Shown: one piece after another, positions 1 to 64,000 of the stretch | How the letters are laid out: each line of letters opens with the position of its first letter | How positions within the stretch are numbered: the stretch's first letter is position 1 | Origin: Candidatus Latescibacterota bacterium | GTDB lineage: Bacteria > Latescibacterota > UBA2968 > GCA-2709665 | DNA: 64,000 bases | Assembly: GCA_965219455.1 (NCBI GenBank) | Contig: OZ244744.1 | Location: forward strand, 3,168,001-3,232,000 | Reading direction: 5' to 3' | Notes under the pieces: generated by a model | What the model saw: only the letters and a program-made list of their open reading frames with translations | The model's database searches: none | What the model was told of the DNA's origin: nothing | Translations under genes and position numbers: made by a program

Positions 1-218
1 GGGGTGACCTCGTAGCCGACATGACTGACGTCCAGTTGGCCGTTATGCGCGGGCCGGACCGGGACGTCTTCAACCAGAACGTCCCCCGCCTGGAAGTCGA
101 AAACGGGCAGGTTTCGGTTTCCTACGAGCGGGGCGGCGCCCTATACAGCAATGAAGCACCCGCCGGCCCTGTCGCCTCAAAGGGCCGTAGCGTATCCGCA
201 AAGCGTGACGGGAAATAG
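1..218 (+). CDS. 3' end of an unidentified gene (truncated by window edge)
   Basis: Frame open from the window start to TAG at 218; no recognisable motif. Confidence 0.4.
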   Translation, partial: GDLVADMTDVQLAVMRGPDRDVFNQNVPRLEVENGQVSVSYERGGALYSNEAPAGPVASKGRSVSAKRDGK

Positions 219-318
219 CGCCCTGCCCTCACTCACAAGTCCCCGACGTGACCGGTTGTGTGCACGGAACGGACATCTGCGGTTGTAGAATTCCCGCTGC
301 CGGGAAGGGTCTCCGTTT

Positions 319-996
319 ATGTCGAACGGTATCACCACCATATTATTTGACGCTTACGAAACCCTCCTTGCGGGCGCCATGGAAAAACTCCATGCCCTGT
401 GTGGCCGCATCGTCAGTGAACAGGACGTCGGCATGTCCGGACAGGACTTCTTTGAAACCTGGGACCGGTCGTTTTTCCCGCTCATTCAGGGCGATACATT
501 TTACACCATGCGGCAGGCGCATCTCATCAGCCTTGGACAGACGTTCGAGAACCTCGGCAGACGAGTTTCCTTCGAACACTACACCGACGGCCTGTTCGCC
601 GCATTTGCCAACGTGCCCATCTTCGAAGACGTCGAGCCCGCGCTGGCCGGACTCGGTTCGTTCAGAACGGGCGTGGTATCCAATGCGGATGACGACCATC
701 TGAACCGTGCACTCAGGAGGAACAACCTGGCGTTTCCCGTGATCGTCAGTTCCGAGTCCGCCCGTTCCTACAAGCCGGCGCCGGAAATCTTTCACGAAGG
801 CCTGCGCCTGATCGGCAGCCGCCCCGAGGAAACCCTCTACGTGGGCGATTCCCAGGACGACGACATTGTCGGCGCGCGGCGGGCGGGCATCAGGGTCGCC
901 TGGCTGAACCGTAACGGTGAAGCACTCAAACCGCGCATTCCAGAGCCTCACTACGAAATATCCAGCCTGCAAGACATAAGCGGACTCGTCTCATAA
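319..996 (+). CDS. HAD-superfamily hydrolase (haloacid dehalogenase-like)
   Basis: Motif I FDAYETL, motif II VVSN, YKP, motif IV VGDSQDDD. Confidence 0.9.
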   Translation: MSNGITTILFDAYETLLAGAMEKLHALCGRIVSEQDVGMSGQDFFETWDRSFFPLIQGDTFYTMRQAHLISLGQTFENLGRRVSFEHYTDGLFAAFANVPIFEDVEPALAGLGSFRTGVVSNADDDHLNRALRRNNLAFPVIVSSESARSYKPAPEIFHEGLRLIGSRPEETLYVGDSQDDDIVGARRAGIRVAWLNRNGEALKPRIPEPHYEISSLQDISGLVS

Positions 997-1117
997 GTCC
1001 TGGCGACCCGGATGGATGTTCCGGCTTCCGGAGAAGCCCCTGGATTGGCGGCGTCCACAACCGGCTCGCCAAACGCGGCGCTCTTCGACAGCTGACCCGA
1101 AGATGCGCTGCACCCAA

Positions 1118-1167
1118 CAAAAAAACAGCCTGCAACGCATCTCCTGATGAGGCGCATTGCAGGCTGA
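1118..1167 (-). terminator. Putative intrinsic terminator of the peroxiredoxin gene
   Basis: cagcctgcaa...ttgcaggctg stem followed by a T-run on the minus strand, just past the stop. Confidence 0.55.
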
Positions 1168-1182
1168 CGGGTAAGATTCTGG

Positions 1183-1818
1183 CTATTTGTTCGGCTGCGG
1201 AGTGTACCTCAAATACGGCTTCACAGTCGTAAACCCCCTGGGGAATTTTTCGGTTGCCTCTTCGTCGGTCACCGCTGGAACGATGATACAATCCTCGCCG
1301 TCCTCCCAGTTGGCCGGTGTGGCCACCTGGTGATAGGCCGTGAGCTGCAGCGAATCGATTGCCCGCAGAATTTCGGCGAAATTTCGTCCGGTAGAAGCCG
1401 GATAGGTCAATGTGAGTTTGACCTTCTTGTCCGGCCCGATTACGAATACGGACCGTACCGTTGCCTTGTCGTCTTCGTTCGGATGAATCATATCGTACAT
1501 GCTGGCCACGGTCTTGTCCGGATCCGCAATGAGCGGGAAGTTCACGGTGGTATTCTGGGTCTCGTTGATGTCGCTGACCCAGCCGTTATGGGAATCCAGC
1601 GGGTCCACGCTCACCCCGATCACCTTTACGTTTCGCTTCGTAAACTCCGCCTTCAGCTTGGCCACAACGCCCAGTTCGGTGGTACAAACCGGCGTAAAAT
1701 CGGCCGGATGCGAGAACAGGATGCCCCAGCCGTCTCCCAGCCATTCGTGAAAGCGGACCGTACCTTCTGTCGTCTGCGCGGTAAAATCGGGCGCGTTGTC
1801 CCCCAATCGCAATGGCAT
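1183..1818 (-). CDS. 1-Cys peroxiredoxin (Prx6 subfamily)
   Basis: FSHPADFTPVCTTE motif, YPASTGRNF, C-terminal PYLRYT. Confidence 0.95.
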   Translation of the reverse strand: MPLRLGDNAPDFTAQTTEGTVRFHEWLGDGWGILFSHPADFTPVCTTELGVVAKLKAEFTKRNVKVIGVSVDPLDSHNGWVSDINETQNTTVNFPLIADPDKTVASMYDMIHPNEDDKATVRSVFVIGPDKKVKLTLTYPASTGRNFAEILRAIDSLQLTAYHQVATPANWEDGEDCIIVPAVTDEEATEKFPRGFTTVKPYLRYTPQPNK

Positions 1819-2048
1819 GGCAAACCTCCTTATTCTTGTGATTCGTTGAGATGCTCCGGCGCACCGGAAAATTCCGGTAACCGAAACCCTTCCAACGCGT
1901 TTTAGGGTACAGCAACCAGGTATCGAAGCAGGATTATAAAGAAAGTAACTGTTATATCAATGTCAAGCGATTTATTCGAATCCGGGCGCATCTCAGTCGC
2001 CCTGGTGCGCGGGCGATTCCGTTGCCCGGCATAACCGGAGAGGCCACC

Positions 2049-4493
2049 ATGCAATCCCACGCGCGCCTGGTTGTCATCGGCGCCGGCATCGTCGGTTGCA
2101 GCATCGTGTACCATCTCACCCGGCTGGGCTGGAAGGACATTGTGGTTCTGGACCAGGGGCCGCTGTTCGATACCGGCGGGTCGACTTCCCATGCTCCCGG
2201 ACTGGTTTTCCAGACCAACTTCTCGAAAACGATGACCGATCTGTCGAGGGACACGGTTGCGCTCTACAACGCGCTGAACCTGGACGGCCAGCCATGCTTC
2301 TATCCTGTCGGCAGCTTCGAAGTCGCGTACACGGGCGAACGGCTGGAAGACCTGAAGCGCAAGCTGGGCGCCGCCAAAGCCTGGGACCTGGAAGCCCATC
2401 TCATTTCGCCGGAAGAGGCCAGAGCCAGACTCCCCCTCCTGGATGCGGATCGAATCCATGGCGCGTACTATGTGCCGTCCGATGGCATTGCCAAAGCCGT
2501 ACGCGCCTGCGAAGCCATGGCCCGCGCCTCGGAACCCGGCGCGACGTTTCGCGGCAGTACCACGGTCACGGGCATCGAGGTCGCCAACGGCCGGATCAGG
2601 GGGGTTGACACCGACCGGGGTCGGGTCGCCGCGGATCAGGTATTGATCTGCGCGGGAATCTGGGGGCCGCGCCTCGGGCGAATGGCGGGGATTTCCATTC
2701 CGCTCGTCCCCGTACAACACCTATATGCGCTCACCGCGCCGCTTCCGGGCCTGGCGGGAGAAACCCGGGAGGTCGTCCATCCCATCCTGCGCCACCAGGA
2801 CTACGCCATGTATTTCCGGCAGCAGGCCGACCGGTATGGCATCGGTTCCTACAAACACGAACCGCTACTGGTGAGTCCGGACGACCTGGTCAGCCCGGAT
2901 GAAGCAAGGGTCTCACCCTCCATAATGGATTTTACGCCTGGACACTTCAGGGTGGCGAGAGAGGCGGCGGACGAGCTTCTGCCCGCCTTGAAACACGCGG
3001 GTCTCGACTACAGGATCAACGGCCTCTTCTCCTTCACGCCGGATGGGTTGCCCCTTCTCGGGGAGTCCGTCGACGTCCGCGGGCTCTGGGTTGCCGAAGC
3101 GGTGTGGATCACGCACGGCGGCGGCGTCGGGCAGGCCGTGGCAGAATGGATGGAAACCGGCGCGCCCGAAATCGATCTCCGGGATGCCGATGTCAACCGC
3201 TTCGGACCGCACGTCCATACCAGGGAATATGTCGAAGCCCGGGGCGCCCGGCAGTACCGCGAAGTCTACGATATCATCCATCCGCTGGAACAGATGGATT
3301 ATCCGCGCGACCTGCGCGTCAGCCCTTTTCATCAGCGCCTGAAAGAACTGGATGCCGTGTTCTTCGAAGGCGCGGGCTGGGAACGCCCGCAGTGGTTTGA
3401 AGCCAACGGACGCCTGTTGGAAGACGGCGATCTCCCATCGCGGACCGGCTGGGAGGCGCGGTACTGGTCTCCCATTCAGGGCGTCGAACACCGGGCCACC
3501 CGGAGCCGCGCGGTGCTGTGCGACCTCACGTGCTTCACGAAAATCGAAATTGCCGGTGAGGACGCACTGGATTTTCTGCAGCGTATCGCCGCCAACCGGA
3601 TCGGCCGCCCGGTCGGCACGGTCATCTATACGGCCCTGCTCAATTCCAGCGGAGGCATCGCCTGCGACCTGACCGTCACACGGCTGGCCGAGGACCGTTT
3701 TCTGGTCCTCACGGGCGCGGCAGGAGCCCGGGACCTGGCCTGGATTTCCCTCCAGGCCCGGGAAGAACGCGCCGTTCACATTGCCGACGTGACCTCCTCC
3801 TATTGCTGCGTGGGCCTGTGGGGGCCCAAAGCCCGCAGGATCCTTCAAAGGGTCTGTAACGACGATCTGACCAACCGGGCATTCCCGTATTTTTCCGCAC
3901 GGCAGATCCGGATCGGTCCCGTTCCCGCGCTTGCGCTGCGCGTATCCTACGTAGGAGAACTGGGATGGGAAATCTACGCGCCCTCCGAATTCGGGCTTCG
4001 CCTGTGGGACACGCTCTGGGAGGCCGGTCGCGCCCACGGCCTTGTCGCGCTGGGCGGCGGCGCGTTCGACTCGCTCCGTCTTGAAAAGGGATACCGCCTT
4101 TGGGGCGCGGATATCCACACGGAGTACAACCCCTACGAGGCCGGCATCGGCTGGGCCGTCAGACTCGACAAGGGCGACTTCGTGGGGCGGGACGCCCTGA
4201 TCAAAATCCGGAACCGGGGGATCACACGGAAACTCTGCTGCCTCACCCTGGACGATCCATACGCCGTTGTGATGGGGAAAGAACCCATACTGGACGGCAG
4301 CCGCGTAATCGGGTACGTCACCAGCGCCAACCACGGGTACACCGTTGGCGGATTCATCGCCTATGGCTACGTGCCGCTGGAGCACGCGAAGCCGGGAACC
4401 TCCGTCGAAATCGAATATTTCGGCAGATGCCATCGCGCCACGGTTTCGCGCGAACCCCTCTACGACCCCCGCGGCGAGAAACTGAAATCCTGA
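2049..4493 (+). CDS. FAD-dependent oxidoreductase with GcvT domain (dimethylglycine/sarcosine dehydrogenase family)
   Basis: VVIGAGIVG FAD motif, GSTSHAPG, FTPDG, SLRLEKGYRLWG, PLYDP; ATG at 2049 after GGAGAGG. Confidence 0.92.
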   Translation: MQSHARLVVIGAGIVGCSIVYHLTRLGWKDIVVLDQGPLFDTGGSTSHAPGLVFQTNFSKTMTDLSRDTVALYNALNLDGQPCFYPVGSFEVAYTGERLEDLKRKLGAAKAWDLEAHLISPEEARARLPLLDADRIHGAYYVPSDGIAKAVRACEAMARASEPGATFRGSTTVTGIEVANGRIRGVDTDRGRVAADQVLICAGIWGPRLGRMAGISIPLVPVQHLYALTAPLPGLAGETREVVHPILRHQDYAMYFRQQADRYGIGSYKHEPLLVSPDDLVSPDEARVSPSIMDFTPGHFRVAREAADELLPALKHAGLDYRINGLFSFTPDGLPLLGESVDVRGLWVAEAVWITHGGGVGQAVAEWMETGAPEIDLRDADVNRFGPHVHTREYVEARGARQYREVYDIIHPLEQMDYPRDLRVSPFHQRLKELDAVFFEGAGWERPQWFEANGRLLEDGDLPSRTGWEARYWSPIQGVEHRATRSRAVLCDLTCFTKIEIAGEDALDFLQRIAANRIGRPVGTVIYTALLNSSGGIACDLTVTRLAEDRFLVLTGAAGARDLAWISLQAREERAVHIADVTSSYCCVGLWGPKARRILQRVCNDDLTNRAFPYFSARQIRIGPVPALALRVSYVGELGWEIYAPSEFGLRLWDTLWEAGRAHGLVALGGGAFDSLRLEKGYRLWGADIHTEYNPYEAGIGWAVRLDKGDFVGRDALIKIRNRGITRKLCCLTLDDPYAVVMGKEPILDGSRVIGYVTSANHGYTVGGFIAYGYVPLEHAKPGTSVEIEYFGRCHRATVSREPLYDPRGEKLKS

Positions 4494-4521
4494 CGGGCTA
4501 AACCAGGCGTCACGGGAATCA

Positions 4522-4682
4522 GTGCAACCACAAGGGTTGCCCCTGCGGTGTTCGCGGTCTGGCGCGGGGAAGTGTTGGGGCGGATTTGGAAGGAATACCC
4601 AACCGTTGTTATTTTCATAGGTGATGCCATGCCACGTCGGTGAAGACATTATAATTGTATGGGCGCCCCTTTGTGGGCGCCC
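4522..4682. repeat. REP pair (GCAACCACAAGGGTTGCCCCT + GTATGGGCGCCCCTTTGTGGGCGCCC) with a RAYT-derived linker; left border of the island
   Basis: Palindromic 25-26 bp units matching the REPs around the RAYT at 19.2-20.9 kb. Confidence 0.85.
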
Positions 4683-4708
4683 GATCTGTTTTTTCCTCGC
4701 ATGATGGC

Positions 4709-4740
4709 TTGACACTGTTCCCAAAAGTAATTACTATAAT
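4709..4740 (+). promoter_or_regulatory. sigma70-type promoter of mazEF
   Basis: TTGACA-17 bp-TACTAT (overlapping TATAAT); GTAATTAC palindrome is a possible operator. Confidence 0.65.
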
Positions 4741-4785
4741 TGCATAACTACCTTCACGATTTTCATCCAATCAGAGGTCAGCAAT

Positions 4786-5028
4786 ATGGCAATCAGGGAT
4801 GTCAAACTTATCGCGATAGGCAACTCCAGGGGTATTCGACTACCGAAAGCGCTGCTGCAAAAATATGGATGGGGGGACTCGCTCGTAATGGAAGAGACTG
4901 AACGAGGGGTTCTGCTGTATGGGAAAGATCGGAATAAGCTGACCTGGAAGGAAACATACCGCGAGATGGCCGCTGAGAATGAAGATTGGAGCGACCTCGA
5001 CGCAACGGTCGCTGATGGCCTGGACTGA
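4786..5028 (+). CDS. AbrB/MazE-family antitoxin
   Basis: KLIAIGNSRGIRLPK swapped-hairpin motif; stop overlaps the toxin start. Confidence 0.92.
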   Translation: MAIRDVKLIAIGNSRGIRLPKALLQKYGWGDSLVMEETERGVLLYGKDRNKLTWKETYREMAAENEDWSDLDATVADGLD

Positions 5029-5360
5029 TGTCCGCATATCCCCGCCGATATACGATATATTTGGCCGACCTCAATCCCGCCGTAGGTGGAGAGATTCAAA
5101 AGGTTCGCCCGGTTGTAGTGGTCAGTCTGGATGTGATGAATCAGTTTCTGGATACGGTTGTCGTGTGTCCGCTTACCACATCTCTGCATCCTCATTGGCG
5201 GGGTAGAATGCAGATCCAATGCGCGGGCAAAGAGGCTGAAATTGCTGCGGACCAGATTCGCACCATTAGCAAACAGCGACTAAAGCGCCGAATTGACAAC
5301 CTGTTCGGCGACGACGCGGCGCAGCTCCGCCGCCTTATCACCGAGATGTATGGGGAATAG
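5028..5360 (+). CDS. PemK/MazF-family endoribonuclease toxin
   Basis: YLADLNPAVGGEIQKVRPVVVVS, CPLTT, DQIRTISKQRL. Confidence 0.93.
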   Translation: MSAYPRRYTIYLADLNPAVGGEIQKVRPVVVVSLDVMNQFLDTVVVCPLTTSLHPHWRGRMQIQCAGKEAEIAADQIRTISKQRLKRRIDNLFGDDAAQLRRLITEMYGE

Positions 5361-5620
5361 CGAAAAACATGGTAAGATGTAGATTCAGCTGGTGCAGTAA
5401 GTGCGGTTGCCCGGACTGAGACATGGGTTCTCCTGAGTAAAAAGGCCTGTGTATTCCGCAACATATCTCGTAAGTATATTGGCTTGGACGATTCTTCGAC
5501 TGGATTGGCCGGTCCTCATTGATCGAGGATCGGCTGTTTCTGTAAATTGCCAGCGTAAGTTCCCTTGATTTCAATGAGAATATAGACTATATTGGACTAT
5601 ATCTGTTGAGAGGAGGACAG

Positions 5621-5905
5621 ATGATCACGCAATATCCCAAACCACGCCGCGTCTGGACGGTCGCAGAGGCCAAGGCACGGTTATCTGAAATCCTTCGTCT
5701 TGCCGAAGCGGAAGGCCCGCAGCGCATTGGGGCGCGGAAGGCTTTCGTTGTGGTGCCCGAGCGGGTGTGGGAGGCTCAGTCTTCACCCCGCAAACCGCTT
5801 GGCCAGTGGTTGATCGACAACATGCCGCGCGGCGTGAATCTCAAAATCCCTGGCGATAGAACGTCCCGGCGGGAGATTCCGTTCGACGACGGAGGAACGG
5901 GGTGA
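5621..5905 (+). CDS. Phd/YefM-family antitoxin (VapB partner)
   Basis: WTVAEAKARLSEILRLAEAEGPQRI; GTGA overlap with the PIN gene; repeated GACTATAT upstream. Confidence 0.88.
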   Translation: MITQYPKPRRVWTVAEAKARLSEILRLAEAEGPQRIGARKAFVVVPERVWEAQSSPRKPLGQWLIDNMPRGVNLKIPGDRTSRREIPFDDGGTG

Positions 5906-6321
5906 GCGGTTTTCTCCTCGACACCAACGTGGTCTCCGAACTGACCAGGAGCGTGCCGGACTCGCAGGTTATGGCATTCCTGGCTGAGCAGGACGACTTA
6001 TGGCTGTCGGCGATGGTAGTGCATGAGTTGGAATTTGGTTTGCAACTATTGCCTCACGGGCAACGTCGCGACGTATTGCACTCGGTGCTGTCAGGGTTCG
6101 TCACGGATTACCAGGACCGCATCCTGCCTGTGGACAGAATGGGAGCAAAGTGGGCGGCCTACTTTCGTGCACAGGCGCGTCGATCCGGACGGGTGCTGGA
6201 CCTGGGGGATGCGCTCGTTGCCGGAACTGCCCGGGCTCATGATCTGTCGGTTGCAACCTGGAATGTTGCGGATTTCAATGGCCTGGACGTCAACGTCACC
6301 AATCCCTGGGAACCGCGGTGA
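5902..6321 (+). CDS. vapC: VapC PIN-domain toxin
   Basis: LLDTNVVSE, ELEFG, GDALVAGTA, ATWNVADF. Confidence 0.92.
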   Translation: MSGFLLDTNVVSELTRSVPDSQVMAFLAEQDDLWLSAMVVHELEFGLQLLPHGQRRDVLHSVLSGFVTDYQDRILPVDRMGAKWAAYFRAQARRSGRVLDLGDALVAGTARAHDLSVATWNVADFNGLDVNVTNPWEPR

Positions 6322-6355
6322 CCGGGAAAGTGAGGGCAGCCGCAACGGAAAACCA

Positions 6356-6536
6356 GGGCAACCACAAGGGTTGCCCCTACGACGCCATGTTTGGGCGCGG
6401 GTGAATGTGTTGTACTGGCGGACTTGGGCGTTACGCCGAACTGCCTGCCTGCATTGACATAGAGGCATTTTTCGCAATGCCTGACCGAAATTGTGCGTGA
6501 TTTTTCGATTTGTAGGGGCGCCCCTTGTGGGCGCCC
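6356..6536. repeat. REP pair with a RAYT-derived linker
   Basis: GGGCAACCACAAGGGTTGCCCCTAC at 6356-6380; GTAGGGGCGCCCCTTGTGGGCGCCC at 6512-6536. Confidence 0.9.
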
Positions 6537-6627
6537 TGCCTTTTTTGTCCCACCAAAGGCTTGACATCATCCGATAAAGTAACTATATGACTTCTGTAAC
6601 AGACGGAATCCAAGAAAGGTCGACTGA

Positions 6628-6870
6628 ATGGCAACGTGGGATGTCAAACTGATCGCTATCGGCAACGCCAGAGGAATTCGTCTTCCCGAAGCGCTACTAA
6701 AGAAATACGGCTGGGGCGACTCGCTGGTCCTGGAAGAGACTGAACATGGCATGGTGCTACGCGGCAAAGAACGAAATAAGCTATCCTGGAAGGAAACCTA
6801 CCGAGCCATCGCTGCCGATAATGAGGACTGGAAGGATCTCAACGCGACGGTCGCCGATGGCCTGGATTGA
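6628..6870 (+). CDS. Second AbrB/MazE antitoxin copy (orphan)
   Basis: 63/80 aa identical to 4786-5028 by manual count; TTGACA at 6561. Confidence 0.9.
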   Translation: MATWDVKLIAIGNARGIRLPEALLKKYGWGDSLVLEETEHGMVLRGKERNKLSWKETYRAIAADNEDWKDLNATVADGLD

Positions 6871-6914
6871 TGTCCGGATTTCCCGGGCGAAATGCCATCT
6901 GCTCCACCGAGTGA
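6870..6914 (+). pseudogene. Stub of a mazF paralogue
   Basis: Same TGATG coupling; MSGFPGRNAICSTE* aligns with MSAYPRRYTIYLAD and then stops. Confidence 0.6.
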
Positions 6915-6949
6915 CGGAGATGTACCGGGAAAGCGGTTCCGGTCGCGAA

Positions 6950-7075
6950 CTGTGGAAGACAGAACGATGTCTTGACGGCCACTTGTGTCACACAACGTCA
7001 GTTGTAGGCCAATATCGACGAAAAATGGCCGACAAAATACGTTGATGGCAATGACTGACCGTCAACCGTCGATTC
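6950..7075 (+). repeat. ~125 bp imperfect direct repeat, copy 1
   Basis: ttgacggccact...aaaatggccgacaaaatacgttgatggcaatg recurs at ~7505-7632. Confidence 0.8.
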
Positions 7076-7328
7076 TGCCGGGTGCTCTGACGACGGCTAT
7101 AGAATCGAACCTGAAACGACCCCGGTTTGGAGGCGGAATATCTCGTACGGCGGCGGAGAGAAGATCAGGCACTGTGCGTCGAAGTGGCACAACTGCGCCG
7201 TGTCTTCTCTGAAATTTGCGGCAAATGGCGATTACTAAGGCGACGGCTGCGGTCTCAACCGATTCCCATCTATCTCTTTGGATACATTTTTCGCCTTTCT
7301 CCACCACATTCGCAGGTTCATTTTCCGT

Positions 7329-7412
7329 GTAGGGGCGCCTCTTGTGGGCGCCCGGCCTTCCAGCGACACGGTGCGCGCCTGAATATAAACCAGGGCAACC
7401 ACAAGGGTTGCC
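7329..7412. repeat. REP pair (REPIN-like)
   Basis: GTAGGGGCGCCTCTTGTGGGCGCCC at 7329; truncated GGGCAACCACAAGGGTTGCC at 7393. Confidence 0.85.
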
Positions 7413-7504
7413 TGTCTGCCGCCTGCCTCGTCTGCTTCAGCAGGCAGGACAGGCAGGCCCCTGCGGGGGATGGGTGGACTCGATTTTGGGATTCGCGTAA
7501 ACGT

Positions 7505-7632
7505 TGCGGAAGGCAGAAAAGTGCTTTGACGGCCACTTATGTCCCACAATATCCCTTGTCGGTCAATATTGAGAGAAAATGGCCAACAAAATGCGTTGAT
7601 GGCAATGGCTGTCCGACAACGACCCTCGATTC
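7505..7632 (+). repeat. ~125 bp imperfect direct repeat, copy 2
   Basis: Colinear with 6950-7075. Confidence 0.8.
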
Positions 7633-7818
7633 CGTGGGATCTGTAGAGGGGGGATGTAGAAAGTGGTAGAGATCCCCGGGGCAATTTAATGAATCAGTCC
7701 GGAAATCAGGGATTGGAATTGAAGCACAGATGATTTCGCCGATTCAGTGGAGATCCTGACGTAAGAAAAAGATTCTATTTGTAGCTGGAACACAAAAGGG
7801 AACTGAGGAGAGTGCTCT

Positions 7819-9015
7819 ATGGAAGGCAAGAGGTTCATTCGGTCGATTCGGCTAGACAACTTATTATCCTATGGTTCCTGGGAACGAGAGTTCGATCTAG
7901 AGCCCTTAAACGTCCTTATCGGCCCTAACGCTTCCGGAAAGTCGAACTTGATCGAAGCGCTCTCGCTTCTCGCAGCAGCGCCTACCAGGGATCTACAGGC
8001 ACCAATTCGGGAAGGGGGAGGCGTTCGCGATTGGTTATGGAAGGGCGCCACCCGACTATCCACGGCGACCTTGGACGTTACCATTGAGTACCATGGTGAA
8101 CAACCGCTCAGGTACAGGCTATCGTTCACGGAAAGCGCGGCGCGTTTCGAACTCAAGGATGAGGCGGTCGAGAGCGAAAGACCTACGCCAGGCAACGAAG
8201 ACCCGTATATCTTCTATCGATACCAGGAGGGCAGGCCGGTGCTCAACGTCTTCACACAGGAGGAGTCCCGGTTTAATCGGCGCCTCACACGTGAAGACGT
8301 GCATGCCGAGCAGTCGATACTGTCTCAGCGACGAGATCCCGACTCCTATCCGGAATTGACGTACTTGGCTAGCAGATTCGAGCGTATGCGCTTTTATCGT
8401 GAGTGGAATCTCGGGCGCTCTGGACCGCCGCGCCTTCCGCAGCAGGCCGACCTCCCGCAGGACAGCCTGCTTGAGGACGCCTCTAATCTCGGCTTTGTGC
8501 TAAGCAGTTTGTTAAATCAACCGCCTGTCAAACGCCAGATACTGGAACAATTGAGAATCTTTCATCCTTCGGTCGAGGATATTCTTGCCACATTCAACAG
8601 CGGTACAGTTCAGTTATTCCTCCACGAAGAAGGCTTGTATCATCCTGTGCCGGCCACTCGCCTCTCTGACGGATCCCTGCGCTTTCTATGTCTTCTCGTC
8701 GTGCTCTGTAATCCCGATCCGCCGCCTGTTGTCTGTATCGAGGAGCCGGAGATCGGCCTGCACCCGGACGTGATCCCGGAAGTTGCGGCGCTTCTGGTGA
8801 AAGCGTCTTCCCATAGCCAAATATTCGTCACAACACACTCTGACATTCTCATTGACGCGCTCACGGATACTCCGGAGGCCGTGGTTGTTTGCGAGAAATC
8901 GGACGGTGCGACGCAACTTCGCCGTCTTGACGCCGACGAACTCAAACCGTGGCTCAAAAAATACCAACTTGGCGAGCTCTGGGTAAAAGGGGAAATTGGA
9001 GGGAATCGGTGGTGA
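7819..9015 (+). CDS. ABC-type AAA_21/AAA_15 ATPase
   Basis: Walker A GPNASGKS, signature LSDG, Walker B/D-loop CIEEPEIGLHP, H-loop TTHS. Confidence 0.92.
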   Translation: MEGKRFIRSIRLDNLLSYGSWEREFDLEPLNVLIGPNASGKSNLIEALSLLAAAPTRDLQAPIREGGGVRDWLWKGATRLSTATLDVTIEYHGEQPLRYRLSFTESAARFELKDEAVESERPTPGNEDPYIFYRYQEGRPVLNVFTQEESRFNRRLTREDVHAEQSILSQRRDPDSYPELTYLASRFERMRFYREWNLGRSGPPRLPQQADLPQDSLLEDASNLGFVLSSLLNQPPVKRQILEQLRIFHPSVEDILATFNSGTVQLFLHEEGLYHPVPATRLSDGSLRFLCLLVVLCNPDPPPVVCIEEPEIGLHPDVIPEVAALLVKASSHSQIFVTTHSDILIDALTDTPEAVVVCEKSDGATQLRRLDADELKPWLKKYQLGELWVKGEIGGNRW

Positions 9016-9649
9016 AGATCAAGCTTTATGCCGAAGGAGGAGGTGGTAGCAAGGCGCTCAAAAGGGCGTGCCGCAGGGGTTTTCGCATATTCATTGAGAA
9101 GTCGGGGTTGAAAGTACGGATGCCCGAAATTGTAGCCTCCGGCAGCCGCGGGAACGCGTACGAGGACTTTAAGACGAGACATCGTAATACGACAAAAATG
9201 AAGGCGCGCTGCTTCTGGTGGACGCTGAAAGGGCGGTAGGGGAAACGGGGCCGTGGCAACACCTCAAGGACAGTGATGGCTGGGACCGCCCCGACAGCGC
9301 AACGGACGACCAGTGCCACCTTATGGTGCAAGCAATGGAATCATGGTTTCTGGCGGACCGTTCGGCCCTTGAGGAATACTATGGCCAGGGCTTTCAGGAA
9401 ACCGCGCTCCCTTCGAATCCGCAGATTGAGCAAGTTCCCAAAGGTGACGTCCTCCACGGCATTCGCCGGGCTACCGACAGTACCACAAAAGGCCGTTATG
9501 ACAAGGGATCCCACAGTTTCGAGATCCTGGCGACAATAGACCCTTCAAAAGTGACGAGTGCGTCGCCCCATGCGAAACGATTTATCGAAACACTCTTCAA
9601 GTTTTCAGGAAGTGGAACTGCGGCGGATAAGGATCCTTCGAGCGGGTAA
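9012..9649 (+). pseudogene. DUF4276-family (TOPRIM-like) protein, frameshifted
   Basis: KLYAEGGG N-terminus in one frame and LLLVDAE...MVQAMESWFLAD...YDKGSHS in another; shift near 9180-9200; span 638 nt. Confidence 0.8.
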
Positions 9650-9705
9650 CAGGTGGATAAATCGCACCGTTAAACTGGTTTCCTTGAAATAGAGAACCGA
9701 TAAAT

Positions 9706-12504
9706 ATGCGACTATCGTGGAATGAAATCCGCGCCCGCGCCGCCAAGTTTGCGCAAGACTGGATGGACAGGGGCTACGAGAAGGGCGAGACACAGCTCTT
9801 CTATAGCGAGTTCTTTAACATATTCGGGATGCCTGTTCGCCGGGTGGCTGCATTCGAGCAACCCGTCAAACTACTCGGCGACAAGCGTGGCTTTATCGAC
9901 CTGTTCTGGAAAGGCGTCCTGCTCGTCGAGCAGAAAAGCGCAGGCCGCGACCTCGTTGCGGCCAAGACCCAGGCCCTCTCCTACTTCCCGGGACTCAAGG
10001 ACGTCGACCTTCCACGCTACATTCTGCTGAGCGACTTCGCAACGTTTGAGCTATACGACCTCGACGAAGACGAAAGCGTCGCCTTCGCCCTGGCCGATCT
10101 ACCTGATAACATTGAAAAGTTCGGCTTTATTCTCGGCCTCCAGAAGCGCACCTTCAAGGATCAAGACCCGGTAAACATTCAGGCGGCCGAGCGTGTGGGC
10201 CTTCTCCACGACGCGCTGGCGGCTTCCGGCTACACCGGCCACGACCTGGAGCAATTCCTCGTTCGGATCGTCTTCTGCTTCTTTGCCGACGACACCGGTA
10301 TCTTCGAGCCGCGCGACATCTTCCTTGACCTGTTGGAAAATAGGACGAACGAAGACGGCTCAGACCTGGGTGGCTGGCTGGCGCAATTGTTCCAGGTGCT
10401 CGACACGCCTGACGACCAGCGCGTCAACACCCTCGACGAAGATCTTGCCCGCTTCCCCTACGTTGACGGGGACCTGTTTCGCGAGACATTGCGCATCCCG
10501 TCGTTCGATGCCCAAATGCGCCAGAGGCTGATTGATGCTTGCCATTTCAATTGGTCGGCTATCTCTCCGGCCATCTTCGGCTCGCTATTCCAGTCTGTGA
10601 TGGACGAGGACGAACGCCGCGCTAAGGGCGCGCACTATACGACCGAACAGAACATCCTCAAGGTTATCGAACCCCTGTTCCTCGACGATCTGCGCGAGGA
10701 GTTCCAACGCCTGAAGTCGCGCCGCGACACGCGTCGCATTCCCGAACTGATCGCCTTCCAGCAGCGGTTAGGGACGTTGCGCCTCTTTGATCCGGCCTGC
10801 GGCTGCGGGAATTTCCTCATCATTGCCTACCGCGAGTTGCGGGCACTGGAAATCGAGGTACTAAAGGAAATTCGCCCGAAACGCCAGGTCGACGCCTTTG
10901 CAGAGTTGCTTTCGGTCGTAGATGTCGATCAGTTTTACGGGATTGATTTGGGGGAGTTTCCGGCGCACATCGCAGAGGTCGCATTGTGGATGATGGACCA
11001 CATTATGAACAACCGGCTGAGCCTGGAGTTCGGCCAGACGTACGTGCGCATTCCGCTGGAGAAATCCCCGCACATCCGGCATGGCGACGCGCTCGAGTTT
11101 GATTGGAGCGAATTACTGCCGCCGGAGGAATGTTCCTACGTGCTCGGCAATCCCCCATTTGTGGGCGCGAAGTTTCAATCGACCGAGCAGCGCGAACAAG
11201 TGCGCGCCATCGCTGCCCTAGGCAAGAGCGGCGGCACGCTCGACTACGTTACCGCGTGGTTCATCAAGGCTGGGAAATACGTTCAGGATAGCGCGGCGCG
11301 GATCGGTTTCGTGGCGACTAATTCCATCACGCAGGGCGAACAGGTTGCACAACTCTGGCCAATCCTATTCGAACGCCATAAACTGGATATCGCCTTTGCA
11401 CACCGTACGTTTGCCTGGGGATCGGACGCGCGTGGTATGGCGCACGTTCACGTGGTGATTATTGGATTGGCCAAACGGGACGATGCACTGCGACAGAAGC
11501 GGTTGTTTTCATACGATAGCCCGAAAAGCGATCCGCAGCAGAGCCAACACACCGCCCTCTCACCCTATTTGTTCGATGCAAGTGGTTTGACCGATTCGGG
11601 AGTTGTCGTAAGGGGGGCACATCTACCGATCAATGGACTACCAAGGCTCATCATCGGCTCCAAGCCCATCGATGGCGGCCATTATATCTTTAAGGTCGAT
11701 GAACGCGCCACTTTCCTTCGCGAAGAGCCGGGCGCTGAGCCTTATCTCCGACCTTTCGTGGGAAGCCGCGAGTTTTTGCAGGGCGGAGAACGTTGGATAT
11801 TGCATCTGGCGGAAGCGCCGCCGCACGTGCTCAAGACGCTACCGAAAGTACGGGAGCGCATAGCGGCCGTCCGGGAATATAGGCTGGCAAGTAAGAGCAA
11901 GCCGACCCAGGCACTCGCCATGACGCCGAAGCAATACCACGTAAACGTCATTCCAACTGAGCCGTTCTTGGCCGTGCCAAAGGTGAGTTCCGAACGGCGC
12001 GAGTATGTGCCGATCGGTTGGCTGGAGCCGCCGACGATCCCAAGCGATCTTGTCTTCGTTCTGAACGACGCGACAAAGCCATTGTTCGCGTTGCTCACCT
12101 CCGCTATGCATTTTAGCTGGCTGCGTCACATCGGCGGACGTTTGGAGAGCCGTTACCGCTATTCGATCGGCCTTGTATACAACACCTTTCCTCTGCCGCC
12201 AGCCCCGCCGGAACGGATGCAACGCCTCGAGCCCCATGCGGAAGCCGTCCTCAGTGCTCGCGCTAACCATCCAAAGGAGACGTTGGCGGACCTGTACGAC
12301 CCCGACCTCATGCCTACCGACCTTCGCAAAGCACATCAGGTCCTGGACCGCGCCGTCGATAAGCTGTACCGACGGAGCGGCTTCGCCTCCGAGCGCGATC
12401 GTGTGGAACATCTATTGGGTCTTTACGAGAAAGTGGTCGCTCCGGTGACGGCCATGGCCAAGCCGAAGCGACGGCGGCGGCGACGAAGGGATGGAAAGGA
12501 ATAG
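9706..12504 (+). CDS. MmeI-like Type IIL/IIG restriction-modification enzyme (N6-adenine MTase + nuclease)
   Basis: N-terminal GFIDLFWKGVLLVEQKS, GAHYT, DPACGCGNFL, GNPPF, VSSERREY, YNTFP, LADLYDP. Confidence 0.93.
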   Translation: MRLSWNEIRARAAKFAQDWMDRGYEKGETQLFYSEFFNIFGMPVRRVAAFEQPVKLLGDKRGFIDLFWKGVLLVEQKSAGRDLVAAKTQALSYFPGLKDVDLPRYILLSDFATFELYDLDEDESVAFALADLPDNIEKFGFILGLQKRTFKDQDPVNIQAAERVGLLHDALAASGYTGHDLEQFLVRIVFCFFADDTGIFEPRDIFLDLLENRTNEDGSDLGGWLAQLFQVLDTPDDQRVNTLDEDLARFPYVDGDLFRETLRIPSFDAQMRQRLIDACHFNWSAISPAIFGSLFQSVMDEDERRAKGAHYTTEQNILKVIEPLFLDDLREEFQRLKSRRDTRRIPELIAFQQRLGTLRLFDPACGCGNFLIIAYRELRALEIEVLKEIRPKRQVDAFAELLSVVDVDQFYGIDLGEFPAHIAEVALWMMDHIMNNRLSLEFGQTYVRIPLEKSPHIRHGDALEFDWSELLPPEECSYVLGNPPFVGAKFQSTEQREQVRAIAALGKSGGTLDYVTAWFIKAGKYVQDSAARIGFVATNSITQGEQVAQLWPILFERHKLDIAFAHRTFAWGSDARGMAHVHVVIIGLAKRDDALRQKRLFSYDSPKSDPQQSQHTALSPYLFDASGLTDSGVVVRGAHLPINGLPRLIIGSKPIDGGHYIFKVDERATFLREEPGAEPYLRPFVGSREFLQGGERWILHLAEAPPHVLKTLPKVRERIAAVREYRLASKSKPTQALAMTPKQYHVNVIPTEPFLAVPKVSSERREYVPIGWLEPPTIPSDLVFVLNDATKPLFALLTSAMHFSWLRHIGGRLESRYRYSIGLVYNTFPLPPAPPERMQRLEPHAEAVLSARANHPKETLADLYDPDLMPTDLRKAHQVLDRAVDKLYRRSGFASERDRVEHLLGLYEKVVAPVTAMAKPKRRRRRRRDGKE

Positions 12505-12780
12505 TGTGGAAATATATGGAGTAAAATTCAGCTCACGAGCCTTGACCGGATAAAGAATCAAGACTACAATAGCATATACATTTGAGATTCCTTCCTACAC
12601 GAGGGCTACCAACGGAGATTGGTATTCTAATGCTAACGTTTTCCGTAAGACACCGGATGTCGCAACACATTCGGAATATTTGGTTTTTGTAATTTAAGAT
12701 TCGACAATCTTCCCCCGTTATATTCAAGGTTCCTGAAGGGGAAGAACAAACCCCGAGTCGTTACGGACGGACATTTTGTT

Positions 12781-14772
12781 ATGAAACTACAAAATACCCC
12801 GACTTCAAGGTCTGAACGTAAATACAAGATGACGGTTGCTGGCCAGTTGTTCAAACATCTGGGTTTGCAGATGTACTCTGGGGCAGTACCTGCAATTTCA
12901 GAACTAATCTCAAACGCATACGACGCCATGGCGAGAAACGTATGGATTGAACTTCCGACTCACACGTCCATCACGTCAAGTGACGAGATTGTAGTGAGGG
13001 ACGATGGACATGGCATGAGTTTTGACGAATGTAACTCTCGCTACTTGTCGGTAGGGAGAGACCGACGAATAAAGCACGATGAATGGACAAAGGAGTACCG
13101 TGATTTGAGTTCCCGGAAAGTTCAGGGAAGAAAGGGCATTGGCAAACTTGCTGGTTTCGGGATAGCAAATTTGATTGACGTCCGAACAATTAAGAGTGAG
13201 AAAATAGCGCATTTTCGAATGGATTATGACGAATTAACAAGAAGCTCGAATTTCGCCGATACGGAAGGATACGCACCCAAATCATTGCCAGATGACGGTA
13301 GACAAACCGACGATCCGGCTGGCACAACGGTTAGACTATCGCGGCTTAAGCTCAGTCGATCGATTAACGAAGAACAATTCAAAAAGAGCATTGCCAGGCG
13401 ACTTCTGGTCATTGACGAGTCCTTTACCGTGCATGTAAACGATACACAAGTGTCGAGACAAGAGATTCCATTTCAATTCAGATTTCCGAAAAGTGCCGGC
13501 GCTTGGCAGACCGATGAACTTTCAAATGGCCAACAATTTCACTGGTGGGCGGGTTTCTGCGATGGTACGATACCGGATGAAGAACAACGCGGCTTTGTTG
13601 TTTACGTGCGAGGGAAGTTGGCACAAACGCCTTGGTTTTTCGACCTTAGTGGTGGCGTTTGGGGACAACATGGCATGCAATATTTCACGGGCGAGATCAA
13701 GGCAGATTTTCTTGATGACAGTGTGGATTTGATTGCCACGGACAGGGGTACAGTTCGGTGGGAGGATCCCGCGGCCGTACCTTTGAAGGATTGGGGGCGA
13801 AAAAAGATCAGGGAGTTACTCGAGACTTGGTCGAAGAAAAGACGCGAAGCGAAACTCAAGAGTCCCAAAGTGATGGAGTTTCTGTCCCAAGCGGAGAAAC
13901 TACCTGAAAGAGAACGTCAGATTTTTGCAAAAGTGGTTGACCGTATTTGCGCTATACCTCAACTCGATAAAGACCAAGAGGGCAGGGATATAGCCGATGA
14001 ACTTGTGGAGTTTGCCTACAACGCATTGACAAATCTGAGTTTTCTTGATGCAATACGACGGTTGAACGCAGCATCTCCAAATGAAATGGACAGATTCAGT
14101 GAAGTGCTTTCCGATTGGGATATCATCGAGCTTGTAAATACGGCGCACCTCGTTAAGGGTCGGGTCGAAATCATCCGAAAATTCAAACAAATGATCGACG
14201 ATAGAGTTCCTGAAAAACCGGACATGCAGAACTACGTACGTGACCATCCATGGCTAATCGATCCGAAATGGACCGCTCTTGCGCACGAGAAAACACTCGA
14301 CAGGTTAATTGCAGATGAATTCGGAATCAAAACGTCAGATGGCAACGAAGGCAGGAGGCGACTTGATTTCTTCTGCCTTGGGGATAGGTATAAGACAGCG
14401 CACGTTGTAGAGACAAAGCGACCTGGAGAAATAGTTGGACGACAGGAATGCGATCAACTTCGTGATTATGTTTTGTTTCTTCAAAGAAAGCTCCAACATG
14501 AGGCTGACGAAGAAAACCGAAGAACGACAGTGCGAGGTCTGTTAATAGCCGATCGCATTCGACCCGAAGATGAGATTCACGCACAGACGCACCAACAGGC
14601 CGGAACATTCGATATTCGCACCTGGGATAATCTGCTAACCACAACGGAAACATTGCATGAAGAATTCCTAAATGTGGTTAGAACACGCGTTCCGTCAGAT
14701 GATCCTAGAATGAGGAGCTTGTTGGACGAATCAATCAATGCACCGATCGATTCAAACGAAGATCAGGGATGA
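12781..14772 (+). CDS. GHKL (HATPase_c_3/MORC-like) ATPase with a C-terminal PD-(D/E)xK-like nuclease region
   Basis: ELISNAYDA, RDDGHGM, GRKGIGK, GTTV; C-terminal RLDFFCL...VVETKRP. Confidence 0.85.
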   Translation: MKLQNTPTSRSERKYKMTVAGQLFKHLGLQMYSGAVPAISELISNAYDAMARNVWIELPTHTSITSSDEIVVRDDGHGMSFDECNSRYLSVGRDRRIKHDEWTKEYRDLSSRKVQGRKGIGKLAGFGIANLIDVRTIKSEKIAHFRMDYDELTRSSNFADTEGYAPKSLPDDGRQTDDPAGTTVRLSRLKLSRSINEEQFKKSIARRLLVIDESFTVHVNDTQVSRQEIPFQFRFPKSAGAWQTDELSNGQQFHWWAGFCDGTIPDEEQRGFVVYVRGKLAQTPWFFDLSGGVWGQHGMQYFTGEIKADFLDDSVDLIATDRGTVRWEDPAAVPLKDWGRKKIRELLETWSKKRREAKLKSPKVMEFLSQAEKLPERERQIFAKVVDRICAIPQLDKDQEGRDIADELVEFAYNALTNLSFLDAIRRLNAASPNEMDRFSEVLSDWDIIELVNTAHLVKGRVEIIRKFKQMIDDRVPEKPDMQNYVRDHPWLIDPKWTALAHEKTLDRLIADEFGIKTSDGNEGRRRLDFFCLGDRYKTAHVVETKRPGEIVGRQECDQLRDYVLFLQRKLQHEADEENRRTTVRGLLIADRIRPEDEIHAQTHQQAGTFDIRTWDNLLTTTETLHEEFLNVVRTRVPSDDPRMRSLLDESINAPIDSNEDQG

Positions 14773-14775
14773 ACA

Positions 14776-15882
14776 ATGAACAAAGAAAGACGAATTGCGA
14801 TTGATCTGTTCGCCGGGTGCGGCGGATTGACAAAAGGTATTCGCGATGCTGGGTTCAACGTCTCAGCAGCCGTTGAGGTTGATTTCGATGCGGCGCGGAC
14901 CTACCGATGGAACCACCCACGAACGCGCCTGCTGAGAAAAGACATCCGTGAAGTGTCCGCTTCGGATCTCAAACGGGAAACCGGCAACGAGCATATTTCG
15001 CTTCTAGCCGGTTGCGCTCCCTGCCAGGGATTCTGTTCTCTGACGAGCAAGTACGACAAGCCAGACCCTCGAAACGAACTTCTCCTTGTTATGGCCAAGA
15101 TTATCGGAGAGATTCTTCCCCGTACAGTAATTATGGAGAACGTCCCCGGCGTCTTAGGCCGGGGAAAGGCAATTTTCGATAAATTCATTGAAGTTATCTC
15201 CAAACTTGGATACCAGTACAATTGGCGTATTGAGCAGATGGCCGACTTTGGTGTACCTCAATCACGTCGTCGGTTGGTTCTCATAGCCGGACTTGGATTC
15301 GAGGTTCCCTTTCCTGAACCAACCCATGCCCGTGCCAAGGGCGAAATATGCGGTCTGCAACCATGGAACACGGTAAGGCAAGCCATTGGCCACATAGATG
15401 CGCCGATCACGTTAAAGGCAGCCTGGCGCAATGATAGCCCGGAATCTAATGACTGGCATGTGGTCCGAGATCTTCAACCACAGGTCAAGAAACGACTGGA
15501 AGCTGCGGAACCAGGGGAGACATGGTTGGCAATTGATGAGTCGGTGCGTCCTAAATGTCATCGAAGCGGCTACAGGGGCTTTACAAATACGTATGGAAGA
15601 ATGGCTTGGGACCAGGTCTCTCCTACTATAACTGGTGGGTGTACGACGGCATCCAAAGGCCGGTTCGGGCACCCGGATAAATCCAGATATACAATCTCCG
15701 TACGAGAAGCTGCCTTACTTCAGACGTTCCCCGAAGATTACAGATTTGCTACGGATAAGATGGACACCGTATGTGACCTTATAGGCAACGCGGTCCCACC
15801 TCTATATGCAAAACTGGCCGCTACGGAAGTCCTTTCTGCAATTCGCAAGAATCCGGACGAACAAGGTGAAATGCGACCATGA
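14776..15882 (+). CDS. C5-cytosine DNA methyltransferase
   Basis: [45 protein letters not shown]. Confidence 0.95.
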
Positions 15883-16334
15883 GTCGATGGCCCGGCGACG
15901 CTCGGCAAGAACGTACGACGTTTGGTGGTTTGGTTCGCGGGGAACTGATGGCTCGCGTGCGTAGCAAGGGCAATGAGACAACTGAAAAGCGCCTTGTACG
16001 TCTCTTTCGCGAGTGGCGTTTAACTGGATGGAGACGAAACCAATCGCTTCCAGGTCGACCGGATTTCGTTTTTTCGAAAGAAAAGACCCTCGTCTTTGTG
16101 GACGGCTGTTTTTGGCACGGGCACAATTGCAGAAACCTAACGTCAAAGACAAACCAGAAGGCGTGGCATGACAAAATTGCACGAACCCAAGCCCGGGACC
16201 GACGGAACAACCGTCTGCTTCGCCAGTTGGGATGGAAAGTCATACGTATTTGGGAGTGTCGTCTGGCAAAGGCTCCAGACCTCTGCATGCGTAGGATAAA
16301 ACGCAGACTCGAGGAAAGTAGAGGAACAACATAG
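15879..16334 (+). CDS. vsr: Very short patch repair endonuclease
   Basis: [36 protein letters not shown]. Confidence 0.93.
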
Positions 16335-16451
16335 AACTTGAAATTCGATCAGGAGACTGGGAGGCTTGTCGCTACTGCTTATGATCTGGACCGGGACAGC
16401 ATTGATTTGCGGATTGAATCGCGTGGATCGATCGAGAGAAGGGAGAATCCG

Positions 16452-17591
16452 ATGAGGGTCAGCATTCGAGACAAGGGGCGCTTGAGCGAGGTCTCGCCTG
16501 CCGCCCTGTCGGCCTATGCTCGTGCAGCGGGCTGGACACGGACGGACAGCTACGGGGACTCTTCAGACGTTTATGAATCGGACGGATTGCCGGAGATTAT
16601 CGTGCCGCGCACCCAACAACTGGGAGATTATGCTAACGTGGTGTCGCAACTTATCGATATCTTCGCCGACGTGGCAGGTACCGACGAACTTTCTCTCTAC
16701 CGCGACCTGGTTTCCTCCGACCGAGACGTCATTCGCGTTCGGGGCGACGAAGGCGGCGATGGGGCCGCATCCGCAAATGAAAGGATTAAACTTGCAGGCA
16801 GCGCACGTGGTATGGTACTGGCAGCCGCCTGTTCGCTGCATGATCCGCGGTCGGTCTATCGCGCTGCCGCTGACAAGGAGGCCATGAACTTTGTCCGCAA
16901 ATTACGAATGGGGCAATCCGAGCAAGAATGCCTTGTTGTAACCCTGCTGACCCCTGTCGTGTCGCCACCCATACAACAGTCCTTCATTCAGGATTCGGAG
17001 CACAACGAAGACCCGATTGAGCGCAAGATGACAAGGCGTCTGGCTTCCGCACTGCGAGCCGCCCGGCATGCAACGGAACAAACAATGGGAGGAAAAGTCG
17101 ACGCTTTCTTGCAGGCCGTGGACAACGGTGTAAGCGCCAATCTGTGCGAAGCGCTTGTGAGATTGATCGAAGCATCCACGGCGCTGGAAGTCAGTTTGAC
17201 CTGGGCCCGCACGCATCCGATGAATACGGCGCGTGAGGTCGTTCATTTTGGCAAGGGTGATGCGCCCATCCTCCGTGAGGCCGCGCGGCTGTTCCGTGAT
17301 CGCGGACCGAAACCGGATGTGCTGCTATTCGGTTCTGTTCAACGGGTCAAGAGGCGCCAGGATGAGACGTACGGAACAATCACTTTGCGAGTATACGTTG
17401 ACGGGCAAATTCAGTCAGTCGTAGCCGCCCTCACCCAGTCCGATTACGAGAGAGCCATTGAAGCTCATCAACAAAAGGCACCGGTCATTGTGGCCGGCGA
17501 CCTTGACCGCATTGGTCAACGGTGGCGCTTGTTGAATCCGCGCGTTGTTGCCGTCATTCCGCAAGAGGATATGCAGGAAGAGGGAGAATGA
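16452..17591 (+). CDS. Hypothetical protein (379 aa), defence-island associated
   Basis: GGGAGA RBS + ATG; long ORF; beta-rich OB-fold-like C-terminus (inferred); ATGA overlap with the next gene. Confidence 0.75.
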   Translation: MRVSIRDKGRLSEVSPAALSAYARAAGWTRTDSYGDSSDVYESDGLPEIIVPRTQQLGDYANVVSQLIDIFADVAGTDELSLYRDLVSSDRDVIRVRGDEGGDGAASANERIKLAGSARGMVLAAACSLHDPRSVYRAAADKEAMNFVRKLRMGQSEQECLVVTLLTPVVSPPIQQSFIQDSEHNEDPIERKMTRRLASALRAARHATEQTMGGKVDAFLQAVDNGVSANLCEALVRLIEASTALEVSLTWARTHPMNTAREVVHFGKGDAPILREAARLFRDRGPKPDVLLFGSVQRVKRRQDETYGTITLRVYVDGQIQSVVAALTQSDYERAIEAHQQKAPVIVAGDLDRIGQRWRLLNPRVVAVIPQEDMQEEGE

Positions 17592-17827
17592 GGTCAATCG
17601 ATCCAATCCATTCCCTGGCGTTTTCGATTCAAGCAAATCCTGGCGTGTATGCTATCCTTGTGGGCTCAGGGGTATCACGGTCGGCGAAGATTCCCACAGG
17701 ATGGGAGATAACTCTCGACTTGATTCGCAAGTTGGCAAAACTCGGCAACGAGACTTGCGAACCCGTTCCGGAATGTTGGTATCTGGAGAGATTCGGTAAA
17801 GAGGCGTCGTATTCCGATCTCCTTTGA
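17588..17827 (+). pseudogene. Truncated SIR2-family (SIR2_2) protein
   Basis: YAILVGSGVSRSAKIPTGWEI SIR2 N-terminal motif; stop after 79 aa. Confidence 0.8.
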
Positions 17828-17975
17828 TGTCAAGGCTGCATTCGGTGATTTGTGAGCATCGGTTGGATGATCGCCTGGTCGGTGCGATTGCAGGCCCCTT
17901 TGGTTTGCGATCTCGCCCCAATGCGGAATCTCCATTGATTTCGGTGTCTGACCGATCAAGGGAGAAGTTATTTCA

Positions 17976-18956
17976 ATGACACCTGAAAACTTGGGAAAAC
18001 TGGAATCAGTTGACCTTCGTGAAGTATGGCGGAACGAAGCTGACAATTTTACGCCATGGTTGGGGACGCAAAGGAACCTGGACGATCTCGGTGAAACGCT
18101 CGGTATGCAGATAGAGTTTCAGGCGTTTGAGGAAGCTGTTGGTCCATATTCGGCGGATATATTGTGCCGAGACATTGATGATGATAGTTACGTTGTTATC
18201 GAAAACCAGCTTGAGGAAACGGACCACGACCACCTCGGGAAACTTCTCACGTATGCGGCGCATTTCAAAGTGTCAACCGTGGTCTGGGTCGCAAAGACAT
18301 TTACCGAACAACACCGAGCGGCCGTTGACTGGCTGAATGAGACCTCGGCCGAGGGGACTCAGTTCTTTGCGTTGGAAATTGAGGTCTGGCGAATCGGTGA
18401 GTCCGCGTTCGCGCCGAAATTCAATATGGTGGCCAAACCGAACAACTGGACGAAGGGAGGTAGATCAACTGCCGCCAGTTTGACGGAGACGCAGCGAGTT
18501 CAGCTTGAATTCTGGAAAGGATTCCAAGACCACGTTTCCCGGCATGGACAGCAGATCAAACTCTCTGCGAGTCCGAAAGCGAAAACCAGTATGGCCGCAG
18601 GGGGCTTGGGGCGTACGGGTTTCCTCCTCGCCGCTGTGGCCTCGACGTATTCCGAAACCAGGGGATGGAACGGTCAGGAACTAAGGGCGGAACTAAGCAT
18701 CAGCCGGGGAGAACTCTCGGGCCGATTTCACGACTTTCTCCAATCCGAAAAGTCCGAGATCGAACGGGAGATGGGCGGAGAGTTGAACTGGTACAATCCG
18801 GAGGATTCGAATGCCTGTAGAATTTACTCTCGCAAAGACGTGGAACTATACGATCCGGATGCCCGCAATGAGCAGTACACTTGGCTTCTGGAGCAACTCG
18901 AGAGTTTCCATCGAGTCTTCGCGGAGCGGATCCAGAAGTTGGAACCTGCGCCCTAA
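17976..18956 (+). CDS. DUF4268 domain protein with an N-terminal NucS-like PD-(D/E)xK domain
   Basis: LREVWRNEADNFTPWL, ADILC, VVIENQLEETDHDHLGKLLTYAA. Confidence 0.85.
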   Translation: MTPENLGKLESVDLREVWRNEADNFTPWLGTQRNLDDLGETLGMQIEFQAFEEAVGPYSADILCRDIDDDSYVVIENQLEETDHDHLGKLLTYAAHFKVSTVVWVAKTFTEQHRAAVDWLNETSAEGTQFFALEIEVWRIGESAFAPKFNMVAKPNNWTKGGRSTAASLTETQRVQLEFWKGFQDHVSRHGQQIKLSASPKAKTSMAAGGLGRTGFLLAAVASTYSETRGWNGQELRAELSISRGELSGRFHDFLQSEKSEIEREMGGELNWYNPEDSNACRIYSRKDVELYDPDARNEQYTWLLEQLESFHRVFAERIQKLEPAP

Positions 18957-19176
18957 AGACAATTGGTACGACCACCTTCGCAAAAAGTATCAGGACCTTC
19001 AACTACTGTCAATCCGGTCAATCATGTGAACGTGTCGCCTCATATGCAAAGCGACAATTTACTCAATACGTTGAGTATTTTTACTCAATGCATTGAGTAA
19101 TTCGTTGAATTTGCGTCCAAATGCCACGGAACTGCCGCGCCGTCTGCATAAACGAAGGCCACCGCCACGCAAACAA

Positions 19177-19808
19177 GGGCAACCACAAGGGTTGCCCCTA
19201 CGCGGTACAGGGTATTCCGCTGGGCGTGAGATGCGCTTCGACTATCGATTCATCGTATTTGTCATATTTATCGCAATGCCCAGCCCTATGTATGGCATCA
19301 ACACAATTGTAGGGGCGCCCCTTGTGGGTGCCCTGCCTCGCCGCGACACGACGGTCACCGTCGCAGACCCGCGGGCCGCCGCGTGGATTGCCCCAAGGGG
19401 GTACGGGTATTCGATTTGGAGTGAGTTGCCCAACTGGCATCGAACCAGCACAGTTGGCATATTTGTTGCAATGCACAATCAAGTCCACCTGATGATTGAA
19501 ATTGCAGGCGCGTCCCGTGGGCGCCCGGCCATCCAAGACGCAATGGTCGCCGCAACGAATACGCGGGCAACCACAAGGGTTGCCCCTACAACATCACGGT
19601 CGGTCGTGGGTTAATGAGGTGGAGTGGCGGCGGCGAATTCGGGCAAAATGCCGAACGGATTTTCATCCGATGAATTGAAAACATTCGTCTCAATGCTTCA
19701 CCACATGCGCGGAATTATTCCATTTGTAGGGGCGTCCCTTGTGGGCGCCCGGGGTTAAAGAGAAGCGATGCGTGCCTTAACATAATCCAAAACAACCACG
19801 GGGGTTGA
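19177..19808. repeat. REP cluster upstream of the RAYT
   Basis: REPs at 19177, 19309, 19565 and 19726; degenerate copies near 19371, 19504 and 19791. Confidence 0.88.
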
Positions 19809-20434
19809 TCCGACAGGTGAACGGCGTGTACGATCCGGAAATCCATCATCGCCGGTCGATGAGACTGAAGGGATACGACTATTCGCAGGCAGGGGCGTAC
19901 CTTGTTACCGTTGTCGCACATGGACGGATGACGCATTTCGGCGATGTGGTTAAGGGTCGGATGCAGTTGAACCCGGCCGGAGAAATGGTCCAACGAATAT
20001 GGATGGAAATGCCCAATCGATTCCCACCTATCATTATGGACGAATTTATCGCCATGCCAAACCACGTTCATGGAATCATCATCCTGGCAGGTGCGGGCAT
20101 TGCGGGCGCCCCAACACCTAACGATCGATCGGACATCGGTACAAGAAAAAATGCAACCACAGGGGTTGCCTCTACATCGGATGGGCGCACGAGACTGGGG
20201 GATGTGGTAGGTGCATTTAAATCATTGACAACATTGGAATATACGCGTGGTGTGCGCGACAAGAACTGGCCGCCGTTTCAGGGACGGTTGTGGCAGCGGA
20301 ATTTCTATGAACATATCGTTCGGACCGACGTGTCATTGCAGCAATATCGCAAGTATATAGTTGACAATCCGGTGCAATGGCCATTTGACCGTGAGAACCC
20401 GATGGCCGTAAGTCCCAGGTCGCACTCGCTATAG
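19805..20434 (+). mobile_element. REP-associated tyrosine transposase (RAYT/TnpA-REP, HUH Y1 family); true start may be GTG at 19827
   Basis: HHRRSMRLKGYDYS, HUH motif MPNHVH, LWQRNFYEHIVR, catalytic YIVDNP; flanked by REPs. Confidence 0.92.
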
Positions 20435-20474
20435 CCAACGATATCCCGGCCATCACCTCAATACGCACAGACGA

Positions 20475-20851
20475 GGGCAACCACAAGGGTTGCCCCTACG
20501 CGGTACAGGGTATACAATTTCCAACCAGATCGGATGAATGATCGAAATTGTAGGGGCGCCCCTTGTGGGCGCCCGCCTGCCTCAGTCGGAAATGCCACGA
20601 CCATAGAAACCAGGGCAACCACAAGGGTTGCCCCTACACGGTACGGGGAATACAATTTACAACCGGGTGCAATGAATGATCGAAATTGTAGGGGCGTCCC
20701 TTGTGGGCGCCCGGCGTTTCGGCGAAGCAATGCGTGTCTGAACATAAACCAAAGCAACCACAAGGGTTACCCCTACACGGTACGGGGTATGCAATTTCCA
20801 ACCAGATCGGATGAACCATCGAAATTACAGGGGCGCCCCTTGCGGGTGCCC
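20475..20851. repeat. Tandem REP array (BIME-like), 3 units of 138-139 bp; right border of the island
   Basis: REP-B at 20475/20613/20752 and REP-A at 20550/20688/20827, with a conserved ~50 bp linker. Confidence 0.9.
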
Positions 20852-20891
20852 GGCCTTCCGATTATCTTTTTAGAAAAACGGAGGAGATCCG

Positions 20892-21896
20892 ATGCCCGAG
20901 TCGATTCTGAAACTACTGGATGAGGGGGCGGTGCTGGGCGACGGGGGGTACCTGCTCACCTTGGAGAATCGAGGCTACGTCCAGGCCGGTCCGTTCACGC
21001 CGGAAGTGACGATTGAAAACCCCAACGCGCTTCTGGCCCTGCACGAGGAATTCCTGCACGCCGGGGCCGAAGTCCTGCAGGTGCTCACGTTTTACGCCAG
21101 CGAAAACAAGCTGGCGCAAATCGGCTACGCCGGCAGGCTGGAAGAAATCAACCGCGCGGCCGTCAGAATCGCGCGGGAGGCCGCCGGCGACAGGGCGCTG
21201 GTTGCCGGGAATATCTGCCTGACCTGGAAGTACCCGGAACGGGAGGACGAATGCCGGCGCCTCTTCGATGACCAGATTGGCTACCAGATGGCCGAGGGCG
21301 TCGACTTCATCATCGGCGAGACGTTCCTCCACGTGGGCGAAGCCCTCATCGCTCTCGAACGGGCAAAAAAAACCGGCCTTCCGTCGATGATCACGATGGC
21401 CTTCGAAGGCCCGGACACACGCGACGGAAAAACCCCGGGAGAGGCCGCGCGGATGCTGGAAGGCGCGGGCGCCGACGTTGTGGGCGCCAATTGCTGGCAG
21501 GATCCCGCCTTTATGCTCCCCGCCATCGAACAGATGCGGGAGGCGGTAACCTGTCACGTGGCCGCCCAGCCGGTCGCCTATCGATGCACGCCCGAAGTGC
21601 CGTTTTTCACCGGGCAGCCCGGCTTTCCGGACAAACTCGACCCCTCCAAGATCACCCGCTATGAAATGGGCGATTTCGCCAAAGCAGCCCTGGACCGAGG
21701 CGTGAATTATATCGGCGGATGCTGCGGATGCGAGGGTTCCCATATCCGCCAGATGGCGCGCGCCATCGGCAAAATGCCCGCTGAAGAGCGCGAGTGGGCC
21801 GCGGACTACCAGCAACCCCAGTCGGCCACGGAAGCGTACAAAGAAATCCGGGAGCCATCCGGCAGTGCTCCCGGGGAGATGAACAGAACGCGATGA
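20892..21896 (+). CDS. Betaine-homocysteine S-methyltransferase-like protein
   Basis: GDGGYLLTLENRGYVQAGPFTPE, TFYASENKL; Zn ligands in GANC and YIGGCCG. Confidence 0.9.
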   Translation: MPESILKLLDEGAVLGDGGYLLTLENRGYVQAGPFTPEVTIENPNALLALHEEFLHAGAEVLQVLTFYASENKLAQIGYAGRLEEINRAAVRIAREAAGDRALVAGNICLTWKYPEREDECRRLFDDQIGYQMAEGVDFIIGETFLHVGEALIALERAKKTGLPSMITMAFEGPDTRDGKTPGEAARMLEGAGADVVGANCWQDPAFMLPAIEQMREAVTCHVAAQPVAYRCTPEVPFFTGQPGFPDKLDPSKITRYEMGDFAKAALDRGVNYIGGCCGCEGSHIRQMARAIGKMPAEEREWAADYQQPQSATEAYKEIREPSGSAPGEMNRTR

Positions 21897-21921
21897 TACG
21901 TTAAAGCCCGGCCTGGCGGGT

Positions 21922-22686
21922 TCAACCGGCCCGCCACTCCCAGCAGGTCACCCGGTAACCCTGTCCCTTCAACGCCACGGCCCCGACAAAGCCGTTCCCG
22001 GGCTCCAGCGCCTTCAAAAACCACTCTGATGAAGCCACCGGATTGTCGTTGATACGCAGCAGCGCCGCGGGTGATCCGGGCGCCAGCGAAACTTCGAATC
22101 CATCCAGCGGACATGCAAGCCCCGTTCCCAGGGCCTTGATATACGCCTCTTTACGGGTCCAGCAGTTGAAGAACGCCTCGTATTGGACCTCCCGGGGCAG
22201 CGCCCGGATCGCGGCGACTTCACCGGGAGCAAAATAACGCCCCGCCAGACGGAGGTGCTCTTTCACCGCACGGATGCGTTCCACGTCCACGCCGATTTCC
22301 CAGGCCCGGACCACCGCCAGGAGGGCGAGTTCGCCGGTATGGGAGAGGTTGAAGCGCACGGCGTCCCCGTCCGAACCCCTCTTCAAAAACGGCTTACCCC
22401 GGGATTCGTAGCCGAATTCCAGCCGGTCCGGTGCCAGGCCCACGTACCGACCCAGAATCCTCCTGAGGGACGCCCGGCCCGCAATAAAACGCGCCCGGTG
22501 TCTGTCAAAGACAAACCGGGCGGCGCGCGCGTGCTCGTCTTCGGAAAGCACGTGCTGCATCTCTTGAATCTCTGGTGCCGGCCGGTCCAGATTCATGCGC
22601 CAGACCTGAATCTCGTCGTCCGATGCCACCGGATGTTCAGGCGGCTGAAGCCAGATTTCGGATGCAGACCGGTTGAAATGACTCAC
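21922..22686 (-). CDS. Sfp/HetI-type 4'-phosphopantetheinyl transferase
   Basis: [25 protein letters not shown]; GTG start overlaps the upstream stop. Confidence 0.92.
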
Positions 22687-24671
22687 GGGGGTGTACCGCC
22701 GTTCAACCGATTCACAATCGCCTCCACGTCGTAGACGCATCCCCCCCAGGTTCCGCCGCCCACGTTCTGAAGGGCCGCCCATAGCCGGGTATCGTCAGGA
22801 AGATCCGGGTCGGGCGCCAAATCGGAACGCGTGGCTCGGTCGGCCAGAATCCGACGGCCTTCTTCAGGTCCAAAACGGGTCTCGCCCACGCCGACAAAGT
22901 GGATGCTTCCCGAGAGTTCCTTCCGGTCGATCACGATTTCCACGATGTCTCCGTCCTTCAACTTGCCGATCGGGCCGCCAGCCAGCGCCTCCGGACCGAT
23001 ATGGCCAATGCACGCTCCGGTGGAGAACCCCGAAAACCGAGCGTCCGTGAGCACGGCCACGTGTTTGCCGAAGTCCAGGTACTTGAGCGCGGTCGTGATC
23101 TGTGCAATTTCCTCCATCCCCGCACCCATGGGACCGCGCCCGATCAACACCATCACGTCGCCCGGTTTCACGCCCTTCGGTCCGGAATCCTTAAGTGCGG
23201 CGGCGGCGGCGCGCTCGGTGATGAACACCTTCACCGGACCGGTCATCCGGTAGATGCCATCCGCGTCGACGACCGAAGGGTCGATCGCCGTGCTTTTTAC
23301 CACGGACCCTTCGGGCGCGATATTCCCGGTGGGAAAACAGACCGTGCTGGTCAACCCTCTTGCCCGCGCGCGGTCGGTATCCATAATCACATGGTCCGGA
23401 TCAATTCCGTCCTGAACACGCAACGCCTCCCTTAACCTGGATCGTCGTTCGGACCCCTCCCACCAGTCCAGATTCTCACCGAGTGTCCTTCCGGAAATCG
23501 TGAGCGCGCCAACTTCGAGCAACCCGAGCTTTCGCAGGTGCAGCATGACTTCCGGCACGCCGCCCGCCAGAAACGCCCGGATCGTCGGATGGAACTCAGG
23601 ACCGTTGGGCAGTACGTCGACCAGGCGCGGGACCTGGCGGTTCACGTGGTTCCAGTCGGCCACGGTCGGCCGCGTGAGCCCGGCCGCATACGCCACCGCC
23701 GGAATATGCAACAGCAGGTTGGTCGATCCACCGAACGCGGCATGCGTTGCCATCGCATTGTGAACCGCGGCGTCCGTAATCACGTCGGCCGTGGTGAATC
23801 CCGATGCCTGCATCGCGAACACCGCACGGGCGGACCGGAGCGCCATATCCAGCCAGACCTTCTGGCCCGACGGCGCCAGGGCCGAATGGGTCAGCGCAAA
23901 TCCGAGCGCTTCGGCCACCACCTGTGAAGTCGCCGCGGTGCCCAGGAATTGGCAACCGCCGCCGGGCGAGGCACAGGCCCGGCATCCCAGGTCCTGTACG
24001 TCGGAAATCGTCATCTCCCCGTGCGCCAGCCTGACGCCAACCGACTGTATCTTGCCGGCGTCTTCTCCAATTTCGGGTGGAAGCGTCACGCCCCCCGGAA
24101 CGATCGCCGTGGGCAGCGAATGCATCGCCGCCAGGGCGATCATCATCGCGGGCAATCCCTTGTCGCAGGTTGCAACGCCAATCACCCCTTTTCGGGTGGG
24201 AAGCGACCGGATCAGCCGACGGAGCACCATTGCCGCGTCGTTGCGATAGGCGAGACTGTCCATCATGCCCGTGGTGCCCTGCGTACGCCCGTCGCAGGGG
24301 TCGGAGCAATAACCAGCAAACGGAATGCCGCCCAGACGTTGAATCTCCTCGGCGGCCTCCTGCATCAGCAGCCCGACCTCCCAGTGTCCCGTATGATATC
24401 CCAGCGCGACCGGTTGTCCCTCCGGTCCACGTATTCCGCCCATCGTGCTTAAGATCAGGAACTCGGGCCGCCCCAGTTCCGCCGGATTCCACCCCATACC
24501 CGCGTTCTGGCTATAGCCGAAGATATCTCCGCTGGGCGATTCGATGACGTGCGCTTCCGTCAGGGAAGTCAAACGCCCCTCGGGCCCCGGCGCCCGCGTA
24601 CGAACCTCGTAGATTGATTCGTCGTCGGACTGCAGGATTGCGTCACAGGATGGGATGTTTACCGCCGGCAT
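22683..24671 (-). CDS. YjhG/YagF-family sugar-acid dehydratase (IlvD/Edd superfamily)
   Basis: [46 protein letters not shown]. Confidence 0.92.
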
Positions 24672-24794
24672 ACGACTCCTCACACTGGCACGAACACCTG
24701 AATCGGGTCTGCTGTTGACAGGCCCGCGATTCCGGGATAGAAGCGATCTCGTCTTCCCTGATTCACAGGCCCCTGGTGTTGGGCTTCGGGGTGT

Positions 24795-25565
24795 TCATTC
24801 CAACCCCATCGCCCGCAAATTACGCAGACTGATGCCCAGGCTTTCGAACGGGTCTCGCTGGCACGTGTCCTGTTCCACGATGTACCACCGCGTGCCCGCC
24901 GCCGTGCCGGCATCCAGGATGGCCGGCCAGTTCAGGTTGCCCTCACCCACCTCGGCGTAGAGCTGCTCCCGGCCGCGCATGGCCATATCTTTCACGTGAA
25001 CAAGGTCCGCCCGGCCCGCGGCCTTGCGAATCCACGCGGCCGAATCCCCGCCTCCGTGCTGTATCCAGTAGGTGTCGATCTCGAGCTGGAATACCTCCGG
25101 ATCGCTCTCTTCAAACAGGATCTGCAGCCCCGTGCGATCGCCGAATCTCTCCAGTTCAAAACTGTGGTTGTGATACCCGAACGTGAGCCCGGCCGCCGCC
25201 AGCTTTCTCGCTACTTCGGATGCCTCGCGGGCGAACCGTCTGTAACCGTCTCCACCCCCTTCGCGATAGTTCTGGGGAAGCCCACCGATCGCGGGGTATC
25301 TGCATCCCCACAACAGATGTTCGTCGATGACAGCCTGCGTTTCATCCCTCATGCGTTCGTAACTTGTGTGGGTGGCGCAGATATCGAGGCCTTCGCCATC
25401 CGCCAGGTTCTTGAGTTCCAGGGGGCTGATCTCTCCAAATGCCGACACCTGCATGGCGTCGTATCCCAGCGCCTTCACCTTTTTCAGGCTGACCGCGACG
25501 TCCGCGGGTGTTTTAGTGAATTCACGCACCGTATACATCTGCGCAGCCAATACCGTACCGGCCAT
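24795..25565 (-). CDS. Sugar phosphate isomerase/epimerase (xylose isomerase-like TIM barrel)
   Basis: AQMYTVR, GYHNHSFE, EIDTYW, HVKD, VGEG, IVEQD. Confidence 0.9.
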   Translation of the reverse strand: MAGTVLAAQMYTVREFTKTPADVAVSLKKVKALGYDAMQVSAFGEISPLELKNLADGEGLDICATHTSYERMRDETQAVIDEHLLWGCRYPAIGGLPQNYREGGGDGYRRFAREASEVARKLAAAGLTFGYHNHSFELERFGDRTGLQILFEESDPEVFQLEIDTYWIQHGGGDSAAWIRKAAGRADLVHVKDMAMRGREQLYAEVGEGNLNWPAILDAGTAAGTRWYIVEQDTCQRDPFESLGISLRNLRAMGLE

Positions 25566-25830
25566 CTTCGGCTCCTTTCCACAATCGCCAATACATCCTG
25601 TACACGCTTGATTTCACGTACAAAATACCACAGGATCGCCGAACATCCAAGCTAAGTTTTCCCAGAAGAGGCCGCAAGCCGCTCTGCGACAGCCGGAACC
25701 ATTTTTGACTGGTTTTTTTCCGAAATCACTGTATTTTTAGTTCGTAGTTTCCGCTCCCCAATCCCTCCCCCGTATTGCACGATCCCCCCTGTTTCAACCG
25801 AACCCGCTTCCCTCTCAGAGGAGCCCGTTT

Positions 25831-28095
25831 ATGTCCGAATTGCAACACGCGACAACGCAGCAGGAGCACCGCAACCGGACGCTGCTGGACGGTTCGCGAT
25901 ATCTGTCCGAAACCGTTACGTCCGAAGTTCTGCCACTACGTATCGACATCCGGCATACCGAGACATTGACGGAGACACAGGTCAACATTTTCACTGCCCT
26001 TCAGATCGATGCTGCCCGCACGGCCGTGCGTTCGCTGGCTTGCCTGGCCGAAATCGGCGAAGCGGATCACCTGGGCGGCGGCATCGGACTGATTCCCCCA
26101 TTGCTGCTCACCCTCGCGGTGGTCGACTTTGAACGCATCGAGTATACCATCGAACACGCCCATACCAGCGTCGGATATTATGCCGCGCTTTCCGCGTTGG
26201 GATTTGTCGAACCCGAACACGTCGTTTCCGACTTTCGCCGCGGCCTGGATCTTCCAGGCCACGTTTCATGGCTGTCGGGGGGCACGCAGATGAACGGCGG
26301 CCGCCTGGGTGTGATGATTCCCGTTGCGGTCGGCAACGCGCTGGGTAAACGCGGCGCCTTAGGCGGCGGATGCTGGGTGGTTGCCCACTGCGGAGACGCC
26401 GGCTGGATCTCGGGCCAGGCCCTCAACGGCTTCAACGCCGCGCAGGTTCACGGCGCGCCCGTCACGTTTGTGATGGACCGGAACGGCATCCAGCTTTCCG
26501 GCAGCACCCGGAGTATTCTTGACCGGGATCCCCGGTCCGTCATCGGCGCCATGGGCGTCGAAATCCTCGAAATTCCCACGCTCCACGATCCCGCCGGCCT
26601 TTACAGGGCGTACCGCGACGCGTACGTTCTCGCGCAGGAAGGCCGCCCCAGTCTGATTTATCCCGTCGGCTTCCGGTCCCGGCACGGCAGACGGATCGAC
26701 CTGTCGCATTTCGGCGAGTACCACGGTATTCTCGAAGAGGTCGAAGTCTTCGCCGCACGGCACGATGTGCCTCTGGACCATGAGATCTGGGTTCCCGGAT
26801 CGCTGATGAGTTACAGGGACGTGGAACCCATGCTGGAGTGCCTGTTCCTGGTGAACGAGCTCCCCGGCGGCGCCGGCCACCACGACGGGGGCATGAAGGG
26901 CCGAAACGAAGCGGACGTGCTCGCCAATCCCATGTTCCGGGCGACGCCCGGCCAGGCGGAAGCGCTCGAGAATCTGAAATCGCAGCCGGCGCACACGGAA
27001 ACAACCCACGCTCGACCCGCGCCCGGAAGCCCGAACCTGGTTCTGCCTGAAGGCGCGCTGGAGAGCGTCTCTTTGCCCGGTCCGGGTGAAATGAAGAGCG
27101 CCCGCGACGGCTCGGAAGCGGGCTACGCGCTCGTTGCGGAAACCTTTCCCGAAAAGGTCTTCGTGGTCAGTTGCGACCTGGACGCTTCCACCAAACTGGC
27201 CAAAGCCCGAAGCCACCTTACCAAAAATCACCAGTTCGAAATCAGTATCGAAGAACAGGCCGCGACCCTCATCGCCAACGGCCTGGCCACCAGTACACCG
27301 AACCCCCAACTGAACGTGGTGTCCACCTTCGCGGCGTTCTTTGAAGGCATTGCCCGCGAAGGCTTCGACATGTGGCAGTACCAGCGTAACCTGACGGGCG
27401 TAAACGAAGGCCTGAACGTGGCCTTTCATCTCTCTCACGTGGGCGCGTGTACGGGCCGAGACCACTTCTCCGGCTGGGGCCTGGACTGGATCAACGTGGG
27501 CCTCAACTACCTTCCGTACCTGCACCGGTTCTACGCCCCGTGCGACGCCCGGTCGGCCTTTCTTGCCGTGATCGATCTGGCCGCCAACTATGGCGGGCAC
27601 ATCATCGGTATTCCGCGGGACAACCTGCCCGTCCTCGAAAAACAGGACGGATCCGGCCCCCTCTGGGAGCCGGACGAGGAATGGCAACCCGTCACATCCT
27701 GCCGGTCATTTGCCGGCGCCAGGCGCGCGATCCTGGCGTTCGGCGCGCCGGCCTTCCTGGCTGCGGAGGCCGCGGACCGGCTGAATCAACGGGACGTAGG
27801 CGTCGACGTATACATCGTCAACGGCCTGCCGGTGCCGAGTGGACGCGTCGAATCGTTGATTTCGCGATACGCGGAGGGTGTCGTCACGATCGAAGACGGT
27901 AAGATCGGCACCCCCGATACCGGTCTCAGGGGGTTTGCGGGCCTGGTGGCCACCGCGGCTTCGTCCCGTGGCATTGCCCATGCGCACGTTGGCCTGACCG
28001 ATCCAAAAATCGCTCCGTCCGACGGGCATATGGAAACCTGGGCGCACTTCGGCATCACCACCGATGCGCTGGTCGACGCGGTTGAAGGGCTATAG
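25831..28095 (+). CDS. Transketolase-like ThDP-dependent enzyme (fused domains, divergent)
   Basis: GDAG...DRN ThDP-like motif, LPGH, CDLDAST, IEEQA, STFAAF, VVTIED. Confidence 0.8.
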   Translation: MSELQHATTQQEHRNRTLLDGSRYLSETVTSEVLPLRIDIRHTETLTETQVNIFTALQIDAARTAVRSLACLAEIGEADHLGGGIGLIPPLLLTLAVVDFERIEYTIEHAHTSVGYYAALSALGFVEPEHVVSDFRRGLDLPGHVSWLSGGTQMNGGRLGVMIPVAVGNALGKRGALGGGCWVVAHCGDAGWISGQALNGFNAAQVHGAPVTFVMDRNGIQLSGSTRSILDRDPRSVIGAMGVEILEIPTLHDPAGLYRAYRDAYVLAQEGRPSLIYPVGFRSRHGRRIDLSHFGEYHGILEEVEVFAARHDVPLDHEIWVPGSLMSYRDVEPMLECLFLVNELPGGAGHHDGGMKGRNEADVLANPMFRATPGQAEALENLKSQPAHTETTHARPAPGSPNLVLPEGALESVSLPGPGEMKSARDGSEAGYALVAETFPEKVFVVSCDLDASTKLAKARSHLTKNHQFEISIEEQAATLIANGLATSTPNPQLNVVSTFAAFFEGIAREGFDMWQYQRNLTGVNEGLNVAFHLSHVGACTGRDHFSGWGLDWINVGLNYLPYLHRFYAPCDARSAFLAVIDLAANYGGHIIGIPRDNLPVLEKQDGSGPLWEPDEEWQPVTSCRSFAGARRAILAFGAPAFLAAEAADRLNQRDVGVDVYIVNGLPVPSGRVESLISRYAEGVVTIEDGKIGTPDTGLRGFAGLVATAASSRGIAHAHVGLTDPKIAPSDGHMETWAHFGITTDALVDAVEGL

Positions 28096-28314
28096 TGTTT
28101 TCAACTGCGGAGGATATGCAACTGGCGGGGTGGGCGGAACTGGAGGCAGGGCGATTCGAGGGACGCCCAAAGATTGGCGGGCGCGTATTCTACAACGCCG
28201 TCGGGGGTAATCACGGACCTGATATCGCGTTGTTCATCGCTCGCGACAGACTTCTCGCGACACGCGCGGTCATTCCGCTTCGATCCGCTACCCGCAATAC
28301 GTCCTTTCCCACGG

Positions 28315-29640
28315 CTAAAAGATCCGGTAACTCAGACCCATATTGAAACTCTGCCGGGAATCTTCGCCTCGAACAACGCGAAAGGATTCGGATAGCGTCA
28401 TGTTGAATTTGTTTTCAATGAAAAAGCTGAGCGCAAAGGAAATATTCGTACTTAATTTGGCTTCTTCTTTTTCCCGCTTCTGCGCACGGATTATTTTCAG
28501 TGCCGCGAACCGGATCCTGTTCGTCACTTCATAGATGAAATCCGTCCTCAGGCGCAGGTTGTACCCCCTTCCGAAGGCCTTGGAAAACGGCGTATCGTAG
28601 CTGAGGTCGGTGTTGATCTGCGTACTCCAGCTGATCGGGTGGGAGTATCGAAAATTGATCAGCAGACCGGGCGGCCGCCGGTCCTGGTCATCGTAGGGAT
28701 TCAACATCTGAAACTGCACGCCCGTGGTGATGTCCCAGCCATAGAATCTCTTGCTGATCTGCTCCTGCGTCAACACTTCCTGTATCCGCACCAGGCCGAA
28801 TCCGATCTCGTCTCCCAGAACCCTGCGAGACTTCCTGATCTCGGCCAGCATGTCTTCGAACCAGTAGTTTTCGTACCGGTCTCCATGCAGTTCCTTGTAC
28901 TCTCTTTCCCTATCGATGATATGCGCCAGTTCAATCATCGTTTCCTTGGAGAAATGATCGCCGATGATGCCCTCCTCCAGGAAAAAATCCTCGATCCGCA
29001 CGGCTTTTCGAAGCGCGGTCGCGTCAATAAACCGGCCATGGCCGAAGCCCAGCGTCATCTCGATGTTGGGTCGATCGTATGTGGTATCGTAGTCCGAGTC
29101 CGTGCCCCACGAATAGAAGAAGCTGCCTTCATGCCGGTGGTATTTCTTCAGATTTGTCTTCAATTGGGTCAGGGCGTCGCTCTCCATTTCCTTGTTTATG
29201 ATCCTGAACAGGCCCTCGCCGATTGCGTCAACGGAGTAGGCGTACGGAAGCGACTCGTAGAACTTTTTGTAGACAACGATCACGTTACCATTCTGAATTA
29301 CGGTCTCGTCACCCTGGGTTGTGTAGTTGAAGCTGAGCGCGTCGACGCGCAGGTTATGCGCCCGGCTGACGGGCACCACGTAATCGGTGATCGATACGTT
29401 CTGCGCCGATACGTTCGAAACCGCGAACACGCTGATCGACGCCGGACTCACCAACAGCATCCGGAACAGGAAACGAACGTATCCCACCGGAAAACATGAA
29501 GACCGCCCCGGCATTGTCCTTCGCTTCCGATACGGCAGTCTCATATTGCACTCTGGTGCGAAACCGTGGCCGAAACGCGTCGCCCGGTCCACGATCACCT
29601 TCAGTATCTGATCTCGCCTTGCTCCTGTGTTTCCTGTCAT
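28315..29640 (-). CDS. Hypothetical protein, probable outer-membrane beta-barrel (start may be near 29460)
   Basis: Signal-like MLLVSPASISVFAVSNVSA; amphipathic strands; C-terminal GLSYRIF. Confidence 0.6.
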   Translation of the reverse strand: MTGNTGARRDQILKVIVDRATRFGHGFAPECNMRLPYRKRRTMPGRSSCFPVGYVRFLFRMLLVSPASISVFAVSNVSAQNVSITDYVVPVSRAHNLRVDALSFNYTTQGDETVIQNGNVIVVYKKFYESLPYAYSVDAIGEGLFRIINKEMESDALTQLKTNLKKYHRHEGSFFYSWGTDSDYDTTYDRPNIEMTLGFGHGRFIDATALRKAVRIEDFFLEEGIIGDHFSKETMIELAHIIDREREYKELHGDRYENYWFEDMLAEIRKSRRVLGDEIGFGLVRIQEVLTQEQISKRFYGWDITTGVQFQMLNPYDDQDRRPPGLLINFRYSHPISWSTQINTDLSYDTPFSKAFGRGYNLRLRTDFIYEVTNRIRFAALKIIRAQKREKEEAKLSTNISFALSFFIENKFNMTLSESFRVVRGEDSRQSFNMGLSYRIF

Positions 29641-30410
29641 CGCTCGGTCCCCCTGTCCTGGTCTGAGGCATCGGCCTCGGAATCCATATCCGGTGAATCG
29701 GATCGCTCCATCAAGAAAGAAATGTCGTCGTAATCGGCCTTCACGTGCGCTTTCGTGTTGTCAGAATCCGTAAGCACGGCAACGGCTCCAACGAGCCGGG
29801 GGTCGCTACCGAAAAGGCGTTTGTAGTCTTCATAGGCGTTGACTTCCTCCCAGATCCATTTGCCCATCCTTCCCCGTCCGGATTGCAGGACGATCACTTT
29901 TGTATCCTTGCTGGCCGGGCTTTCCATCTCGGCACCCACCGGCAGCGTCGAGCTCCACACATACTTTAGCGTCTTGGGGATATATCGGCCCTTGAATACC
30001 AGCCTCACCGCCGCCGCGCTGTCGTTTGTGTTCTTGTGGGTTTCATTGCCGTCTGCCGGAAGGCTGTGCACCCGCCACCGCCACCTGAGCATTTTAAAGA
30101 CACGCAGGTTGATTCTTACGGGGCGGCCCGCATTCGTGGCCCTGCCGACGGTTTCGGCTCTCAGAAAGTGATCGCCGCCCTCTGCCTGGATCGTGTAATA
30201 CAGATCCTCTTTCTTCTTTGTTTTCTTCTGGCGCCAGCCCACCCTTCCTTCCCAGTTCCCGGGAAACCGCCCGAGTTGTTCGGGGTACTCGAATCGTTCC
30301 AGAATGAGAATGGAATCTCCCGAAGGCGTATAGAAATTCGGCGGCGGATCGCCCGCGTACGCCGACGATCCGATCAGAATCCCGACGATGATTTTATGGA
30401 TTCGTCTCAT
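29637..30410 (-). CDS. DUF3047 domain protein (exported)
   Basis: Signal peptide; LRWRWRV, DSAA, LKYVWS, GKWIWEEVN, LTDSDNT. Confidence 0.8.
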   Translation of the reverse strand: MRRIHKIIVGILIGSSAYAGDPPPNFYTPSGDSILILERFEYPEQLGRFPGNWEGRVGWRQKKTKKKEDLYYTIQAEGGDHFLRAETVGRATNAGRPVRINLRVFKMLRWRWRVHSLPADGNETHKNTNDSAAAVRLVFKGRYIPKTLKYVWSSTLPVGAEMESPASKDTKVIVLQSGRGRMGKWIWEEVNAYEDYKRLFGSDPRLVGAVAVLTDSDNTKAHVKADYDDISFLMERSDSPDMDSEADASDQDRGTER

Positions 30411-30578
30411 AGGTGATTGGGTAAATTTGACTTCACGAAACGCCGCTGAACCGGGAAATCCGCAAGAGATTTGCAAGGGTTCCGGACGACCCGGTTATAG
30501 CTCACTGCGTGTTCAGGAAATATAGGAAATAGACTCTTCATGGTGTACAAAAAAGCCCGGAACGACCGGGTTCCGCGA

Positions 30579-30632
30579 CCCTTCGACCCTTCGACAGGCT
30601 CAGGGACCGCAAGCTCAGGGAGCGGCTCAGGG
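30579..30632. repeat. CCCTTCGACAGGCTCAGGG-type intergenic repeat
   Basis: cccttcga twice and gctcaggg three times. Confidence 0.55.
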
Positions 30633-30641
30633 TACAGGCAT

Positions 30642-30676
30642 AAAGATACCGTCACAGAACTCGTTTCTGTGACGGT
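30642..30676 (-). terminator. Hairpin, putative terminator
   Basis: accgtcacagaa-ctcgt-ttctgtgacggt. Confidence 0.5.
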
Positions 30677-30797
30677 GACCATACCCTTCCCCATCATACA
30701 ACGGTCGCAACGCCAATTGAATTATGGAAAGTGCCGGCGCAGGGGCGGGAATGGGTTGGATCAGCGCGGACGCCGCCGCAAAATATCAACTACTGTG

Positions 30798-31931
30798 TTA
30801 CGTACCAAATTCCCGTGCGAATCGGATAAAATCGCCAAACCCGATGCGTCCGTCTCCGTCCAGGTCCAATCGAGTCTCGTAATCCACATCCCCTACCTGG
30901 GAACCGAACGCCTTTGCGAAAATCAGAAAGTCACCGAAATCAATCTGGCCGCTGCCGTCGAAATCCGCGGATCTTTCCCGGACACTAACGCTCACAAAAG
31001 GCAGCAAGCCTTCTCCGTAATTCCACCCCGTCCCCCAGGACACCGTCTTCGCCTCCGCATCCACCGAGCCCACGTGATACCACAAATCCAAACTGTTGTA
31101 CCCCTCGTGTACCTCCATTACAATACCGTTATCCAGCGCCACGTTGGGAGCCGTACCGCGATCGAATTCCATCGCCTTATCACCCCACTCGACGATCCTG
31201 CCCTCCACATCCAGAGCGCCCACGTGATACCACAGACGCCCTCCGTTGATCGACTCATGCATCTCCATGACCACGCCATCGTCCATATCCACGGAGGGCG
31301 TCTGGCCGCCATCGTATTCCTGAGCGTCGCCCCACTCAATGGACTTCGTCGTGGTATCCACGGTCCCCACACTATACCACAATCGCTCACCCTCTTCGGA
31401 CTGGTGGACTTCCACGACCATCCCGTCCGAAAGCGCTACCGATGGGAACCGACCCGCGTCGAATTTCTGAGCGTCGCCCCATACGATCGAATCGGCCGCG
31501 GTATCCACGATGCCCACGTGGTACCACAGGTTTGTGCCGACATGCGACTGGTGTACTTCCACCACCACCCGGCCGTCCAGCGCCACCACCGGGTACTGGC
31601 CCGCGTCGAACTTCCTCCCCGCGCCCCACCGGATCGCCTTTGTGTTCGCGTCGACCTTGCCAACTTTGTACCACAGATTCGTACCCTGATGAGACTGGTG
31701 AATCTCAATGACAAGCGCGCCGTCCACTGCAACGGACGGAAACTGGCCGTCGTCGTGCGCGCCCACCTCACCCCAGTCGACCGTCTCTGACTCCGCGTCG
31801 ATCACGCCGACACGGTACCGCAATTCAGTCTCCAATTCCTCCTGGTGCATCTCCACAACCACGTCGGCCGCCGGAATCGACACCCCCCGCAGGAGAACGA
31901 ACAGAAAGATCGCATTCCGGAAGAAGCGCAT
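30798..31931 (-). CDS. Secreted protein with six ~49-aa repeats (beta-propeller-like) and a C-terminal EF-hand/dockerin-like pair
   Basis: Repeat VxExH...LWYxVG...WG...PxV; DFDGSGQIDFGDF and DLDGDGRIGFGDF. Confidence 0.8.
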   Translation of the reverse strand: MRFFRNAIFLFVLLRGVSIPAADVVVEMHQEELETELRYRVGVIDAESETVDWGEVGAHDDGQFPSVAVDGALVIEIHQSHQGTNLWYKVGKVDANTKAIRWGAGRKFDAGQYPVVALDGRVVVEVHQSHVGTNLWYHVGIVDTAADSIVWGDAQKFDAGRFPSVALSDGMVVEVHQSEEGERLWYSVGTVDTTTKSIEWGDAQEYDGGQTPSVDMDDGVVMEMHESINGGRLWYHVGALDVEGRIVEWGDKAMEFDRGTAPNVALDNGIVMEVHEGYNSLDLWYHVGSVDAEAKTVSWGTGWNYGEGLLPFVSVSVRERSADFDGSGQIDFGDFLIFAKAFGSQVGDVDYETRLDLDGDGRIGFGDFIRFAREFGT

Positions 31932-32025
31932 GCCGTTCCTCCAAACTATCGTGGCGTGAATCGTCGTCGCGTGAACCGCTGCCTCATCCCATCCCGTACA
32001 CCCCGAATGGAGAGGTCCGAGGCGA

Positions 32026-32781
32026 CTATTTCAGGCAGAACCCGCCGTCTACCTTCAGAATCGTACCCGTGATGTAATCTGCTGCGTCAGAACACAGGAA
32101 CGTGGCCGCTTTTCCCAGGTCTTCAATGGTGGCCAGCCTGCCCCAGGGCAGTCCTTCGGCCGCCTCCCTGATCTGCTCGTCGGTGGCGAATTGCCGTTCG
32201 CCGGGCGTGTCGGTATATCCGGGTTCGATCACGTTCGCGCGGATCCGATGCGGCGCCAGTTCGGCCGCTATGGTCCGGCACATCTGGTTGATGCCGGCCT
32301 TGGCCGTATTGTACGGCAACGACGTCTGCATCGGGACCTCCGCCAGCACGGAACTGATGAACAGGATGCTGCCGCCTCCGCCCTGGTCCACCATCTGCCG
32401 GGCGCCGGCCTGGGCCGTATGGAAGCTGCCCCACAGACAGACCTCCCACGTCCGCCGGACAGCCTGCGTGGACAGTTCCAGAAAGGGCTCACGTTTGCTG
32501 TAGTAGGCATTGCACACAACAATATCCAGCCGTCCGAAACGGCTTACGGTTGCGTCAACCATCCGATTCACCGCCGCCCGATCCGACACGTCAGCCTGCT
32601 CGACCAGCGCTTCCCGACCCAGTGCGCGGACCTCGTTCGCGACGGTCTCCGCGTCTTCGGGATGCGAATGGTAGTTCACCACAATATCGGCTCCGGCACG
32701 GGCCATCTCCACCGCGCATCCGCGTCCGATGCCCCTGGAAGACCCGGTTATCAATGCCACCTTACCTGTCATATCAACCAT
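32026..32781 (-). CDS. SDR-family oxidoreductase
   Basis: TGSSRGIG, YNTAK, PGYTDT, VDGG. Confidence 0.93.
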   Translation of the reverse strand: MVDMTGKVALITGSSRGIGRGCAVEMARAGADIVVNYHSHPEDAETVANEVRALGREALVEQADVSDRAAVNRMVDATVSRFGRLDIVVCNAYYSKREPFLELSTQAVRRTWEVCLWGSFHTAQAGARQMVDQGGGGSILFISSVLAEVPMQTSLPYNTAKAGINQMCRTIAAELAPHRIRANVIEPGYTDTPGERQFATDEQIREAAEGLPWGRLATIEDLGKAATFLCSDAADYITGTILKVDGGFCLK

Positions 32782-32900
32782 AAGGATGCTTCCTGTTCTA
32801 TCGTGCCGGGAGTATGGGATCCGGAGGAAAGACGGCACTATCCCTCGTGTTCTGTCTCGGAAATAGATTGCCGAATGGTGAATTATTCTGGGACAGAACA

Positions 32901-35900
32901 CTAGCTCGAACGGCCGGTTGCCCCCTCGCGCGCATGTACGGATTCGGCGTAAGTGATTCCCTCGGTCCGCTTTGCCCGCTGGTCCTGTGCTTTCTGACGC
33001 CGGGTTTCCCGATGTGTTTCGCTATACCGATCCGGAATTACCAATTCGTCTCCGTGGTCCGGCGCATGGGGCGTAACCCTCCAGAATTTGGGCAGAAACC
33101 TGTCCCACCGGGTGATAATGGCGCTTGCTCGCCGGCTGTTGGTTTTTTCAAGGTGCCGTCCGATCATCTTTTTCAGCAGGCTGACGTCGCCCGGCTGGTC
33201 CACACGCCGGATGGCGACGAGTTGCGGGTTGTATCGATTCTCAAACGACCCCTCCTCGTCCAGCACATACGCGGTTCCGCCCGTCATTCCGGCGCCGAAG
33301 TTCCGTCCGGTGCTTCCCAGCACAACCACCACTCCGTCGGTCATGTACTCACACCCATGGTCTCCCACACCCTCCACCACGGCGTGACCGCCGCTGTTAC
33401 GCACGCAGAATCTCTCACCCGCACATCCCGCAGCGTAGAGCACGCCTCCGGTGGCGCCGTACATTACCGTATTGCCAACGATGGCATTCCTGTGGCTCGG
33501 AAACCCGGCGTTGCCCGGCTGCCGCACAATGAGTTCTCCACCGTGCATGCCTTTACCGACGTAGTCGTTGGCCTCACCGGTCAGGACCAGCCGCAGCCCA
33601 CGTATGCAGAAAGCCCCGAAGCTCTGACCCGCACTGCCGCGGAAGCGGCATTCGACCGTACTGTCAAGGCCGCGGTCTCCATAATGAAACGCGATCTCTC
33701 CGGCCAGCTTGGCGCCAACCGCGCGCCTCGTGTTCTGAATATCGTAACTCAGCGTAATCGAGCTGTTCTCCTTGATCGCATCCATTGCATCTTGTAGCAG
33801 CAAGTCGTCAATTGACGCATCGGGCCGGTCGTTACGCTCCCGGGTATGCAGCCTCGGCCGGGTGCCGGCCGGATCCGGATCGGCCAACAGATCGCTCAAG
33901 TCGATTCCGCGCCACCGGTGTTTCTTCGGGTCGACCCTGGCTTCCAGAATCTCTGTCCGGCCAATCAGGCTTTCCAGCGACCGATATCCCAGCCCCGCGA
34001 TGACCTCCCGGACCTCACCCGCCAGGTTGGTAAAATAGCGGATCACATTCTCCGGCGAGCCGTTGAATTTTTCCCGCAATTCCGGCTTCTGCGTGGCCAC
34101 ACCAACGGGACAGGTATTCAGGTGACACTGCCGGGCCATCACGCAACCCATGGCCACCAGGGCCGCCGTACCGAATCCGTACTCCTCGGCCCCCATTACC
34201 GCCGCGACCACCACGTCTCTGGCTGTTTTCAATCCGCCGTCCACGCGGAGCACAACTCGCCCGCGCAGGTCGTTCATCACCAGCGTCTGCTGGACCTCCG
34301 CCAAACCCAGTTCCCAGGGTCCGCCCGAATGTTTGATGGCGCCCAGGGGCGAAGCGCCGGTACCGCCGTCGTGCCCGCTGATGTGTACCACGTCCGCGTA
34401 CCCTTTGACCACGCCCGCCGCGATTGTGCCGATGCCCGCCACAGAGACCAGTTTGACGCACACTTTTGCCCGGGGGTTCACCCGTTTCAGATCGTAAATT
34501 AATTGTGCAATGTCTTCGATACTGTAAATGTCGTGATGAGGGGGCGGTGAAATCAGCGTAACGCCGGGAACGGAATGCCGGATCAGCGCGATTTCCGCGG
34601 AAACCTTGTGCCCCGGCAACTGCCCGCCCTCGCCAGGTTTGGATCCCTGCGCCATCTTGATTTCCAGTTCCTTGGCCGACGCCAGGTACTCGGGTGTGAC
34701 GCCAAACCTGCCGGAAGCCACCTGTTTGATGGCGCTGTTGGGCCAGTCCCCGTTGGGCAGCCGTCGATACCGGGCCGGATCTTCCCCGCCCTCCCCGCTA
34801 TTGCTCTTGGCGCTAATGCGATTCAACGCAATGGCCAGCGTTTCGTGCGCCTCGCGTGAAAGCGCCCCGTGCGACATCGCCGAGGATACAAAGCGCCGGC
34901 AGATGGCGCCAACCGGCTCGACTTCATCAAGCGGGACGGCGTGTCCCTCTCGAAATGCCATCAGATCCCGTAGCGAAGCCGCGGGCCGACCCTCCACCAG
35001 CCGGGAATAAGCCGTAAAATCCTCATAATTTCCGGTTTTGGCCACACTGTGGATGGCCTTGAAAACCGGGGGGTTGAAGGCATGGTACTCGCCGTCCCGC
35101 CGGAACCGATAGATGCCCGCGTCTGTCATCGCGGGAGACCCCTCGGGCTGGAACGCCAGCAGGTGTCTTTCGACCGCATCCTCGGCAATTTCCGCCAGTC
35201 CGATCCCGCCAACCTGGGATACCGTACCCGAGAAATACCGGTCCACCACGTCCGAATGCAGGCCGATGGCGTCGAAAATCTGCGCCCCGCAATAGCTGCT
35301 CAGCGTGGAAATGCCCATCTTGCAAATCACCTTCAGGATACCCGCCTCCAACGCGCGCCGGTAGTTGTGCAGCGCTTTCGCGCAGGTGATCTCGCCTTCC
35401 AGCCTGCCGGTCCGGATCAGTTCGTACAGATTTTCGTATACCAGATAAGGATTCACGGCGCTGGCGCCGTACCCGATCAGGGCGGCGATGTGATGCACTT
35501 CCCTGGGCTCGCCCGATTCCACGATCAGGCTCGCCTGCATCCGCTTCCCTTCCCGGATAAGATGATGATGTACGGCGCCCACGGCCAGCAGCATGGGGAT
35601 GGGCGCCTGGTTCGAATCCACGCCGCGGTCGCACAAGATCAACAGGGTCTTGCCGGACTCGACCGCGCGCACCGCCTGTAGACACATTCTGTCCAGCGCA
35701 CTTCGCAGGCCCTCGACGCCCTCCGATGGAACGAATAACGCGGGCAGCTTTTCGGCTTCGAACCCTGGCAACCCGGAGCCGGAAAGCCGCCGTAATTCAG
35801 AATCCAGCAGCACTGGAGAGGGGATGCGGATCAGGCGTGCGTGCGGCGCCTTCTCTGTGAAGATGTTCCTTCGGCGTCCCAGAAGTACGTCCAGCGACAT

Positions 35901-37508
35901 CACCAATTCTTCCCGCAGGGGATCGATGGGCGGATTCGTGACCTGCGCGAACCGCTGCGTAAAAAAATTGTATAGAAGCTGAGGCCGCTCGGACAACATG
36001 GCCATCGGCGTATCGTCCCCCATGGATCCCACCGGTTCCTTGCCGTCGTTCGCCATGGGTACCAGGACATACTCGGTTTCGTCGGCGGTGTATCCGAATG
36101 CAACCTGCCTCCGCGCCAGTTCCGTCCGCTCTCCAACCGGCATCGGCTCGTTCCGGGTATCCGACTGTTCGAAACAGAACAGGTTGTCCCTCACCCATCG
36201 CCGGTAGGGCCGGCGGACCGCAAAATGGGATTTGATCTCGTCGTTTTTCAACAACACGCCCCTGCGCGTATCCACCGCAATCATCTGTCCCGGCCCCAGG
36301 CGCCCCTTCTCCACGACATGGCGGTCGTCAATCTCCAGCATTCCGACTTCGGAACCCATAACGATCAGACCGCTATCCGTAATTTTGTACCGCGCCGGCC
36401 GCAACCCGTTCCGGTCCAATGTTGCGCCCACGACCGTGCCGTCGCTGAAGGCTACAGCGGCGGGACCGTCCCAGGGTTCCATCAGACAATCGTTATATTC
36501 ATAAAAACCACGCAGATCCTCCGGCATGTCCGGTATTTCCCGGTACGCCTCGGGAATCAGCATCATCATCGCGTGCATCGGATTCCGACCGGCCACGACC
36601 AGCGTTTCAAAGACATTGTCGAGCATCGCCGAATCGCTTCGGGTCGAGTCGATAATGGGCTTGATTCGATCCAGATACCGCCCCCAGGCCCTGGATTTGA
36701 GTTCCGCCTCGCGCGCCCGCATCCAGTTTACATTGCCCTGCAAGGTGTTGATTTCGCCGTTGTGGGCGAGAAATCGGAACGGCTGCGCCAGAAACCAGTC
36801 GGGCAGTGTGTTGGTGCTGTATCGCTGGTGAAAGACAGCCAGCGCGGTTTCGTAGTCGGGATTCTGAAGATCCCTGTAGAACCGGGCAAGCTGCGCGGCC
36901 ACCATCATCCCTTTGTAAACGATGGTTCGGTTGGACAGCGAGCAAATATAGCAACCCTCTATTCCGTGCCGCCGCACAGATCTCTCCACCTGCCGTCGAA
37001 CCAGGTACAGCGCCCGGTCGAACTCCGCATCGGACATCCGCTCTCCCCGGGCGATAAGTACCTGTTGAATATCGGGCATCAACTCCGCTGCCCGGTCGCC
37101 GAGGACGGTCCGGTCCACCGGCACCGTCCGCCATCCAATGAGTACAAGCCCGTAATGATCCGTTGCTTCATCGACGATGATCCGATACCGGTCGTTCGTC
37201 ACCGTGTCCTGAGACAGGAACAGCATGCCGATGGCCAGGTCCTCCGCACGGGGCGCCCTGTATCCCAGACGTTCCGCCTCCCGCACGATCAACCGCCCGG
37301 GGATCTGGGTGAGTACCCCCGCCCCGTCGCCGGTTTTCGCATCCGCGTCCATTGCGCCCCGATGGGTCAAATTGGCCAGCCCAAGCACGGCGTGGCGCAT
37401 GATTTTATCGTTACGGTTGCCTCTGATATCCGCAACAAAACCAACGCCGCATGCATCGTGCTCGAATTCCGGTCGGTACAGCCCGGTTCTGGAGGTTACT
37501 TGCATCAC
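32901..37508 (-). CDS. gltB: Glutamate synthase large subunit / ferredoxin-dependent GOGAT
   Basis: EHDACGVG, HNGEINT, FAQVTNPPID, KQVASGRFGV, CVMARQCHLNTCPVG, GXGXG repeats. Confidence 0.97.
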   Translation of the reverse strand: MMQVTSRTGLYRPEFEHDACGVGFVADIRGNRNDKIMRHAVLGLANLTHRGAMDADAKTGDGAGVLTQIPGRLIVREAERLGYRAPRAEDLAIGMLFLSQDTVTNDRYRIIVDEATDHYGLVLIGWRTVPVDRTVLGDRAAELMPDIQQVLIARGERMSDAEFDRALYLVRRQVERSVRRHGIEGCYICSLSNRTIVYKGMMVAAQLARFYRDLQNPDYETALAVFHQRYSTNTLPDWFLAQPFRFLAHNGEINTLQGNVNWMRAREAELKSRAWGRYLDRIKPIIDSTRSDSAMLDNVFETLVVAGRNPMHAMMMLIPEAYREIPDMPEDLRGFYEYNDCLMEPWDGPAAVAFSDGTVVGATLDRNGLRPARYKITDSGLIVMGSEVGMLEIDDRHVVEKGRLGPGQMIAVDTRRGVLLKNDEIKSHFAVRRPYRRWVRDNLFCFEQSDTRNEPMPVGERTELARRQVAFGYTADETEYVLVPMANDGKEPVGSMGDDTPMAMLSERPQLLYNFFTQRFAQVTNPPIDPLREELVMSLDVLLGRRRNIFTEKAPHARLIRIPSPVLLDSELRRLSGSGLPGFEAEKLPALFVPSEGVEGLRSALDRMCLQAVRAVESGKTLLILCDRGVDSNQAPIPMLLAVGAVHHHLIREGKRMQASLIVESGEPREVHHIAALIGYGASAVNPYLVYENLYELIRTGRLEGEITCAKALHNYRRALEAGILKVICKMGISTLSSYCGAQIFDAIGLHSDVVDRYFSGTVSQVGGIGLAEIAEDAVERHLLAFQPEGSPAMTDAGIYRFRRDGEYHAFNPPVFKAIHSVAKTGNYEDFTAYSRLVEGRPAASLRDLMAFREGHAVPLDEVEPVGAICRRFVSSAMSHGALSREAHETLAIALNRISAKSNSGEGGEDPARYRRLPNGDWPNSAIKQVASGRFGVTPEYLASAKELEIKMAQGSKPGEGGQLPGHKVSAEIALIRHSVPGVTLISPPPHHDIYSIEDIAQLIYDLKRVNPRAKVCVKLVSVAGIGTIAAGVVKGYADVVHISGHDGGTGASPLGAIKHSGGPWELGLAEVQQTLVMNDLRGRVVLRVDGGLKTARDVVVAAVMGAEEYGFGTAALVAMGCVMARQCHLNTCPVGVATQKPELREKFNGSPENVIRYFTNLAGEVREVIAGLGYRSLESLIGRTEILEARVDPKKHRWRGIDLSDLLADPDPAGTRPRLHTRERNDRPDASIDDLLLQDAMDAIKENSSITLSYDIQNTRRAVGAKLAGEIAFHYGDRGLDSTVECRFRGSAGQSFGAFCIRGLRLVLTGEANDYVGKGMHGGELIVRQPGNAGFPSHRNAIVGNTVMYGATGGVLYAAGCAGERFCVRNSGGHAVVEGVGDHGCEYMTDGVVVVLGSTGRNFGAGMTGGTAYVLDEEGSFENRYNPQLVAIRRVDQPGDVSLLKKMIGRHLEKTNSRRASAIITRWDRFLPKFWRVTPHAPDHGDELVIPDRYSETHRETRRQKAQDQRAKRTEGITYAESVHAREGATGRSS

Positions 37509-37607
37509 CGCCTTCGTCCTTCCGTGAGAAATGTAGAATTCGGTTTAACGATAGCTGAGTTTGAGGCCGGGCGAAATGATTGTAATGGGTCAGCCCAGGG
37601 TTCCGCT

Positions 37608-37648
37608 CCCCCTCTCCCCGCGGGAGAGGGGGCCGGGGGGAGAGGGGG
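37608..37648. repeat. CCCTCTCCC...GGGAGAGGG palindromic intergenic repeat
   Basis: ccccctctccccgcgggagaggggg followed by ccggggggagagggg. Confidence 0.55.
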
Positions 37649-37667
37649 AGCCCGCGGTTCCAAATTC

Positions 37668-37700
37668 AAAATGCCAGGATCGGTTGGATCCTGGCATTTT
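37668..37700 (-). terminator. Intrinsic terminator after the ferredoxin gene
   Basis: aaaatgccaggatc-ggttg-gatcctggcatttt. Confidence 0.7.
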
Positions 37701-37738
37701 CTTCACGTCGTTTGAACGAGCGAAGAGATCGGAACGCC

Positions 37739-38002
37739 TTACTCGAACGCTTTTGCATTAATTTCGATGTAATCCTTCCATTCTTCAGGTGTATCCTCTT
37801 CCTCAAAAATCGCCTCAACCGGACATTCGGGTTCGCAGGCCCCGCAGTCGATGCACTCATCCGGATGGATGTACAGCATTTGACGTTGCTCGTCCTCTGG
37901 CAGAGTCGTTGCTTCGGGCTCGTAGATACAGTCGACCGGGCAGACCTCGACACATGCCCTATCCATCACGTCCAAGCATGGTTCGGCGATAATGTACGTC
38001 AT
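37739..38002 (-). CDS. 7Fe (3Fe-4S/4Fe-4S) ferredoxin
   Basis: MTYIIAEPC...CVEVCPVDCI...CIDCGACEPECP. Confidence 0.93.
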   Translation of the reverse strand: MTYIIAEPCLDVMDRACVEVCPVDCIYEPEATTLPEDEQRQMLYIHPDECIDCGACEPECPVEAIFEEEDTPEEWKDYIEINAKAFE

Positions 38003-38197
38003 TCTTCTCACCCCTTTCCTTGAGTCGGCCTACACGTCCCTCATCTTGGAACATTAGAACACAGGTTCACGAGATCGAATCCATTCGATAGGGCAGATAT
38101 CGGATATTCTCGCGAAGTCCACCTCTCTGCAACGCCATTCCGCGTTAATCTCATCCGAAATATAGAACTTTCTTTCCGTTTGTCAAGCTACAAAAAG

Positions 38198-38779
38198 CTA
38201 ACAATCCCCATTGAGATGCCGCAGCAAATCAGCGACGCTTTCCCGGCCGCCTGAATTGATTTTGAGGGTGAATCGCTTTCCGGGGTTCGAATCGCGCTCG
38301 ATGGCAATGTCGGCGCCATCAAATAGTCTTTTCAGCACGTGGTTCAGGTCCGCCCTTACCGAGGCATGCGTTTCCTCTGAATTGGGGGCCAACAACCGGT
38401 CGTTCAATGCAATGAGAACTTCATCCGTCCTGAATTTCGCGCTTCCGGCCAGTATGGAATCCCGTTCGAGCTTCTCGCAGGCCGTTAGCGCCGAAACGAA
38501 AGCCTTCCGCAGCCGGTCGGCGAAGTTTCCGCTGGACGGCTGCTTGCGGTCGTACAGGAGACCCGTTTTTCCATCTGTGCGGTCGATACTATAATTCGCC
38601 GCGTGTCCGACCAGCAGCGTTACCGGGCCCCGGTGCACGTGGCTATAATCCGCCACATCCACGAGTACCTCGTCTCTGGTCTCGGGTATCCAGGTGTTGA
38701 ACACCCGGAACCAGGTTTCCGGGGCCACATCCTGACCGGTCTCGAGGTAGAATTTGATCTGAATTCTAAACGCGTTCAT
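38198..38779 (-). CDS. Hypothetical protein downstream of the nitrite/sulfite reductase
   Basis: Co-oriented ORF; DVADYSHVHRGP, NDRLLAPN. Confidence 0.75.
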   Translation of the reverse strand: MNAFRIQIKFYLETGQDVAPETWFRVFNTWIPETRDEVLVDVADYSHVHRGPVTLLVGHAANYSIDRTDGKTGLLYDRKQPSSGNFADRLRKAFVSALTACEKLERDSILAGSAKFRTDEVLIALNDRLLAPNSEETHASVRADLNHVLKRLFDGADIAIERDSNPGKRFTLKINSGGRESVADLLRHLNGDC

Positions 38780-38840
38780 AGGTCGGAAACGTAAATCAGG
38801 TAATCCTGTTCCGGTGGCAGGCCAGGCTGGTGTCGGGAGA

Positions 38841-41096
38841 CTAATTGGTGACGACGTTCATTCGCCCGTAGCAGGCATACGCGGCTTCGATAAAAAGCTG
38901 CGTTTCCTCAATGAACCGGTGCGCCAGGTCTTCACTGTAGGATTCCACGTTTCGCCTCTGGGCGAGAAAGAGATAATTGGCGAACTTGCCACGGGTGACA
39001 GGATTGTCGTGCAACAAACCCGTATCGACGATACGGGTGCGAAATTCCGACACGATCGTTTCCGGATCTTCCGGAACATCCAGGAATTGCGATTTTACCA
39101 GGGCCTTGGCGGCGTGAACCATTGCGCTGTATGCCTGTTTATAAGCCGTTTCATATTGGCCGTTATCCAACAGCACCTGGGCCTCGAAGGCCTCTCGCTC
39201 GCAACTGGAAAGTTCGAACTGGACCAGTGGCACCACCTCGCCGGCGCACTCGCCCTTCCCCATGTCTCCGGTTGTGAACACCCGGCTGTCTCCCCAATCC
39301 ATATAGTACGAGGAGTCGATCTCGTAGGGCGGCACGTCGGTGAGGTCGTCCAGCATGCGTTTCACCTGGACCTTGCCTATCCGGCGCACGTATTCCTGGA
39401 AACTTTCGTCCCTGGTTCGCCCCTGAATGTAGCTCTGGGTGATTCGCGCCACCACGTCGGGGATGCGCTTGGAAGGCACCGCCCCCATTGCCAGTCCGAA
39501 GGTCGCGGCATTGCCGGTCCACTGGCCGCCGAGGACCACCTGAAAATGCGGCACCGTGTAGCCGCTCACCTTGCGACTGATCCCATAGAATCCCAGATCC
39601 GCGACGTGATGCTGCCCGCACGAGTTGAAGCAACCGCTGATTTTGATTCGGAGCCCTTCCACGGCGGCATCCATTTCCAGGCCCTTCTCGGCCAGGCGCG
39701 TGCGCAGTTCACCGGCCAGGCCGCGGGACGACGCAATGCCCAGCTTACACGTATCCGTTCCGGGGCATGCCGTTACGTCCACAATCGTTCCGGCGCCGGG
39801 TTCATTCAATCCGATCTTGGCGAGCGCGTTGTAGAGTTCGGGAAGATCCTGCTTGCTCACCCACCGGAACACGATATTCTGTTCCACCGTGGCCCGGACC
39901 GTATCGTTCACGAAACGCCGGGATATACCGGCGAGGGCTCGCGTCTGATTGGACGTGAGGTCGCCCAGCGGCAGGGTTACCGTAACAACCGCGTAGCCGT
40001 CCTGACGCTGCTGATATACGTTGGTTCGCGCCCACGCTTCGAAGCCATCGGCAACGGCGGCGCCATTCATCGGTTGCGCAATTTTCAACGGTTTTTCGTC
40101 GAATGCGTGCAGGTCCGAAAGAAACGCCGTCCACTCGGGTTCGTCGGGCATGACCTTCCGTTCGTCCTCCACGAGGCGTTTGAACTCCTCCAGGCCCAAT
40201 TTGGCGATCAGGAATTTAAGCCGTGCGCGTGCCCGATTCCGCTTCTGGCCGAGGCGGGCGAACACGCGAGAGATCGCCTGCGACACGGGCAGAAGCTCCT
40301 CTTCGGGCAGGAATTCCTCAAACAGCCTGGCCTGGTGCGGTACGGCGCCCAACCCCCCGCCCACGTAGAACCTGAACCCGCGTTTCGTCCTTCCGTCCAC
40401 AGTCCTCGTCACCGCGATGGCGCCGATATCGTGCATATTCGCAAGCCCGCAGGCCTCGTGTTCGCATCCGGAAAAGGCGATCTTGAACTTCCGACCGAAG
40501 TCCTGCGCGTCTTTGTGCCCCAGCAGGAAATTGGAGCACGCCCGGGCATAGGGCGTCACGTCGAATGTCTCCGTCCGGCACACCCCGGAAAGGGGGCAGG
40601 CCGTCACGTTCCGCACCGTATTGCCGCAGGCTTCGCGGGTTGTGATACCCACCGACGCCAGGCGGTACATCATATCCGGCGTATCGTCGATGTGCACGTA
40701 ATGCAACTGGACGTCCTGACGCGTGGTAATGTGCAGGATCGCATCCGAATACTCCTCCGCCACGTCGGCCAGCATATCCAATTGATCCGCGGTCAGGCCC
40801 CCGAACGGAATCTTGATCCGCTGCATCCCCGGCGCATCCCACACGGTATCCGGCCCCTTCACCAGGTCCTCGCTGGGGAATTCCAGAACCTGCGTATTGC
40901 TCCCGTCGAACCGTTTGCCGTTATCGTAACGCTGCCCGTAAACCCCCCGGCGCAACCGGGTTTCGGCAAAAACGGTATCTTCGATTTTGCCCTGTTTCCG
41001 CAGCTCGATCTGCGTGGCGAATATATCCACTTCCCGGCCCAGTTCGTCGGGTATGCGATCCGCGAGAGCTTCTTTCCAGGTTGTAGATTCAGACAT
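38841..41096 (-). CDS. Ferredoxin-type siroheme nitrite/sulfite reductase with a C-terminal HEPN-like extension
   Basis: HITTRQDVQLH, TREACGNTVRNV, RKFKIAFSGC, ACPGTDTCKLG, SGCFNSCGQH. Confidence 0.92.
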   Translation of the reverse strand: MSESTTWKEALADRIPDELGREVDIFATQIELRKQGKIEDTVFAETRLRRGVYGQRYDNGKRFDGSNTQVLEFPSEDLVKGPDTVWDAPGMQRIKIPFGGLTADQLDMLADVAEEYSDAILHITTRQDVQLHYVHIDDTPDMMYRLASVGITTREACGNTVRNVTACPLSGVCRTETFDVTPYARACSNFLLGHKDAQDFGRKFKIAFSGCEHEACGLANMHDIGAIAVTRTVDGRTKRGFRFYVGGGLGAVPHQARLFEEFLPEEELLPVSQAISRVFARLGQKRNRARARLKFLIAKLGLEEFKRLVEDERKVMPDEPEWTAFLSDLHAFDEKPLKIAQPMNGAAVADGFEAWARTNVYQQRQDGYAVVTVTLPLGDLTSNQTRALAGISRRFVNDTVRATVEQNIVFRWVSKQDLPELYNALAKIGLNEPGAGTIVDVTACPGTDTCKLGIASSRGLAGELRTRLAEKGLEMDAAVEGLRIKISGCFNSCGQHHVADLGFYGISRKVSGYTVPHFQVVLGGQWTGNAATFGLAMGAVPSKRIPDVVARITQSYIQGRTRDESFQEYVRRIGKVQVKRMLDDLTDVPPYEIDSSYYMDWGDSRVFTTGDMGKGECAGEVVPLVQFELSSCEREAFEAQVLLDNGQYETAYKQAYSAMVHAAKALVKSQFLDVPEDPETIVSEFRTRIVDTGLLHDNPVTRGKFANYLFLAQRRNVESYSEDLAHRFIEETQLFIEAAYACYGRMNVVTN

Positions 41097-41352
41097 GGCA
41101 ACGCCTCCTGGTTCCGGATGACAAAGGCGACGGCATCAATCAGGCGGGTAATCTATTGAACTCACCCTGTGAAGTCAACGAAATAATCAGGAAACCAAGG
41201 CCGTCCCGATAGAACGATAATGCTTATTTTGCCCTTCATGGTTCAAGTTTCCTTCAGTGGTTTTTGCGAGGCGAGTCCAATTGTTGAGTATTATGATCAA
41301 GATAATATTAAATAGGATTGCTAAATATACGGTGAGAGGAAGCGCTGTCAAT

Positions 41353-41379
41353 AAAAAGAGAGAGACAAACGTCTCTCTC
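41353..41379 (-). terminator. Intrinsic terminator after moaA
   Basis: gagagagac-aaac-gtctctctc with a T-run on the minus strand. Confidence 0.6.
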
Positions 41380-41452
41380 CGCCTCAGACATCAAACTCCG
41401 CTGATCGCGGTTTGACAGACCGGCACACGCACATAGCGTTCAGACGTGTCCG

Positions 41453-42496
41453 CTATCCTCCGATCTGGTACATTTCCACCTTGGAAAATGACGGCAATTC
41501 GGCCGTCTCGGCCGTCCGCATCTCCGAGTACCGATCCTGGCGCCCATCCCACATTTCAGAGATCGTCGCCATAATTCCGTCGTCGCTCGCCCCGTCTCGC
41601 AAGGGTTCTCTGAGATCCACGCCGGTTCCGGCAAATAAACAGGTATATACCTTTCCGTCCGTGGACAGCCTCGCCCTGGTACAGTCGCCGCAGAACGGCT
41701 GCGTGACGGAGGCAATGACGCCGATCTCCCCGCTCCCGTCCAGATATCGGAACCGCCGGGCGACCTCACCCGGATAATTCGGCGTCACGGCAGTTACCGG
41801 CATTTCATCGTGGATACGCTGCACGATCTCCGCTGCGGGAACTACCTGATCCAGGCGCCAACCATTTCGGTTGCCCACGTCCATATACTCGATAAACCGG
41901 ACGATATGCCCCGTGCCATGAAAATGCCTGGCGAGATCCACGACGGTGTGGTCGTTCACCCCGCGCTGAATCACCGCGTTGATCTTCAGCGGAGAAAACC
42001 CCGCCTCTTCAGCCGCCCGGATTCCCTCGAGCACCTGCGATACGTGATAACCCCTGCCATTCAACAACTTGAATACGTCGTCATCCAGGGAATCCAGACT
42101 TACCGTAATTCTGTGCAACCCCGCTTCTTTGAGCTCTCCCGCCTTCCGCGGCAACAGGTAACCGTTGGTCGTGAGCGTGAGATCTTCGATCCCGTCAACC
42201 ACCGCCAGCCGACTGATCAGCGCTTCGATTTCCCGCCGGAGCAGGGGCTCTCCGCCAGTGATCCGGACCTTGCGCACGCCGAGACCCACAAAAAGCCGCG
42301 CCAGCCGTTCAATTTCCTCGAACGTCAATATTTCCGCTCGGGGCAGGAACGTGTAGTTTTCCCCAAAGACCTCGGCCGGCATACAATACGGACACCGGAA
42401 GTTGCACCGATCCGTCACCGAAATCCGGAGATCCCTTAGCGGTCTGCCCAATCTGTCAGTCGCAACGTCCGCCATAACGAAAACCACTTCCGCCAT
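41453..42496 (-). CDS. moaA: GTP 3',8-cyclase
   Basis: LRISVTDRCNFRCPYCMP, FCGDCTRAR, C-terminal IGG. Confidence 0.96.
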   Translation of the reverse strand: MAEVVFVMADVATDRLGRPLRDLRISVTDRCNFRCPYCMPAEVFGENYTFLPRAEILTFEEIERLARLFVGLGVRKVRITGGEPLLRREIEALISRLAVVDGIEDLTLTTNGYLLPRKAGELKEAGLHRITVSLDSLDDDVFKLLNGRGYHVSQVLEGIRAAEEAGFSPLKINAVIQRGVNDHTVVDLARHFHGTGHIVRFIEYMDVGNRNGWRLDQVVPAAEIVQRIHDEMPVTAVTPNYPGEVARRFRYLDGSGEIGVIASVTQPFCGDCTRARLSTDGKVYTCLFAGTGVDLREPLRDGASDDGIMATISEMWDGRQDRYSEMRTAETAELPSFSKVEMYQIGG

Positions 42497-43078
42497 CTAA
42501 AACGATTCGGCCCGCGTAACGGCTGTCTCAAACTGCATCTTATCCACAATTGCCCCGCGCAGGTACGCCTCGTACAGGAATGCGCCATTCAAATTGGCGC
42601 CCCGCAAATCCGTTCCCCTGAAATCCGTCGCGCCCACCACCGCCGCTTCCAGGTCGGCGTTCTTGAAAGTCGTCGGCCGCCCAGAGGGATTCGGGAACGA
42701 TGCATGCACCACACCCAGGCGAACGCGCTTCAGACTCGCGCGCGTGAAATTCGCGCCTCCGAGTACCGCTCCCGAAAGAAACGCGTCGTCCATCATAGCG
42801 CCCGCAAGGTTCGCGCCCAGCAGATCCGCGGAGACCAGATACGCCCCGTTCATTTTCGCTCCACTGAGGTCCGCTCCCTTCATGCTCGCGTTGTGAAACC
42901 TCGTCTCCAGGAGTGTTGCGTCTCTGAAACTGGCGTTGTCCAGCTTCGCGTCTGAAAAATCGACGCCGGAGAGATCCTCTCCTTCAAAAGCAACCCCCGT
43001 CAGATCTTCTCCCGACAGATCCCCGGTTGTTTTCGCCCTGGCTATCAACGCTTCCCTGTCGTGGAACGCGGCGCCCAT
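42497..43078 (-). CDS. Pentapeptide repeat protein
   Basis: A(D/N)LxG-type pentapeptides throughout. Confidence 0.88.
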   Translation of the reverse strand: MGAAFHDREALIARAKTTGDLSGEDLTGVAFEGEDLSGVDFSDAKLDNASFRDATLLETRFHNASMKGADLSGAKMNGAYLVSADLLGANLAGAMMDDAFLSGAVLGGANFTRASLKRVRLGVVHASFPNPSGRPTTFKNADLEAAVVGATDFRGTDLRGANLNGAFLYEAYLRGAIVDKMQFETAVTRAESF

Positions 43079-43167
43079 CCGTTACCCCTCTATGCATGTG
43101 GTCAGTGGACAGTGATCAGTGGCCGGTAAGAATCCGTTAACGTTTTAAACAAGCGATGTCAATTCTC

Positions 43168-43191
43168 GTAGGGGCGACTCGTGAGTCGCCC
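43168..43191. repeat. Solo GTAG-type REP variant
   Basis: GTAGGGGCGACTCGTGAGTCGCCC palindrome. Confidence 0.7.
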
Positions 43192-43422
43192 AAGTGTCGC
43201 GTTTTGCGACATCGGTGGCGTGGGAGCCTTTTTCGTGCTAATCCATTCAGCAGCGATTCTTGTCGAAATATACCAAACTTCCCACGGGGGTCAACCCATA
43301 TCACCGGAGTCTGAAATTGGAGACCTCCGGACCGTCCTGCATGGCAAGCCCTCTCCGAACCGACTGTCCCATACGGCACACGCGCACACCGGGCTGCAAG
43401 GCCCCGCAATTTCGATACGCGA

Positions 43423-44703
43423 TCAATCCACGACGATCGTCTCCTTGCGGTCCGGTCCCACGGATACCATGGCAATGGGGGTGTGGCTCAACTCCTGAAT
43501 TCTGTCCAGGTACCTTTTAGCGTTCTCCGGCAGGTTCTCCCATCGCCGCACGTCGCTGGTGGGGGCTCGCCAACCCGGCATCGTTTCGTACACCGGCTGA
43601 CATTCCGCCAGCACCTTCACGTCGCTCGGGAAATGTTCCAACCGCGTTCCACGGTAAATATAGTGCGTGCAGATCCGGATCTCTTCCAGGGGATCCAGTA
43701 TGTCCAGCCTGGTCACCGCGATTCCGGACAGTCCGTTCACCCGCGCGGCGAACCTCAGGATCACGGCATCCAGCCAGCCGCACCGCCTCGGACGGCCCGT
43801 GGTCGCCCCGTACTCGTGTCCGATTTCCCGAATCCGATCTCCCATAGCGCCGGTCAGTTCGGTGGGAAATGCTCCATTGCCCACTCGCGTCGTATACGCC
43901 TTCACGACCCCGACGACCTCGGAAATCCGGGTGGGCCCGATACCGGCGCCCGTGCACGCGCCGCCTGCCGTCGTATTCGAAGACGTCACAAATGGATACG
44001 TCCCATGATCGATATCCAGCAACGTGCCCTGAGATCCTTCAAACAGGACGTCCTTGCCCGCGTCGATCATATCGTTGAGGTAAACGGACGTATCCGTCAC
44101 GAAGGGCGCCAGACGCTCGCCGAACGCCATATAAGCCTCGATGATCGGCGTCGCATCCAGCCCGTCCCGCCCGTACACGTTTTTTAGTATCTCATTCTTC
44201 TGCCGCACGTTTTCCCGTACCTTGCCAGGGAGCGCGTCAGCATCGAACAGGTCTCCCACGCGAATGCCGGAAGACCGATTGACCTTGTCCTGGTAGCACG
44301 GTCCGATGCCCCGCAGCGTGGTTCCGATCGCGTCCGCCCCTAGCCTTGCCTCGCTGGCCTGTTCGACGCGTTTGTGATACGGCATGACCAGGTGGGTATT
44401 CGGACTCACAAACAGCCGGTTCGCGATGGAAACGCCCTTCGACTCCAGTTCTTCCACCTCCTGGAAGAGCGCCTCAGGATCCAGCACCACCCCGTTGCCG
44501 ATCACACAGGTCTTATCGGGATGAACAATCCCGGCGGGAATGAGGTGAAACACGAATTCCAGATCGCCCGCCTTGATGGTATGCCCCGCATTGGCGCCCC
44601 CCTGGTACCTCACCACGACGTCCGAGTCCGCCGTCATGTAATCCACCACCTTGGCTTTGCCTTCATCTCCCCACTGTGCGCCCAGCACAATGCGCACGGA
44701 CAT
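43423..44703 (-). CDS. purA: Adenylosuccinate synthetase
   Basis: GAQWGDEGKAK, GGANAGHT, GTYPFVTSS, GATTGRPRRCGW. Confidence 0.98.
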   Translation of the reverse strand: MSVRIVLGAQWGDEGKAKVVDYMTADSDVVVRYQGGANAGHTIKAGDLEFVFHLIPAGIVHPDKTCVIGNGVVLDPEALFQEVEELESKGVSIANRLFVSPNTHLVMPYHKRVEQASEARLGADAIGTTLRGIGPCYQDKVNRSSGIRVGDLFDADALPGKVRENVRQKNEILKNVYGRDGLDATPIIEAYMAFGERLAPFVTDTSVYLNDMIDAGKDVLFEGSQGTLLDIDHGTYPFVTSSNTTAGGACTGAGIGPTRISEVVGVVKAYTTRVGNGAFPTELTGAMGDRIREIGHEYGATTGRPRRCGWLDAVILRFAARVNGLSGIAVTRLDILDPLEEIRICTHYIYRGTRLEHFPSDVKVLAECQPVYETMPGWRAPTSDVRRWENLPENAKRYLDRIQELSHTPIAMVSVGPDRKETIVVD

Positions 44704-44812
44704 GATCTATCTCCTCAAAAACAGCTGTCAGCCGTCAGCCATCAGCCGTCAGCTAAACCAGGTTAACGATACGGCGTGGCGATGTCCGTTCGCCATATCC
44801 GCGCCCGGACGC

Positions 44813-44837
44813 GGGCAACCACAAGGGTTGCCGCAAC
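44813..44837. repeat. Solo REP of the island family
   Basis: GGGCAACCACAAGGGTTGCCGCAAC. Confidence 0.75.
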
Positions 44838-45004
44838 AAAATCAAATGCGGCGATTGGCGGTACAACCGCAAATCCGTGGGGTGAACCGTCAAGGTCAAC
44901 CACACGCCCGTCCGGTCGTGTGGGGGCTTTTCCGCGCTCATCCATGCAGCAACTTGGTACGGAATCGCTCCAATGGCCTCAGGGCAACGGCGTCGTTTGG
45001 TTCG

Positions 45005-45097
45005 CTTGAGGCGATTCGCGGAAAAGCAGCCCCGCGGCGTCTGAGCGGCGCCCTTCTTTTTCGTCCTTTTTCTTGGGCGAAGCAAGAAAAAGGACAT
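45005..45097 (-). repeat. Purine/pyrimidine-tract hairpin repeat; second copy at 58634-58720
   Basis: Reverse complement ctttttcttgcttcgcccaagaaaaaggacgaaaaagaagggcgccgctc matches 58636-58687. Confidence 0.8.
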
Positions 45098-45147
45098 TGG
45101 AAAAGGGGACGTTGTTGTAAGGGGGAGATTCTATGCCGCTTCGTTTT

Positions 45148-46734
45148 CTAAAACTTCGCCTTCCTTACCCACAGAAACCGGGGTGACTCCGCAATACGGT
45201 TCAGCACGGCATCCGATGCCGGCAAATCCAGGCTGATTACCATGATGGCCTGCCCGCCCCGGTTGTCTCGCCCCAGCGCCATATCGGCGATATTGAGTTC
45301 CTCCTCGGCCAGCAGCGAACCGATCCAGCCCACCACGCCGGGGACGTCCCGGTTGCAGCAGAACAGCATGTCGCCTTCCAGTTTGGCCTTCACCTCGAAC
45401 CGGTCGATTCGCACGACCCGCGCGTCGCTACTGCCGAATACGGTGGCCGATATCGAGGTTCTTCCCGCCGACGTTTCGTAATCCACCGTCATCAGATTGG
45501 TGTAGTCCTTGTGGGCGCTGCTCCGTGTCTCGTCTATCTTCACCCCGCGTTTTTGCGCGAATAGAGGGGCGTTCACGTACGTCACGAGTTCATCCGTCAG
45601 ATTGGTAATGGCCCCCTTCAGGACCGCAGCCGTCATGGGTGACGTTGCAAATTTCAACATATCTCCGTGATACTCGATAGCGATTCGACGGAGACTGCCC
45701 CGGCTCAACTGAGCCTGCAACGCACCCACCTTCTCGGCCAGCAGCAGATACGGGCGGACGTCCTCGTAAAGCGACGGATCCACCGTAGGCATATTCACCG
45801 CACGCTGGGCAGGCCTGTCCATCAGGACCTCCAGGACATCCTGCGCGATCTGGCGCGCCACGCGCTCCTGCGCCTCCAGGGTTGAAGCGGCCAGATGCGG
45901 CGTGCAGATCACCTCGCGCCGCCGAAGGAGCGGATGATCCTTCGGCGGAGGCTCCTGCTCGTATACGTCCAGCGCCGCTCCGACCACCCTGCCCGTTCCG
46001 ATCGCGTTCAGGAGCGCCGCCTCATCGACCAGCCCGCCCCGCGCGCAGTTGAGAATGCGTACGCCGGGCTTACATTTCTCCAGTGACGCCGCCGAAATCA
46101 GATGCCGCGTGGCCTCCATCAACGGCGTATGGAGCGTAATATAGTCCGACGCCGCGTATATCTCTTCCAGAGTCGTCAGCCTCACCTGGAATCTGGACGC
46201 CATCTCGTCGGAGAGAAAGGGATCGTAACCCAGGGTCGTCATCCCCAGAGCCGTGGCCAGGCGGGCGACATGCTGTCCCACCCGCCCCACGCCGATAATT
46301 CCCAGCACCTTCCCGTTCAACTCCACACCGGTATAGGACTTCCGTTCCCACGCCCCACGCTTCAGCGAAGCGGTCGCCTGAGGAATGTTGCGGCTCAGCG
46401 CCAGCAACATCCCCACCGTATGCTCGGCCGTGGCAATCGTATTTCCTCCGGGCGAATGCACCACCACCACGCCCCGCTCCGTCGCGACGCCGATGTCGAT
46501 GTTGTCCACACCGACTCCCGCGCGGCCCACCACGCGCAGCCGGTGCGCCACAGCCAGCAACTCCCGGTTCACCTGGGTTTCACTTCGAATAATCAGCCCG
46601 TCATAGGGGCCGATTATTCGCGCCAGCGCTTCCGGCGAAAGCCCTGTCCGGACGTCCACCCGGACATCCGGGGCATCCTCGAACACGTTTTGCCAGCCAC
46701 GAGACAACGTATCTGCGATCAGAACCCGCTTCAT
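45148..46734 (-). CDS. serA: D-3-phosphoglycerate dehydrogenase (type I)
   Basis: GRAGVGVDNID, GVGRVG, NCARGG, TPHLAAST, ACT domain NRDVPGVVG. Confidence 0.96.
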   Translation of the reverse strand: MKRVLIADTLSRGWQNVFEDAPDVRVDVRTGLSPEALARIIGPYDGLIIRSETQVNRELLAVAHRLRVVGRAGVGVDNIDIGVATERGVVVVHSPGGNTIATAEHTVGMLLALSRNIPQATASLKRGAWERKSYTGVELNGKVLGIIGVGRVGQHVARLATALGMTTLGYDPFLSDEMASRFQVRLTTLEEIYAASDYITLHTPLMEATRHLISAASLEKCKPGVRILNCARGGLVDEAALLNAIGTGRVVGAALDVYEQEPPPKDHPLLRRREVICTPHLAASTLEAQERVARQIAQDVLEVLMDRPAQRAVNMPTVDPSLYEDVRPYLLLAEKVGALQAQLSRGSLRRIAIEYHGDMLKFATSPMTAAVLKGAITNLTDELVTYVNAPLFAQKRGVKIDETRSSAHKDYTNLMTVDYETSAGRTSISATVFGSSDARVVRIDRFEVKAKLEGDMLFCCNRDVPGVVGWIGSLLAEEELNIADMALGRDNRGGQAIMVISLDLPASDAVLNRIAESPRFLWVRKAKF

Positions 46735-46916
46735 GATTCTCTGTCTGAAAAGAAGCTGTCAGCAATCAGCTTTCAGCGGTCAGACCACCCATCCCTCAAC
46801 CAGTCAAAGCTCCGGCGGAATGGACTGACCGTTGAATGCCAAGCATTTATCGCATAAAGGTTTGCACGTCTGTCAGGGCCGCAATTTTATTTCTTTACGG
46901 TGTCCCGTGGGCATGT

Positions 46917-48056
46917 TTACTCATTTGCGTTAAGTACGCTTTGCGCGGCCTTTACACCCGCACCCGCGTCAAAAATCCATCCGGTCTTCTGCAGACCGGA
47001 TTCAAACGCCGACACAGCCTCCAGAATACCTGCATCGTCCACGTGTCCCAGATTGGATATCCGCACCATACGGCCCCTGTAATCTCCCAGCCCGCCGCCG
47101 ACCACGACGCCGAATTCTCGCCGCATGCATTCCATTAACGCGAGGCCATCCACATTTTCGGGCAGGACAATCGCGGTCAGCGCGTTCGAAGGCCGCCGCG
47201 CGAAACAGGTCAGTCCAAGCGCCGCCGCCGATCGCCGCACCGCCATCGCATGCCGGGCATGCCGCGCCCAGACCTGCGGGATGCCCTCCTCCCTGAGCAT
47301 CTGAAGAGCCGCCCGAAGCCCCGCGAGGAGCGTAACCGGCAGCGTGGCCGGCGCCCGACCCTGGGCCAGCGACGTCCTGTATCGTTCCAGATCCCAGTAG
47401 TACATCGGAAGCCGGCACCGCCCGCGTGCTTTCCAGACTCGTGGCCCCACCGCCGCGAACCCCATCCCGGGAGGCAGCATCAGCCCCTTCTGGGAAGCTG
47501 TTACCGCCAGATCCACGTTCCAGGCCTCGAGCGGCAGAGGGTGTGCCGCCACACTGGAGACCCCGTCGACGACGAGCAGCGCGTCCGTTTCCCTCACGAT
47601 CTCGCCGATCGCGGCTATGTCGTGCAATACCCCGGTGGACGTCTCGCTGTGTGTGGCGAACACGACCCGTATCCCCGGATCGTCCCGGAGGACCTCGGCC
47701 ACGACCCGCGGGTCCACCGCATCGCCCCACGGGAATCTCCGTTCGACCACCTCTACCCCGTAGGCCCGGCAGAGGTCCGTCCACCGTGCGCCGAACTGTC
47801 CCGCCTGCACAACCAGGGCGCGGTCTTCGGCACAGAGGGTATTGGCTACCGCGGCCTCCATCACGCCGGTGCCCGAGCAGGCCAGGACGAACACGTCGAA
47901 AGACGTGGGAAAGACCTCCTTAAGCCCTTCGACCGCATCCCTCAATAGCGCGGGAAAGTCCGGTCCCCGGTGGTAGACCGGCGTTCCGGCCATTGCAGCC
48001 TGCACGCTGTCGGGAATAGGTGTGGGACCCGGTGTAAAAAGCCGTTGCCGCCTCAT
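46917..48056 (-). CDS. Class V PLP aminotransferase (alanine-glyoxylate/serine type)
   Basis: LFTPGPT, SGTG, HSETSTG, VDGVSS, ASQKGLMLPPG. Confidence 0.92.
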   Translation of the reverse strand: MRRQRLFTPGPTPIPDSVQAAMAGTPVYHRGPDFPALLRDAVEGLKEVFPTSFDVFVLACSGTGVMEAAVANTLCAEDRALVVQAGQFGARWTDLCRAYGVEVVERRFPWGDAVDPRVVAEVLRDDPGIRVVFATHSETSTGVLHDIAAIGEIVRETDALLVVDGVSSVAAHPLPLEAWNVDLAVTASQKGLMLPPGMGFAAVGPRVWKARGRCRLPMYYWDLERYRTSLAQGRAPATLPVTLLAGLRAALQMLREEGIPQVWARHARHAMAVRRSAAALGLTCFARRPSNALTAIVLPENVDGLALMECMRREFGVVVGGGLGDYRGRMVRISNLGHVDDAGILEAVSAFESGLQKTGWIFDAGAGVKAAQSVLNANE

Positions 48057-48100
48057 CTCAATGCCCGTGAGAAGAACCGTTTTGTTTGACACTGGCGGGT

Positions 48101-48688
48101 CTATTCTTCGATAACATCCCGAATCCACTTCCAGACATCCTGCCGACCCTGGCCCGACACTGCCGAAAAAGATACGAAATCGAATTCGCCCAGTTGGGAA
48201 AGCAGGTTCCGCGTCCGGTCCAGCCGGGACTTTTGCCGACTTCCCGTGAGCTTATCGGCCTTTGTGGCTACCACCAGAAACGGCCGACCGAACTGCATGA
48301 GCCAGAGGGCCATCTCGACGTCGCGCGCCGTCGGATCGTGGCGGGCATCCATGAGATGCAAGATGCCTCGCAACGACGTCCGTGTCTCCAGATACCGGTT
48401 GACCAGATCGGCCCACTGCCGGCGTTCCTGTTGCCCTCGTTTCGCGTAACCATATCCGGGCAGATCGACGAAATGCAATGTCTCGTTGACCCTGTAGTAG
48501 TTCAGGGTACGCGTCTTTCCGGGCGTTTTGCTGGTGAGGGCCAGTTTTCTGCGGTTCAACAGCCGGTTCAGCAGGGAGGATTTCCCCACGTTCGAGCGGC
48601 CGGCAAACGCAATTTCCGGCAGTCCTTCCACCGGAAGATGGTCCGGATGGGCGACGCTGGTGACAAAATCGGCGGAACGGATTTGCAT
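48101..48688 (-). CDS. engB: Ribosome biogenesis GTPase YihA/YsxC
   Basis: GRSNVGKS, DLPGYG, TKADK. Confidence 0.95.
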   Translation of the reverse strand: MQIRSADFVTSVAHPDHLPVEGLPEIAFAGRSNVGKSSLLNRLLNRRKLALTSKTPGKTRTLNYYRVNETLHFVDLPGYGYAKRGQQERRQWADLVNRYLETRTSLRGILHLMDARHDPTARDVEMALWLMQFGRPFLVVATKADKLTGSRQKSRLDRTRNLLSQLGEFDFVSFSAVSGQGRQDVWKWIRDVIEE

Positions 48689-48720
48689 AACGGGCAACCG
48701 GGGTTAACCGCAAACACATA

Positions 48721-48747
48721 GAAAACCGGGGCTATGGACCCCGGTTC
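48721..48747 (-). terminator. Putative terminator after clpX
   Basis: aaccgggg...ccccggtt stem followed by a short T-tract on the minus strand. Confidence 0.55.
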
Positions 48748-48775
48748 CGAAGGCGCACTAAGTGTGAAACTGCGA

Positions 48776-50017
48776 CTATGCGCTCTTTTTCTCTTCGATG
48801 TGAAGCTGGGGTTTGGATCGGCCGGCAACCATCTCCTTTGTGACCACAACCCGCTTTGGGTCCGGATTGGAGGGAATGTCGTACATCAGATCGATCATGA
48901 TATCCTCCAGAACGGATCGCAGCCCCCTGGCGCCCGTTCCCTTCTGCACGGTTCGCCGTACCACCTCGTTCAGGGCCTCATCTTCGAATTCCAGGTCGAC
49001 GCCATCCATTTCGAAGAGTTTCTGGTACTGTTTGGTAATCGCATTCTTCGGCTCTGTCAGAATCTTGTACAACGCCCGCTCGTCGAGATTGTTGAGTGAA
49101 CTGGTGATGGGCAGGCGCCCGACCAGTTCGGGAATGAGGCCGTACTTGATGAGATCCTCCGGTTCCACCTCGGCGAACAACGCGCCCGCGTTCCGTTTTT
49201 CATTGGGACCGTCCTTTGCGCCAAAACCGATCGTCTTTTTTCCGATCCGGTTGCTGATGATCTCTTCCAGGCCGTTGAATGCCCCGCCGCAGATAAACAG
49301 TATATTCCGCGTATTCATCTGGATCAGGGGCTGTTCGGGATGTTTCCGTCCGCCCTTCGGCGGTATGCTGGCGACGGTTCCCTCCAGAATCTTCAGCAGG
49401 GCCTGCTGCACGCCTTCCCCGGATACGTCGCGCGTAATTGATGGGTTGGCCGACTTTCTGGAGACCTTATCCACCTCGTCCAGGTAGAGAATGCCCGTCT
49501 CCGCCTGCGCCACGTCGTAATCGGCCGCCTGCAACAGACGAACCAGGATATTCTCCACGTCTTCGCCCACGTATCCCGCCTCCGTGAGAATCGTCGCGTC
49601 TGCAATGGAAAACGGAACATCCAGGATGCGCGCGAGCGTCTGGGCCAGCAGGGTCTTCCCGGTGCCTGTGGGCCCGACAAGCAGTATATTGCTCTTTTCG
49701 AGTTCGACGTCGTCCGTAATAATCCCGGACCGGATCCGTTTATAGTGATTGTATACGGCAACGGCAAGCGTGCGTTTGGCCGCCTCCTGCCCGATCACGT
49801 AGTCGTCGAGGCTGGCCTTGATCGTTGTCGGTTTGGGCAGCTTCTGCTGGGATGAAACCGGCTTTTGCCTGGCATCCTCCTGCAGCACTTCGTTGCACAG
49901 CTTGACGCAATCGCTGCAAATGTGTACCGAAGTTCCCGTAATGATCTTATCGACCTGGTCGTTGCCCTTGTCGCAAAAGGAGCACCGGACCTCGGCCTTG
50001 GAAATTCGTCGTTTCAT
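48776..50017 (-). CDS. clpX: ATP-dependent Clp protease ATP-binding subunit
   Basis: CSFC...CSDC zinc finger, [25 protein letters not shown] loop. Confidence 0.98.
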
Positions 50018-50078
50018 ATGTCACCCATGATTCCGCGGCGGCTGATTTCCGACGACTTCGTCGCCGCCCCTGCGCGGT

Positions 50079-50693
50079 TTACGCGTCGTCCTCAATCACG
50101 AGACTATCTTCTTTGCTGGGCACCAGCATCTCATCGATCAGACCGTACTCACGTGCTTCATCGGCCGACATAAAGAAGTCCCGGTCGGCATCTTTCGCGA
50201 CTCGTTCGATCGGTTGTCCGGTCTGCTCCGCCAGAATCTCGTTGAGCCGGTCCCGCCATTGGAGAATCTCCTTGGCGTGGCGTTCCACGTCCGAAGCCTG
50301 TCCACCCGCGCCGCCGATTGGCTGATGGACCAGAATACGGGAATTCGGCAACGCGTACCGCTGTCCCCGGGTGCCTCCCGCGAGCAACACGGCCGCGATG
50401 CTGAACGCCTGTCCCACGCACACCGTTTCGACTTCGTTGGGCACGTATTGCATGGTATCGTAAATGGCCAGTCCCGCCGTAATGCTGCCACCGGGCGAAT
50501 TGATGTACAGCCGAATCGACTTGTCGGGTGAGTCCGAACTGCAGAACAGCATCTGCGCAATCACCAGGTTCGCGATGGTGTCGTTAATGGGAAACCCTAT
50601 AAAAATAATATTGTCCGCGAGAAGACGCGAGAAAATATCGTAGGACCGTTCGCCGCGCCCCGTCTGCTCCAATACCATGGGTACGAGTGCCAT
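50079..50693 (-). CDS. clpP: ATP-dependent Clp protease proteolytic subunit
   Basis: [24 protein letters not shown]. Confidence 0.97.
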
Positions 50694-50733
50694 AAGCGTC
50701 TATTCTCCCTCACTTTCCGATCCCGGATCCATG

Positions 50734-52053
50734 TCATGGGCCATCCGATTTTGCCTCCACGTCTTCAATTTCAGCATGTTGAATCAGAAAATCGAACGTC
50801 TTTTCAGTCAGCAGGTTCGATTCGATTCTCTCGACCTGATCCGACCGCTTCAGTATCTGGCGGAGTTGCTCGCGTTCGGTATTGTATCGACGCGCCATGC
50901 CGTCGAGGTGACGGTCCATCTCCGCCTCTTCCACCACCAGGCCTTCCTGCTTGTGAATCGCCTCCAATAGTAAATGACGCTTCAACCCGCGAATGGTGCC
51001 CTCCCGGCTTTCCCGGCGAAACGCCTCTTCATCGATATCGTGATCGTGTCCTTCGTGTTCCTTCTTGTGGTCTTCCAGCAACGTGCCCAGAGCGTTCTCG
51101 ACCATAATCTCAGGCAGATCAAAATCGTTGCTTCGAATCAGTTCGTCCACAATGTGGCCTTCAAGGTAGCGCCGGGAGCCGAAATCGGCCTGCTCCTGGA
51201 GATCCGTCCGAATTCGAGCCCTGAGTTCGTCCAGCGACGCGAACTGACCCTGGTCCCTGGCGAATTCATCGTCCAATTCCGGCAGCTTGCGTTCCCGGAC
51301 CTCCCTGGCGGAAAACATCATGCGAATCTCCCCGCCCTCCTGATGTTGTAAACCGTGAGCGTGAGCGCCGGGTTCGACTTCCTCCGTATGAGTCAGCCGA
51401 ATCTGCCGGGTTTCGCCCGTGGAAATGCCCACCAGCTGGTTGTCGAGGTCGTGATTGGCATTCCTGCCACCAATATGAATCGGGCGTTCTTCCTGTTTGC
51501 GACCGATAATCGGCAGCCCGTTCTCATCCAGTTCCTGAAGATCCGCAACGACAACATCGCCCGATTCGGCAGGCCGGTCGACTTTCTGCTCCGTGGCGTT
51601 CTGTTCCCGCACACGCTGGAGTTGCTCCTCTACATCGGCGTCGGCGACTTCGAATACGGGGCGAGTTGTTTTCACGCCCTTGTAGTCCTGCACCTGGATC
51701 TCCGGCTTTACATCCACGGAAGCCTTGAACTTCAGCGGCTGCCCTTCCTCGTAGCTGACGTCTTCGATGGCGGCTTCCGCGATCGGCGTCAACCCCTCGG
51801 CTTTGCTGGCCTCCCGGTAGTACTCCTGCATCGCCTCCTGCAGAACCTCGCCCTGAATCATCTTGCCAAACCGCTTTTTGACCAGATTCACAGGGATTTT
51901 TCCTTTGCGAAAACCGGGTAAATTCAACGATTTACTGTAATTCTTATAGGCAGTCTCGATTCGTGCGCGCACATCTTCGCCGGGTACCTCGACCTCGAGC
52001 GTCCTGCGCCACGTATCCGGCTCTGAAACGGTTACCTTCATGACGTTCGGCAT
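50734..52053 (-). CDS. tig: Trigger factor
   Basis: PGFRKGKIP; tig-clpP-clpX synteny. Confidence 0.95.
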   Translation of the reverse strand: MPNVMKVTVSEPDTWRRTLEVEVPGEDVRARIETAYKNYSKSLNLPGFRKGKIPVNLVKKRFGKMIQGEVLQEAMQEYYREASKAEGLTPIAEAAIEDVSYEEGQPLKFKASVDVKPEIQVQDYKGVKTTRPVFEVADADVEEQLQRVREQNATEQKVDRPAESGDVVVADLQELDENGLPIIGRKQEERPIHIGGRNANHDLDNQLVGISTGETRQIRLTHTEEVEPGAHAHGLQHQEGGEIRMMFSAREVRERKLPELDDEFARDQGQFASLDELRARIRTDLQEQADFGSRRYLEGHIVDELIRSNDFDLPEIMVENALGTLLEDHKKEHEGHDHDIDEEAFRRESREGTIRGLKRHLLLEAIHKQEGLVVEEAEMDRHLDGMARRYNTEREQLRQILKRSDQVERIESNLLTEKTFDFLIQHAEIEDVEAKSDGP

Positions 52054-52305
52054 CCTTCCAATGCGTCGATGTTTTCAAAGTAACTCTCTGAACGATCCAA
52101 GCGCAAATGATACATAAATGCAGCGGAATTGTCAATCCGTTTGCCGCAACTCCGGTGTGGCGCAGTGAAGAACATGCTCTCCCGGATCCGAAACTTACCG
52201 TGGTGAGATGTACGGCCCTGTTCACGACGCGAATTGACGCTGGCCCTAAAAAAAATCCGGACACAACTCCTGCCCGGATCGGTTCGACGTCTGTGGGCGG
52301 TATTG

Positions 52306-54243
52306 TCAGGAGGCCACCGGCTCCCGCGCTTCGGGTGCGGCAATGATCTTTCGAATGGTATCCTCTTCCGAACCGCAGCACCCGTTACCCTTCTGGCTGT
52401 CGTCTATGACAGGAAGCTCGAGTTCGCCGTTTTCCGCCTCCCGGACTCGCAGCGTATGGTCCGCCTCCGGCAGCGGCATGTCGCGGTTGCCCGCGTAGAT
52501 GGGGTGCCGGCCTCTGGTTTTGAACCAATCGGCCGTTGAGGCGGTCACATGCATATTCTCTATAATCTGACGCCAGCCGACCCCCGTGTTATACGCGCAG
52601 AAGGAGATCTCGCCTTCCTGGGTGCCGTACGGGATCACGCACATTTCCGTTCGTCGGAAATCGTAGGTCCACAGGTCCTGGAACCACATCCCGCCTACCC
52701 ACATAATGCGCCACTGCCTGTCGGCGGGCCTCGGACCGCCGCTGATGGAACCACCCACCCTGCGGTCCAGAATCCGCGCAAGATCCTGAAGGCCAAACCC
52801 GGCCGGCGCCTTCCTGTCGTCGAAATTCCGAAGCAGCGACATGCCGACCTGCAACTTGATCCATTTGGGGTCCCGCGCGGTATCGGTCATCACTTCGATG
52901 TCCTTCATAAACTGTTCCTGGTTGAAGAACTCGGTGATGGGCGCCCACTGCTTGGTCTTCTCATTCACGATAATATGGGCCGCGGAACCACAGTTGGGGT
53001 GACAGGAGCAGGTCTGACCGCCGAACTCGACGTCCTGCCCCCGCAAGTGGTCGGCAAGCGTGGTAAACAGCGTCCCCGATCCCAGCGGATACCAATCCCG
53101 GTGGACGTCGATTTTCCCCTCGGACCATGTCTGCAGATCGTAAGCGAGATGGGAAATGGTGTAACGCTGCCGGTGGCGCATCTCGTCGGTGATTTCCTCG
53201 TCCCGCCCGGTAAACGACACGGGCTGAAAGGAAATTGAACCGACCTTGTCGCTGTTATCGATGCAGAATTGGAGAATCGGCCCCACCTGGTCGTTGTTGA
53301 TGGTGTTCAGAACCGTCGTGACCGGTGTAATATCGATTCCGGCGCGGGAGAGGTTTTCCATTGCCAGCAACTTGGCGTCGAACAGATTGGAAATGTGCCG
53401 ATGCTGGTTGGCCGCATTCGTTACGCCGTCGAACTGCAGATAGGCCATGTCGAGACCCGCCGCCTTCGCCTCGAACGCAAAATCCGGTTCTTCGGCAAAG
53501 CGCAGCCCGTTGGTCGCGGCCTGCACACACCAATAGCCGACCGCCTTGGCATACCGGCACGCATCGAGAAAATGCGGCGAAATCGTGGGTTCTCCGCCCG
53601 AGAATTGTACCGACATCTGACGGCGTGGTTTAAAGGAAATCGATGCATCCAGGATCCGTTTCACGTCGTCCATTGTCAATTCATGGACATAACCCACCTG
53701 GTTCGCGTCCATAAAACAGGGATTGCACATCATATTGCAGCGGTTGGTCAGGTCGATCGTGAGCACGGCCCCCCGCCCGTACTTTATGCTGGACGTACCG
53801 TGCCGGTGCACGTGCGCGTCTCCCCAGGTGCTGTAATCGCGCCCGGGAAAACGGCCCTCGATAAGACGCGTGAACTCAGGATCGATTGACAACACGTCTT
53901 CGTAGGGGCCGTGGATCGAGCATGTCTTACGCATCAGAATACATCCGTTTTCCTCGAGGATCTGTGCCCTGATCTCTCCGGGATTGCCGTGTACCAGTTC
54001 TCCTATATCCCGCCTGCCTTCAATAATGGCGGTCCGGACCTCCTTCACGCAATCCGGGCATAGCGAATCGGTTTCGCGTGGAAAACCCAGTGTCGGCATC
54101 GATCGCTGATAACTCTTCAGCAGGGGCGCCGAGGCCCAGGCAGGTTGGAATGGCTGACCCTCGGGGAGGCTTGTATTCACGCTCTGGAAGACATTCCAGG
54201 CGACGTTGGCAGCCCCTGAAACGACGCGGTCACGAAAACTCAT
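52306..54243 (-). CDS. Radical SAM protein, tetraether lipid synthase (Tes/MJ0619)-like
   Basis: SLCPDC...KTCSIHG, DLTNRCNMMCNPCF, QFSGGEPT, YLQFDG, FQPVSFTGR, CHPNCG, MCVIPY...SFCAYN. Confidence 0.85.
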   Translation of the reverse strand: MSFRDRVVSGAANVAWNVFQSVNTSLPEGQPFQPAWASAPLLKSYQRSMPTLGFPRETDSLCPDCVKEVRTAIIEGRRDIGELVHGNPGEIRAQILEENGCILMRKTCSIHGPYEDVLSIDPEFTRLIEGRFPGRDYSTWGDAHVHRHGTSSIKYGRGAVLTIDLTNRCNMMCNPCFMDANQVGYVHELTMDDVKRILDASISFKPRRQMSVQFSGGEPTISPHFLDACRYAKAVGYWCVQAATNGLRFAEEPDFAFEAKAAGLDMAYLQFDGVTNAANQHRHISNLFDAKLLAMENLSRAGIDITPVTTVLNTINNDQVGPILQFCIDNSDKVGSISFQPVSFTGRDEEITDEMRHRQRYTISHLAYDLQTWSEGKIDVHRDWYPLGSGTLFTTLADHLRGQDVEFGGQTCSCHPNCGSAAHIIVNEKTKQWAPITEFFNQEQFMKDIEVMTDTARDPKWIKLQVGMSLLRNFDDRKAPAGFGLQDLARILDRRVGGSISGGPRPADRQWRIMWVGGMWFQDLWTYDFRRTEMCVIPYGTQEGEISFCAYNTGVGWRQIIENMHVTASTADWFKTRGRHPIYAGNRDMPLPEADHTLRVREAENGELELPVIDDSQKGNGCCGSEEDTIRKIIAAPEAREPVAS

Positions 54244-54400
54244 CTGCAGATCCCTTCATTTATATGCCACAACGACCCGATTGCCGCACTATGGAACGTA
54301 AGTTTACGCCGGAACAGCGAATTAATAAACCTCTTCAGGAGTGAGACAGTAAGGAATATAAACAAAAACGAGGGACCGTCAAGCGCTTCCTGTTCGCTTG

Positions 54401-55186
54401 TTACACTCGTTGTTGCAGAATTCGTTTCATGTTTTCTCCGAAAATCCTCGTACGCTCCCGCGCCGTAATCTCGGCGCCCAGCACCTTGCCCACCCCGGCC
54501 TCCATTGCCACGTCCGTCGCAAACAGCACGCGATCCGCTCCCAGTTGGCGCACCGCCATCTCGACAAATCCGTCGTCGTTCAGGCTCCCGCTCGTATCCA
54601 CGTACACGTTGGAGACCTTCCGAAGCGTCTTGATCGCCCACTCCCAGTCTCCCACGATCGGATGCCCCTCTATGATGGTGGCTTCCGGGTACAGTCGCGC
54701 GAGCCGCGCAAAATCCCCGCTGTCGGAACGATTCGTCTGCCACGGCCTGCCGGCCACCGGCGCCTGTTTTCCCCCGTGGTGCAGAATTGGCACCCCCAGA
54801 TCGATGCACCGTTCCACAATTGGCAACACCAGGGGATCCCAGCACTTGGATTGATTGTAGAGCTTCACGCCCATCATTCCGTGGTTCAGAATACACCGAT
54901 CGATTTCGACCAGGGCCTCAGTTGGAAACCGGGGGTCCAGAAACACATATCCCAGAATACGCCCGGGAAACCTCCGCATGGCGTACAGGACGCTATCGTT
55001 CACCTCGCGCATTCCGTCCGTCCGGGCGGTATTCAAACCCTGAATCGGTATCGAACAGCAAAGCTGGTCGATCTCCAGCCGATCGGCCGCCTCGATCACC
55101 ACCCGGTCGTCGTTCCATTTGCCCCGCCAGCCCACGGACGCCAGATTACCGGCGACGTGCATATGCGCGTCGATCCGCATGTCCAC
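54401..55186 (-). CDS. Amidohydrolase_2 family protein
   Basis: IDAHMH, GVKL, ILHH, NVYVDTSG, VLFATD. Confidence 0.88.
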   Translation of the reverse strand: MDMRIDAHMHVAGNLASVGWRGKWNDDRVVIEAADRLEIDQLCCSIPIQGLNTARTDGMREVNDSVLYAMRRFPGRILGYVFLDPRFPTEALVEIDRCILNHGMMGVKLYNQSKCWDPLVLPIVERCIDLGVPILHHGGKQAPVAGRPWQTNRSDSGDFARLARLYPEATIIEGHPIVGDWEWAIKTLRKVSNVYVDTSGSLNDDGFVEMAVRQLGADRVLFATDVAMEAGVGKVLGAEITARERTRIFGENMKRILQQRV

Positions 55187-55402
55187 CGCTCCTATTCAGA
55201 AGTCCCTGCTCCAAAACCTTGACGCTCCGATTTTCAATACCTATAATGCCTCTCTAGGATTGGTTTATCAAGTGGATTCGACGCGTTTACAGTTTCAACC
55301 GAGATAACATGATTGCCGGGGATGCAACCCCGGAACACCCGGACGCGGGTGCGGCATGGCGGTTGCAAATGCGCCTCCGCGCGCCAGAACAGGAGATTCC
55401 TC

Positions 55403-56305
55403 ATGCGCCGTTTTACCCGAGAACCTTATTTGACAGGGTCCGAAACCTCCGAACGAGGCCAGGTTCGAGGCACGATTGAACTCGGCGAAACGCTCGTCAT
55501 CGAGACGCCCGGCGGCGCCGACGGCGACCTCAAGCCGGGCGTGATTCCGGAAACCACAACACCGCGCGGCTCACGCCAGGGAGGTCCGTTTCTGATCGAC
55601 GGCATCGAACCCGGCGACTGGGTTTCCATTGAAGTTATCGATATTGAGGTGGGTCCCTACGGCTATTACAACAACGGCGGACCGTTTCGAGGCAGCCTGC
55701 GTTCCGTCGCTCCGGTCAAAGACGGCCTCCTGCACTTCCCCCCGGACTTCGTGGTCCCCGTCCGCCCCATGATCGGCGTCATCCAACTGGCGCCGGTCTC
55801 CGAACACACGGGACCGTGGAACCACGGCGGCAATATGGACTACAACACCATCTGTCCAGGCAGCACCGTACATATCCGGTCTCAGCGATACGGCGGTCAC
55901 TTCTACGTGGGCGACGTCCACGCCCGCATGGGCGACGGCGAACTCACCGCCACCGGCGTTGAAATCGACTCCGCGCTCACGCTGCGCTTCGACCGGTCCC
56001 CCGGCTTTCCCACCGGCGGTCCCGTTGTGGAAACCCCCGACGAAATCCTCACCAGCGGCATGGGCGCAAACTGGGAAGAGGCGCTGAAAATCGCCTGGAG
56101 CGACATGGTCGGCCTTATCGCCGACCGTTACGACACCACCGTGGAACACGCCAACCTCATCGTGGGTACCATTGGCGACGCGCGGCCGGGGTACGCCGCC
56201 GGGCAACTGAACACGCAGGGTTTCCGTAGAGAAAACGCCTACGTCACCTGCCAGATCGGCATCACGAAAGACCTGAAAAGAACCGGCCGACCTTTCCAGC
56301 CGTAG
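55403..56305 (+). CDS. Acetamidase/formamidase family protein
   Basis: PMIGVI, HGGNMD, GDVHARMGDGE. Confidence 0.85.
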   Translation: MRRFTREPYLTGSETSERGQVRGTIELGETLVIETPGGADGDLKPGVIPETTTPRGSRQGGPFLIDGIEPGDWVSIEVIDIEVGPYGYYNNGGPFRGSLRSVAPVKDGLLHFPPDFVVPVRPMIGVIQLAPVSEHTGPWNHGGNMDYNTICPGSTVHIRSQRYGGHFYVGDVHARMGDGELTATGVEIDSALTLRFDRSPGFPTGGPVVETPDEILTSGMGANWEEALKIAWSDMVGLIADRYDTTVEHANLIVGTIGDARPGYAAGQLNTQGFRRENAYVTCQIGITKDLKRTGRPFQP

Positions 56306-56408
56306 ACCGGCGGGTACTTCCGGTTGCCACCACCGTGGGTATCATATCGTCATACGGTATGCTCGCGCCCCGGCAGATGGCGCGTTTTCGTCTACCAGAG
56401 GAGACCTC

Positions 56409-58565
56409 ATGTTCCATCACGACGAATTCCCCGACAAAATCGTTCACATCTCGGATGCGTCTTTCTTCGAAGCCCTGGTTCCGGACCTCCCCGGGCTCGA
56501 TGGGGTCCGGATTGGCGCGGATCCGAGACGTTACGACGAGGCATTCGACGCCTGGTGGCGGTATTTTCTGTCCCGTACGAAACCGGTCAATCCTCACGCG
56601 CATTCCCTGGACGAACTCAGGCCGAGAGTCGCGGTAAACCGGGACCTGGCCGACACCATCCTCAGCGGAGGACGCCGGCAATTCGGCCAGGTCGAAATCG
56701 ACTTCGCCGGGCCGATTGCGTTTAACGCCTGGTTCGGCGACCAGTCCAAATACGGCTTCCACTACCTCGGCTGGATGGATTGCCTGACGAGGGCCGCCCT
56801 GGACACGGGCGATGCGCGGTACATCGAGGCCTACCTGGAAATCATCGGACAATGGTACGCCGTCCGACACGAAATCAAAGGCGCCCGTCGGATGCATCCG
56901 GTCTTCTACGAACGGGGACTCTCCGTAAGAAGCCACCGATTCGTGAATTTCCTTTACGCCGTCAAGCTTTTGGAAATGGGCCACCTGCTTTCCCCGGACC
57001 ATATCCGCCTGTTCTTCAAGTCACTTCTGGGCGCGGGCCGCTGGCTGACGCTGGAACAGAACGCAACAGGCTACCGGACCGGAAACTGGCAGGTGCATGG
57101 CATTTCGGCTATGCTCCTCATTGGTTTTCTTCTACCTGAATTCCGTGAATCCGACGCCTTCCGTACCGTCGGCGCGCACTACCTCGAGCAGCACATGGAG
57201 AATGATTATTACGCGGACGGCGGCCACAGCGAACGTTGCTATTCCTACGGAAGCGGCTGCCTGCGCCACCTGGAAGAGGCCACCCTCCTGGCCGAGGCCA
57301 ACCCGGACCTCCTCCCGCCTCAGACCCTGGATTGGCGGGAGCGAACCTCAAATGCCTACGCGTGGTTCCTCAAGATGGCCGGACCAGGGGGCGAACTGCC
57401 TGGAATAAACGACGGCGGCTTCATGGACGGGACGGAACTCCTGAAACAGGCCGGCGGCTTCACCGGAGACGCCGCGTATCTGTGGCCCATTCGCCACAAA
57501 CGGGACGCGATCGATCCCGCACCCCGCAAACCCGATTTTGAGAGCCTGCGACTGGAATCCAGCGAATTCTGCGTGATGCGCTCCGGTTGGGAGCCGGAGG
57601 ACACCTTCATGCTCGTCAACCACGGACAATGGCCCGGCGGGCACAGTCATATGGGCATTCTGGACATCAACCTCTACGCCCGCGGTATCCCCCTTGTCGC
57701 CGAAGTCTCCCGTTTCGGGCCCTACGATGCCCCCTGGGATATGTATTTCCGTTCCGAACAGGCGCACAACCACGTCGTCATCGAAGGGGCCCCTTCCGCC
57801 CGGCCTGAGATACGCGGCGAACACATACAGTTCGGCAGCACCGCATCCTGGGACTTTTTCTCCGGCCGGCACCGCGCGTACGAAGCCAGCGCGGGGGTCG
57901 TGATCGAACGCAGAATTCTGTTTTTCAAACCATGGGGCTTTCTCGTCTCGGACGCCGTCGCGTGTACCCATCGTCGGAGAAGCGCGCTCTGGTATCTCCA
58001 CAGCGTCTTTCCCTTCGCCATAAACGGTACCGCCGCCGTTGCCGAAGGCGACGATGCCGGCCTCCTCGTTGCGCCCGCGAACCCCAGGCAGCTCAAATAT
58101 GCGTTCAATGGCATCGACTACCTGGAGGAAATGGTGCGGGAAATCCCTGTATATTCCGGCGATGCGTCCTCCACGCCGTGGCCGGACCGTTATTTCATCG
58201 CCCTTCGAGGTTGGGGTGTCGAGCAGCCTATCACCCCATTCGACATTCTCCTTATGCCATATAAAGGCGCGCGCCCTGAGGCCACGGTCACGGCGCTCGA
58301 GTGTCAGGTCGATGGCAGCGCCGAATCTCCCATTCTGCCTCGCGCGCTGCAAGTTACCGCCGGGGAACATCACCATCTCGTGTTTCACGGCACCCCCGGC
58401 GTCACCGTCGCCGTTAACGACATTTCCTTCTCGGGACATACAGCCGCTATCGAATACCGGAACGGCCGTCCCGTGAATGCCTTCGTTCACGGCGGGAGAC
58501 ACCTGACGGTGAATGGCAGAGAAATCGCCATCTCAGGTGCGCCGACCCAGGAAATCGAACTCTGA
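56409..58565 (+). CDS. Heparinase II/III-like polysaccharide lyase
   Basis: GNWQ, DGGHSERCYSY, VMRSGW, GHSH, AHNHVVI. Confidence 0.82.
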   Translation: MFHHDEFPDKIVHISDASFFEALVPDLPGLDGVRIGADPRRYDEAFDAWWRYFLSRTKPVNPHAHSLDELRPRVAVNRDLADTILSGGRRQFGQVEIDFAGPIAFNAWFGDQSKYGFHYLGWMDCLTRAALDTGDARYIEAYLEIIGQWYAVRHEIKGARRMHPVFYERGLSVRSHRFVNFLYAVKLLEMGHLLSPDHIRLFFKSLLGAGRWLTLEQNATGYRTGNWQVHGISAMLLIGFLLPEFRESDAFRTVGAHYLEQHMENDYYADGGHSERCYSYGSGCLRHLEEATLLAEANPDLLPPQTLDWRERTSNAYAWFLKMAGPGGELPGINDGGFMDGTELLKQAGGFTGDAAYLWPIRHKRDAIDPAPRKPDFESLRLESSEFCVMRSGWEPEDTFMLVNHGQWPGGHSHMGILDINLYARGIPLVAEVSRFGPYDAPWDMYFRSEQAHNHVVIEGAPSARPEIRGEHIQFGSTASWDFFSGRHRAYEASAGVVIERRILFFKPWGFLVSDAVACTHRRRSALWYLHSVFPFAINGTAAVAEGDDAGLLVAPANPRQLKYAFNGIDYLEEMVREIPVYSGDASSTPWPDRYFIALRGWGVEQPITPFDILLMPYKGARPEATVTALECQVDGSAESPILPRALQVTAGEHHHLVFHGTPGVTVAVNDISFSGHTAAIEYRNGRPVNAFVHGGRHLTVNGREIAISGAPTQEIEL

Positions 58566-58633
58566 TGCAGGACTGAGTCCTGGCACACGTCGAAGCAACC
58601 GTGTCTCACCACCCCCAAACTTCCCTATTTCCT

Positions 58634-58752
58634 TGCCCTTTTTCTTGCTTCGCCCAAGAAAAAGGGCGAAAAAGAAGGGCGCCGCTCGGCGCGGGGCCGG
58701 TTTTTCCGTGAATCACCTCAGGGGCACAAATGGGAATTCGGTGCCCTACTAG
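58634..58752 (+). repeat. Hairpin repeat element (copy of 45005-45097) abutting the IS1380 end
   Basis: ctttttcttgcttcgcccaagaaaagggcgaaaaagaagggcgccgctc. Confidence 0.75.
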
Positions 58753-60636
58753 CCCTAAAATAAGCGAGTATCGTGTGCGCCACAGTGATTTGTGTTTGTG
58801 TTGAGGCGTTGGTGTCGATTTATATGGAATTGGCGTTTTGGATGGTTTTTAGGGCCGTGTTTGTCGTGGTCGCTATGGTAAATTGAGTATCCGAAGTGGC
58901 GTTGAGACGCGTGGTGGACACACCGGTCCGTTGAGGGGTGTGGGGATGGCGCCGCGTTTGTGTGTCATCGGTGGTGCTGCATTGGTGTTATCCAAATCCG
59001 GTGCGTTCAATGATACGCCAGGTGCTGAAGAGGCGATCGAGGGTGGGTTGATAGCCGATGAGCCGTAACGTGGTGGTGCGCGCGCGTTGGATGACGTGGC
59101 AGGGAATCAAGATAATGCTGTGGATGAAGCGCCGGAATTCCATGCAGACGTACTGCTGTCGATCACGGTGTCTGTGCATCATCATGGCAAACCAGGATTT
59201 GAGGTTCCAGGCCAGGGCGGCGATGACCATATAGGCCCAGTTGCTGACCAGGTCATACAGGGGCACGCGCAAGGCGTTGACGCCGTTTTTGAGTTGCTCG
59301 ATGACGTTCTCCTGATCGCAGCGTTGGTTGGCGCAGGCGACGATCTCTTGGGGGGTCACGTCCGTGCGTGTCGTGATATAGAAGAAATAACGGCATTCGT
59401 CGAACAGGACAAGGTCGCCCTTCATTTTGCTGATGTTCTTGCGCAGGACCACGACGCGATACCCACGTTTACAGCGCGTGGGTTGGTAGTTGAACTCGGC
59501 CACGTGTTCGTGGTTCAGCACCAGGTTGGCGTAGGCCCGCTTGTGGACGATGCGCTGTTTCTCGTGGGGCTGATTGCGCTTCCGCTTCTGGTCGGTCACG
59601 GTGTGATAACGGGGTTTGCGTTGCAGGGGCTGCCATTGTGCCTCGTCGAGGGCCTCGGCACGGGAACGCATCGCCGCGTTGGCGTCCATCCCGAAGATGA
59701 AGTCGACGCTTTTGGCCCAGCGATCAAGATGTCGAGTCAAGAAAAAGTCGGTGTCGCCACGCACACAGATGCGCTTGGCGTGGGGCTGCACCAGGTCGAT
59801 GGCCGCGTCGATCCACTGTGCCGCACCGGTGTGGCTGGGCACATTCCCCGGTCGGTTGACCAGGAAGAGCACTTCCTTCGTGTTGGAAAGTGAGATCACC
59901 AGCGGATGGTAGCCCCAGATGCCCTGGTAAGAGATGTCCATACCCCTCTTGCGCTTGCCATACGTGGGCACGTTTGTGCCGTCCACATCGATATAGGTGA
60001 TGTCACCAAGCAATTTGCGGCCACGCGATGCCCACAAGGAGGATCGCACCGCGTTGATGCACGCCATCAGTTCGACGATGTCCCGTTCCGAGAAGCGTCG
60101 GCAAAAGTCACCCGCCGTGGTCGGATCGGGAATCAACTTGGCGCCCAGGGCATTCATGTAGGCCCCGTCACTTCGCAAACGCTCGATATCCTCCAGGCGC
60201 GTGCCGCCGCATAACACGTTGTATGTGATGTTTAGTACGTGGTCCGACTCATGATAGGGCAGATGCACCTTCAACAAGGACAGTGACGCGTCGATGCGCT
60301 TGGGCAGACCCAGCTTGGTGACCAGGCGATGCACGGCGCCGATGCCTCCGTAACTCATCGCGTCGGTGTAGGCGCCTACCTCGTAGTGCACTTTGCCAGG
60401 ACTGAACATGGGCCGGCGCTGGGCCTGCCAATGCCCCGCTCGACCGTGGCGGGCGGCCACTTTGCGTTTGCGACGAGCACGATTCCTGCGGCTGTCATCA
60501 ACCGATATTCTTTTCACCGGAAAGGTCTCCTGCGTTGGCGTGATGATTTCTAGCACAATCCATCTATCTCCAACAACGGTAGGCCTTTCCGGTCTCTTGG
60601 ACCAGAAAAATTTCACTGGTCACGCTTGTTTAAGGC
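58753..60636 (-). mobile_element. IS1380-family insertion sequence
   Basis: Terminal IRs cctaaaataagcgag / ccttaaacaagcgtg (12/15); CTAG at 58749-58752 and 60637-60640. Confidence 0.88.
58988..60517 (-). CDS. IS1380-family DDE transposase (start uncertain)
   Basis: PDPTTAGDF, IDVDGT, GYHPL, RPGN, RGDTDF, RCDQENVIEQLK, LAWNL. Confidence 0.92.
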   Translation of the reverse strand: MKRISVDDSRRNRARRKRKVAARHGRAGHWQAQRRPMFSPGKVHYEVGAYTDAMSYGGIGAVHRLVTKLGLPKRIDASLSLLKVHLPYHESDHVLNITYNVLCGGTRLEDIERLRSDGAYMNALGAKLIPDPTTAGDFCRRFSERDIVELMACINAVRSSLWASRGRKLLGDITYIDVDGTNVPTYGKRKRGMDISYQGIWGYHPLVISLSNTKEVLFLVNRPGNVPSHTGAAQWIDAAIDLVQPHAKRICVRGDTDFFLTRHLDRWAKSVDFIFGMDANAAMRSRAEALDEAQWQPLQRKPRYHTVTDQKRKRNQPHEKQRIVHKRAYANLVLNHEHVAEFNYQPTRCKRGYRVVVLRKNISKMKGDLVLFDECRYFFYITTRTDVTPQEIVACANQRCDQENVIEQLKNGVNALRVPLYDLVSNWAYMVIAALAWNLKSWFAMMMHRHRDRQQYVCMEFRRFIHSIILIPCHVIQRARTTTLRLIGYQPTLDRLFSTWRIIERTGFG

Positions 60637-60878
60637 CTAGATACATAACGGGTCCTGCGGTCAAGCGATCATCGAATGGACGAACTGTCGCCTGCCTCAC
60701 GCCCTTTATTGATATCTACCCCCGGGCTCACGATGGCTCGCTGCCGCGTGCTGATTCGATAGCATGCGCCCTCCTCCCGAAGGCGCCTGGTTTTGGAGTT
60801 TTTTGTTGCGTAAAGTTCTATCGTCCCGTATTATTAGTGGTCTGTGTCCCTTTTCAGGATCAACGGCAGGACGGCCCC

Positions 60879-62207
60879 ATGTTCGATCATCTCACCCAAA
60901 AGTTGGAAGGGGTTTTCAAGAAGCTTCGTAGCCGCGGCAGGTTGGCCGAAGCCAATATTGATGAAGCGCTGAGAGACGTGCGCCGTGCGCTTCTGGAGGC
61001 GGACGTCAATTATAAAGTGGCGCGGTCGTTTGTTGCCCGTGTAAAGGAGAGGGCAATCGGGCGGGGGGTGTTGCGAAGCATCACGCCCGGTCAGCAGGTA
61101 GTCAAGGTGGTTCATGACGAGTTGATCCACCTCATGGGAGACGAGCACCAGGAGTTGAATCTGCCCGGACCGGCGCCGAACGTGGTGATGGTTGTCGGTC
61201 TCCAGGGGTCGGGCAAGACAACGCTGTGCGCCAAGCTGGCGCGACTCCAGAAAGGGAAGGGCCGGCGGCCCCTCCTTGTAGCGGCTGATATTTACCGACC
61301 GGCAGCTGTCGACCAGCTTTGCGTACTCGGCGCGTCAATAGACGTGCCGGTTCACCGGGCGGCGGAAGGGACCGATCCGGTGGTGATTTGCGCCGAGGCC
61401 GTGGACGCGGCGCAGACGGACGGGATGGACCCGGTGATTCTGGATACGGCCGGCCGGTTACACGTGGATGATGAGCGGATGGGGGAGTTGGAGCGGATAC
61501 GTGACGCGGTTTCGCCGGGTGAGATTCTGTTTGTCGCGGACGGGATGACCGGGCAGGATGCGGTTTCAGCGGCGACGGCGTTTTACGAGCAACTCAACTT
61601 TACGGGAGTGGTACTTACGCGTCTAGATAGCGATACGCGGGGTGGCGCGGCGCTATCGATCCGTGAAGTCACGGGTGTACCCATCAAATTCGCGGGCGTC
61701 AGCGAAAAGGTGGATGGAATCGAGCCTTTTCATCCGGATCGGATGGCCTCCCGGATTCTGGGTATGGGCGATGTCGTGACGCTGGTGGAGCGGGCACAGG
61801 ACGCAGTGGATGTGAAGCAGGCGCAGAAGCTGGAGAAGAAGCTGCGAAGCGCCGCATTTACATTCGATGACTTTCTGCAGCAGTTGGAACAGGTTCGCAA
61901 GATGGGGCCATTGAACCAGTTAATGGACCTGATCCCCGGGGCGGGGAAGGCAATGAAGGGCCTGCAGGTGGATGAAGATGCGTTTGTGCATACTGAAGCG
62001 ATCATCCTGTCGATGACACGGCAGGAGCGGGCCAGCCCCCAGATCCTGAATGGCAGCAGGCGCCGCCGCATTGCGAAAGGCAGCGGGTGTAACATCCAGG
62101 AGGTCAACAGGCTGATCAAGCAGTTCGGGATGATGCGCAAGATGATGAAACGGATGTCGCGGATGGAGAAGCAGGGCCGCGGCGTGGGTGTGCCGTTTTC
62201 GGGTTGA
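60879..62207 (+). CDS. ffh: Signal recognition particle protein
   Basis: ALLEADV, GLQGSGKTT, DTAGR, RILGMGD. Confidence 0.98.
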   Translation: MFDHLTQKLEGVFKKLRSRGRLAEANIDEALRDVRRALLEADVNYKVARSFVARVKERAIGRGVLRSITPGQQVVKVVHDELIHLMGDEHQELNLPGPAPNVVMVVGLQGSGKTTLCAKLARLQKGKGRRPLLVAADIYRPAAVDQLCVLGASIDVPVHRAAEGTDPVVICAEAVDAAQTDGMDPVILDTAGRLHVDDERMGELERIRDAVSPGEILFVADGMTGQDAVSAATAFYEQLNFTGVVLTRLDSDTRGGAALSIREVTGVPIKFAGVSEKVDGIEPFHPDRMASRILGMGDVVTLVERAQDAVDVKQAQKLEKKLRSAAFTFDDFLQQLEQVRKMGPLNQLMDLIPGAGKAMKGLQVDEDAFVHTEAIILSMTRQERASPQILNGSRRRRIAKGSGCNIQEVNRLIKQFGMMRKMMKRMSRMEKQGRGVGVPFSG

Positions 62208-62348
62208 GGCGGATTTTTTGTCGGCACAGCGACGGCCCGCCGACTGGCAATGCGGTTGGCATCCGACATTCGCGTTCTGAAATTTCGAATCGCTGAACCC
62301 GATGTTGAAATCGTCGAGATGTATGGCATCTAAACAGGAGGATGGATT

Positions 62349-62645
62349 TTGGTAAGGATTCGATTGACCCGAAAGGGCGCCAGGAACGCGCCGTTTTACA
62401 GGGTCGTGGTCGCAGATGGCCGGTTCCCCAGGGACGGTCGGTTCATTGAAAATCTGGGGTACTACGATCCAACCGAGAATCCGCAGGTTGTGCGGTTGAA
62501 CGCTGAACGGACGCGCCACTGGCTGGATTCGGGCGCTGTGCCGTCAGGAACGGTGAAGAGTCTGCTTCGGCAGCAGGGAATTCTGAGACCGGCCAGTATT
62601 TCCGCAGGAGATACGGACGAAACGGACCCTGAAGCCGAGGAATAG
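62349..62645 (+). CDS. rpsP: 30S ribosomal protein S16
   Basis: VRIRLTR, PFYRVVVAD, RDGRFIE. Confidence 0.97.
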   Translation: MVRIRLTRKGARNAPFYRVVVADGRFPRDGRFIENLGYYDPTENPQVVRLNAERTRHWLDSGAVPSGTVKSLLRQQGILRPASISAGDTDETDPEAEE

Positions 62646-62648
62646 TCC

Positions 62649-63179
62649 TTGTCCCGAAATCCGGCAGATCGGGAACGATACGTCGCCATTGGCAGAGTTC
62701 TGAAACCCAGAGGCCTCCGGGGCGAGGCGTTTCTGCATCCTCTTACGGATTTCCCTGAACGGTTTCAGGATCTCAAAGAAGCTCTGGTCGAAAAGCCAGA
62801 CGGGAACCGGGTGACACTGGGGATCGACCGGGTGCGGCATTGCGGTCGGCGGATGGCCATTAAATTCCTCGATATCGATACGCCCGCCGCAGTTGCTCCG
62901 TTTAGGGGAAGCGAGTTGCTGGTCTCCCCTGACGAAGTGTACCGGCTTCCTGAAGATACGTATTATGTATTTGAGATCGTGGGACTGAAGGTGGAGACGG
63001 AAGCAGGTGTGGAAGTTGGGCATGTGGTCGATGTAATTTCCCATCCCGGAAATGACCTGTACGCGGTCAACAGAGAGGACGGGAGGGAAGTGTTGGTACC
63101 CGCCGCAAGGGATCTGGTTCGGATCGACCTGTCGGGCGGGCGTCTGGTCGTGAAGAACGTGGAGGGACTCCTGGATTAG
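62649..63179 (+). CDS. rimM: 16S rRNA processing protein
   Basis: IGRVLKPRGLRGE; synteny. Confidence 0.95.
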   Translation: MSRNPADRERYVAIGRVLKPRGLRGEAFLHPLTDFPERFQDLKEALVEKPDGNRVTLGIDRVRHCGRRMAIKFLDIDTPAAVAPFRGSELLVSPDEVYRLPEDTYYVFEIVGLKVETEAGVEVGHVVDVISHPGNDLYAVNREDGREVLVPAARDLVRIDLSGGRLVVKNVEGLLD

Positions 63180-63216
63180 TAGCCGGGAAACGCTGCTTTG
63201 CGACTGGGCAGAGCCT

Positions 63217-63954
63217 ATGTATATCGACTTCCTCACCATATTTCCGGATCTGATTCGAGATGTGGCTGCGTATGGCATTTCGGGGCGTGCGGTTCGGGCG
63301 GGCCTGGTTGACGTCATTGCTCACGATTTGCGGGATTTCACCGATGACGTTCACCGTACGGTGGACGATACACCCTACGGCGGCGGAGCGGGAATGGTGT
63401 TCAAGCCAGGACCGATTGCCCGGGCGCTGGCCGCTATTCAAGACGCCGGGCGGCCGCTGGAGCACGTGATTTTCCTGACGCCGGAGGGGAAGCGTCTGGA
63501 TCAGAAGACGGTGAACCGACTTTCCGTTGCGCCGAATCTGGTGTTTCTGTGCGGACGGTACCGGGGAATTGACGAACGTGTTCGCGAATTGTACGTTACC
63601 GAAGAAATTTCGGTGGGCGATTACGTGTTGAGTGGCGGCGAATTGCCCGCGCTGGTGTTGCTGGACGCGATCGTGCGATTGATCCCCGGGGCGATCGGAG
63701 ATGCGGAATCCGCCCTGGAGGATTCGTTTCAGAACGGGCTTCTGGATTGTCCGTGGTATACGAAGCCCAGAGAGTTTGAGGGCTTGCGGGTTCCCGATGT
63801 TCTGTTGAGTGGCGACCATCAGAGGATTGCAGGGTGGCGGTACGACACGGCGGTGCAACGGACCCGGGAACGGCGTCCGGATCTGTTCAACAGAAAAGGG
63901 GTCGGAGAAAGGGCCGCCTCAGAAAACGACAATGTTGGCGGGTACGGGAAGTGA
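63217..63954 (+). CDS. trmD: tRNA (guanine-N1)-methyltransferase
   Basis: VDDTPYGGGAGM, CGRYRGIDERV, GDYVLSGGE. Confidence 0.98.
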   Translation: MYIDFLTIFPDLIRDVAAYGISGRAVRAGLVDVIAHDLRDFTDDVHRTVDDTPYGGGAGMVFKPGPIARALAAIQDAGRPLEHVIFLTPEGKRLDQKTVNRLSVAPNLVFLCGRYRGIDERVRELYVTEEISVGDYVLSGGELPALVLLDAIVRLIPGAIGDAESALEDSFQNGLLDCPWYTKPREFEGLRVPDVLLSGDHQRIAGWRYDTAVQRTRERRPDLFNRKGVGERAASENDNVGGYGK

Positions 63955-64000
63955 TGGCCGGCGGTTGTCTGATTTTCGCCGTGCATTCAACCGCAGGATA

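Follow-up and report, generated by a model that had tools for sequence, protein, structure and literature searches.

A toxin-antitoxin and defence island rich in REP elements in an uncultured Latescibacterota bacterium: a probable core defence hotspot housing a REPtron

An island of 16.4 kb separates a DMGDH-like from a BHMT-like gene in an uncultured Latescibacterota bacterium, and the question it raises is whether the REP elements and the RAYT gene found within it assembled its cargo. The preliminary description of the 64,000 nt window (the whole stretch of DNA analysed) had regarded the island as an integron-like locus in which REP/RAYT activity accumulates cassettes. All island genes lie on the + strand and their content is toxin-antitoxin (TA) and defence, as had been claimed. 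The GC content is 0.45-0.58 in the island and 0.64 in the flanks. The left flank (2022-4493, +) encodes a DMGDH-like FAD oxidoreductase/aminomethyltransferase of 823 aa (Pfam DAO, FAO_M, GCV_T and GCV_T_C), orthologues of which were found at 83-90% identity in all 13 same-genus genomes searched, full-length in 11 and split into two pieces in G008 and G011. The right flank (20892-21896, +) belongs to the homocysteine S-methyltransferase family (Pfam S-methyl_trans); 'BHMT' is a family-level call only, every NCBIfam match being under cut-off (PRK07534 95.9 bits against 338). Ten same-genus genomes had a full-length orthologue (88-91% identity), and three more gave partial matches. The first REP, an A form at 4516-4544 with its 18-nt core from 4524, does lie close to the DMGDH-like stop, the exact distance being 23 bp rather than the 30 bp or so first given. 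The last REP ends at 20851, 40 bp upstream of the BHMT-like start, as originally stated.

Using the 18-nt core with up to 2 mismatches, 17 matches were found in the window, 16 of them within 4524-20849, compared with a mean of 0.04 in the shuffled window. Genome-wide, there were 106 matches in 5.84 Mb. A density no higher than this background had been named beforehand as a reason to abandon the proposal; since 16 of the 106 matches fall within the 16.4 kb of the island, which is 0.28% of the genome, REP density there is far above background. Doublet 1 (4516-4682) consists of the A form already mentioned and an inverted B form at 4655-4682, whose hairpin precedes a T run, beyond which lies a mazE promoter-like site. 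Doublet 2 (6350-6536) has an A form at 6350-6378 and a terminator-like B form at 6512-6536, with the same arrangement of T run and mazE promoter-like site. A further B-A pair (REPs at 7329-7353 and 7387-7415) accompanies a relic of RAYT HUH-coding sequence, the two together spanning 7286-7415; this pair and doublet 2 divide the cargo into blocks in the manner first described. Towards the right end, a field of REPs (19171-19750) lies among decayed RAYT fragments, with A forms at 19171 and 19559, B forms at 19309, 19502 (degenerate) and 19726, and RAYT-like matches at window positions 19411-19611 and 19645-19923. A tandem array of three A-B doublets with a period of 138-139 bp (20466-20852) completes the series 40 bp before the BHMT-like gene. 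Several REPs near the RAYT bear relics of its own HUH-coding segment.

The RAYT (TnpA-REP; 19805-20434, +, 209 aa) scored under the curated cut-offs, with 50.2 bits against 80 for NCBIfam REP_Tyr_transpos and 16.6 against 23 for Pfam Y1_Tnp. The residues H80, H82 and Y161 are invariant, and the structure model (pLDDT 81.6, with a disordered insert) matched ISDra2, IS608 and 4er8 in Foldseek at E values of 3e-6 to 1e-5, 4ER8 being the E. coli TnpA-REP structure. The HUH/Tyr motifs and the fold confirm its identity despite the low scores, and it is, as proposed, the sole mobility gene, no integrase or DDE family having been found among the proteins scanned. A degenerate in-frame REP B-A pair (20087-20173) lies inside the gene between the HUH and Tyr motifs, a published hallmark of TnpA-Y1 subclass 2.4 (PMC6006769). 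The long REPs, the GTAG foot and the three G-C pairs at the stem base are also shared with subclass 2.4, equivalent to RAYT Group 4, as outlined in PMC6006769 and PMC5581495. By these features, rather than by tree placement, the gene would be of subclass 2.4/Group 4 type. It departs from the subclass in that the REPs inside the gene have partly degenerated in this genus. The subclass has a patchy distribution across many phyla, cyanobacteria among them (Bertels et al. 2017, PMC5581495; Quentin et al. 2018, PMC6006769).

The RAYT orthologue is single-copy and, among 15 genomes of the genus, was present in five, invariably here just before BHMT; the remaining genomes contained paralogues only, of at most 47% identity. 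REP counts were 14-16 at the locus and 73-142 genome-wide with RAYT, and 0-13 and 29-131 respectively without. The size of the cargo gap was unrelated to RAYT (4.8, 5.8 and 16.4 kb with, 5.4-22.7 kb without). In the literature, RAYTs are described as single-copy and vertically inherited (PMC5581495), and REPs as markers of older genome regions, mobile elements being REP deserts (PMC3390384).

The left-hand cassettes are likewise encoded on the + strand. A mazE-mazF pair (4786-5028 and 5028-5360; Pfam MazE_antitoxin and PemK_toxin) was present in 4 of the 11 genomes compared, and a pair comprising a phd-type antitoxin and a PIN/VapC toxin (5606-5905 and 5902-6321; Pfam PhdYeFM_antitox, below cut-off, and PIN) in all 11. 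Nucleotide identity of phd-vapC across genomes was 77-94%, against 83-95% for the flanks, and its tree agreed in its clades with that of the flanks, several nodes of the flank tree being weakly supported (52-67%). An orphan mazE-like antitoxin gene (6628-6870; weak doc_partner match) is part of a duplicate of 4775-5056 with 76% identity; the REP B and promoter stretch was duplicated as well (4667-4696 and 6521-6550, 80%). The ORF at 7127-7669 is probably not a gene, since it runs through a REP pair and its translation matched no family. The variable left-hand cassettes with REPs at their borders are mazEF, an RDD-family gene and the orphan mazE, and for the left-hand TA cassettes the initial picture of a REP-rich island with REPs at cassette borders holds true. 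That REPs border the variable left-hand cassettes and enclose the entire central block was counted against the hotspot reading given below.

The central block, also on the + strand, begins with the candidate defence pair HEC-01 (7819-9649; Pfam and PADLOC, HEC-01A 2.7e-171 and HEC-01B 8.8e-52), comprising an AAA_21 ATPase (7819-9015) and a DUF4276 gene frameshifted near 9189-9191 into pieces at 8979-9188 and 9191-9598; contigs of three runs have 4 extra bases at this site. An MmeI-type (IIG/IIL) restriction-modification (RM) enzyme follows (9706-12504; five MmeI Pfam domains, PADLOC REase_MTase_IIG 1165 bits), present in 7 of 11 genomes. The type II RM block (12781-16334), the part of the island with the lowest GC, encodes a BbrUII/HgiDII-like REase (12781-14772), a Dcm C5-methylase (14776-15882) and Vsr (15879-16334); four of the 11 genomes carried it, and G013, G009 and G002 have other genes in its place, with REP-free junctions. 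Next are the candidate defence protein PDC-M02B (16338-17591; PADLOC 1.4e-116), whose partner PDC-M02A (DUF4365) is missing here and present in G013 and G009, a stub of a SIR2-type gene (17588-17824; PADLOC PDC-S65 in relatives, tblastn 84-87% identity) retaining 79 of 586 residues, and the candidate defence protein PDC-S11/DUF4268 (17976-18956; PADLOC), found in 2 of 11 genomes. Cargo of this genome and its relatives was named by PADLOC; the block in relatives additionally includes PDC-M24, PDC-S01, PDC-S14, SoFic and a Schlafen-like gene.

The slot after the MmeI gene has four alternative contents across genomes, and central-block gene trees were incongruent with the flanks. G009 grouped with G004 in the HEC-01A tree (86%), their flanks being 84% identical; G013 grouped with G009 in the PDC-M02B tree, and the MmeI gene of G009 fell outside the flank clade of that genome. 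A search with a 25-mer, allowing 4 mismatches at most, gave no REP anywhere from the first gene of the block to its last in the eight genomes that carry it.

In G018, a genome of a sister genus, a REP-free spacer of 75 bp lies between the stop of the DMGDH-like gene and the start of the BHMT-like gene, and the same PPTase gene follows downstream as it does here. The flanking genes were thus probably once adjacent, as had been supposed. The gap spans 4.8-22.7 kb in this and nine other genomes of the genus. Cassette order, with genes in relatives called by a longest-ORF heuristic, was collinear in all 11 genomes compared, including G002, which has no BHMT. This shared order, together with the universal phd-vapC, its flank-like identity and its congruent tree, indicates that the island predates the genus. 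The comparison across relatives suggested at the outset yielded an empty site and varied cargo, but central-block swaps without REPs at their junctions.

The island is best read, with fair though incomplete confidence, as a core defence hotspot: a fixed slot between conserved metabolic genes that has held TA and anti-phage genes since before the genus diversified and that houses a REPtron. The REPs and RAYT reside in the island but were probably not its builders. Its older layer would be a vertically inherited scaffold comprising phd-vapC, the mazE(F) cassettes, the single-copy domesticated RAYT and its cluster of GTAG-footed REPs. This scaffold would constitute the REPtron, reportedly described by Ton-Hoang and colleagues in 2012 as a tnpA-REP/RAYT gene with flanking REPs. 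The second layer would be the REP-free, lower-GC central block of HEC-01, MmeI-type RM, type II RM with Vsr, PDC-M02, SIR2/PDC-S65 and PDC-S11, a set of predicted defence functions that changes as genes are deleted and as related genomes exchange alleles or cassettes, most likely by ordinary homologous recombination inside neighbouring genes that are conserved. The RAYT may maintain REPs locally and genome-wide, REPs and doublets being gained and lost at intergenic sites of the scaffold; two look terminator-like, upstream of mazE promoters. The cargo itself would not be mobilised by the RAYT.

An alternative that appears unlikely is that the REPs are passive, acting as dispersed near-identical hairpins that provide short homologies or slippage sites for deletion, duplication and exchange of TA cassettes, or as terminators and insulators, with no RAYT catalysis on cargo. 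The B hairpins at 4660-4683 and 6515-6537, with their T runs ahead of mazE promoter-like sites, are consistent with this, as are the differing left-hand slots of G010 and G014, with breaks beside REPs and flanks 95% identical, and the G006 assembly, which is interrupted within the RAYT, at the REP that the gene contains. However, the region showed no excess of terminator-like or promoter-like sites over shuffles (24 against 18.1 and 10 against 11.1, respectively), a single junction was resolved, and turnover in the REP-free block is left unexplained.

More doubtful still is the proposal that the RAYT cuts and rejoins REP hairpins, capturing and shuffling cassettes as a REP-bounded, integron-like accumulator. 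REP pairs border the TA cassettes and both sides of the defence block, and REP B, promoter and mazE were copied as a single unit. The REPs are also dynamic at the locus, since the doublet after DMGDH, also present in G001, G012, G004, G007, G014 and G002, is reduced to a single REP in G008 and missing in G010, G009 and G013, and extra DNA after DMGDH in G014 stops exactly where REP B has its 3' end. In L044, a more distant Latescibacterota contig, a RAYT 60% identical lies inside a type I RM operon, a different defence context. Within 3.5 kb of 70-odd RAYT homologues 236 PADLOC families were matched, against 100 at 6-10 kb, a crude measure that counts families and not proteins. Against this, cassettes were swapped in a block free of REPs, their order is fixed, and the RAYT is single-copy, confined to one site, absent from 10 of 15 genomes and unrelated to cargo size. 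In the one TA indel resolved (mazEF, G010 against G014), one break lay about 25 bp beyond an untagged REP end and the other at no REP, with the GTAG foot at neither. Outside the island, 2 of 25 TA toxin genes were within 1 kb of a REP, not significantly more than the 0.72 expected (P = 0.15). The decay of systems in this genome (HEC-01B frameshift, SIR2 stub, missing PDC-M02A and one orphan mazE) fits erosion rather than accumulation. Taken together, these results speak against the claimed accumulation by REP/RAYT. The REP polymorphism after DMGDH, the defence context of L044, the PADLOC family counts and the weak flank-tree nodes were also counted against the hotspot reading.

Least probable is that an integrative mobile element (ICE, IME or prophage-like) lost its integrase and attachment sites and left the island behind: low GC, one-directional genes and a single insertion point between genes adjacent in G018 would suit it, but, in agreement with what was first reported, there were no tRNA genes in 1-30000 of the window and no integrase or DDE transposase family in profile matches of the island proteins scanned, nor were there integrase, recombinase or phage families among proteins scanned from this genome and its relatives (small ORFs fam20, fam29 and fam82 of the relatives left out), att-like direct repeats at the borders apart from REPs, or such genes retained in any of the 11 genomes compared.

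The core defence hotspot thus favoured has parallels in Johnson et al. (2023, PMC10250203), where such loci are recognised by the core genes on either side, by low GC and by belonging to no one MGE family. Like cDHS1 and cDHS2 of Pseudomonas aeruginosa as presented there, the island has constant core flanks, variable size and defence content, GC under that of the genome and no single MGE family. Unlike them, it also contains TA modules and a REPtron, it lies between two metabolic genes that are neighbours in a sister genus, and it is older and collinear, because the comparison here spans species of one genus. A REPtron consists of a tnpA-REP/RAYT gene with its REPs on either side (Di Nocera et al. 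2013, PMC3733652). The single-copy HUH/Tyr gene amid inverted GTAG-footed hairpins, the family dispersed in the genome, vertical inheritance and frequent loss all resemble the REPtron of that text; differences from it are the spread of the REP cluster over a 16 kb island, the many local REPs carrying RAYT HUH-coding relics and a genome-wide copy number of only about 100. With integrons and CALINs the island shares small, one-directional accessory cassettes with imperfect palindromes between them, whereas intI is absent, GTAG REPs take the place of attC sites as palindromes and are missing between most cassettes, and promoter-like sites lie ahead of the mazE genes.

The window corresponds to positions 3168001-3232000 of G000:C1, the single 5.84 Mb contig of the Latescibacterota genome (G000), with a GC content of 58.3%. 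The island is flanked on the left by a DMGDH-like gene at 2022-4493 (Pfam DAO, FAO_M, GCV_T and GCV_T_C) and on the right by a BHMT-like gene at 20892-21896, a family-level match to the homocysteine S-methyltransferases. Between the flank genes GC falls from 0.64 to 0.45-0.58, and all credible genes lie on the + strand. These comprise mazE/mazF, phd/vapC and an orphan mazE in the left, TA part; a central block of an AAA_21 ATPase and a DUF4276 gene (PADLOC HEC-01A/B), an MmeI-type IIG enzyme, a BbrUII/HgiDII-like REase with Dcm and Vsr, PDC-M02B and PDC-S11; and, at the right end, a 209-aa RAYT (19805-20434). A tRNA search of the island region found no tRNA gene, and no integrase or DDE family was found among the island proteins scanned. 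From the DMGDH stop to the first REP there are 23 bp, and from the end of the last REP to the BHMT-like start 40 bp. The preliminary description of a one-strand, REP-rich TA/defence block without integrase or tRNA, bordered by REPs and lying between these two genes, is confirmed. The homocysteine S-methyltransferase family has 11 matches in G000 and up to 35 in relatives (G017), an unusual expansion for methyl-group metabolism.

Both flank orthologs were located on one contig in nine same-genus genomes, and the left flank only in G002. The gap between them was 4.8 kb in G010, 5.4 kb in G007 and G008, 5.8 kb in G014, 15.2 kb in G012, 15.7 kb in G001, 16.4 kb in G000 itself, 17.2 kb in G004, 18.6 kb in G009 and 22.7 kb in G013. 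In G018, of the sister genus, 75 bp without a REP separate the DMGDH-like stop from the BHMT-like start and the same PPTase gene follows, in support of the proposal that the flank genes were once adjacent; since a different gene lies upstream in G015 and the contig ends at the same place in G019, this adjacency rests on one informative genome.

Cassette order was identical in 11/11 genomes. All 11 carry phd-vapC; the MmeI-type RM is present in seven, HEC-01, PDC-M24B (DUF1828/1829) and PDC-S01 in six each, PDC-M02B in five, mazEF, type II RM with Vsr, SoFic, full-length SIR2/PDC-S65 and the RAYT in four each (a fifth RAYT ortholog, in G006, is split over two contig ends) and PDC-S11 in two. 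PADLOC families named in G000 and its relatives were HEC-01, REase_MTase_IIG, REase_II/MTase_II/Vsr, PDC-M02, PDC-S11, PDC-S65, PDC-M24, PDC-S01, PDC-S14 and SoFic. The content of the island is dominated by known or candidate defence systems, most of them candidates by PADLOC family only. Constant core-gene flanks enclosing a defence content that varies between genomes, as set out for core defence hotspots in the available text of PMC10250203, are found also at the Latescibacterota locus. The best explanation of the region is a core defence hotspot in which a subclass 2.4 REPtron is also resident.

A tree of DMGDH and BHMT rooted with G018, several nodes of which have only 52-67% support, groups (G010, G014, G008) with G002, G004 and G007, then (G001, G012, G009), then G000 and G013. 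The phd-vapC tree recovers the same groups with flank-like identities. Trees of the central block do not follow the flanks: HEC-01A pairs G009 with G004 at 86% (their flanks, 84%), G013 and G009 go together in PDC-M02B, the MmeI gene of G009 falls outside its flank clade and the genes of the block are more diverged overall (66-87%). The slot after MmeI has four alternative fillings, namely type II RM, a Schlafen-like gene, HNH_5 with an unknown gene, or two unknown genes encoding 467-aa and 1369-aa proteins. This last pair, adjacent in G002 (L042:9535-15350; compare L045:4938-6334, a same-genus locus), has no Pfam or PADLOC family; its variable slot points to the two proteins as candidates for unnamed defence genes. 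In all eight genomes with a central block, the block was free of REPs (25-mer, up to 4 mismatches), and the REP sites of the locus are confined to the stretch behind DMGDH, the surroundings of the TA cassettes and those of the RAYT ahead of BHMT.

Several systems of the G000 island (HEC-01B, SIR2, PDC-M02 and the orphan mazE) are in decay. The two parts of the HEC-01B (DUF4276) gene at 8979-9598 lie in different frames, with the break near 9189-9191; in runs X1, X5 and X7 the contigs have 4 additional bases behind 9189 or 9192 that would unite the parts in one frame. The break reflects either a true frameshift allele or an error of assembly. At 17588-17824 the N-terminal 79 residues of a SIR2-type gene (586 aa; PADLOC PDC-S65) are left as a stub, and G013, G001, G009 and G004 carry the intact gene. 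PDC-M02B is present without PDC-M02A, and one mazE lacks a toxin partner. The locus offers a clean multi-genome view of defence-hotspot ageing in the uncultured phylum Latescibacterota: an ancestral empty site in the sister genus, a stable TA/REPtron scaffold around a recombining, REP-free defence core, and systems that are decaying.

The RAYT ORF contains the motifs NHVHGII and RNFYEHIVR, and in an alignment of 44 homologs H80, H82, Y161 and the WQRNFYEH block are invariant. Scores fell below the curated cut-offs of NCBIfam REP_Tyr_transpos (50.2 bits against 80) and Pfam Y1_Tnp (16.6 against 23), with alignment to the family profiles over the C-terminal half only, since the domain is interrupted by a B-A REP pair that is in frame and partly degenerate. 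A sequence search against PDB chains yielded only E = 0.33 to 4er8 and a fold search was therefore needed. The AlphaFold model (pLDDT 81.6, pTM 0.77; insert residues 90-113 disordered) gave 30 Foldseek matches in the PDB at E <= 0.001, the best 28 of which were all IS200/IS605-family (Y1) transposases or TnpA-REP. Matches to ISDra2 and IS608 TnpA structures and to E. coli TnpA-REP 4er8 had E values of 3e-6 to 1e-5 (2xma, 3.3e-6; 4er8, 8.3e-6). Given the motifs and the predicted fold, identity as a Y1 HUH transposase is secure despite the sub-cut-off scores.

In-frame REPs in the variable-length region that separates HuH from Y are a hallmark of TnpA-Y1 subclass 2.4, that is RAYT Group 4, in the available portion of PMC6006769. 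Such an insertion is present also in the Latescibacterota RAYT, which was assigned to the class by features; inverted GTAG-footed REPs of a dispersed family flank the gene on both sides. The in-frame insert, of ~19-25 aa relative to a paralog, occurs in all four orthologs compared, and the HuH-to-Y distance varies from 45 to 112 aa across 77 RAYT loci. A HUH..Y ORF was recognisable in these 77 out of 81 sources (L045, L051, L112 and L116, without the motif pair, were dropped), and 12-mers common to the loop and the gene flanks covered 1104 of 15468 nt in the loop, against 191 of 17325 in the N part and 105 of 8085 in the C part. The in-gene REP pair was considered as a new feature and rejected, having been published for subclass 2.4 in that same portion of PMC6006769.

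In the window, 17 copies of the REP core were found, against 0.04 in shuffles, and 16 of these copies lie within 4524-20849; the other, at 44815-44832, is the sole REP of the RAYT-linked family in the window beyond the island. With 106 copies genome-wide, 15% (16/106) are found in 0.28% of the genome, a density far above the genome-wide background. The A form is GGGCAACCACAAGGGTTGCCCCTAC and the B form GTAGGGGCGCCCCTTGTGGGCGCCC, the reverse complement of the B form being the A form with compensatory stem changes. Within the island, REPs are laid out as inverted doublets and a three-unit tandem array with a period of 138-139 bp. The B-form REPs of the island carry ~45 nt homologous to the HUH-coding segment of the RAYT, which indicates that part of the local REP field consists of decayed RAYT copies. 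A 116-bp direct repeat (79% identical) at 6951-7066 and 7505-7620 brackets a RAYT relic and a REP B-A pair at 7286-7415, pieces that are ordered otherwise in G013. In a promoter and terminator scan, site counts were not above those of shuffles.

Ortholog-level RAYT matches were found in 5/15 genus genomes, always directly before BHMT; the other ten have paralogs of at most 47% identity at E <= 1e-30, or none. G000 has one full copy in addition to fragments and distant paralogs. Cargo size was unrelated to RAYT presence. REPs at the locus numbered 14-16 with RAYT against 0-13 without, and genome-wide 73-142 against 29-131, with the lowest counts in the clade that lacks RAYT throughout, a loose trend among genomes that are kin and not independent. 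The RAYT is probably a resident of the island and not the vehicle of its cargo. RAYTs are single copy, vertically inherited and often lost according to the available text of PMC5581495, which the Latescibacterota RAYT fits, and the island pattern fits the account, in the accessible part of PMC3390384, that REPs mark older DNA and that mobile elements are REP deserts.

The flanks of G010 and G014 are 95% identical, yet the left part of the island differs. G014 has a REP doublet behind DMGDH that G010, G009 and G013 lack, and the extra DNA of G014 ends flush with REP B; presence and absence between relatives indicate that REP elements are dynamic. For the mazEF of G014, relative to G010, the left break lies ~25 bp beyond the untagged end of REP B and the right break at no REP; neither break of this indel, the one TA indel that could be resolved, coincides with a GTAG foot. 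At the site of the central block, G010 has 453 unalignable bases instead of the block of G000, and the exact junction is not legible. Among Logan contigs 141 joints were reported, of which 15 were listed at or between REPs (e.g. 6380>19725 and 6381>19564); their sides of 22-29 letters are indistinguishable from repeats or other organisms in these metagenomes and have no bearing on excision. Exact contigs of run X1, which may derive from the sample of origin, span much of the island at a word depth of 14-21.5, similar to the flanks.

REPs may have a part in the turnover of small TA cassettes. It is unlikely that subclass 2.4 REP/RAYT prefer defence/TA islands across phyla, with hairpins at which small cassettes land or are joined by recombination, through RAYT single-strand cleavage or REP-to-REP exchange. 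Consistent with such a preference are the variable TA cassettes bordered by REPs, the doublet polymorphism flush with a REP end and the second, different defence context of a RAYT 60% identical to that of G000, on the more distant Latescibacterota contig L044. There the RAYT, which has perfect in-gene REPs, sits within a type I RM operon with embedded genes (L044:722-13790; hsdM, a Schlafen/AlbA_2 gene, a nucleotidyltransferase substrate-binding protein, NTase-hsdS, TPR, AAA_21, RAYT and hsdR in two ORFs). A crude excess of PADLOC matches points the same way: proteins near RAYT homologs (within 3.5 kb) matched 236 families and distant ones (6-10 kb) 100, a count of families and not of proteins with a match, and as such only suggestive. 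The 369 near and 285 far ORFs formed 310 and 260 clusters, from which 136 and 150 were sampled; this comparison excluded the same-genus loci L043, L045 and L066 and any locus in which no HUH..Y ORF could be recognised. In tblastn searches of island proteins against 80 RAYT-homolog loci, 13 loci had any match, four being Latescibacterota relatives and nine having single weak matches, which lay at differing distances from the RAYT. Beyond the island, TA toxins showed no significant proximity to REPs, with 2 of 25 genome-wide within 1 kb of one (0.72 expected, P = 0.15; one REP family tested). No paper joining "repetitive extragenic palindromic" and "defense island", in these spellings, was found in the searched library. 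If the preference were real, the REPtron would seed the defence hotspot and help to diversify it. The locus is suited to testing whether REP/RAYT elements contribute to the building of defence islands.

The core defence hotspot with its resident REPtron also differs from the integron-like locus, accumulating cassettes through REP/RAYT activity, that the preliminary description envisaged. Integrons have an intI tyrosine recombinase beside the array, and none was present among the island-region proteins scanned; attC stands at every cassette end, whereas REPs occur at 5/10 gene-block junctions of the island. The REP-free central block, fixed order, single-locus RAYT and lack of a cargo break at a GTAG foot weigh against that proposal, and an undescribed REP/RAYT cargo system is likewise unsupported, the parts being of known kinds. 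An IS200/IS605-type transposon with cargo would be a multi-copy unit in multiple places with defined hairpin ends, whereas within the genus the RAYT occupies one locus in single copy, and that of L044 lies in another context with other neighbours. An integrative genomic island would have an integrase, a tRNA/att target and flanking direct repeats; the proteins scanned, the tRNA search and the repeat analysis gave none of these for the island, REPs apart.

Elsewhere in the genome the A-form REP is mostly a singleton, with conserved flanks that differ from those at the island. These singletons often have a second REP family (GTAGGGGCGGTTCGCGAACC...) or a C-rich repeat (GGGACCTCTCCCCCCGGCC...) within ~100 bp, in mosaics that resemble BIMEs, for example at G000:C1:559692, 1041389, 2531936 and 5006418. 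Decayed RAYT copies at G000:C1:4145658-4145740 and 4199287-4199360 have kept the B-A REP pair and a downstream coding remnant. A second small TA cluster at G000:C1:1485890-1496100, with ParE, PIN and MazF matches at 1487765, 1491711 and 1494214, is bordered at both ends by REPs of the RAYT-linked family.

Follow-up and report, generated by a model that had tools for sequence, protein, structure and literature searches.

Genes for TnpA_REP/RAYT transposases of subclass 2.4 (Bertels group 4) carry in-frame REP insertions (Quentin et al. 2018, PMC6006769). The RAYT gene analysed here lies in a 64-kb stretch of DNA (the window) and belongs to this subclass. Compared with the published description, its NHVH and WQ motifs are alike and its Y motif is close, and the two have in common an insert of variable length between HuH and Y that carries REP sequence and keeps the frame, as well as GTAG-headed REPs flanking the gene (PMC6006769). 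At 44 of 78 loci, an exact 13-mer of the insert recurred outside it, mostly 300–520 nt from the insert start (near the gene ends). The main-text account of the subclass (PMC6006769) is given without adjoining coding DNA copied outside the gene, and unlike in that account the in-gene REPs here are decayed, whereas extragenic units carry perfect REPs together with a relic of the HUH-coding segment.

The TnpA_REP enzyme of Escherichia coli cleaves the inverted REP within CTAC, cleaves linkers at distant positions as well, and recombines the two kinds of site (Ton-Hoang et al. 2012, PMC3333891). As described there, the BIMEs and REPtron of E. coli share with this locus two REP variants in alternating orientation, discrete linker types, an array adjoining tnpA_REP and a locus copy number that varies among relatives, and under its model of cuts at an inverted REP and far off in the linker, flanking DNA would be captured (PMC3333891). 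Unlike in the BIMEs of that description, one linker type here comes from the transposase's own coding sequence, whole gene cassettes replace the tail-to-tail spacers, and the 47.7 kb of window sequence beyond the locus contained a single REP. In marine picocyanobacteria, truncated tnpA_REP fragments were reported among prochlorosin (procA) clusters (Laurenceau et al., bioRxiv 10.1101/2020.03.09.984088); the same authors have since abandoned the causal claim. Common to both cases are RAYT fragments among accessory genes with conserved spacing, read as the trace of a transposase, but the procA case differs in its subclass (2.1), its mostly C-terminal fragments facing the cargo genes, and the lack of detected REPs (10.1101/2020.03.09.984088).

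Repeat units around the RAYT gene

The window RAYT, for which 2513 homologues were found, matched the NCBIfam model REP_Tyr_transpos with an E-value of 2.5e-13, below the cut-off, and contained the NHVH (at 20063), WQ and YIVDNP motifs. Judged against the genes at the related loci L001 and L003, GTG at 19823 is the likely start codon. REP-A (GTAG head, at most three mismatches) was detected at 6512, 7329, 19309, 19726, 20550 and 20688 (six copies against none expected), and degenerate copies were present at 4657 and 19504; the REPs that a preliminary description had placed at 4657, 6512, 7329, 19309, 19504 and 19726 were thereby all borne out as REP-A or degenerate copies of it. We labelled the six stretches of that description U1–U6 and the short units 3' of the RAYT gene S1–S3 (Table 1).

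Table 1. Features of the RAYT locus, in window coordinates
Feature	Position	Strand	Description
U1	4522..4682	+	REP-B 4522–4546, 110-nt linker with internal deletion, REP-A-like 4657–4682, then T-run
Cassette U1–U2	4683..6355	+	MazE/MazF and Phd/VapC (PIN), from Pfam
U2, diverged canonical unit	6356..6536	+	REP-B, 131-nt linker, REP-A, then T-run
Cassette U2–U3	6537..7255	+	Orphan MazE and decayed remains
U3 module	7256..7412	+	73-nt gene-like fragment, REP-A 7329–7353, 39-nt spacer, truncated REP-B 7393–7412
Accessory island U3–U4	7413..19176	+	HEC-01 A/B, type IIG RM, REase-like with C5 MTase and Vsr, PDC-M02B, PDC-S11
U4	19177..19333	+	REP-B, 107-nt linker, REP-A
U5	19388..19526	+	Degenerate REP-B, ~92-nt linker, degenerate REP-A 19504–19526
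U6, canonical 186-nt unit	19565..19750	+	REP-B, 136-nt linker, REP-A; directly 5' of RAYT
Degenerate REP-B	19791..19815	+	Just 5' of likely RAYT start; hairpin −4.1 kcal/mol
RAYT/TnpA_REP gene	19805..20434	+	ORF; longest version 209 aa
Source-type segment	19955..20086	+	RAYT codons ~51–94 including HUH motif; homologous to unit linkers
In-frame intragenic REP doublet	20087..20177	+	REP-A-like, 39-nt spacer, REP-B-like; both decayed
S1–S3, short units 3' of RAYT	20475..20851	+	Each REP-B, 50-nt linker, REP-A; period 138–139 nt

The unit architecture is a REP-B hairpin, a head-to-head linker of 50–136 nt and a REP-A hairpin, which is BIME-like, and all units lie on the RAYT strand; U3 is without an upstream REP-B. 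U4, U5 and U6 follow one another head to tail with cargo absent between them. At U1 and U2, the REP-A with its T-run is terminator-like and stands 3' of the upstream genes. REPINs, said to have been described by Bertels and Rainey in 2011, reportedly consist of two inverted REPs linked to a single-copy RAYT, a likeness to the present units. Unlike REPINs, the two REPs here differ by compensatory stem changes favouring separate hairpins, the sequence between them is a gene relic, and the units are known from RAYT loci alone.

Within the gene, the REP-A-like stretch (20087–20111) directly 3' of the HUH-coding segment matched at 19 of 25 positions (counted by eye) and the REP-B-like stretch (20151–20177) at 21 of 25. 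Their DNA hairpin energies were −3.4 and −6.0 kcal/mol, respectively, against −8.5 to −11.8 kcal/mol for canonical REP-A and −9.3 kcal/mol for canonical REP-B (four copies each). The site is translated as REP-like peptides in relatives. The degenerate REP-B near the RAYT start corresponds to a canonical REP-B in L003 and L024.

Homology of the linkers to the RAYT coding segment

The 110 nt preceding each REP-A were compared, ungapped and anchored at the REP, with the equivalent 110 nt preceding the in-gene REP. Identities were 57, 53, 54 and 54 for U3, U4, U5 and U6, all above the maximum of 46 among 18 256 window positions (mean 27.1, s.d. 4.7), whereas those of U1 (32) and U2 (36) were not significant. 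In gapped local alignments of the linkers alone with the N-terminal half of RAYT, evaluated with 300 dinucleotide shuffles, z-scores for U1 to U6 were 3.7, 3.0, 14.5, 6.0, 4.9 and 5.6, and all six linkers were colinear with gene nt 19975–20084; the C-terminal half as a control gave −0.9 to 0.8. The scores of U1 and U2, weak alone, were reached by some shuffles, but U2 matched a REP-free profile of the canonical linkers with an E-value of 3.2e-6 and U1 was placed with the canonical units in the tree (support 95/83). When this linker-only profile was searched against 1.36 Mb at E ≤ 10, 47 of the 54 non-unit matches fell on the HUH-coding segment of RAYT genes, on the + strand, with E-values of 0.023 in the window gene and 4e-6 to 3e-3 in those of L002, L003 and L001. 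A full-unit profile was colinear with the gene from 19955 up to the in-gene REP. For the S1–S3 linkers, gapped alignment against shuffles detected no relation to the RAYT gene; they were related to the linkers of the U4/U5 type (z up to 6.7).

We take these comparisons to show that the 75–125 nt of linker adjoining REP-A represent a non-coding relic of RAYT codons ~51–95. The preliminary description had read the six stretches as decayed RAYT segments and proposed shuffled controls as a check, and this part of it stood: all six are homologous to that codon range with the REP junction as in the gene, U3–U6 clearly above the nulls and U1 and U2 through profile and tree. Of the peptide strings it listed, those of five stretches were recovered in the analyses; the string of U2 came from a separate translation of 6459–6486, which aligned to gene nt 20036–20063. 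The fragments are broken reading frames: U1, U2, U3 and the units of L024 contain stops or frame breaks, and 13 of 14 units have lost the second His of HUH. The best-kept homology is a block of HUH codons (14–17 of 22 nt), which is better kept because the gene side is invariant there.

The period of the long unit (REP-B, 136-nt linker and REP-A) together with a 38-nt spacer equals a contiguous stretch of the gene that runs from codon ~51 as far as CTAC in the in-gene REP-B. The founding junction is unreadable: the 8 nt that separate CTAC from the first gene-like position of the linker resembled neither the leader of the gene nor the codons preceding codon 51.

Related loci and cassettes between the units

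Within the 64 kb from this genome and the 20 kb from each relative, units of 184–187 nt were found at RAYT loci in three related genomes, L001 (four), L024 (three) and L003 (one), one of which shares flanking genes, as well as in the window (U6 and U2). One canonical unit always stands just 5' of RAYT in the window, L001, L024 and L003. The canonical units of the four genomes were 67–89% identical to one another and 42–58% to any RAYT gene, and U6 was 81.7% identical to L001 9587–9777. In trees built on 112 columns, U4 paired with U5 (support 97/89) and the four resident RAYT genes formed a clade without any unit (97/91). The AU test did not reject a single origin of all 14 units (p 0.448) and rejected a clade of the six window units and the window gene (p 1e-40). 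U3 was closer to RAYT genes than to the other units and its left border also differed, so capture may have happened more than once, or gene conversion may have acted. The unit family is shown to predate the split of the four genomes.

L001 was syntenic with the window, the difference consisting of whole cassette-plus-unit modules. The first cassette was homologous to L001 6532–8269 (80.8%), both ends of the homology falling within units, and the unit and MazE in and around the second are a duplicate (69.6% to L001 6323–6927). All genes between window units lie on the strand of RAYT and the units, and the cassettes have promoter-like sites of their own. No REP unit was found inside the 11.7-kb island despite its several defence systems, and the L024 units at 9304 and 9526 were cargo-free. 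These arrangements show that accessory cassettes occupy the tail-to-tail spacer between units and that units multiply and are lost within the array.

Origin and role of the units

We are confident that, as a description, the linkers belong to one BIME-like unit family building a REPtron around a subclass-2.4 RAYT; with the proposed origin and spread included, this reading is probable, though narrowly so. A RAYT stretch bounded by the intragenic REP doublet would have been copied out on one occasion or on very few, and the units would then have spread by unequal crossing-over between them. That RAYT itself performed the copying is the likeliest route, if at slightly less than even odds. On this route, modelled on the excision and integration proposed for E. 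coli TnpA_REP, RAYT would recognise the in-gene REP, make one cut at the CTAC head of the inverted REP and another some distance away in the adjoining coding DNA, and rejoin the ends; the product, from codon 51 through REP-A and spacer to REP-B, would be inserted in the neighbouring REP array. In other lineages, L014 and L005, the in-gene REP(s) occur in additional copies that include adjoining C-half coding DNA and have one border at a REP edge. The L014 borders were not at C–T dinucleotides, so the copying events are not tied to the cleavage specificity of RAYT.

The main alternative, which we consider rather unlikely, needs host recombination only: unequal crossing-over of the upstream and in-gene REP doublets, without RAYT activity, would duplicate the N-terminal half of RAYT, followed by decay and deletion of codons 1–50. 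The two doublets are indeed direct repeats of ~88 nt, the array grows by tandem duplication of whole modules, and the product (REP-B, N-half, REP-A) would have the correct order. However, a second, lucky deletion ending 8 nt from the CTAC head is required, those 8 nt are unlike the gene leader, and the L014 and L005 copies with their C-half flanks are less simply explained. Intermediates of either route were absent from the 81 sources, where neither a full-length N-half copy between REPs nor a circle junction was found.

The preliminary description went further and suggested that each fragment and REP may be a scar left whenever cargo enters at the intragenic REP, comparable to attC sites or the duplications of spacer acquisition; on this reading each unit would be copied anew from the resident RAYT. 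In chromosomal integrons, too, small cassettes, among them many TA modules, share one orientation and alternate with imperfect palindromes (attC) that are homogeneous within a species, and the array adjoins the gene for a DNA-strand-processing enzyme, a likeness to this locus. Unlike integrons, this locus showed no IntI tyrosine recombinase among the ORFs scanned, its units are without attC architecture and also occur in cargo-free tandem, its cassettes bear promoter-like sites of their own, and its large multi-system islands are without internal repeats. TA and defence modules are bordered by units here, and the modular difference from L001 and the shared strand of units, intervening genes and RAYT would suit a scar. 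Its 'fragment and REP module' is also more than a plain REP or REPIN, the linker deriving from the RAYT segment 5' of the in-frame REP. The scar claim itself fared poorly and is improbable: renewed copying from the resident gene conflicts with the rejected clade and with units that resemble one another more than any gene and have derived features in common from genome to genome; the gene is undisrupted and its own REP contains no cargo; linker divergence is near neutral; cassettes bring their own promoter-like sites; the island lacks internal units; and cargo-free units exist, U4–U6 carrying the fragment and S1–S3 the U4/U5-type linker, besides the two in L024. Within the window, such fragments without cargo are the kind of outcome that the preliminary description had itself named as refuting its proposal.

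More improbable still is that the linker is itself functional, for instance by encoding a small peptide that imitates part of RAYT, by serving the enzyme as a decoy or an extended binding site, or by regulating RAYT expression as an antisense or leader element. The constant place of one canonical unit 5' of RAYT and the well-kept HUH-codon block would suit such a role, but stops, frame shifts and the loss of the second His speak against it, as does the divergence: the U6 and L001_d linkers were 75% identical, compared with 62–78% at four-fold sites of neighbouring genes. Linker divergence is thus shown to be near the neutral rate, as estimated from these identities, with the REP hairpins nearly invariant. 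RNAalifold found neither structure nor covariation in the linkers, and Rfam gave no credible match (the sole hit, SprD, scored 25 bits where the gathering score is 100, with an E-value of 0.13). Finally, chance or composition, to which the weak U1 and U2 scores and the unmatched S1–S3 might point, is refuted by the null positions, all exceeded by U3–U6, by the shuffles with their C-half control near zero, and by the REP-free profile searches.

The gene-derived linker is a modest novelty, in-frame REPs within subclass-2.4 RAYT genes having been published already (PMC6006769). The present role of the units would be that of REPs in general: they would form hairpins and terminators and, as direct repeats prone to recombination, would allow the duplication, loss or exchange of cassettes. 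On this reading the repeats contain a gene fossil of how REP arrays get built, not the scar of each gene arrival.

The repeat array and its RAYT gene

All REPs of the window were found on the + strand and belonged to two types. REP-A consists of a GTAG head and a GGGCGCCC hairpin and had six matches at ≤3 mismatches, against 0 expected. REP-B is inverted, has a CTAC end and differs by compensatory changes in the stem; it had eight true matches, and further degenerate copies were identified by reading the sequence. Folded as DNA, four canonical REP-A hairpins ranged from −8.5 to −11.8 kcal/mol, and −9.3 kcal/mol was obtained for the four canonical REP-B hairpins. The REP-B stem also showed a compensatory pair between genomes: the window copies have CAACC/GGTTG, and those of the RAYT loci L001, L024 and L003 of other genomes have CACCC/GGGTG. 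Compensatory differences of this kind, between the REP types as between genomes, point to selection acting on separate hairpins.

The two REP types alternate in the order B to A. Of the six units (U1–U6), all but U3 comprise a REP-B, a linker and a REP-A in head-to-head arrangement (CTAC...GTAG), with linkers of 136 nt in U6, 131 in U2, 110 in U1, 107 in U4 and ∼92 in U5, while three short units (S1–S3) downstream of the RAYT gene have 50-nt linkers, as do short units at the same place in L001. U3 is made up of the gene fragment, a REP-A, a spacer and a truncated REP-B; its upstream REP-B is absent. From each REP-A to the next REP-B, arranged tail to tail, the start-to-start distance was constant at 61–65 nt with a spacer of ∼38 nt ending in AACCA, and at other places a gene cassette replaces this spacer. 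At U1 and U2, REP-A and a T-run take a terminator-like form after the upstream gene. With two alternating REP variants and discrete linker types adjoining a tnpA_REP gene, the organisation is that of a BIME/REPtron. The 64 kb of this genome contained one REP outside 4522–20851, an intergenic solo REP-B 24 kb from the RAYT locus. A third linker type was observed in the relatives and not in the window, namely same-orientation REP-A arrays with a 66–67-nt period and a conserved 42-nt linker.

The window RAYT (REP-associated tyrosine transposase, TnpA_REP) had 2513 homologues at E ≤ 1e-5, and comparison with L001 and L003 indicated that the GTG at 19823 is probably its real start. It scored 50.2 bits (cut-off 80, E 2.5e-13, C-terminal half only) against NCBIfam NF047646 REP_Tyr_transpos, an equivalog family of the E. 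coli type, and matched Pfam Y1_Tnp weakly (16.6 bits, cut-off 23); since these scores are below the curated cut-offs, we class it by sequence as related to the E. coli enzyme without being its equivalog. Subclass 2.4 TnpA_REPs (Bertels group 4) are described in the main text of Quentin et al. (2018, PMC6006769) as having the motifs NH[IFV]H, WQ and YIxNNP and REPs in frame between HuH and Y. Judged from motifs and insert by the Table 1 criteria of that paper, the window RAYT is probably of this subclass: its NHVH (residues 86–89) fits the HuH motif, LWQRN contains WQ, and YIVDNP has D at the consensus-N position of the Y motif. N86, H87 and H89 were invariant among 26 aligned homologues of 186–360 aa, and Y184, I185, N188 and P189 were invariant in alignment A2. 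The preliminary description had placed a REP remnant directly after the HUH motif of the intact gene, and a REP-A-like stretch (19 of 25 positions) indeed starts at 20087, followed by a REP-B-like stretch (21 of 25); both are decayed, with hairpin energies of −3.4 and −6.0 kcal/mol. REP-like strings were translated directly after HUH in many homologues of alignment A2, and an exact insert 13-mer was found again outside the insert in 44 of 78 loci, mostly within 300–520 nt of the insert start, close to the gene ends. Such an in-frame intragenic REP is published biology for subclass 2.4 RAYTs.

Features of the RAYT locus in the window and in loci of other genomes
Feature	Sequence	Position	Strand	Content
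RAYT/TnpA_REP ORF	window	19805–20434	+	209 aa; NHVH at 20063, LWQRN, YIVDNP
In-gene insert	window	20087–20177		REP-A-like and REP-B-like stretches between HuH and Y
Short units S1–S3	window	20475–20851	+	50-nt linkers
Solo REP-B	window	44813–44837	+	intergenic
Cargo block 1, between units	window			MazEF and Phd/VapC
Cargo block 2, between units	window	6285–6890 (U2 and orphan MazE)		orphan MazE, in decayed duplicate of unit plus MazE
Cargo block 3, between units	window			11.7-kb defence island; no REP unit inside
Defence island	window	7819–18956		HEC-01 A (AAA_21) and B (DUF4276), type IIG restriction-modification enzyme; HATPase_c_3 REase-like protein with C5 methyltransferase and Vsr, PDC-M02B, PDC-S11/DUF4268
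116-nt direct repeat	window	6951–7066, 7505–7620		79% identity
Copies related to direct repeat	L003	440–555, 1743–1884		
184–187-nt units	L001	5197, 6375, 8218, 9591		REP-B, 136-nt linker, REP-A
184–187-nt units	L024	9304, 9526, 10653		as in L001
184–187-nt unit	L003	9393		as in L001
REP-A arrays, 42-nt linker	L001	8379–8537, 9752–9842		
REP-A arrays, 42-nt linker	L024	9687–9845, 10812–10903		
REP-A array, 42-nt linker	L003	9554–9844		
Mirror case	L014	10606–10790		spacer, REP-B and ∼110 nt of C-half, just behind RAYT gene
Mirror case	L005	863–991		REP-A, spacer, REP-B and ∼55 nt of C-half, just before RAYT gene

Relationship of the linkers to the HUH-coding segment

The preliminary description had reported degenerate copies of the HUH-coding segment next to the REPs, and this was borne out, for RAYT codons ∼51–95, by three comparisons. 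Anchored at the REP, an ungapped comparison of the 110 nt upstream of each REP-A with the 110 nt preceding the REP-like stretch in the gene gave 57 identities for U3, 53 for U4, 54 for U5 and 54 for U6, against 27.1 ± 4.7 with a maximum of 46 at 18 256 window positions; U1 (32) and U2 (36) fell short because they contain indels. Gapped alignment of the linkers alone with the N-terminal half of the gene gave z-scores against 300 dinucleotide shuffles of 3.7, 3.0, 14.5, 6.0, 4.9 and 5.6 for U1 to U6, all colinear with gene nucleotides 19975–20084, while the C-terminal half as a control gave −0.9 to 0.8. Finally, a REP-free profile of nine canonical linkers was searched over the 80 RAYT loci and the window (1.36 Mb). 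It recovered the units including U2 (E 3.2e-6), and 47 of the 54 matches beyond the units at E ≤ 10 lay on the HUH-coding RAYT segment on the + strand, with E-values on the genes of L002, L041, L003, L001 and the window of 4e-6, 2e-4, 7.5e-4, 2.8e-3 and 0.023, respectively. A whole-unit profile followed the gene colinearly between codon ∼51 and the in-gene REP-A. On the basis of the anchored identities, gapped z-scores and profile matches, the homology is real. Since all homologues conserve this segment as their catalytic core, the gene is the source and the repeats are derived from it.

The 80 loci and the window were also searched for additional copies of three RAYT pieces by tblastn and single-sequence nhmmer self-searches. 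With these methods, copies having the HUH piece alone turned up in the window and L001 and nowhere else; the units of L024 and L003 needed the profile. The other extra matches were second paralogues in L002, L041, L064, L065 and L073, that of L064 being complete, which rules out an N-half-only relic there, and small C- or N-piece copies in L005, L014 and L071. We dropped the idea that the initial 30 nt of the linker derive from the gene segment after REP-B or from the gene start, because the word GGTCG alone was in common. The S1–S3 linkers were related to linkers of the U4/U5 type (z up to 6.7), whereas a relation to the gene was not detectable. One part of the S2 linker (20650–20674) resembles 20355–20379 near the RAYT 3′ end (z 4.7, 300 shuffles, one of 18 tests), which may reflect chance or the capture of a second piece.

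The linker relic showed none of the conservation of the REP hairpins. Between positionally equivalent linkers, U6 and L001_d, identity was 75%, and identity at four-fold sites between the window and L001 was 62% in GcvT, 70.5% in HMT, 78% in RAYT and 73–77% in MazEF, so that linker divergence is about neutral. The second HUH histidine was absent in 13 of 14 units, and stops or frame breaks in the gene-equivalent frame of several units ruled out a conserved small ORF. RNAalifold on 12 units gave no linker helix with covariation and only the trivial REP-B:REP-A pairing, and an Rfam search of 4300–21200 at E ≤ 1 gave nothing credible, its one match being sub-threshold (SprD, 25 bits versus 100). 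The linkers thus show the colinearity, coding loss and neutral divergence of a decayed partial gene duplicate. The four-fold identities of RAYT and MazEF exceed those of the flanking GcvT and HMT; the array may descend from a more recent common ancestor than the chromosome backbone does, or exchange may have taken place.

Among the 80 loci, which exclude the source genome and cover 20 kb per relative as against 64 kb of the source genome, the nearest RAYTs were those of L001 (Ca. Latescibacterota, 80% aa identity), L024 (75%), L003 (74%, gene cut by the contig end) and L002 (60%). Although the L003 record carries the label Gemmatimonadota, its RAYT locus, its units and a portion of the defence island are close matches to the Latescibacterota loci (HUH segment 90% nt), which suggests mis-binning or transfer. 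Linker identity was 67–89% among canonical units, 42–58% between these and any RAYT gene, and 59% between U4 and U5; U3 was 47–56% identical to genes and 35–45% to other units. In a maximum-likelihood tree of the fragments and RAYT genes (112 columns, 33 rows), four resident genes formed a clade (97/91) apart from all units, the canonical units and U1 formed another (95/83), U4 paired with U5 (97/89), and U3 was on a long branch. A single clade of all 14 units cost 0.04 lnL and was not rejected (AU p 0.448). Copying of the window units from the resident gene, as first proposed, did not survive this analysis: placing the six units and the window gene in one clade cost 75 lnL and was rejected (p 1e-40).

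Origin of the units

Counted as linker, REP-A, spacer and REP-B, the long units repeat at a period equal to a single uninterrupted stretch of the gene, which runs from codon ∼51 as far as the CTAC of the in-gene REP-B. In two mirror cases, L014 and L005, which belong to unrelated lineages, C-half sequence is joined to REPs directly beside the RAYT gene. In the parts of the E. coli study concerned with cleavage (PMC3333891), TnpA_REP binds REP, cuts within the CTAC of the inverted REP and at distant linker sites, and recombines the cut ends, and an excision/integration model for BIME diversification was proposed. Given the contiguous period, the mirror cases and this precedent, we tentatively favour capture of the coding flank into an array unit by the RAYT working at the REP inside its own gene, which may quite possibly have been the founding event. 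Unequal host recombination between upstream and in-gene REP doublets, together with deletion, is a possible if somewhat doubtful route to the same units. Either event would have taken place a single time or a few times, ahead of the divergence of these genomes, with unit duplication within the array afterwards. The 8 nt after CTAC at the founding junction matched nothing in the gene, and neither the 80 loci nor the window contained an intermediate. The E. coli C|T cleavage rule was also tried at the L014, L005 and U3 borders, with no consistent fit.

Accessory genes between the units and implications

L001 is syntenic with the window, with DAO-GcvT on one side and homocysteine S-methyltransferase on the other (83–84% nt identity), and in both loci the units border accessory modules. 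In L001, an RDD-family gene, the same MazEF and Phd/VapC cassette and a DUF2442/DUF4160 pair each lie between units. Window 4653–6407 corresponds to L001 6532–8269, where homology begins at REP-A and stops just beyond REP-B. Both loci share the ∼75 nt that follow REP-A even where the downstream genes differ, and a promoter-like site (10 of 12 matches after U1) lies within this stretch; counts in the promoter scan were not above those of shuffles. The U2 and orphan MazE segment is 69.6% identical to L001 6323–6927, and the MazF frame behind it looks truncated. The direct repeat brackets the U3 module, and parts of the defence island were found again upstream of RAYT in L003 and L024.

The preliminary description had proposed that each fragment and REP is an attC-like scar left by a cargo entry. 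The bordering of accessory modules agrees with this, but units standing in tandem without cargo and an 11.7-kb island of several systems without an internal unit disfavour a one-site-per-cassette system. Integrons are characterized by an IntI-type tyrosine recombinase beside the array, an attC at each cassette end and promoterless cassettes. Among the ORFs of 2.0–21.9 kb scanned against Pfam or PADLOC, no IntI-type tyrosine recombinase was found and the HUH RAYT was the sole strand-transfer enzyme, and the promoter-like site after U1 also differs from promoterless cassettes. It is very unlikely that the RAYT and its 186-nt composite units form a single-strand-recombinase cassette platform in this Latescibacterota-like clade, an HUH-run analogue of the integron whose units would serve as recombination sites for capture, duplication and exchange of toxin–antitoxin (TA) and defence cassettes, and whose linker relic would record spawning from the enzyme's intragenic REP.

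The BIME/REPtron architecture, like the in-frame REP, is already published. A preprint (10.1101/2020.03.09.984088) reported truncated tnpA_REP fragments of subclass 2.1 among accessory (procA) genes of picocyanobacteria; its causal claim was subsequently withdrawn by the authors. In full-text literature searches and term look-ups in the main text of PMC6006769 and in PMC3333891, no BIME linker originating from the RAYT HUH-coding segment came up, and neither did TA or defence cassettes placed between units of this type; for the cassettes, the look-ups extended to PMC5581495.

Debate on the origin and diversification of REP/BIME arrays still relies on in-vitro experiments with a single E. coli enzyme. 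The present array carries a datable marker, a transposase coding piece joined to a REP at the gene's own junction, showing that REP-flanking DNA can travel along when REP units form, and that a unit of this kind can be retained and amplified through species splits with its hairpins alone conserved. The intragenic REP of subclass 2.4 RAYTs is thus probably a source of array units, beyond a tolerated insertion. As a compact locus with a fixed place and variable content, holding TA and defence genes between REP units, it offers a tractable setting for asking if gene turnover in REP arrays is driven by RAYTs or by plain homologous recombination.
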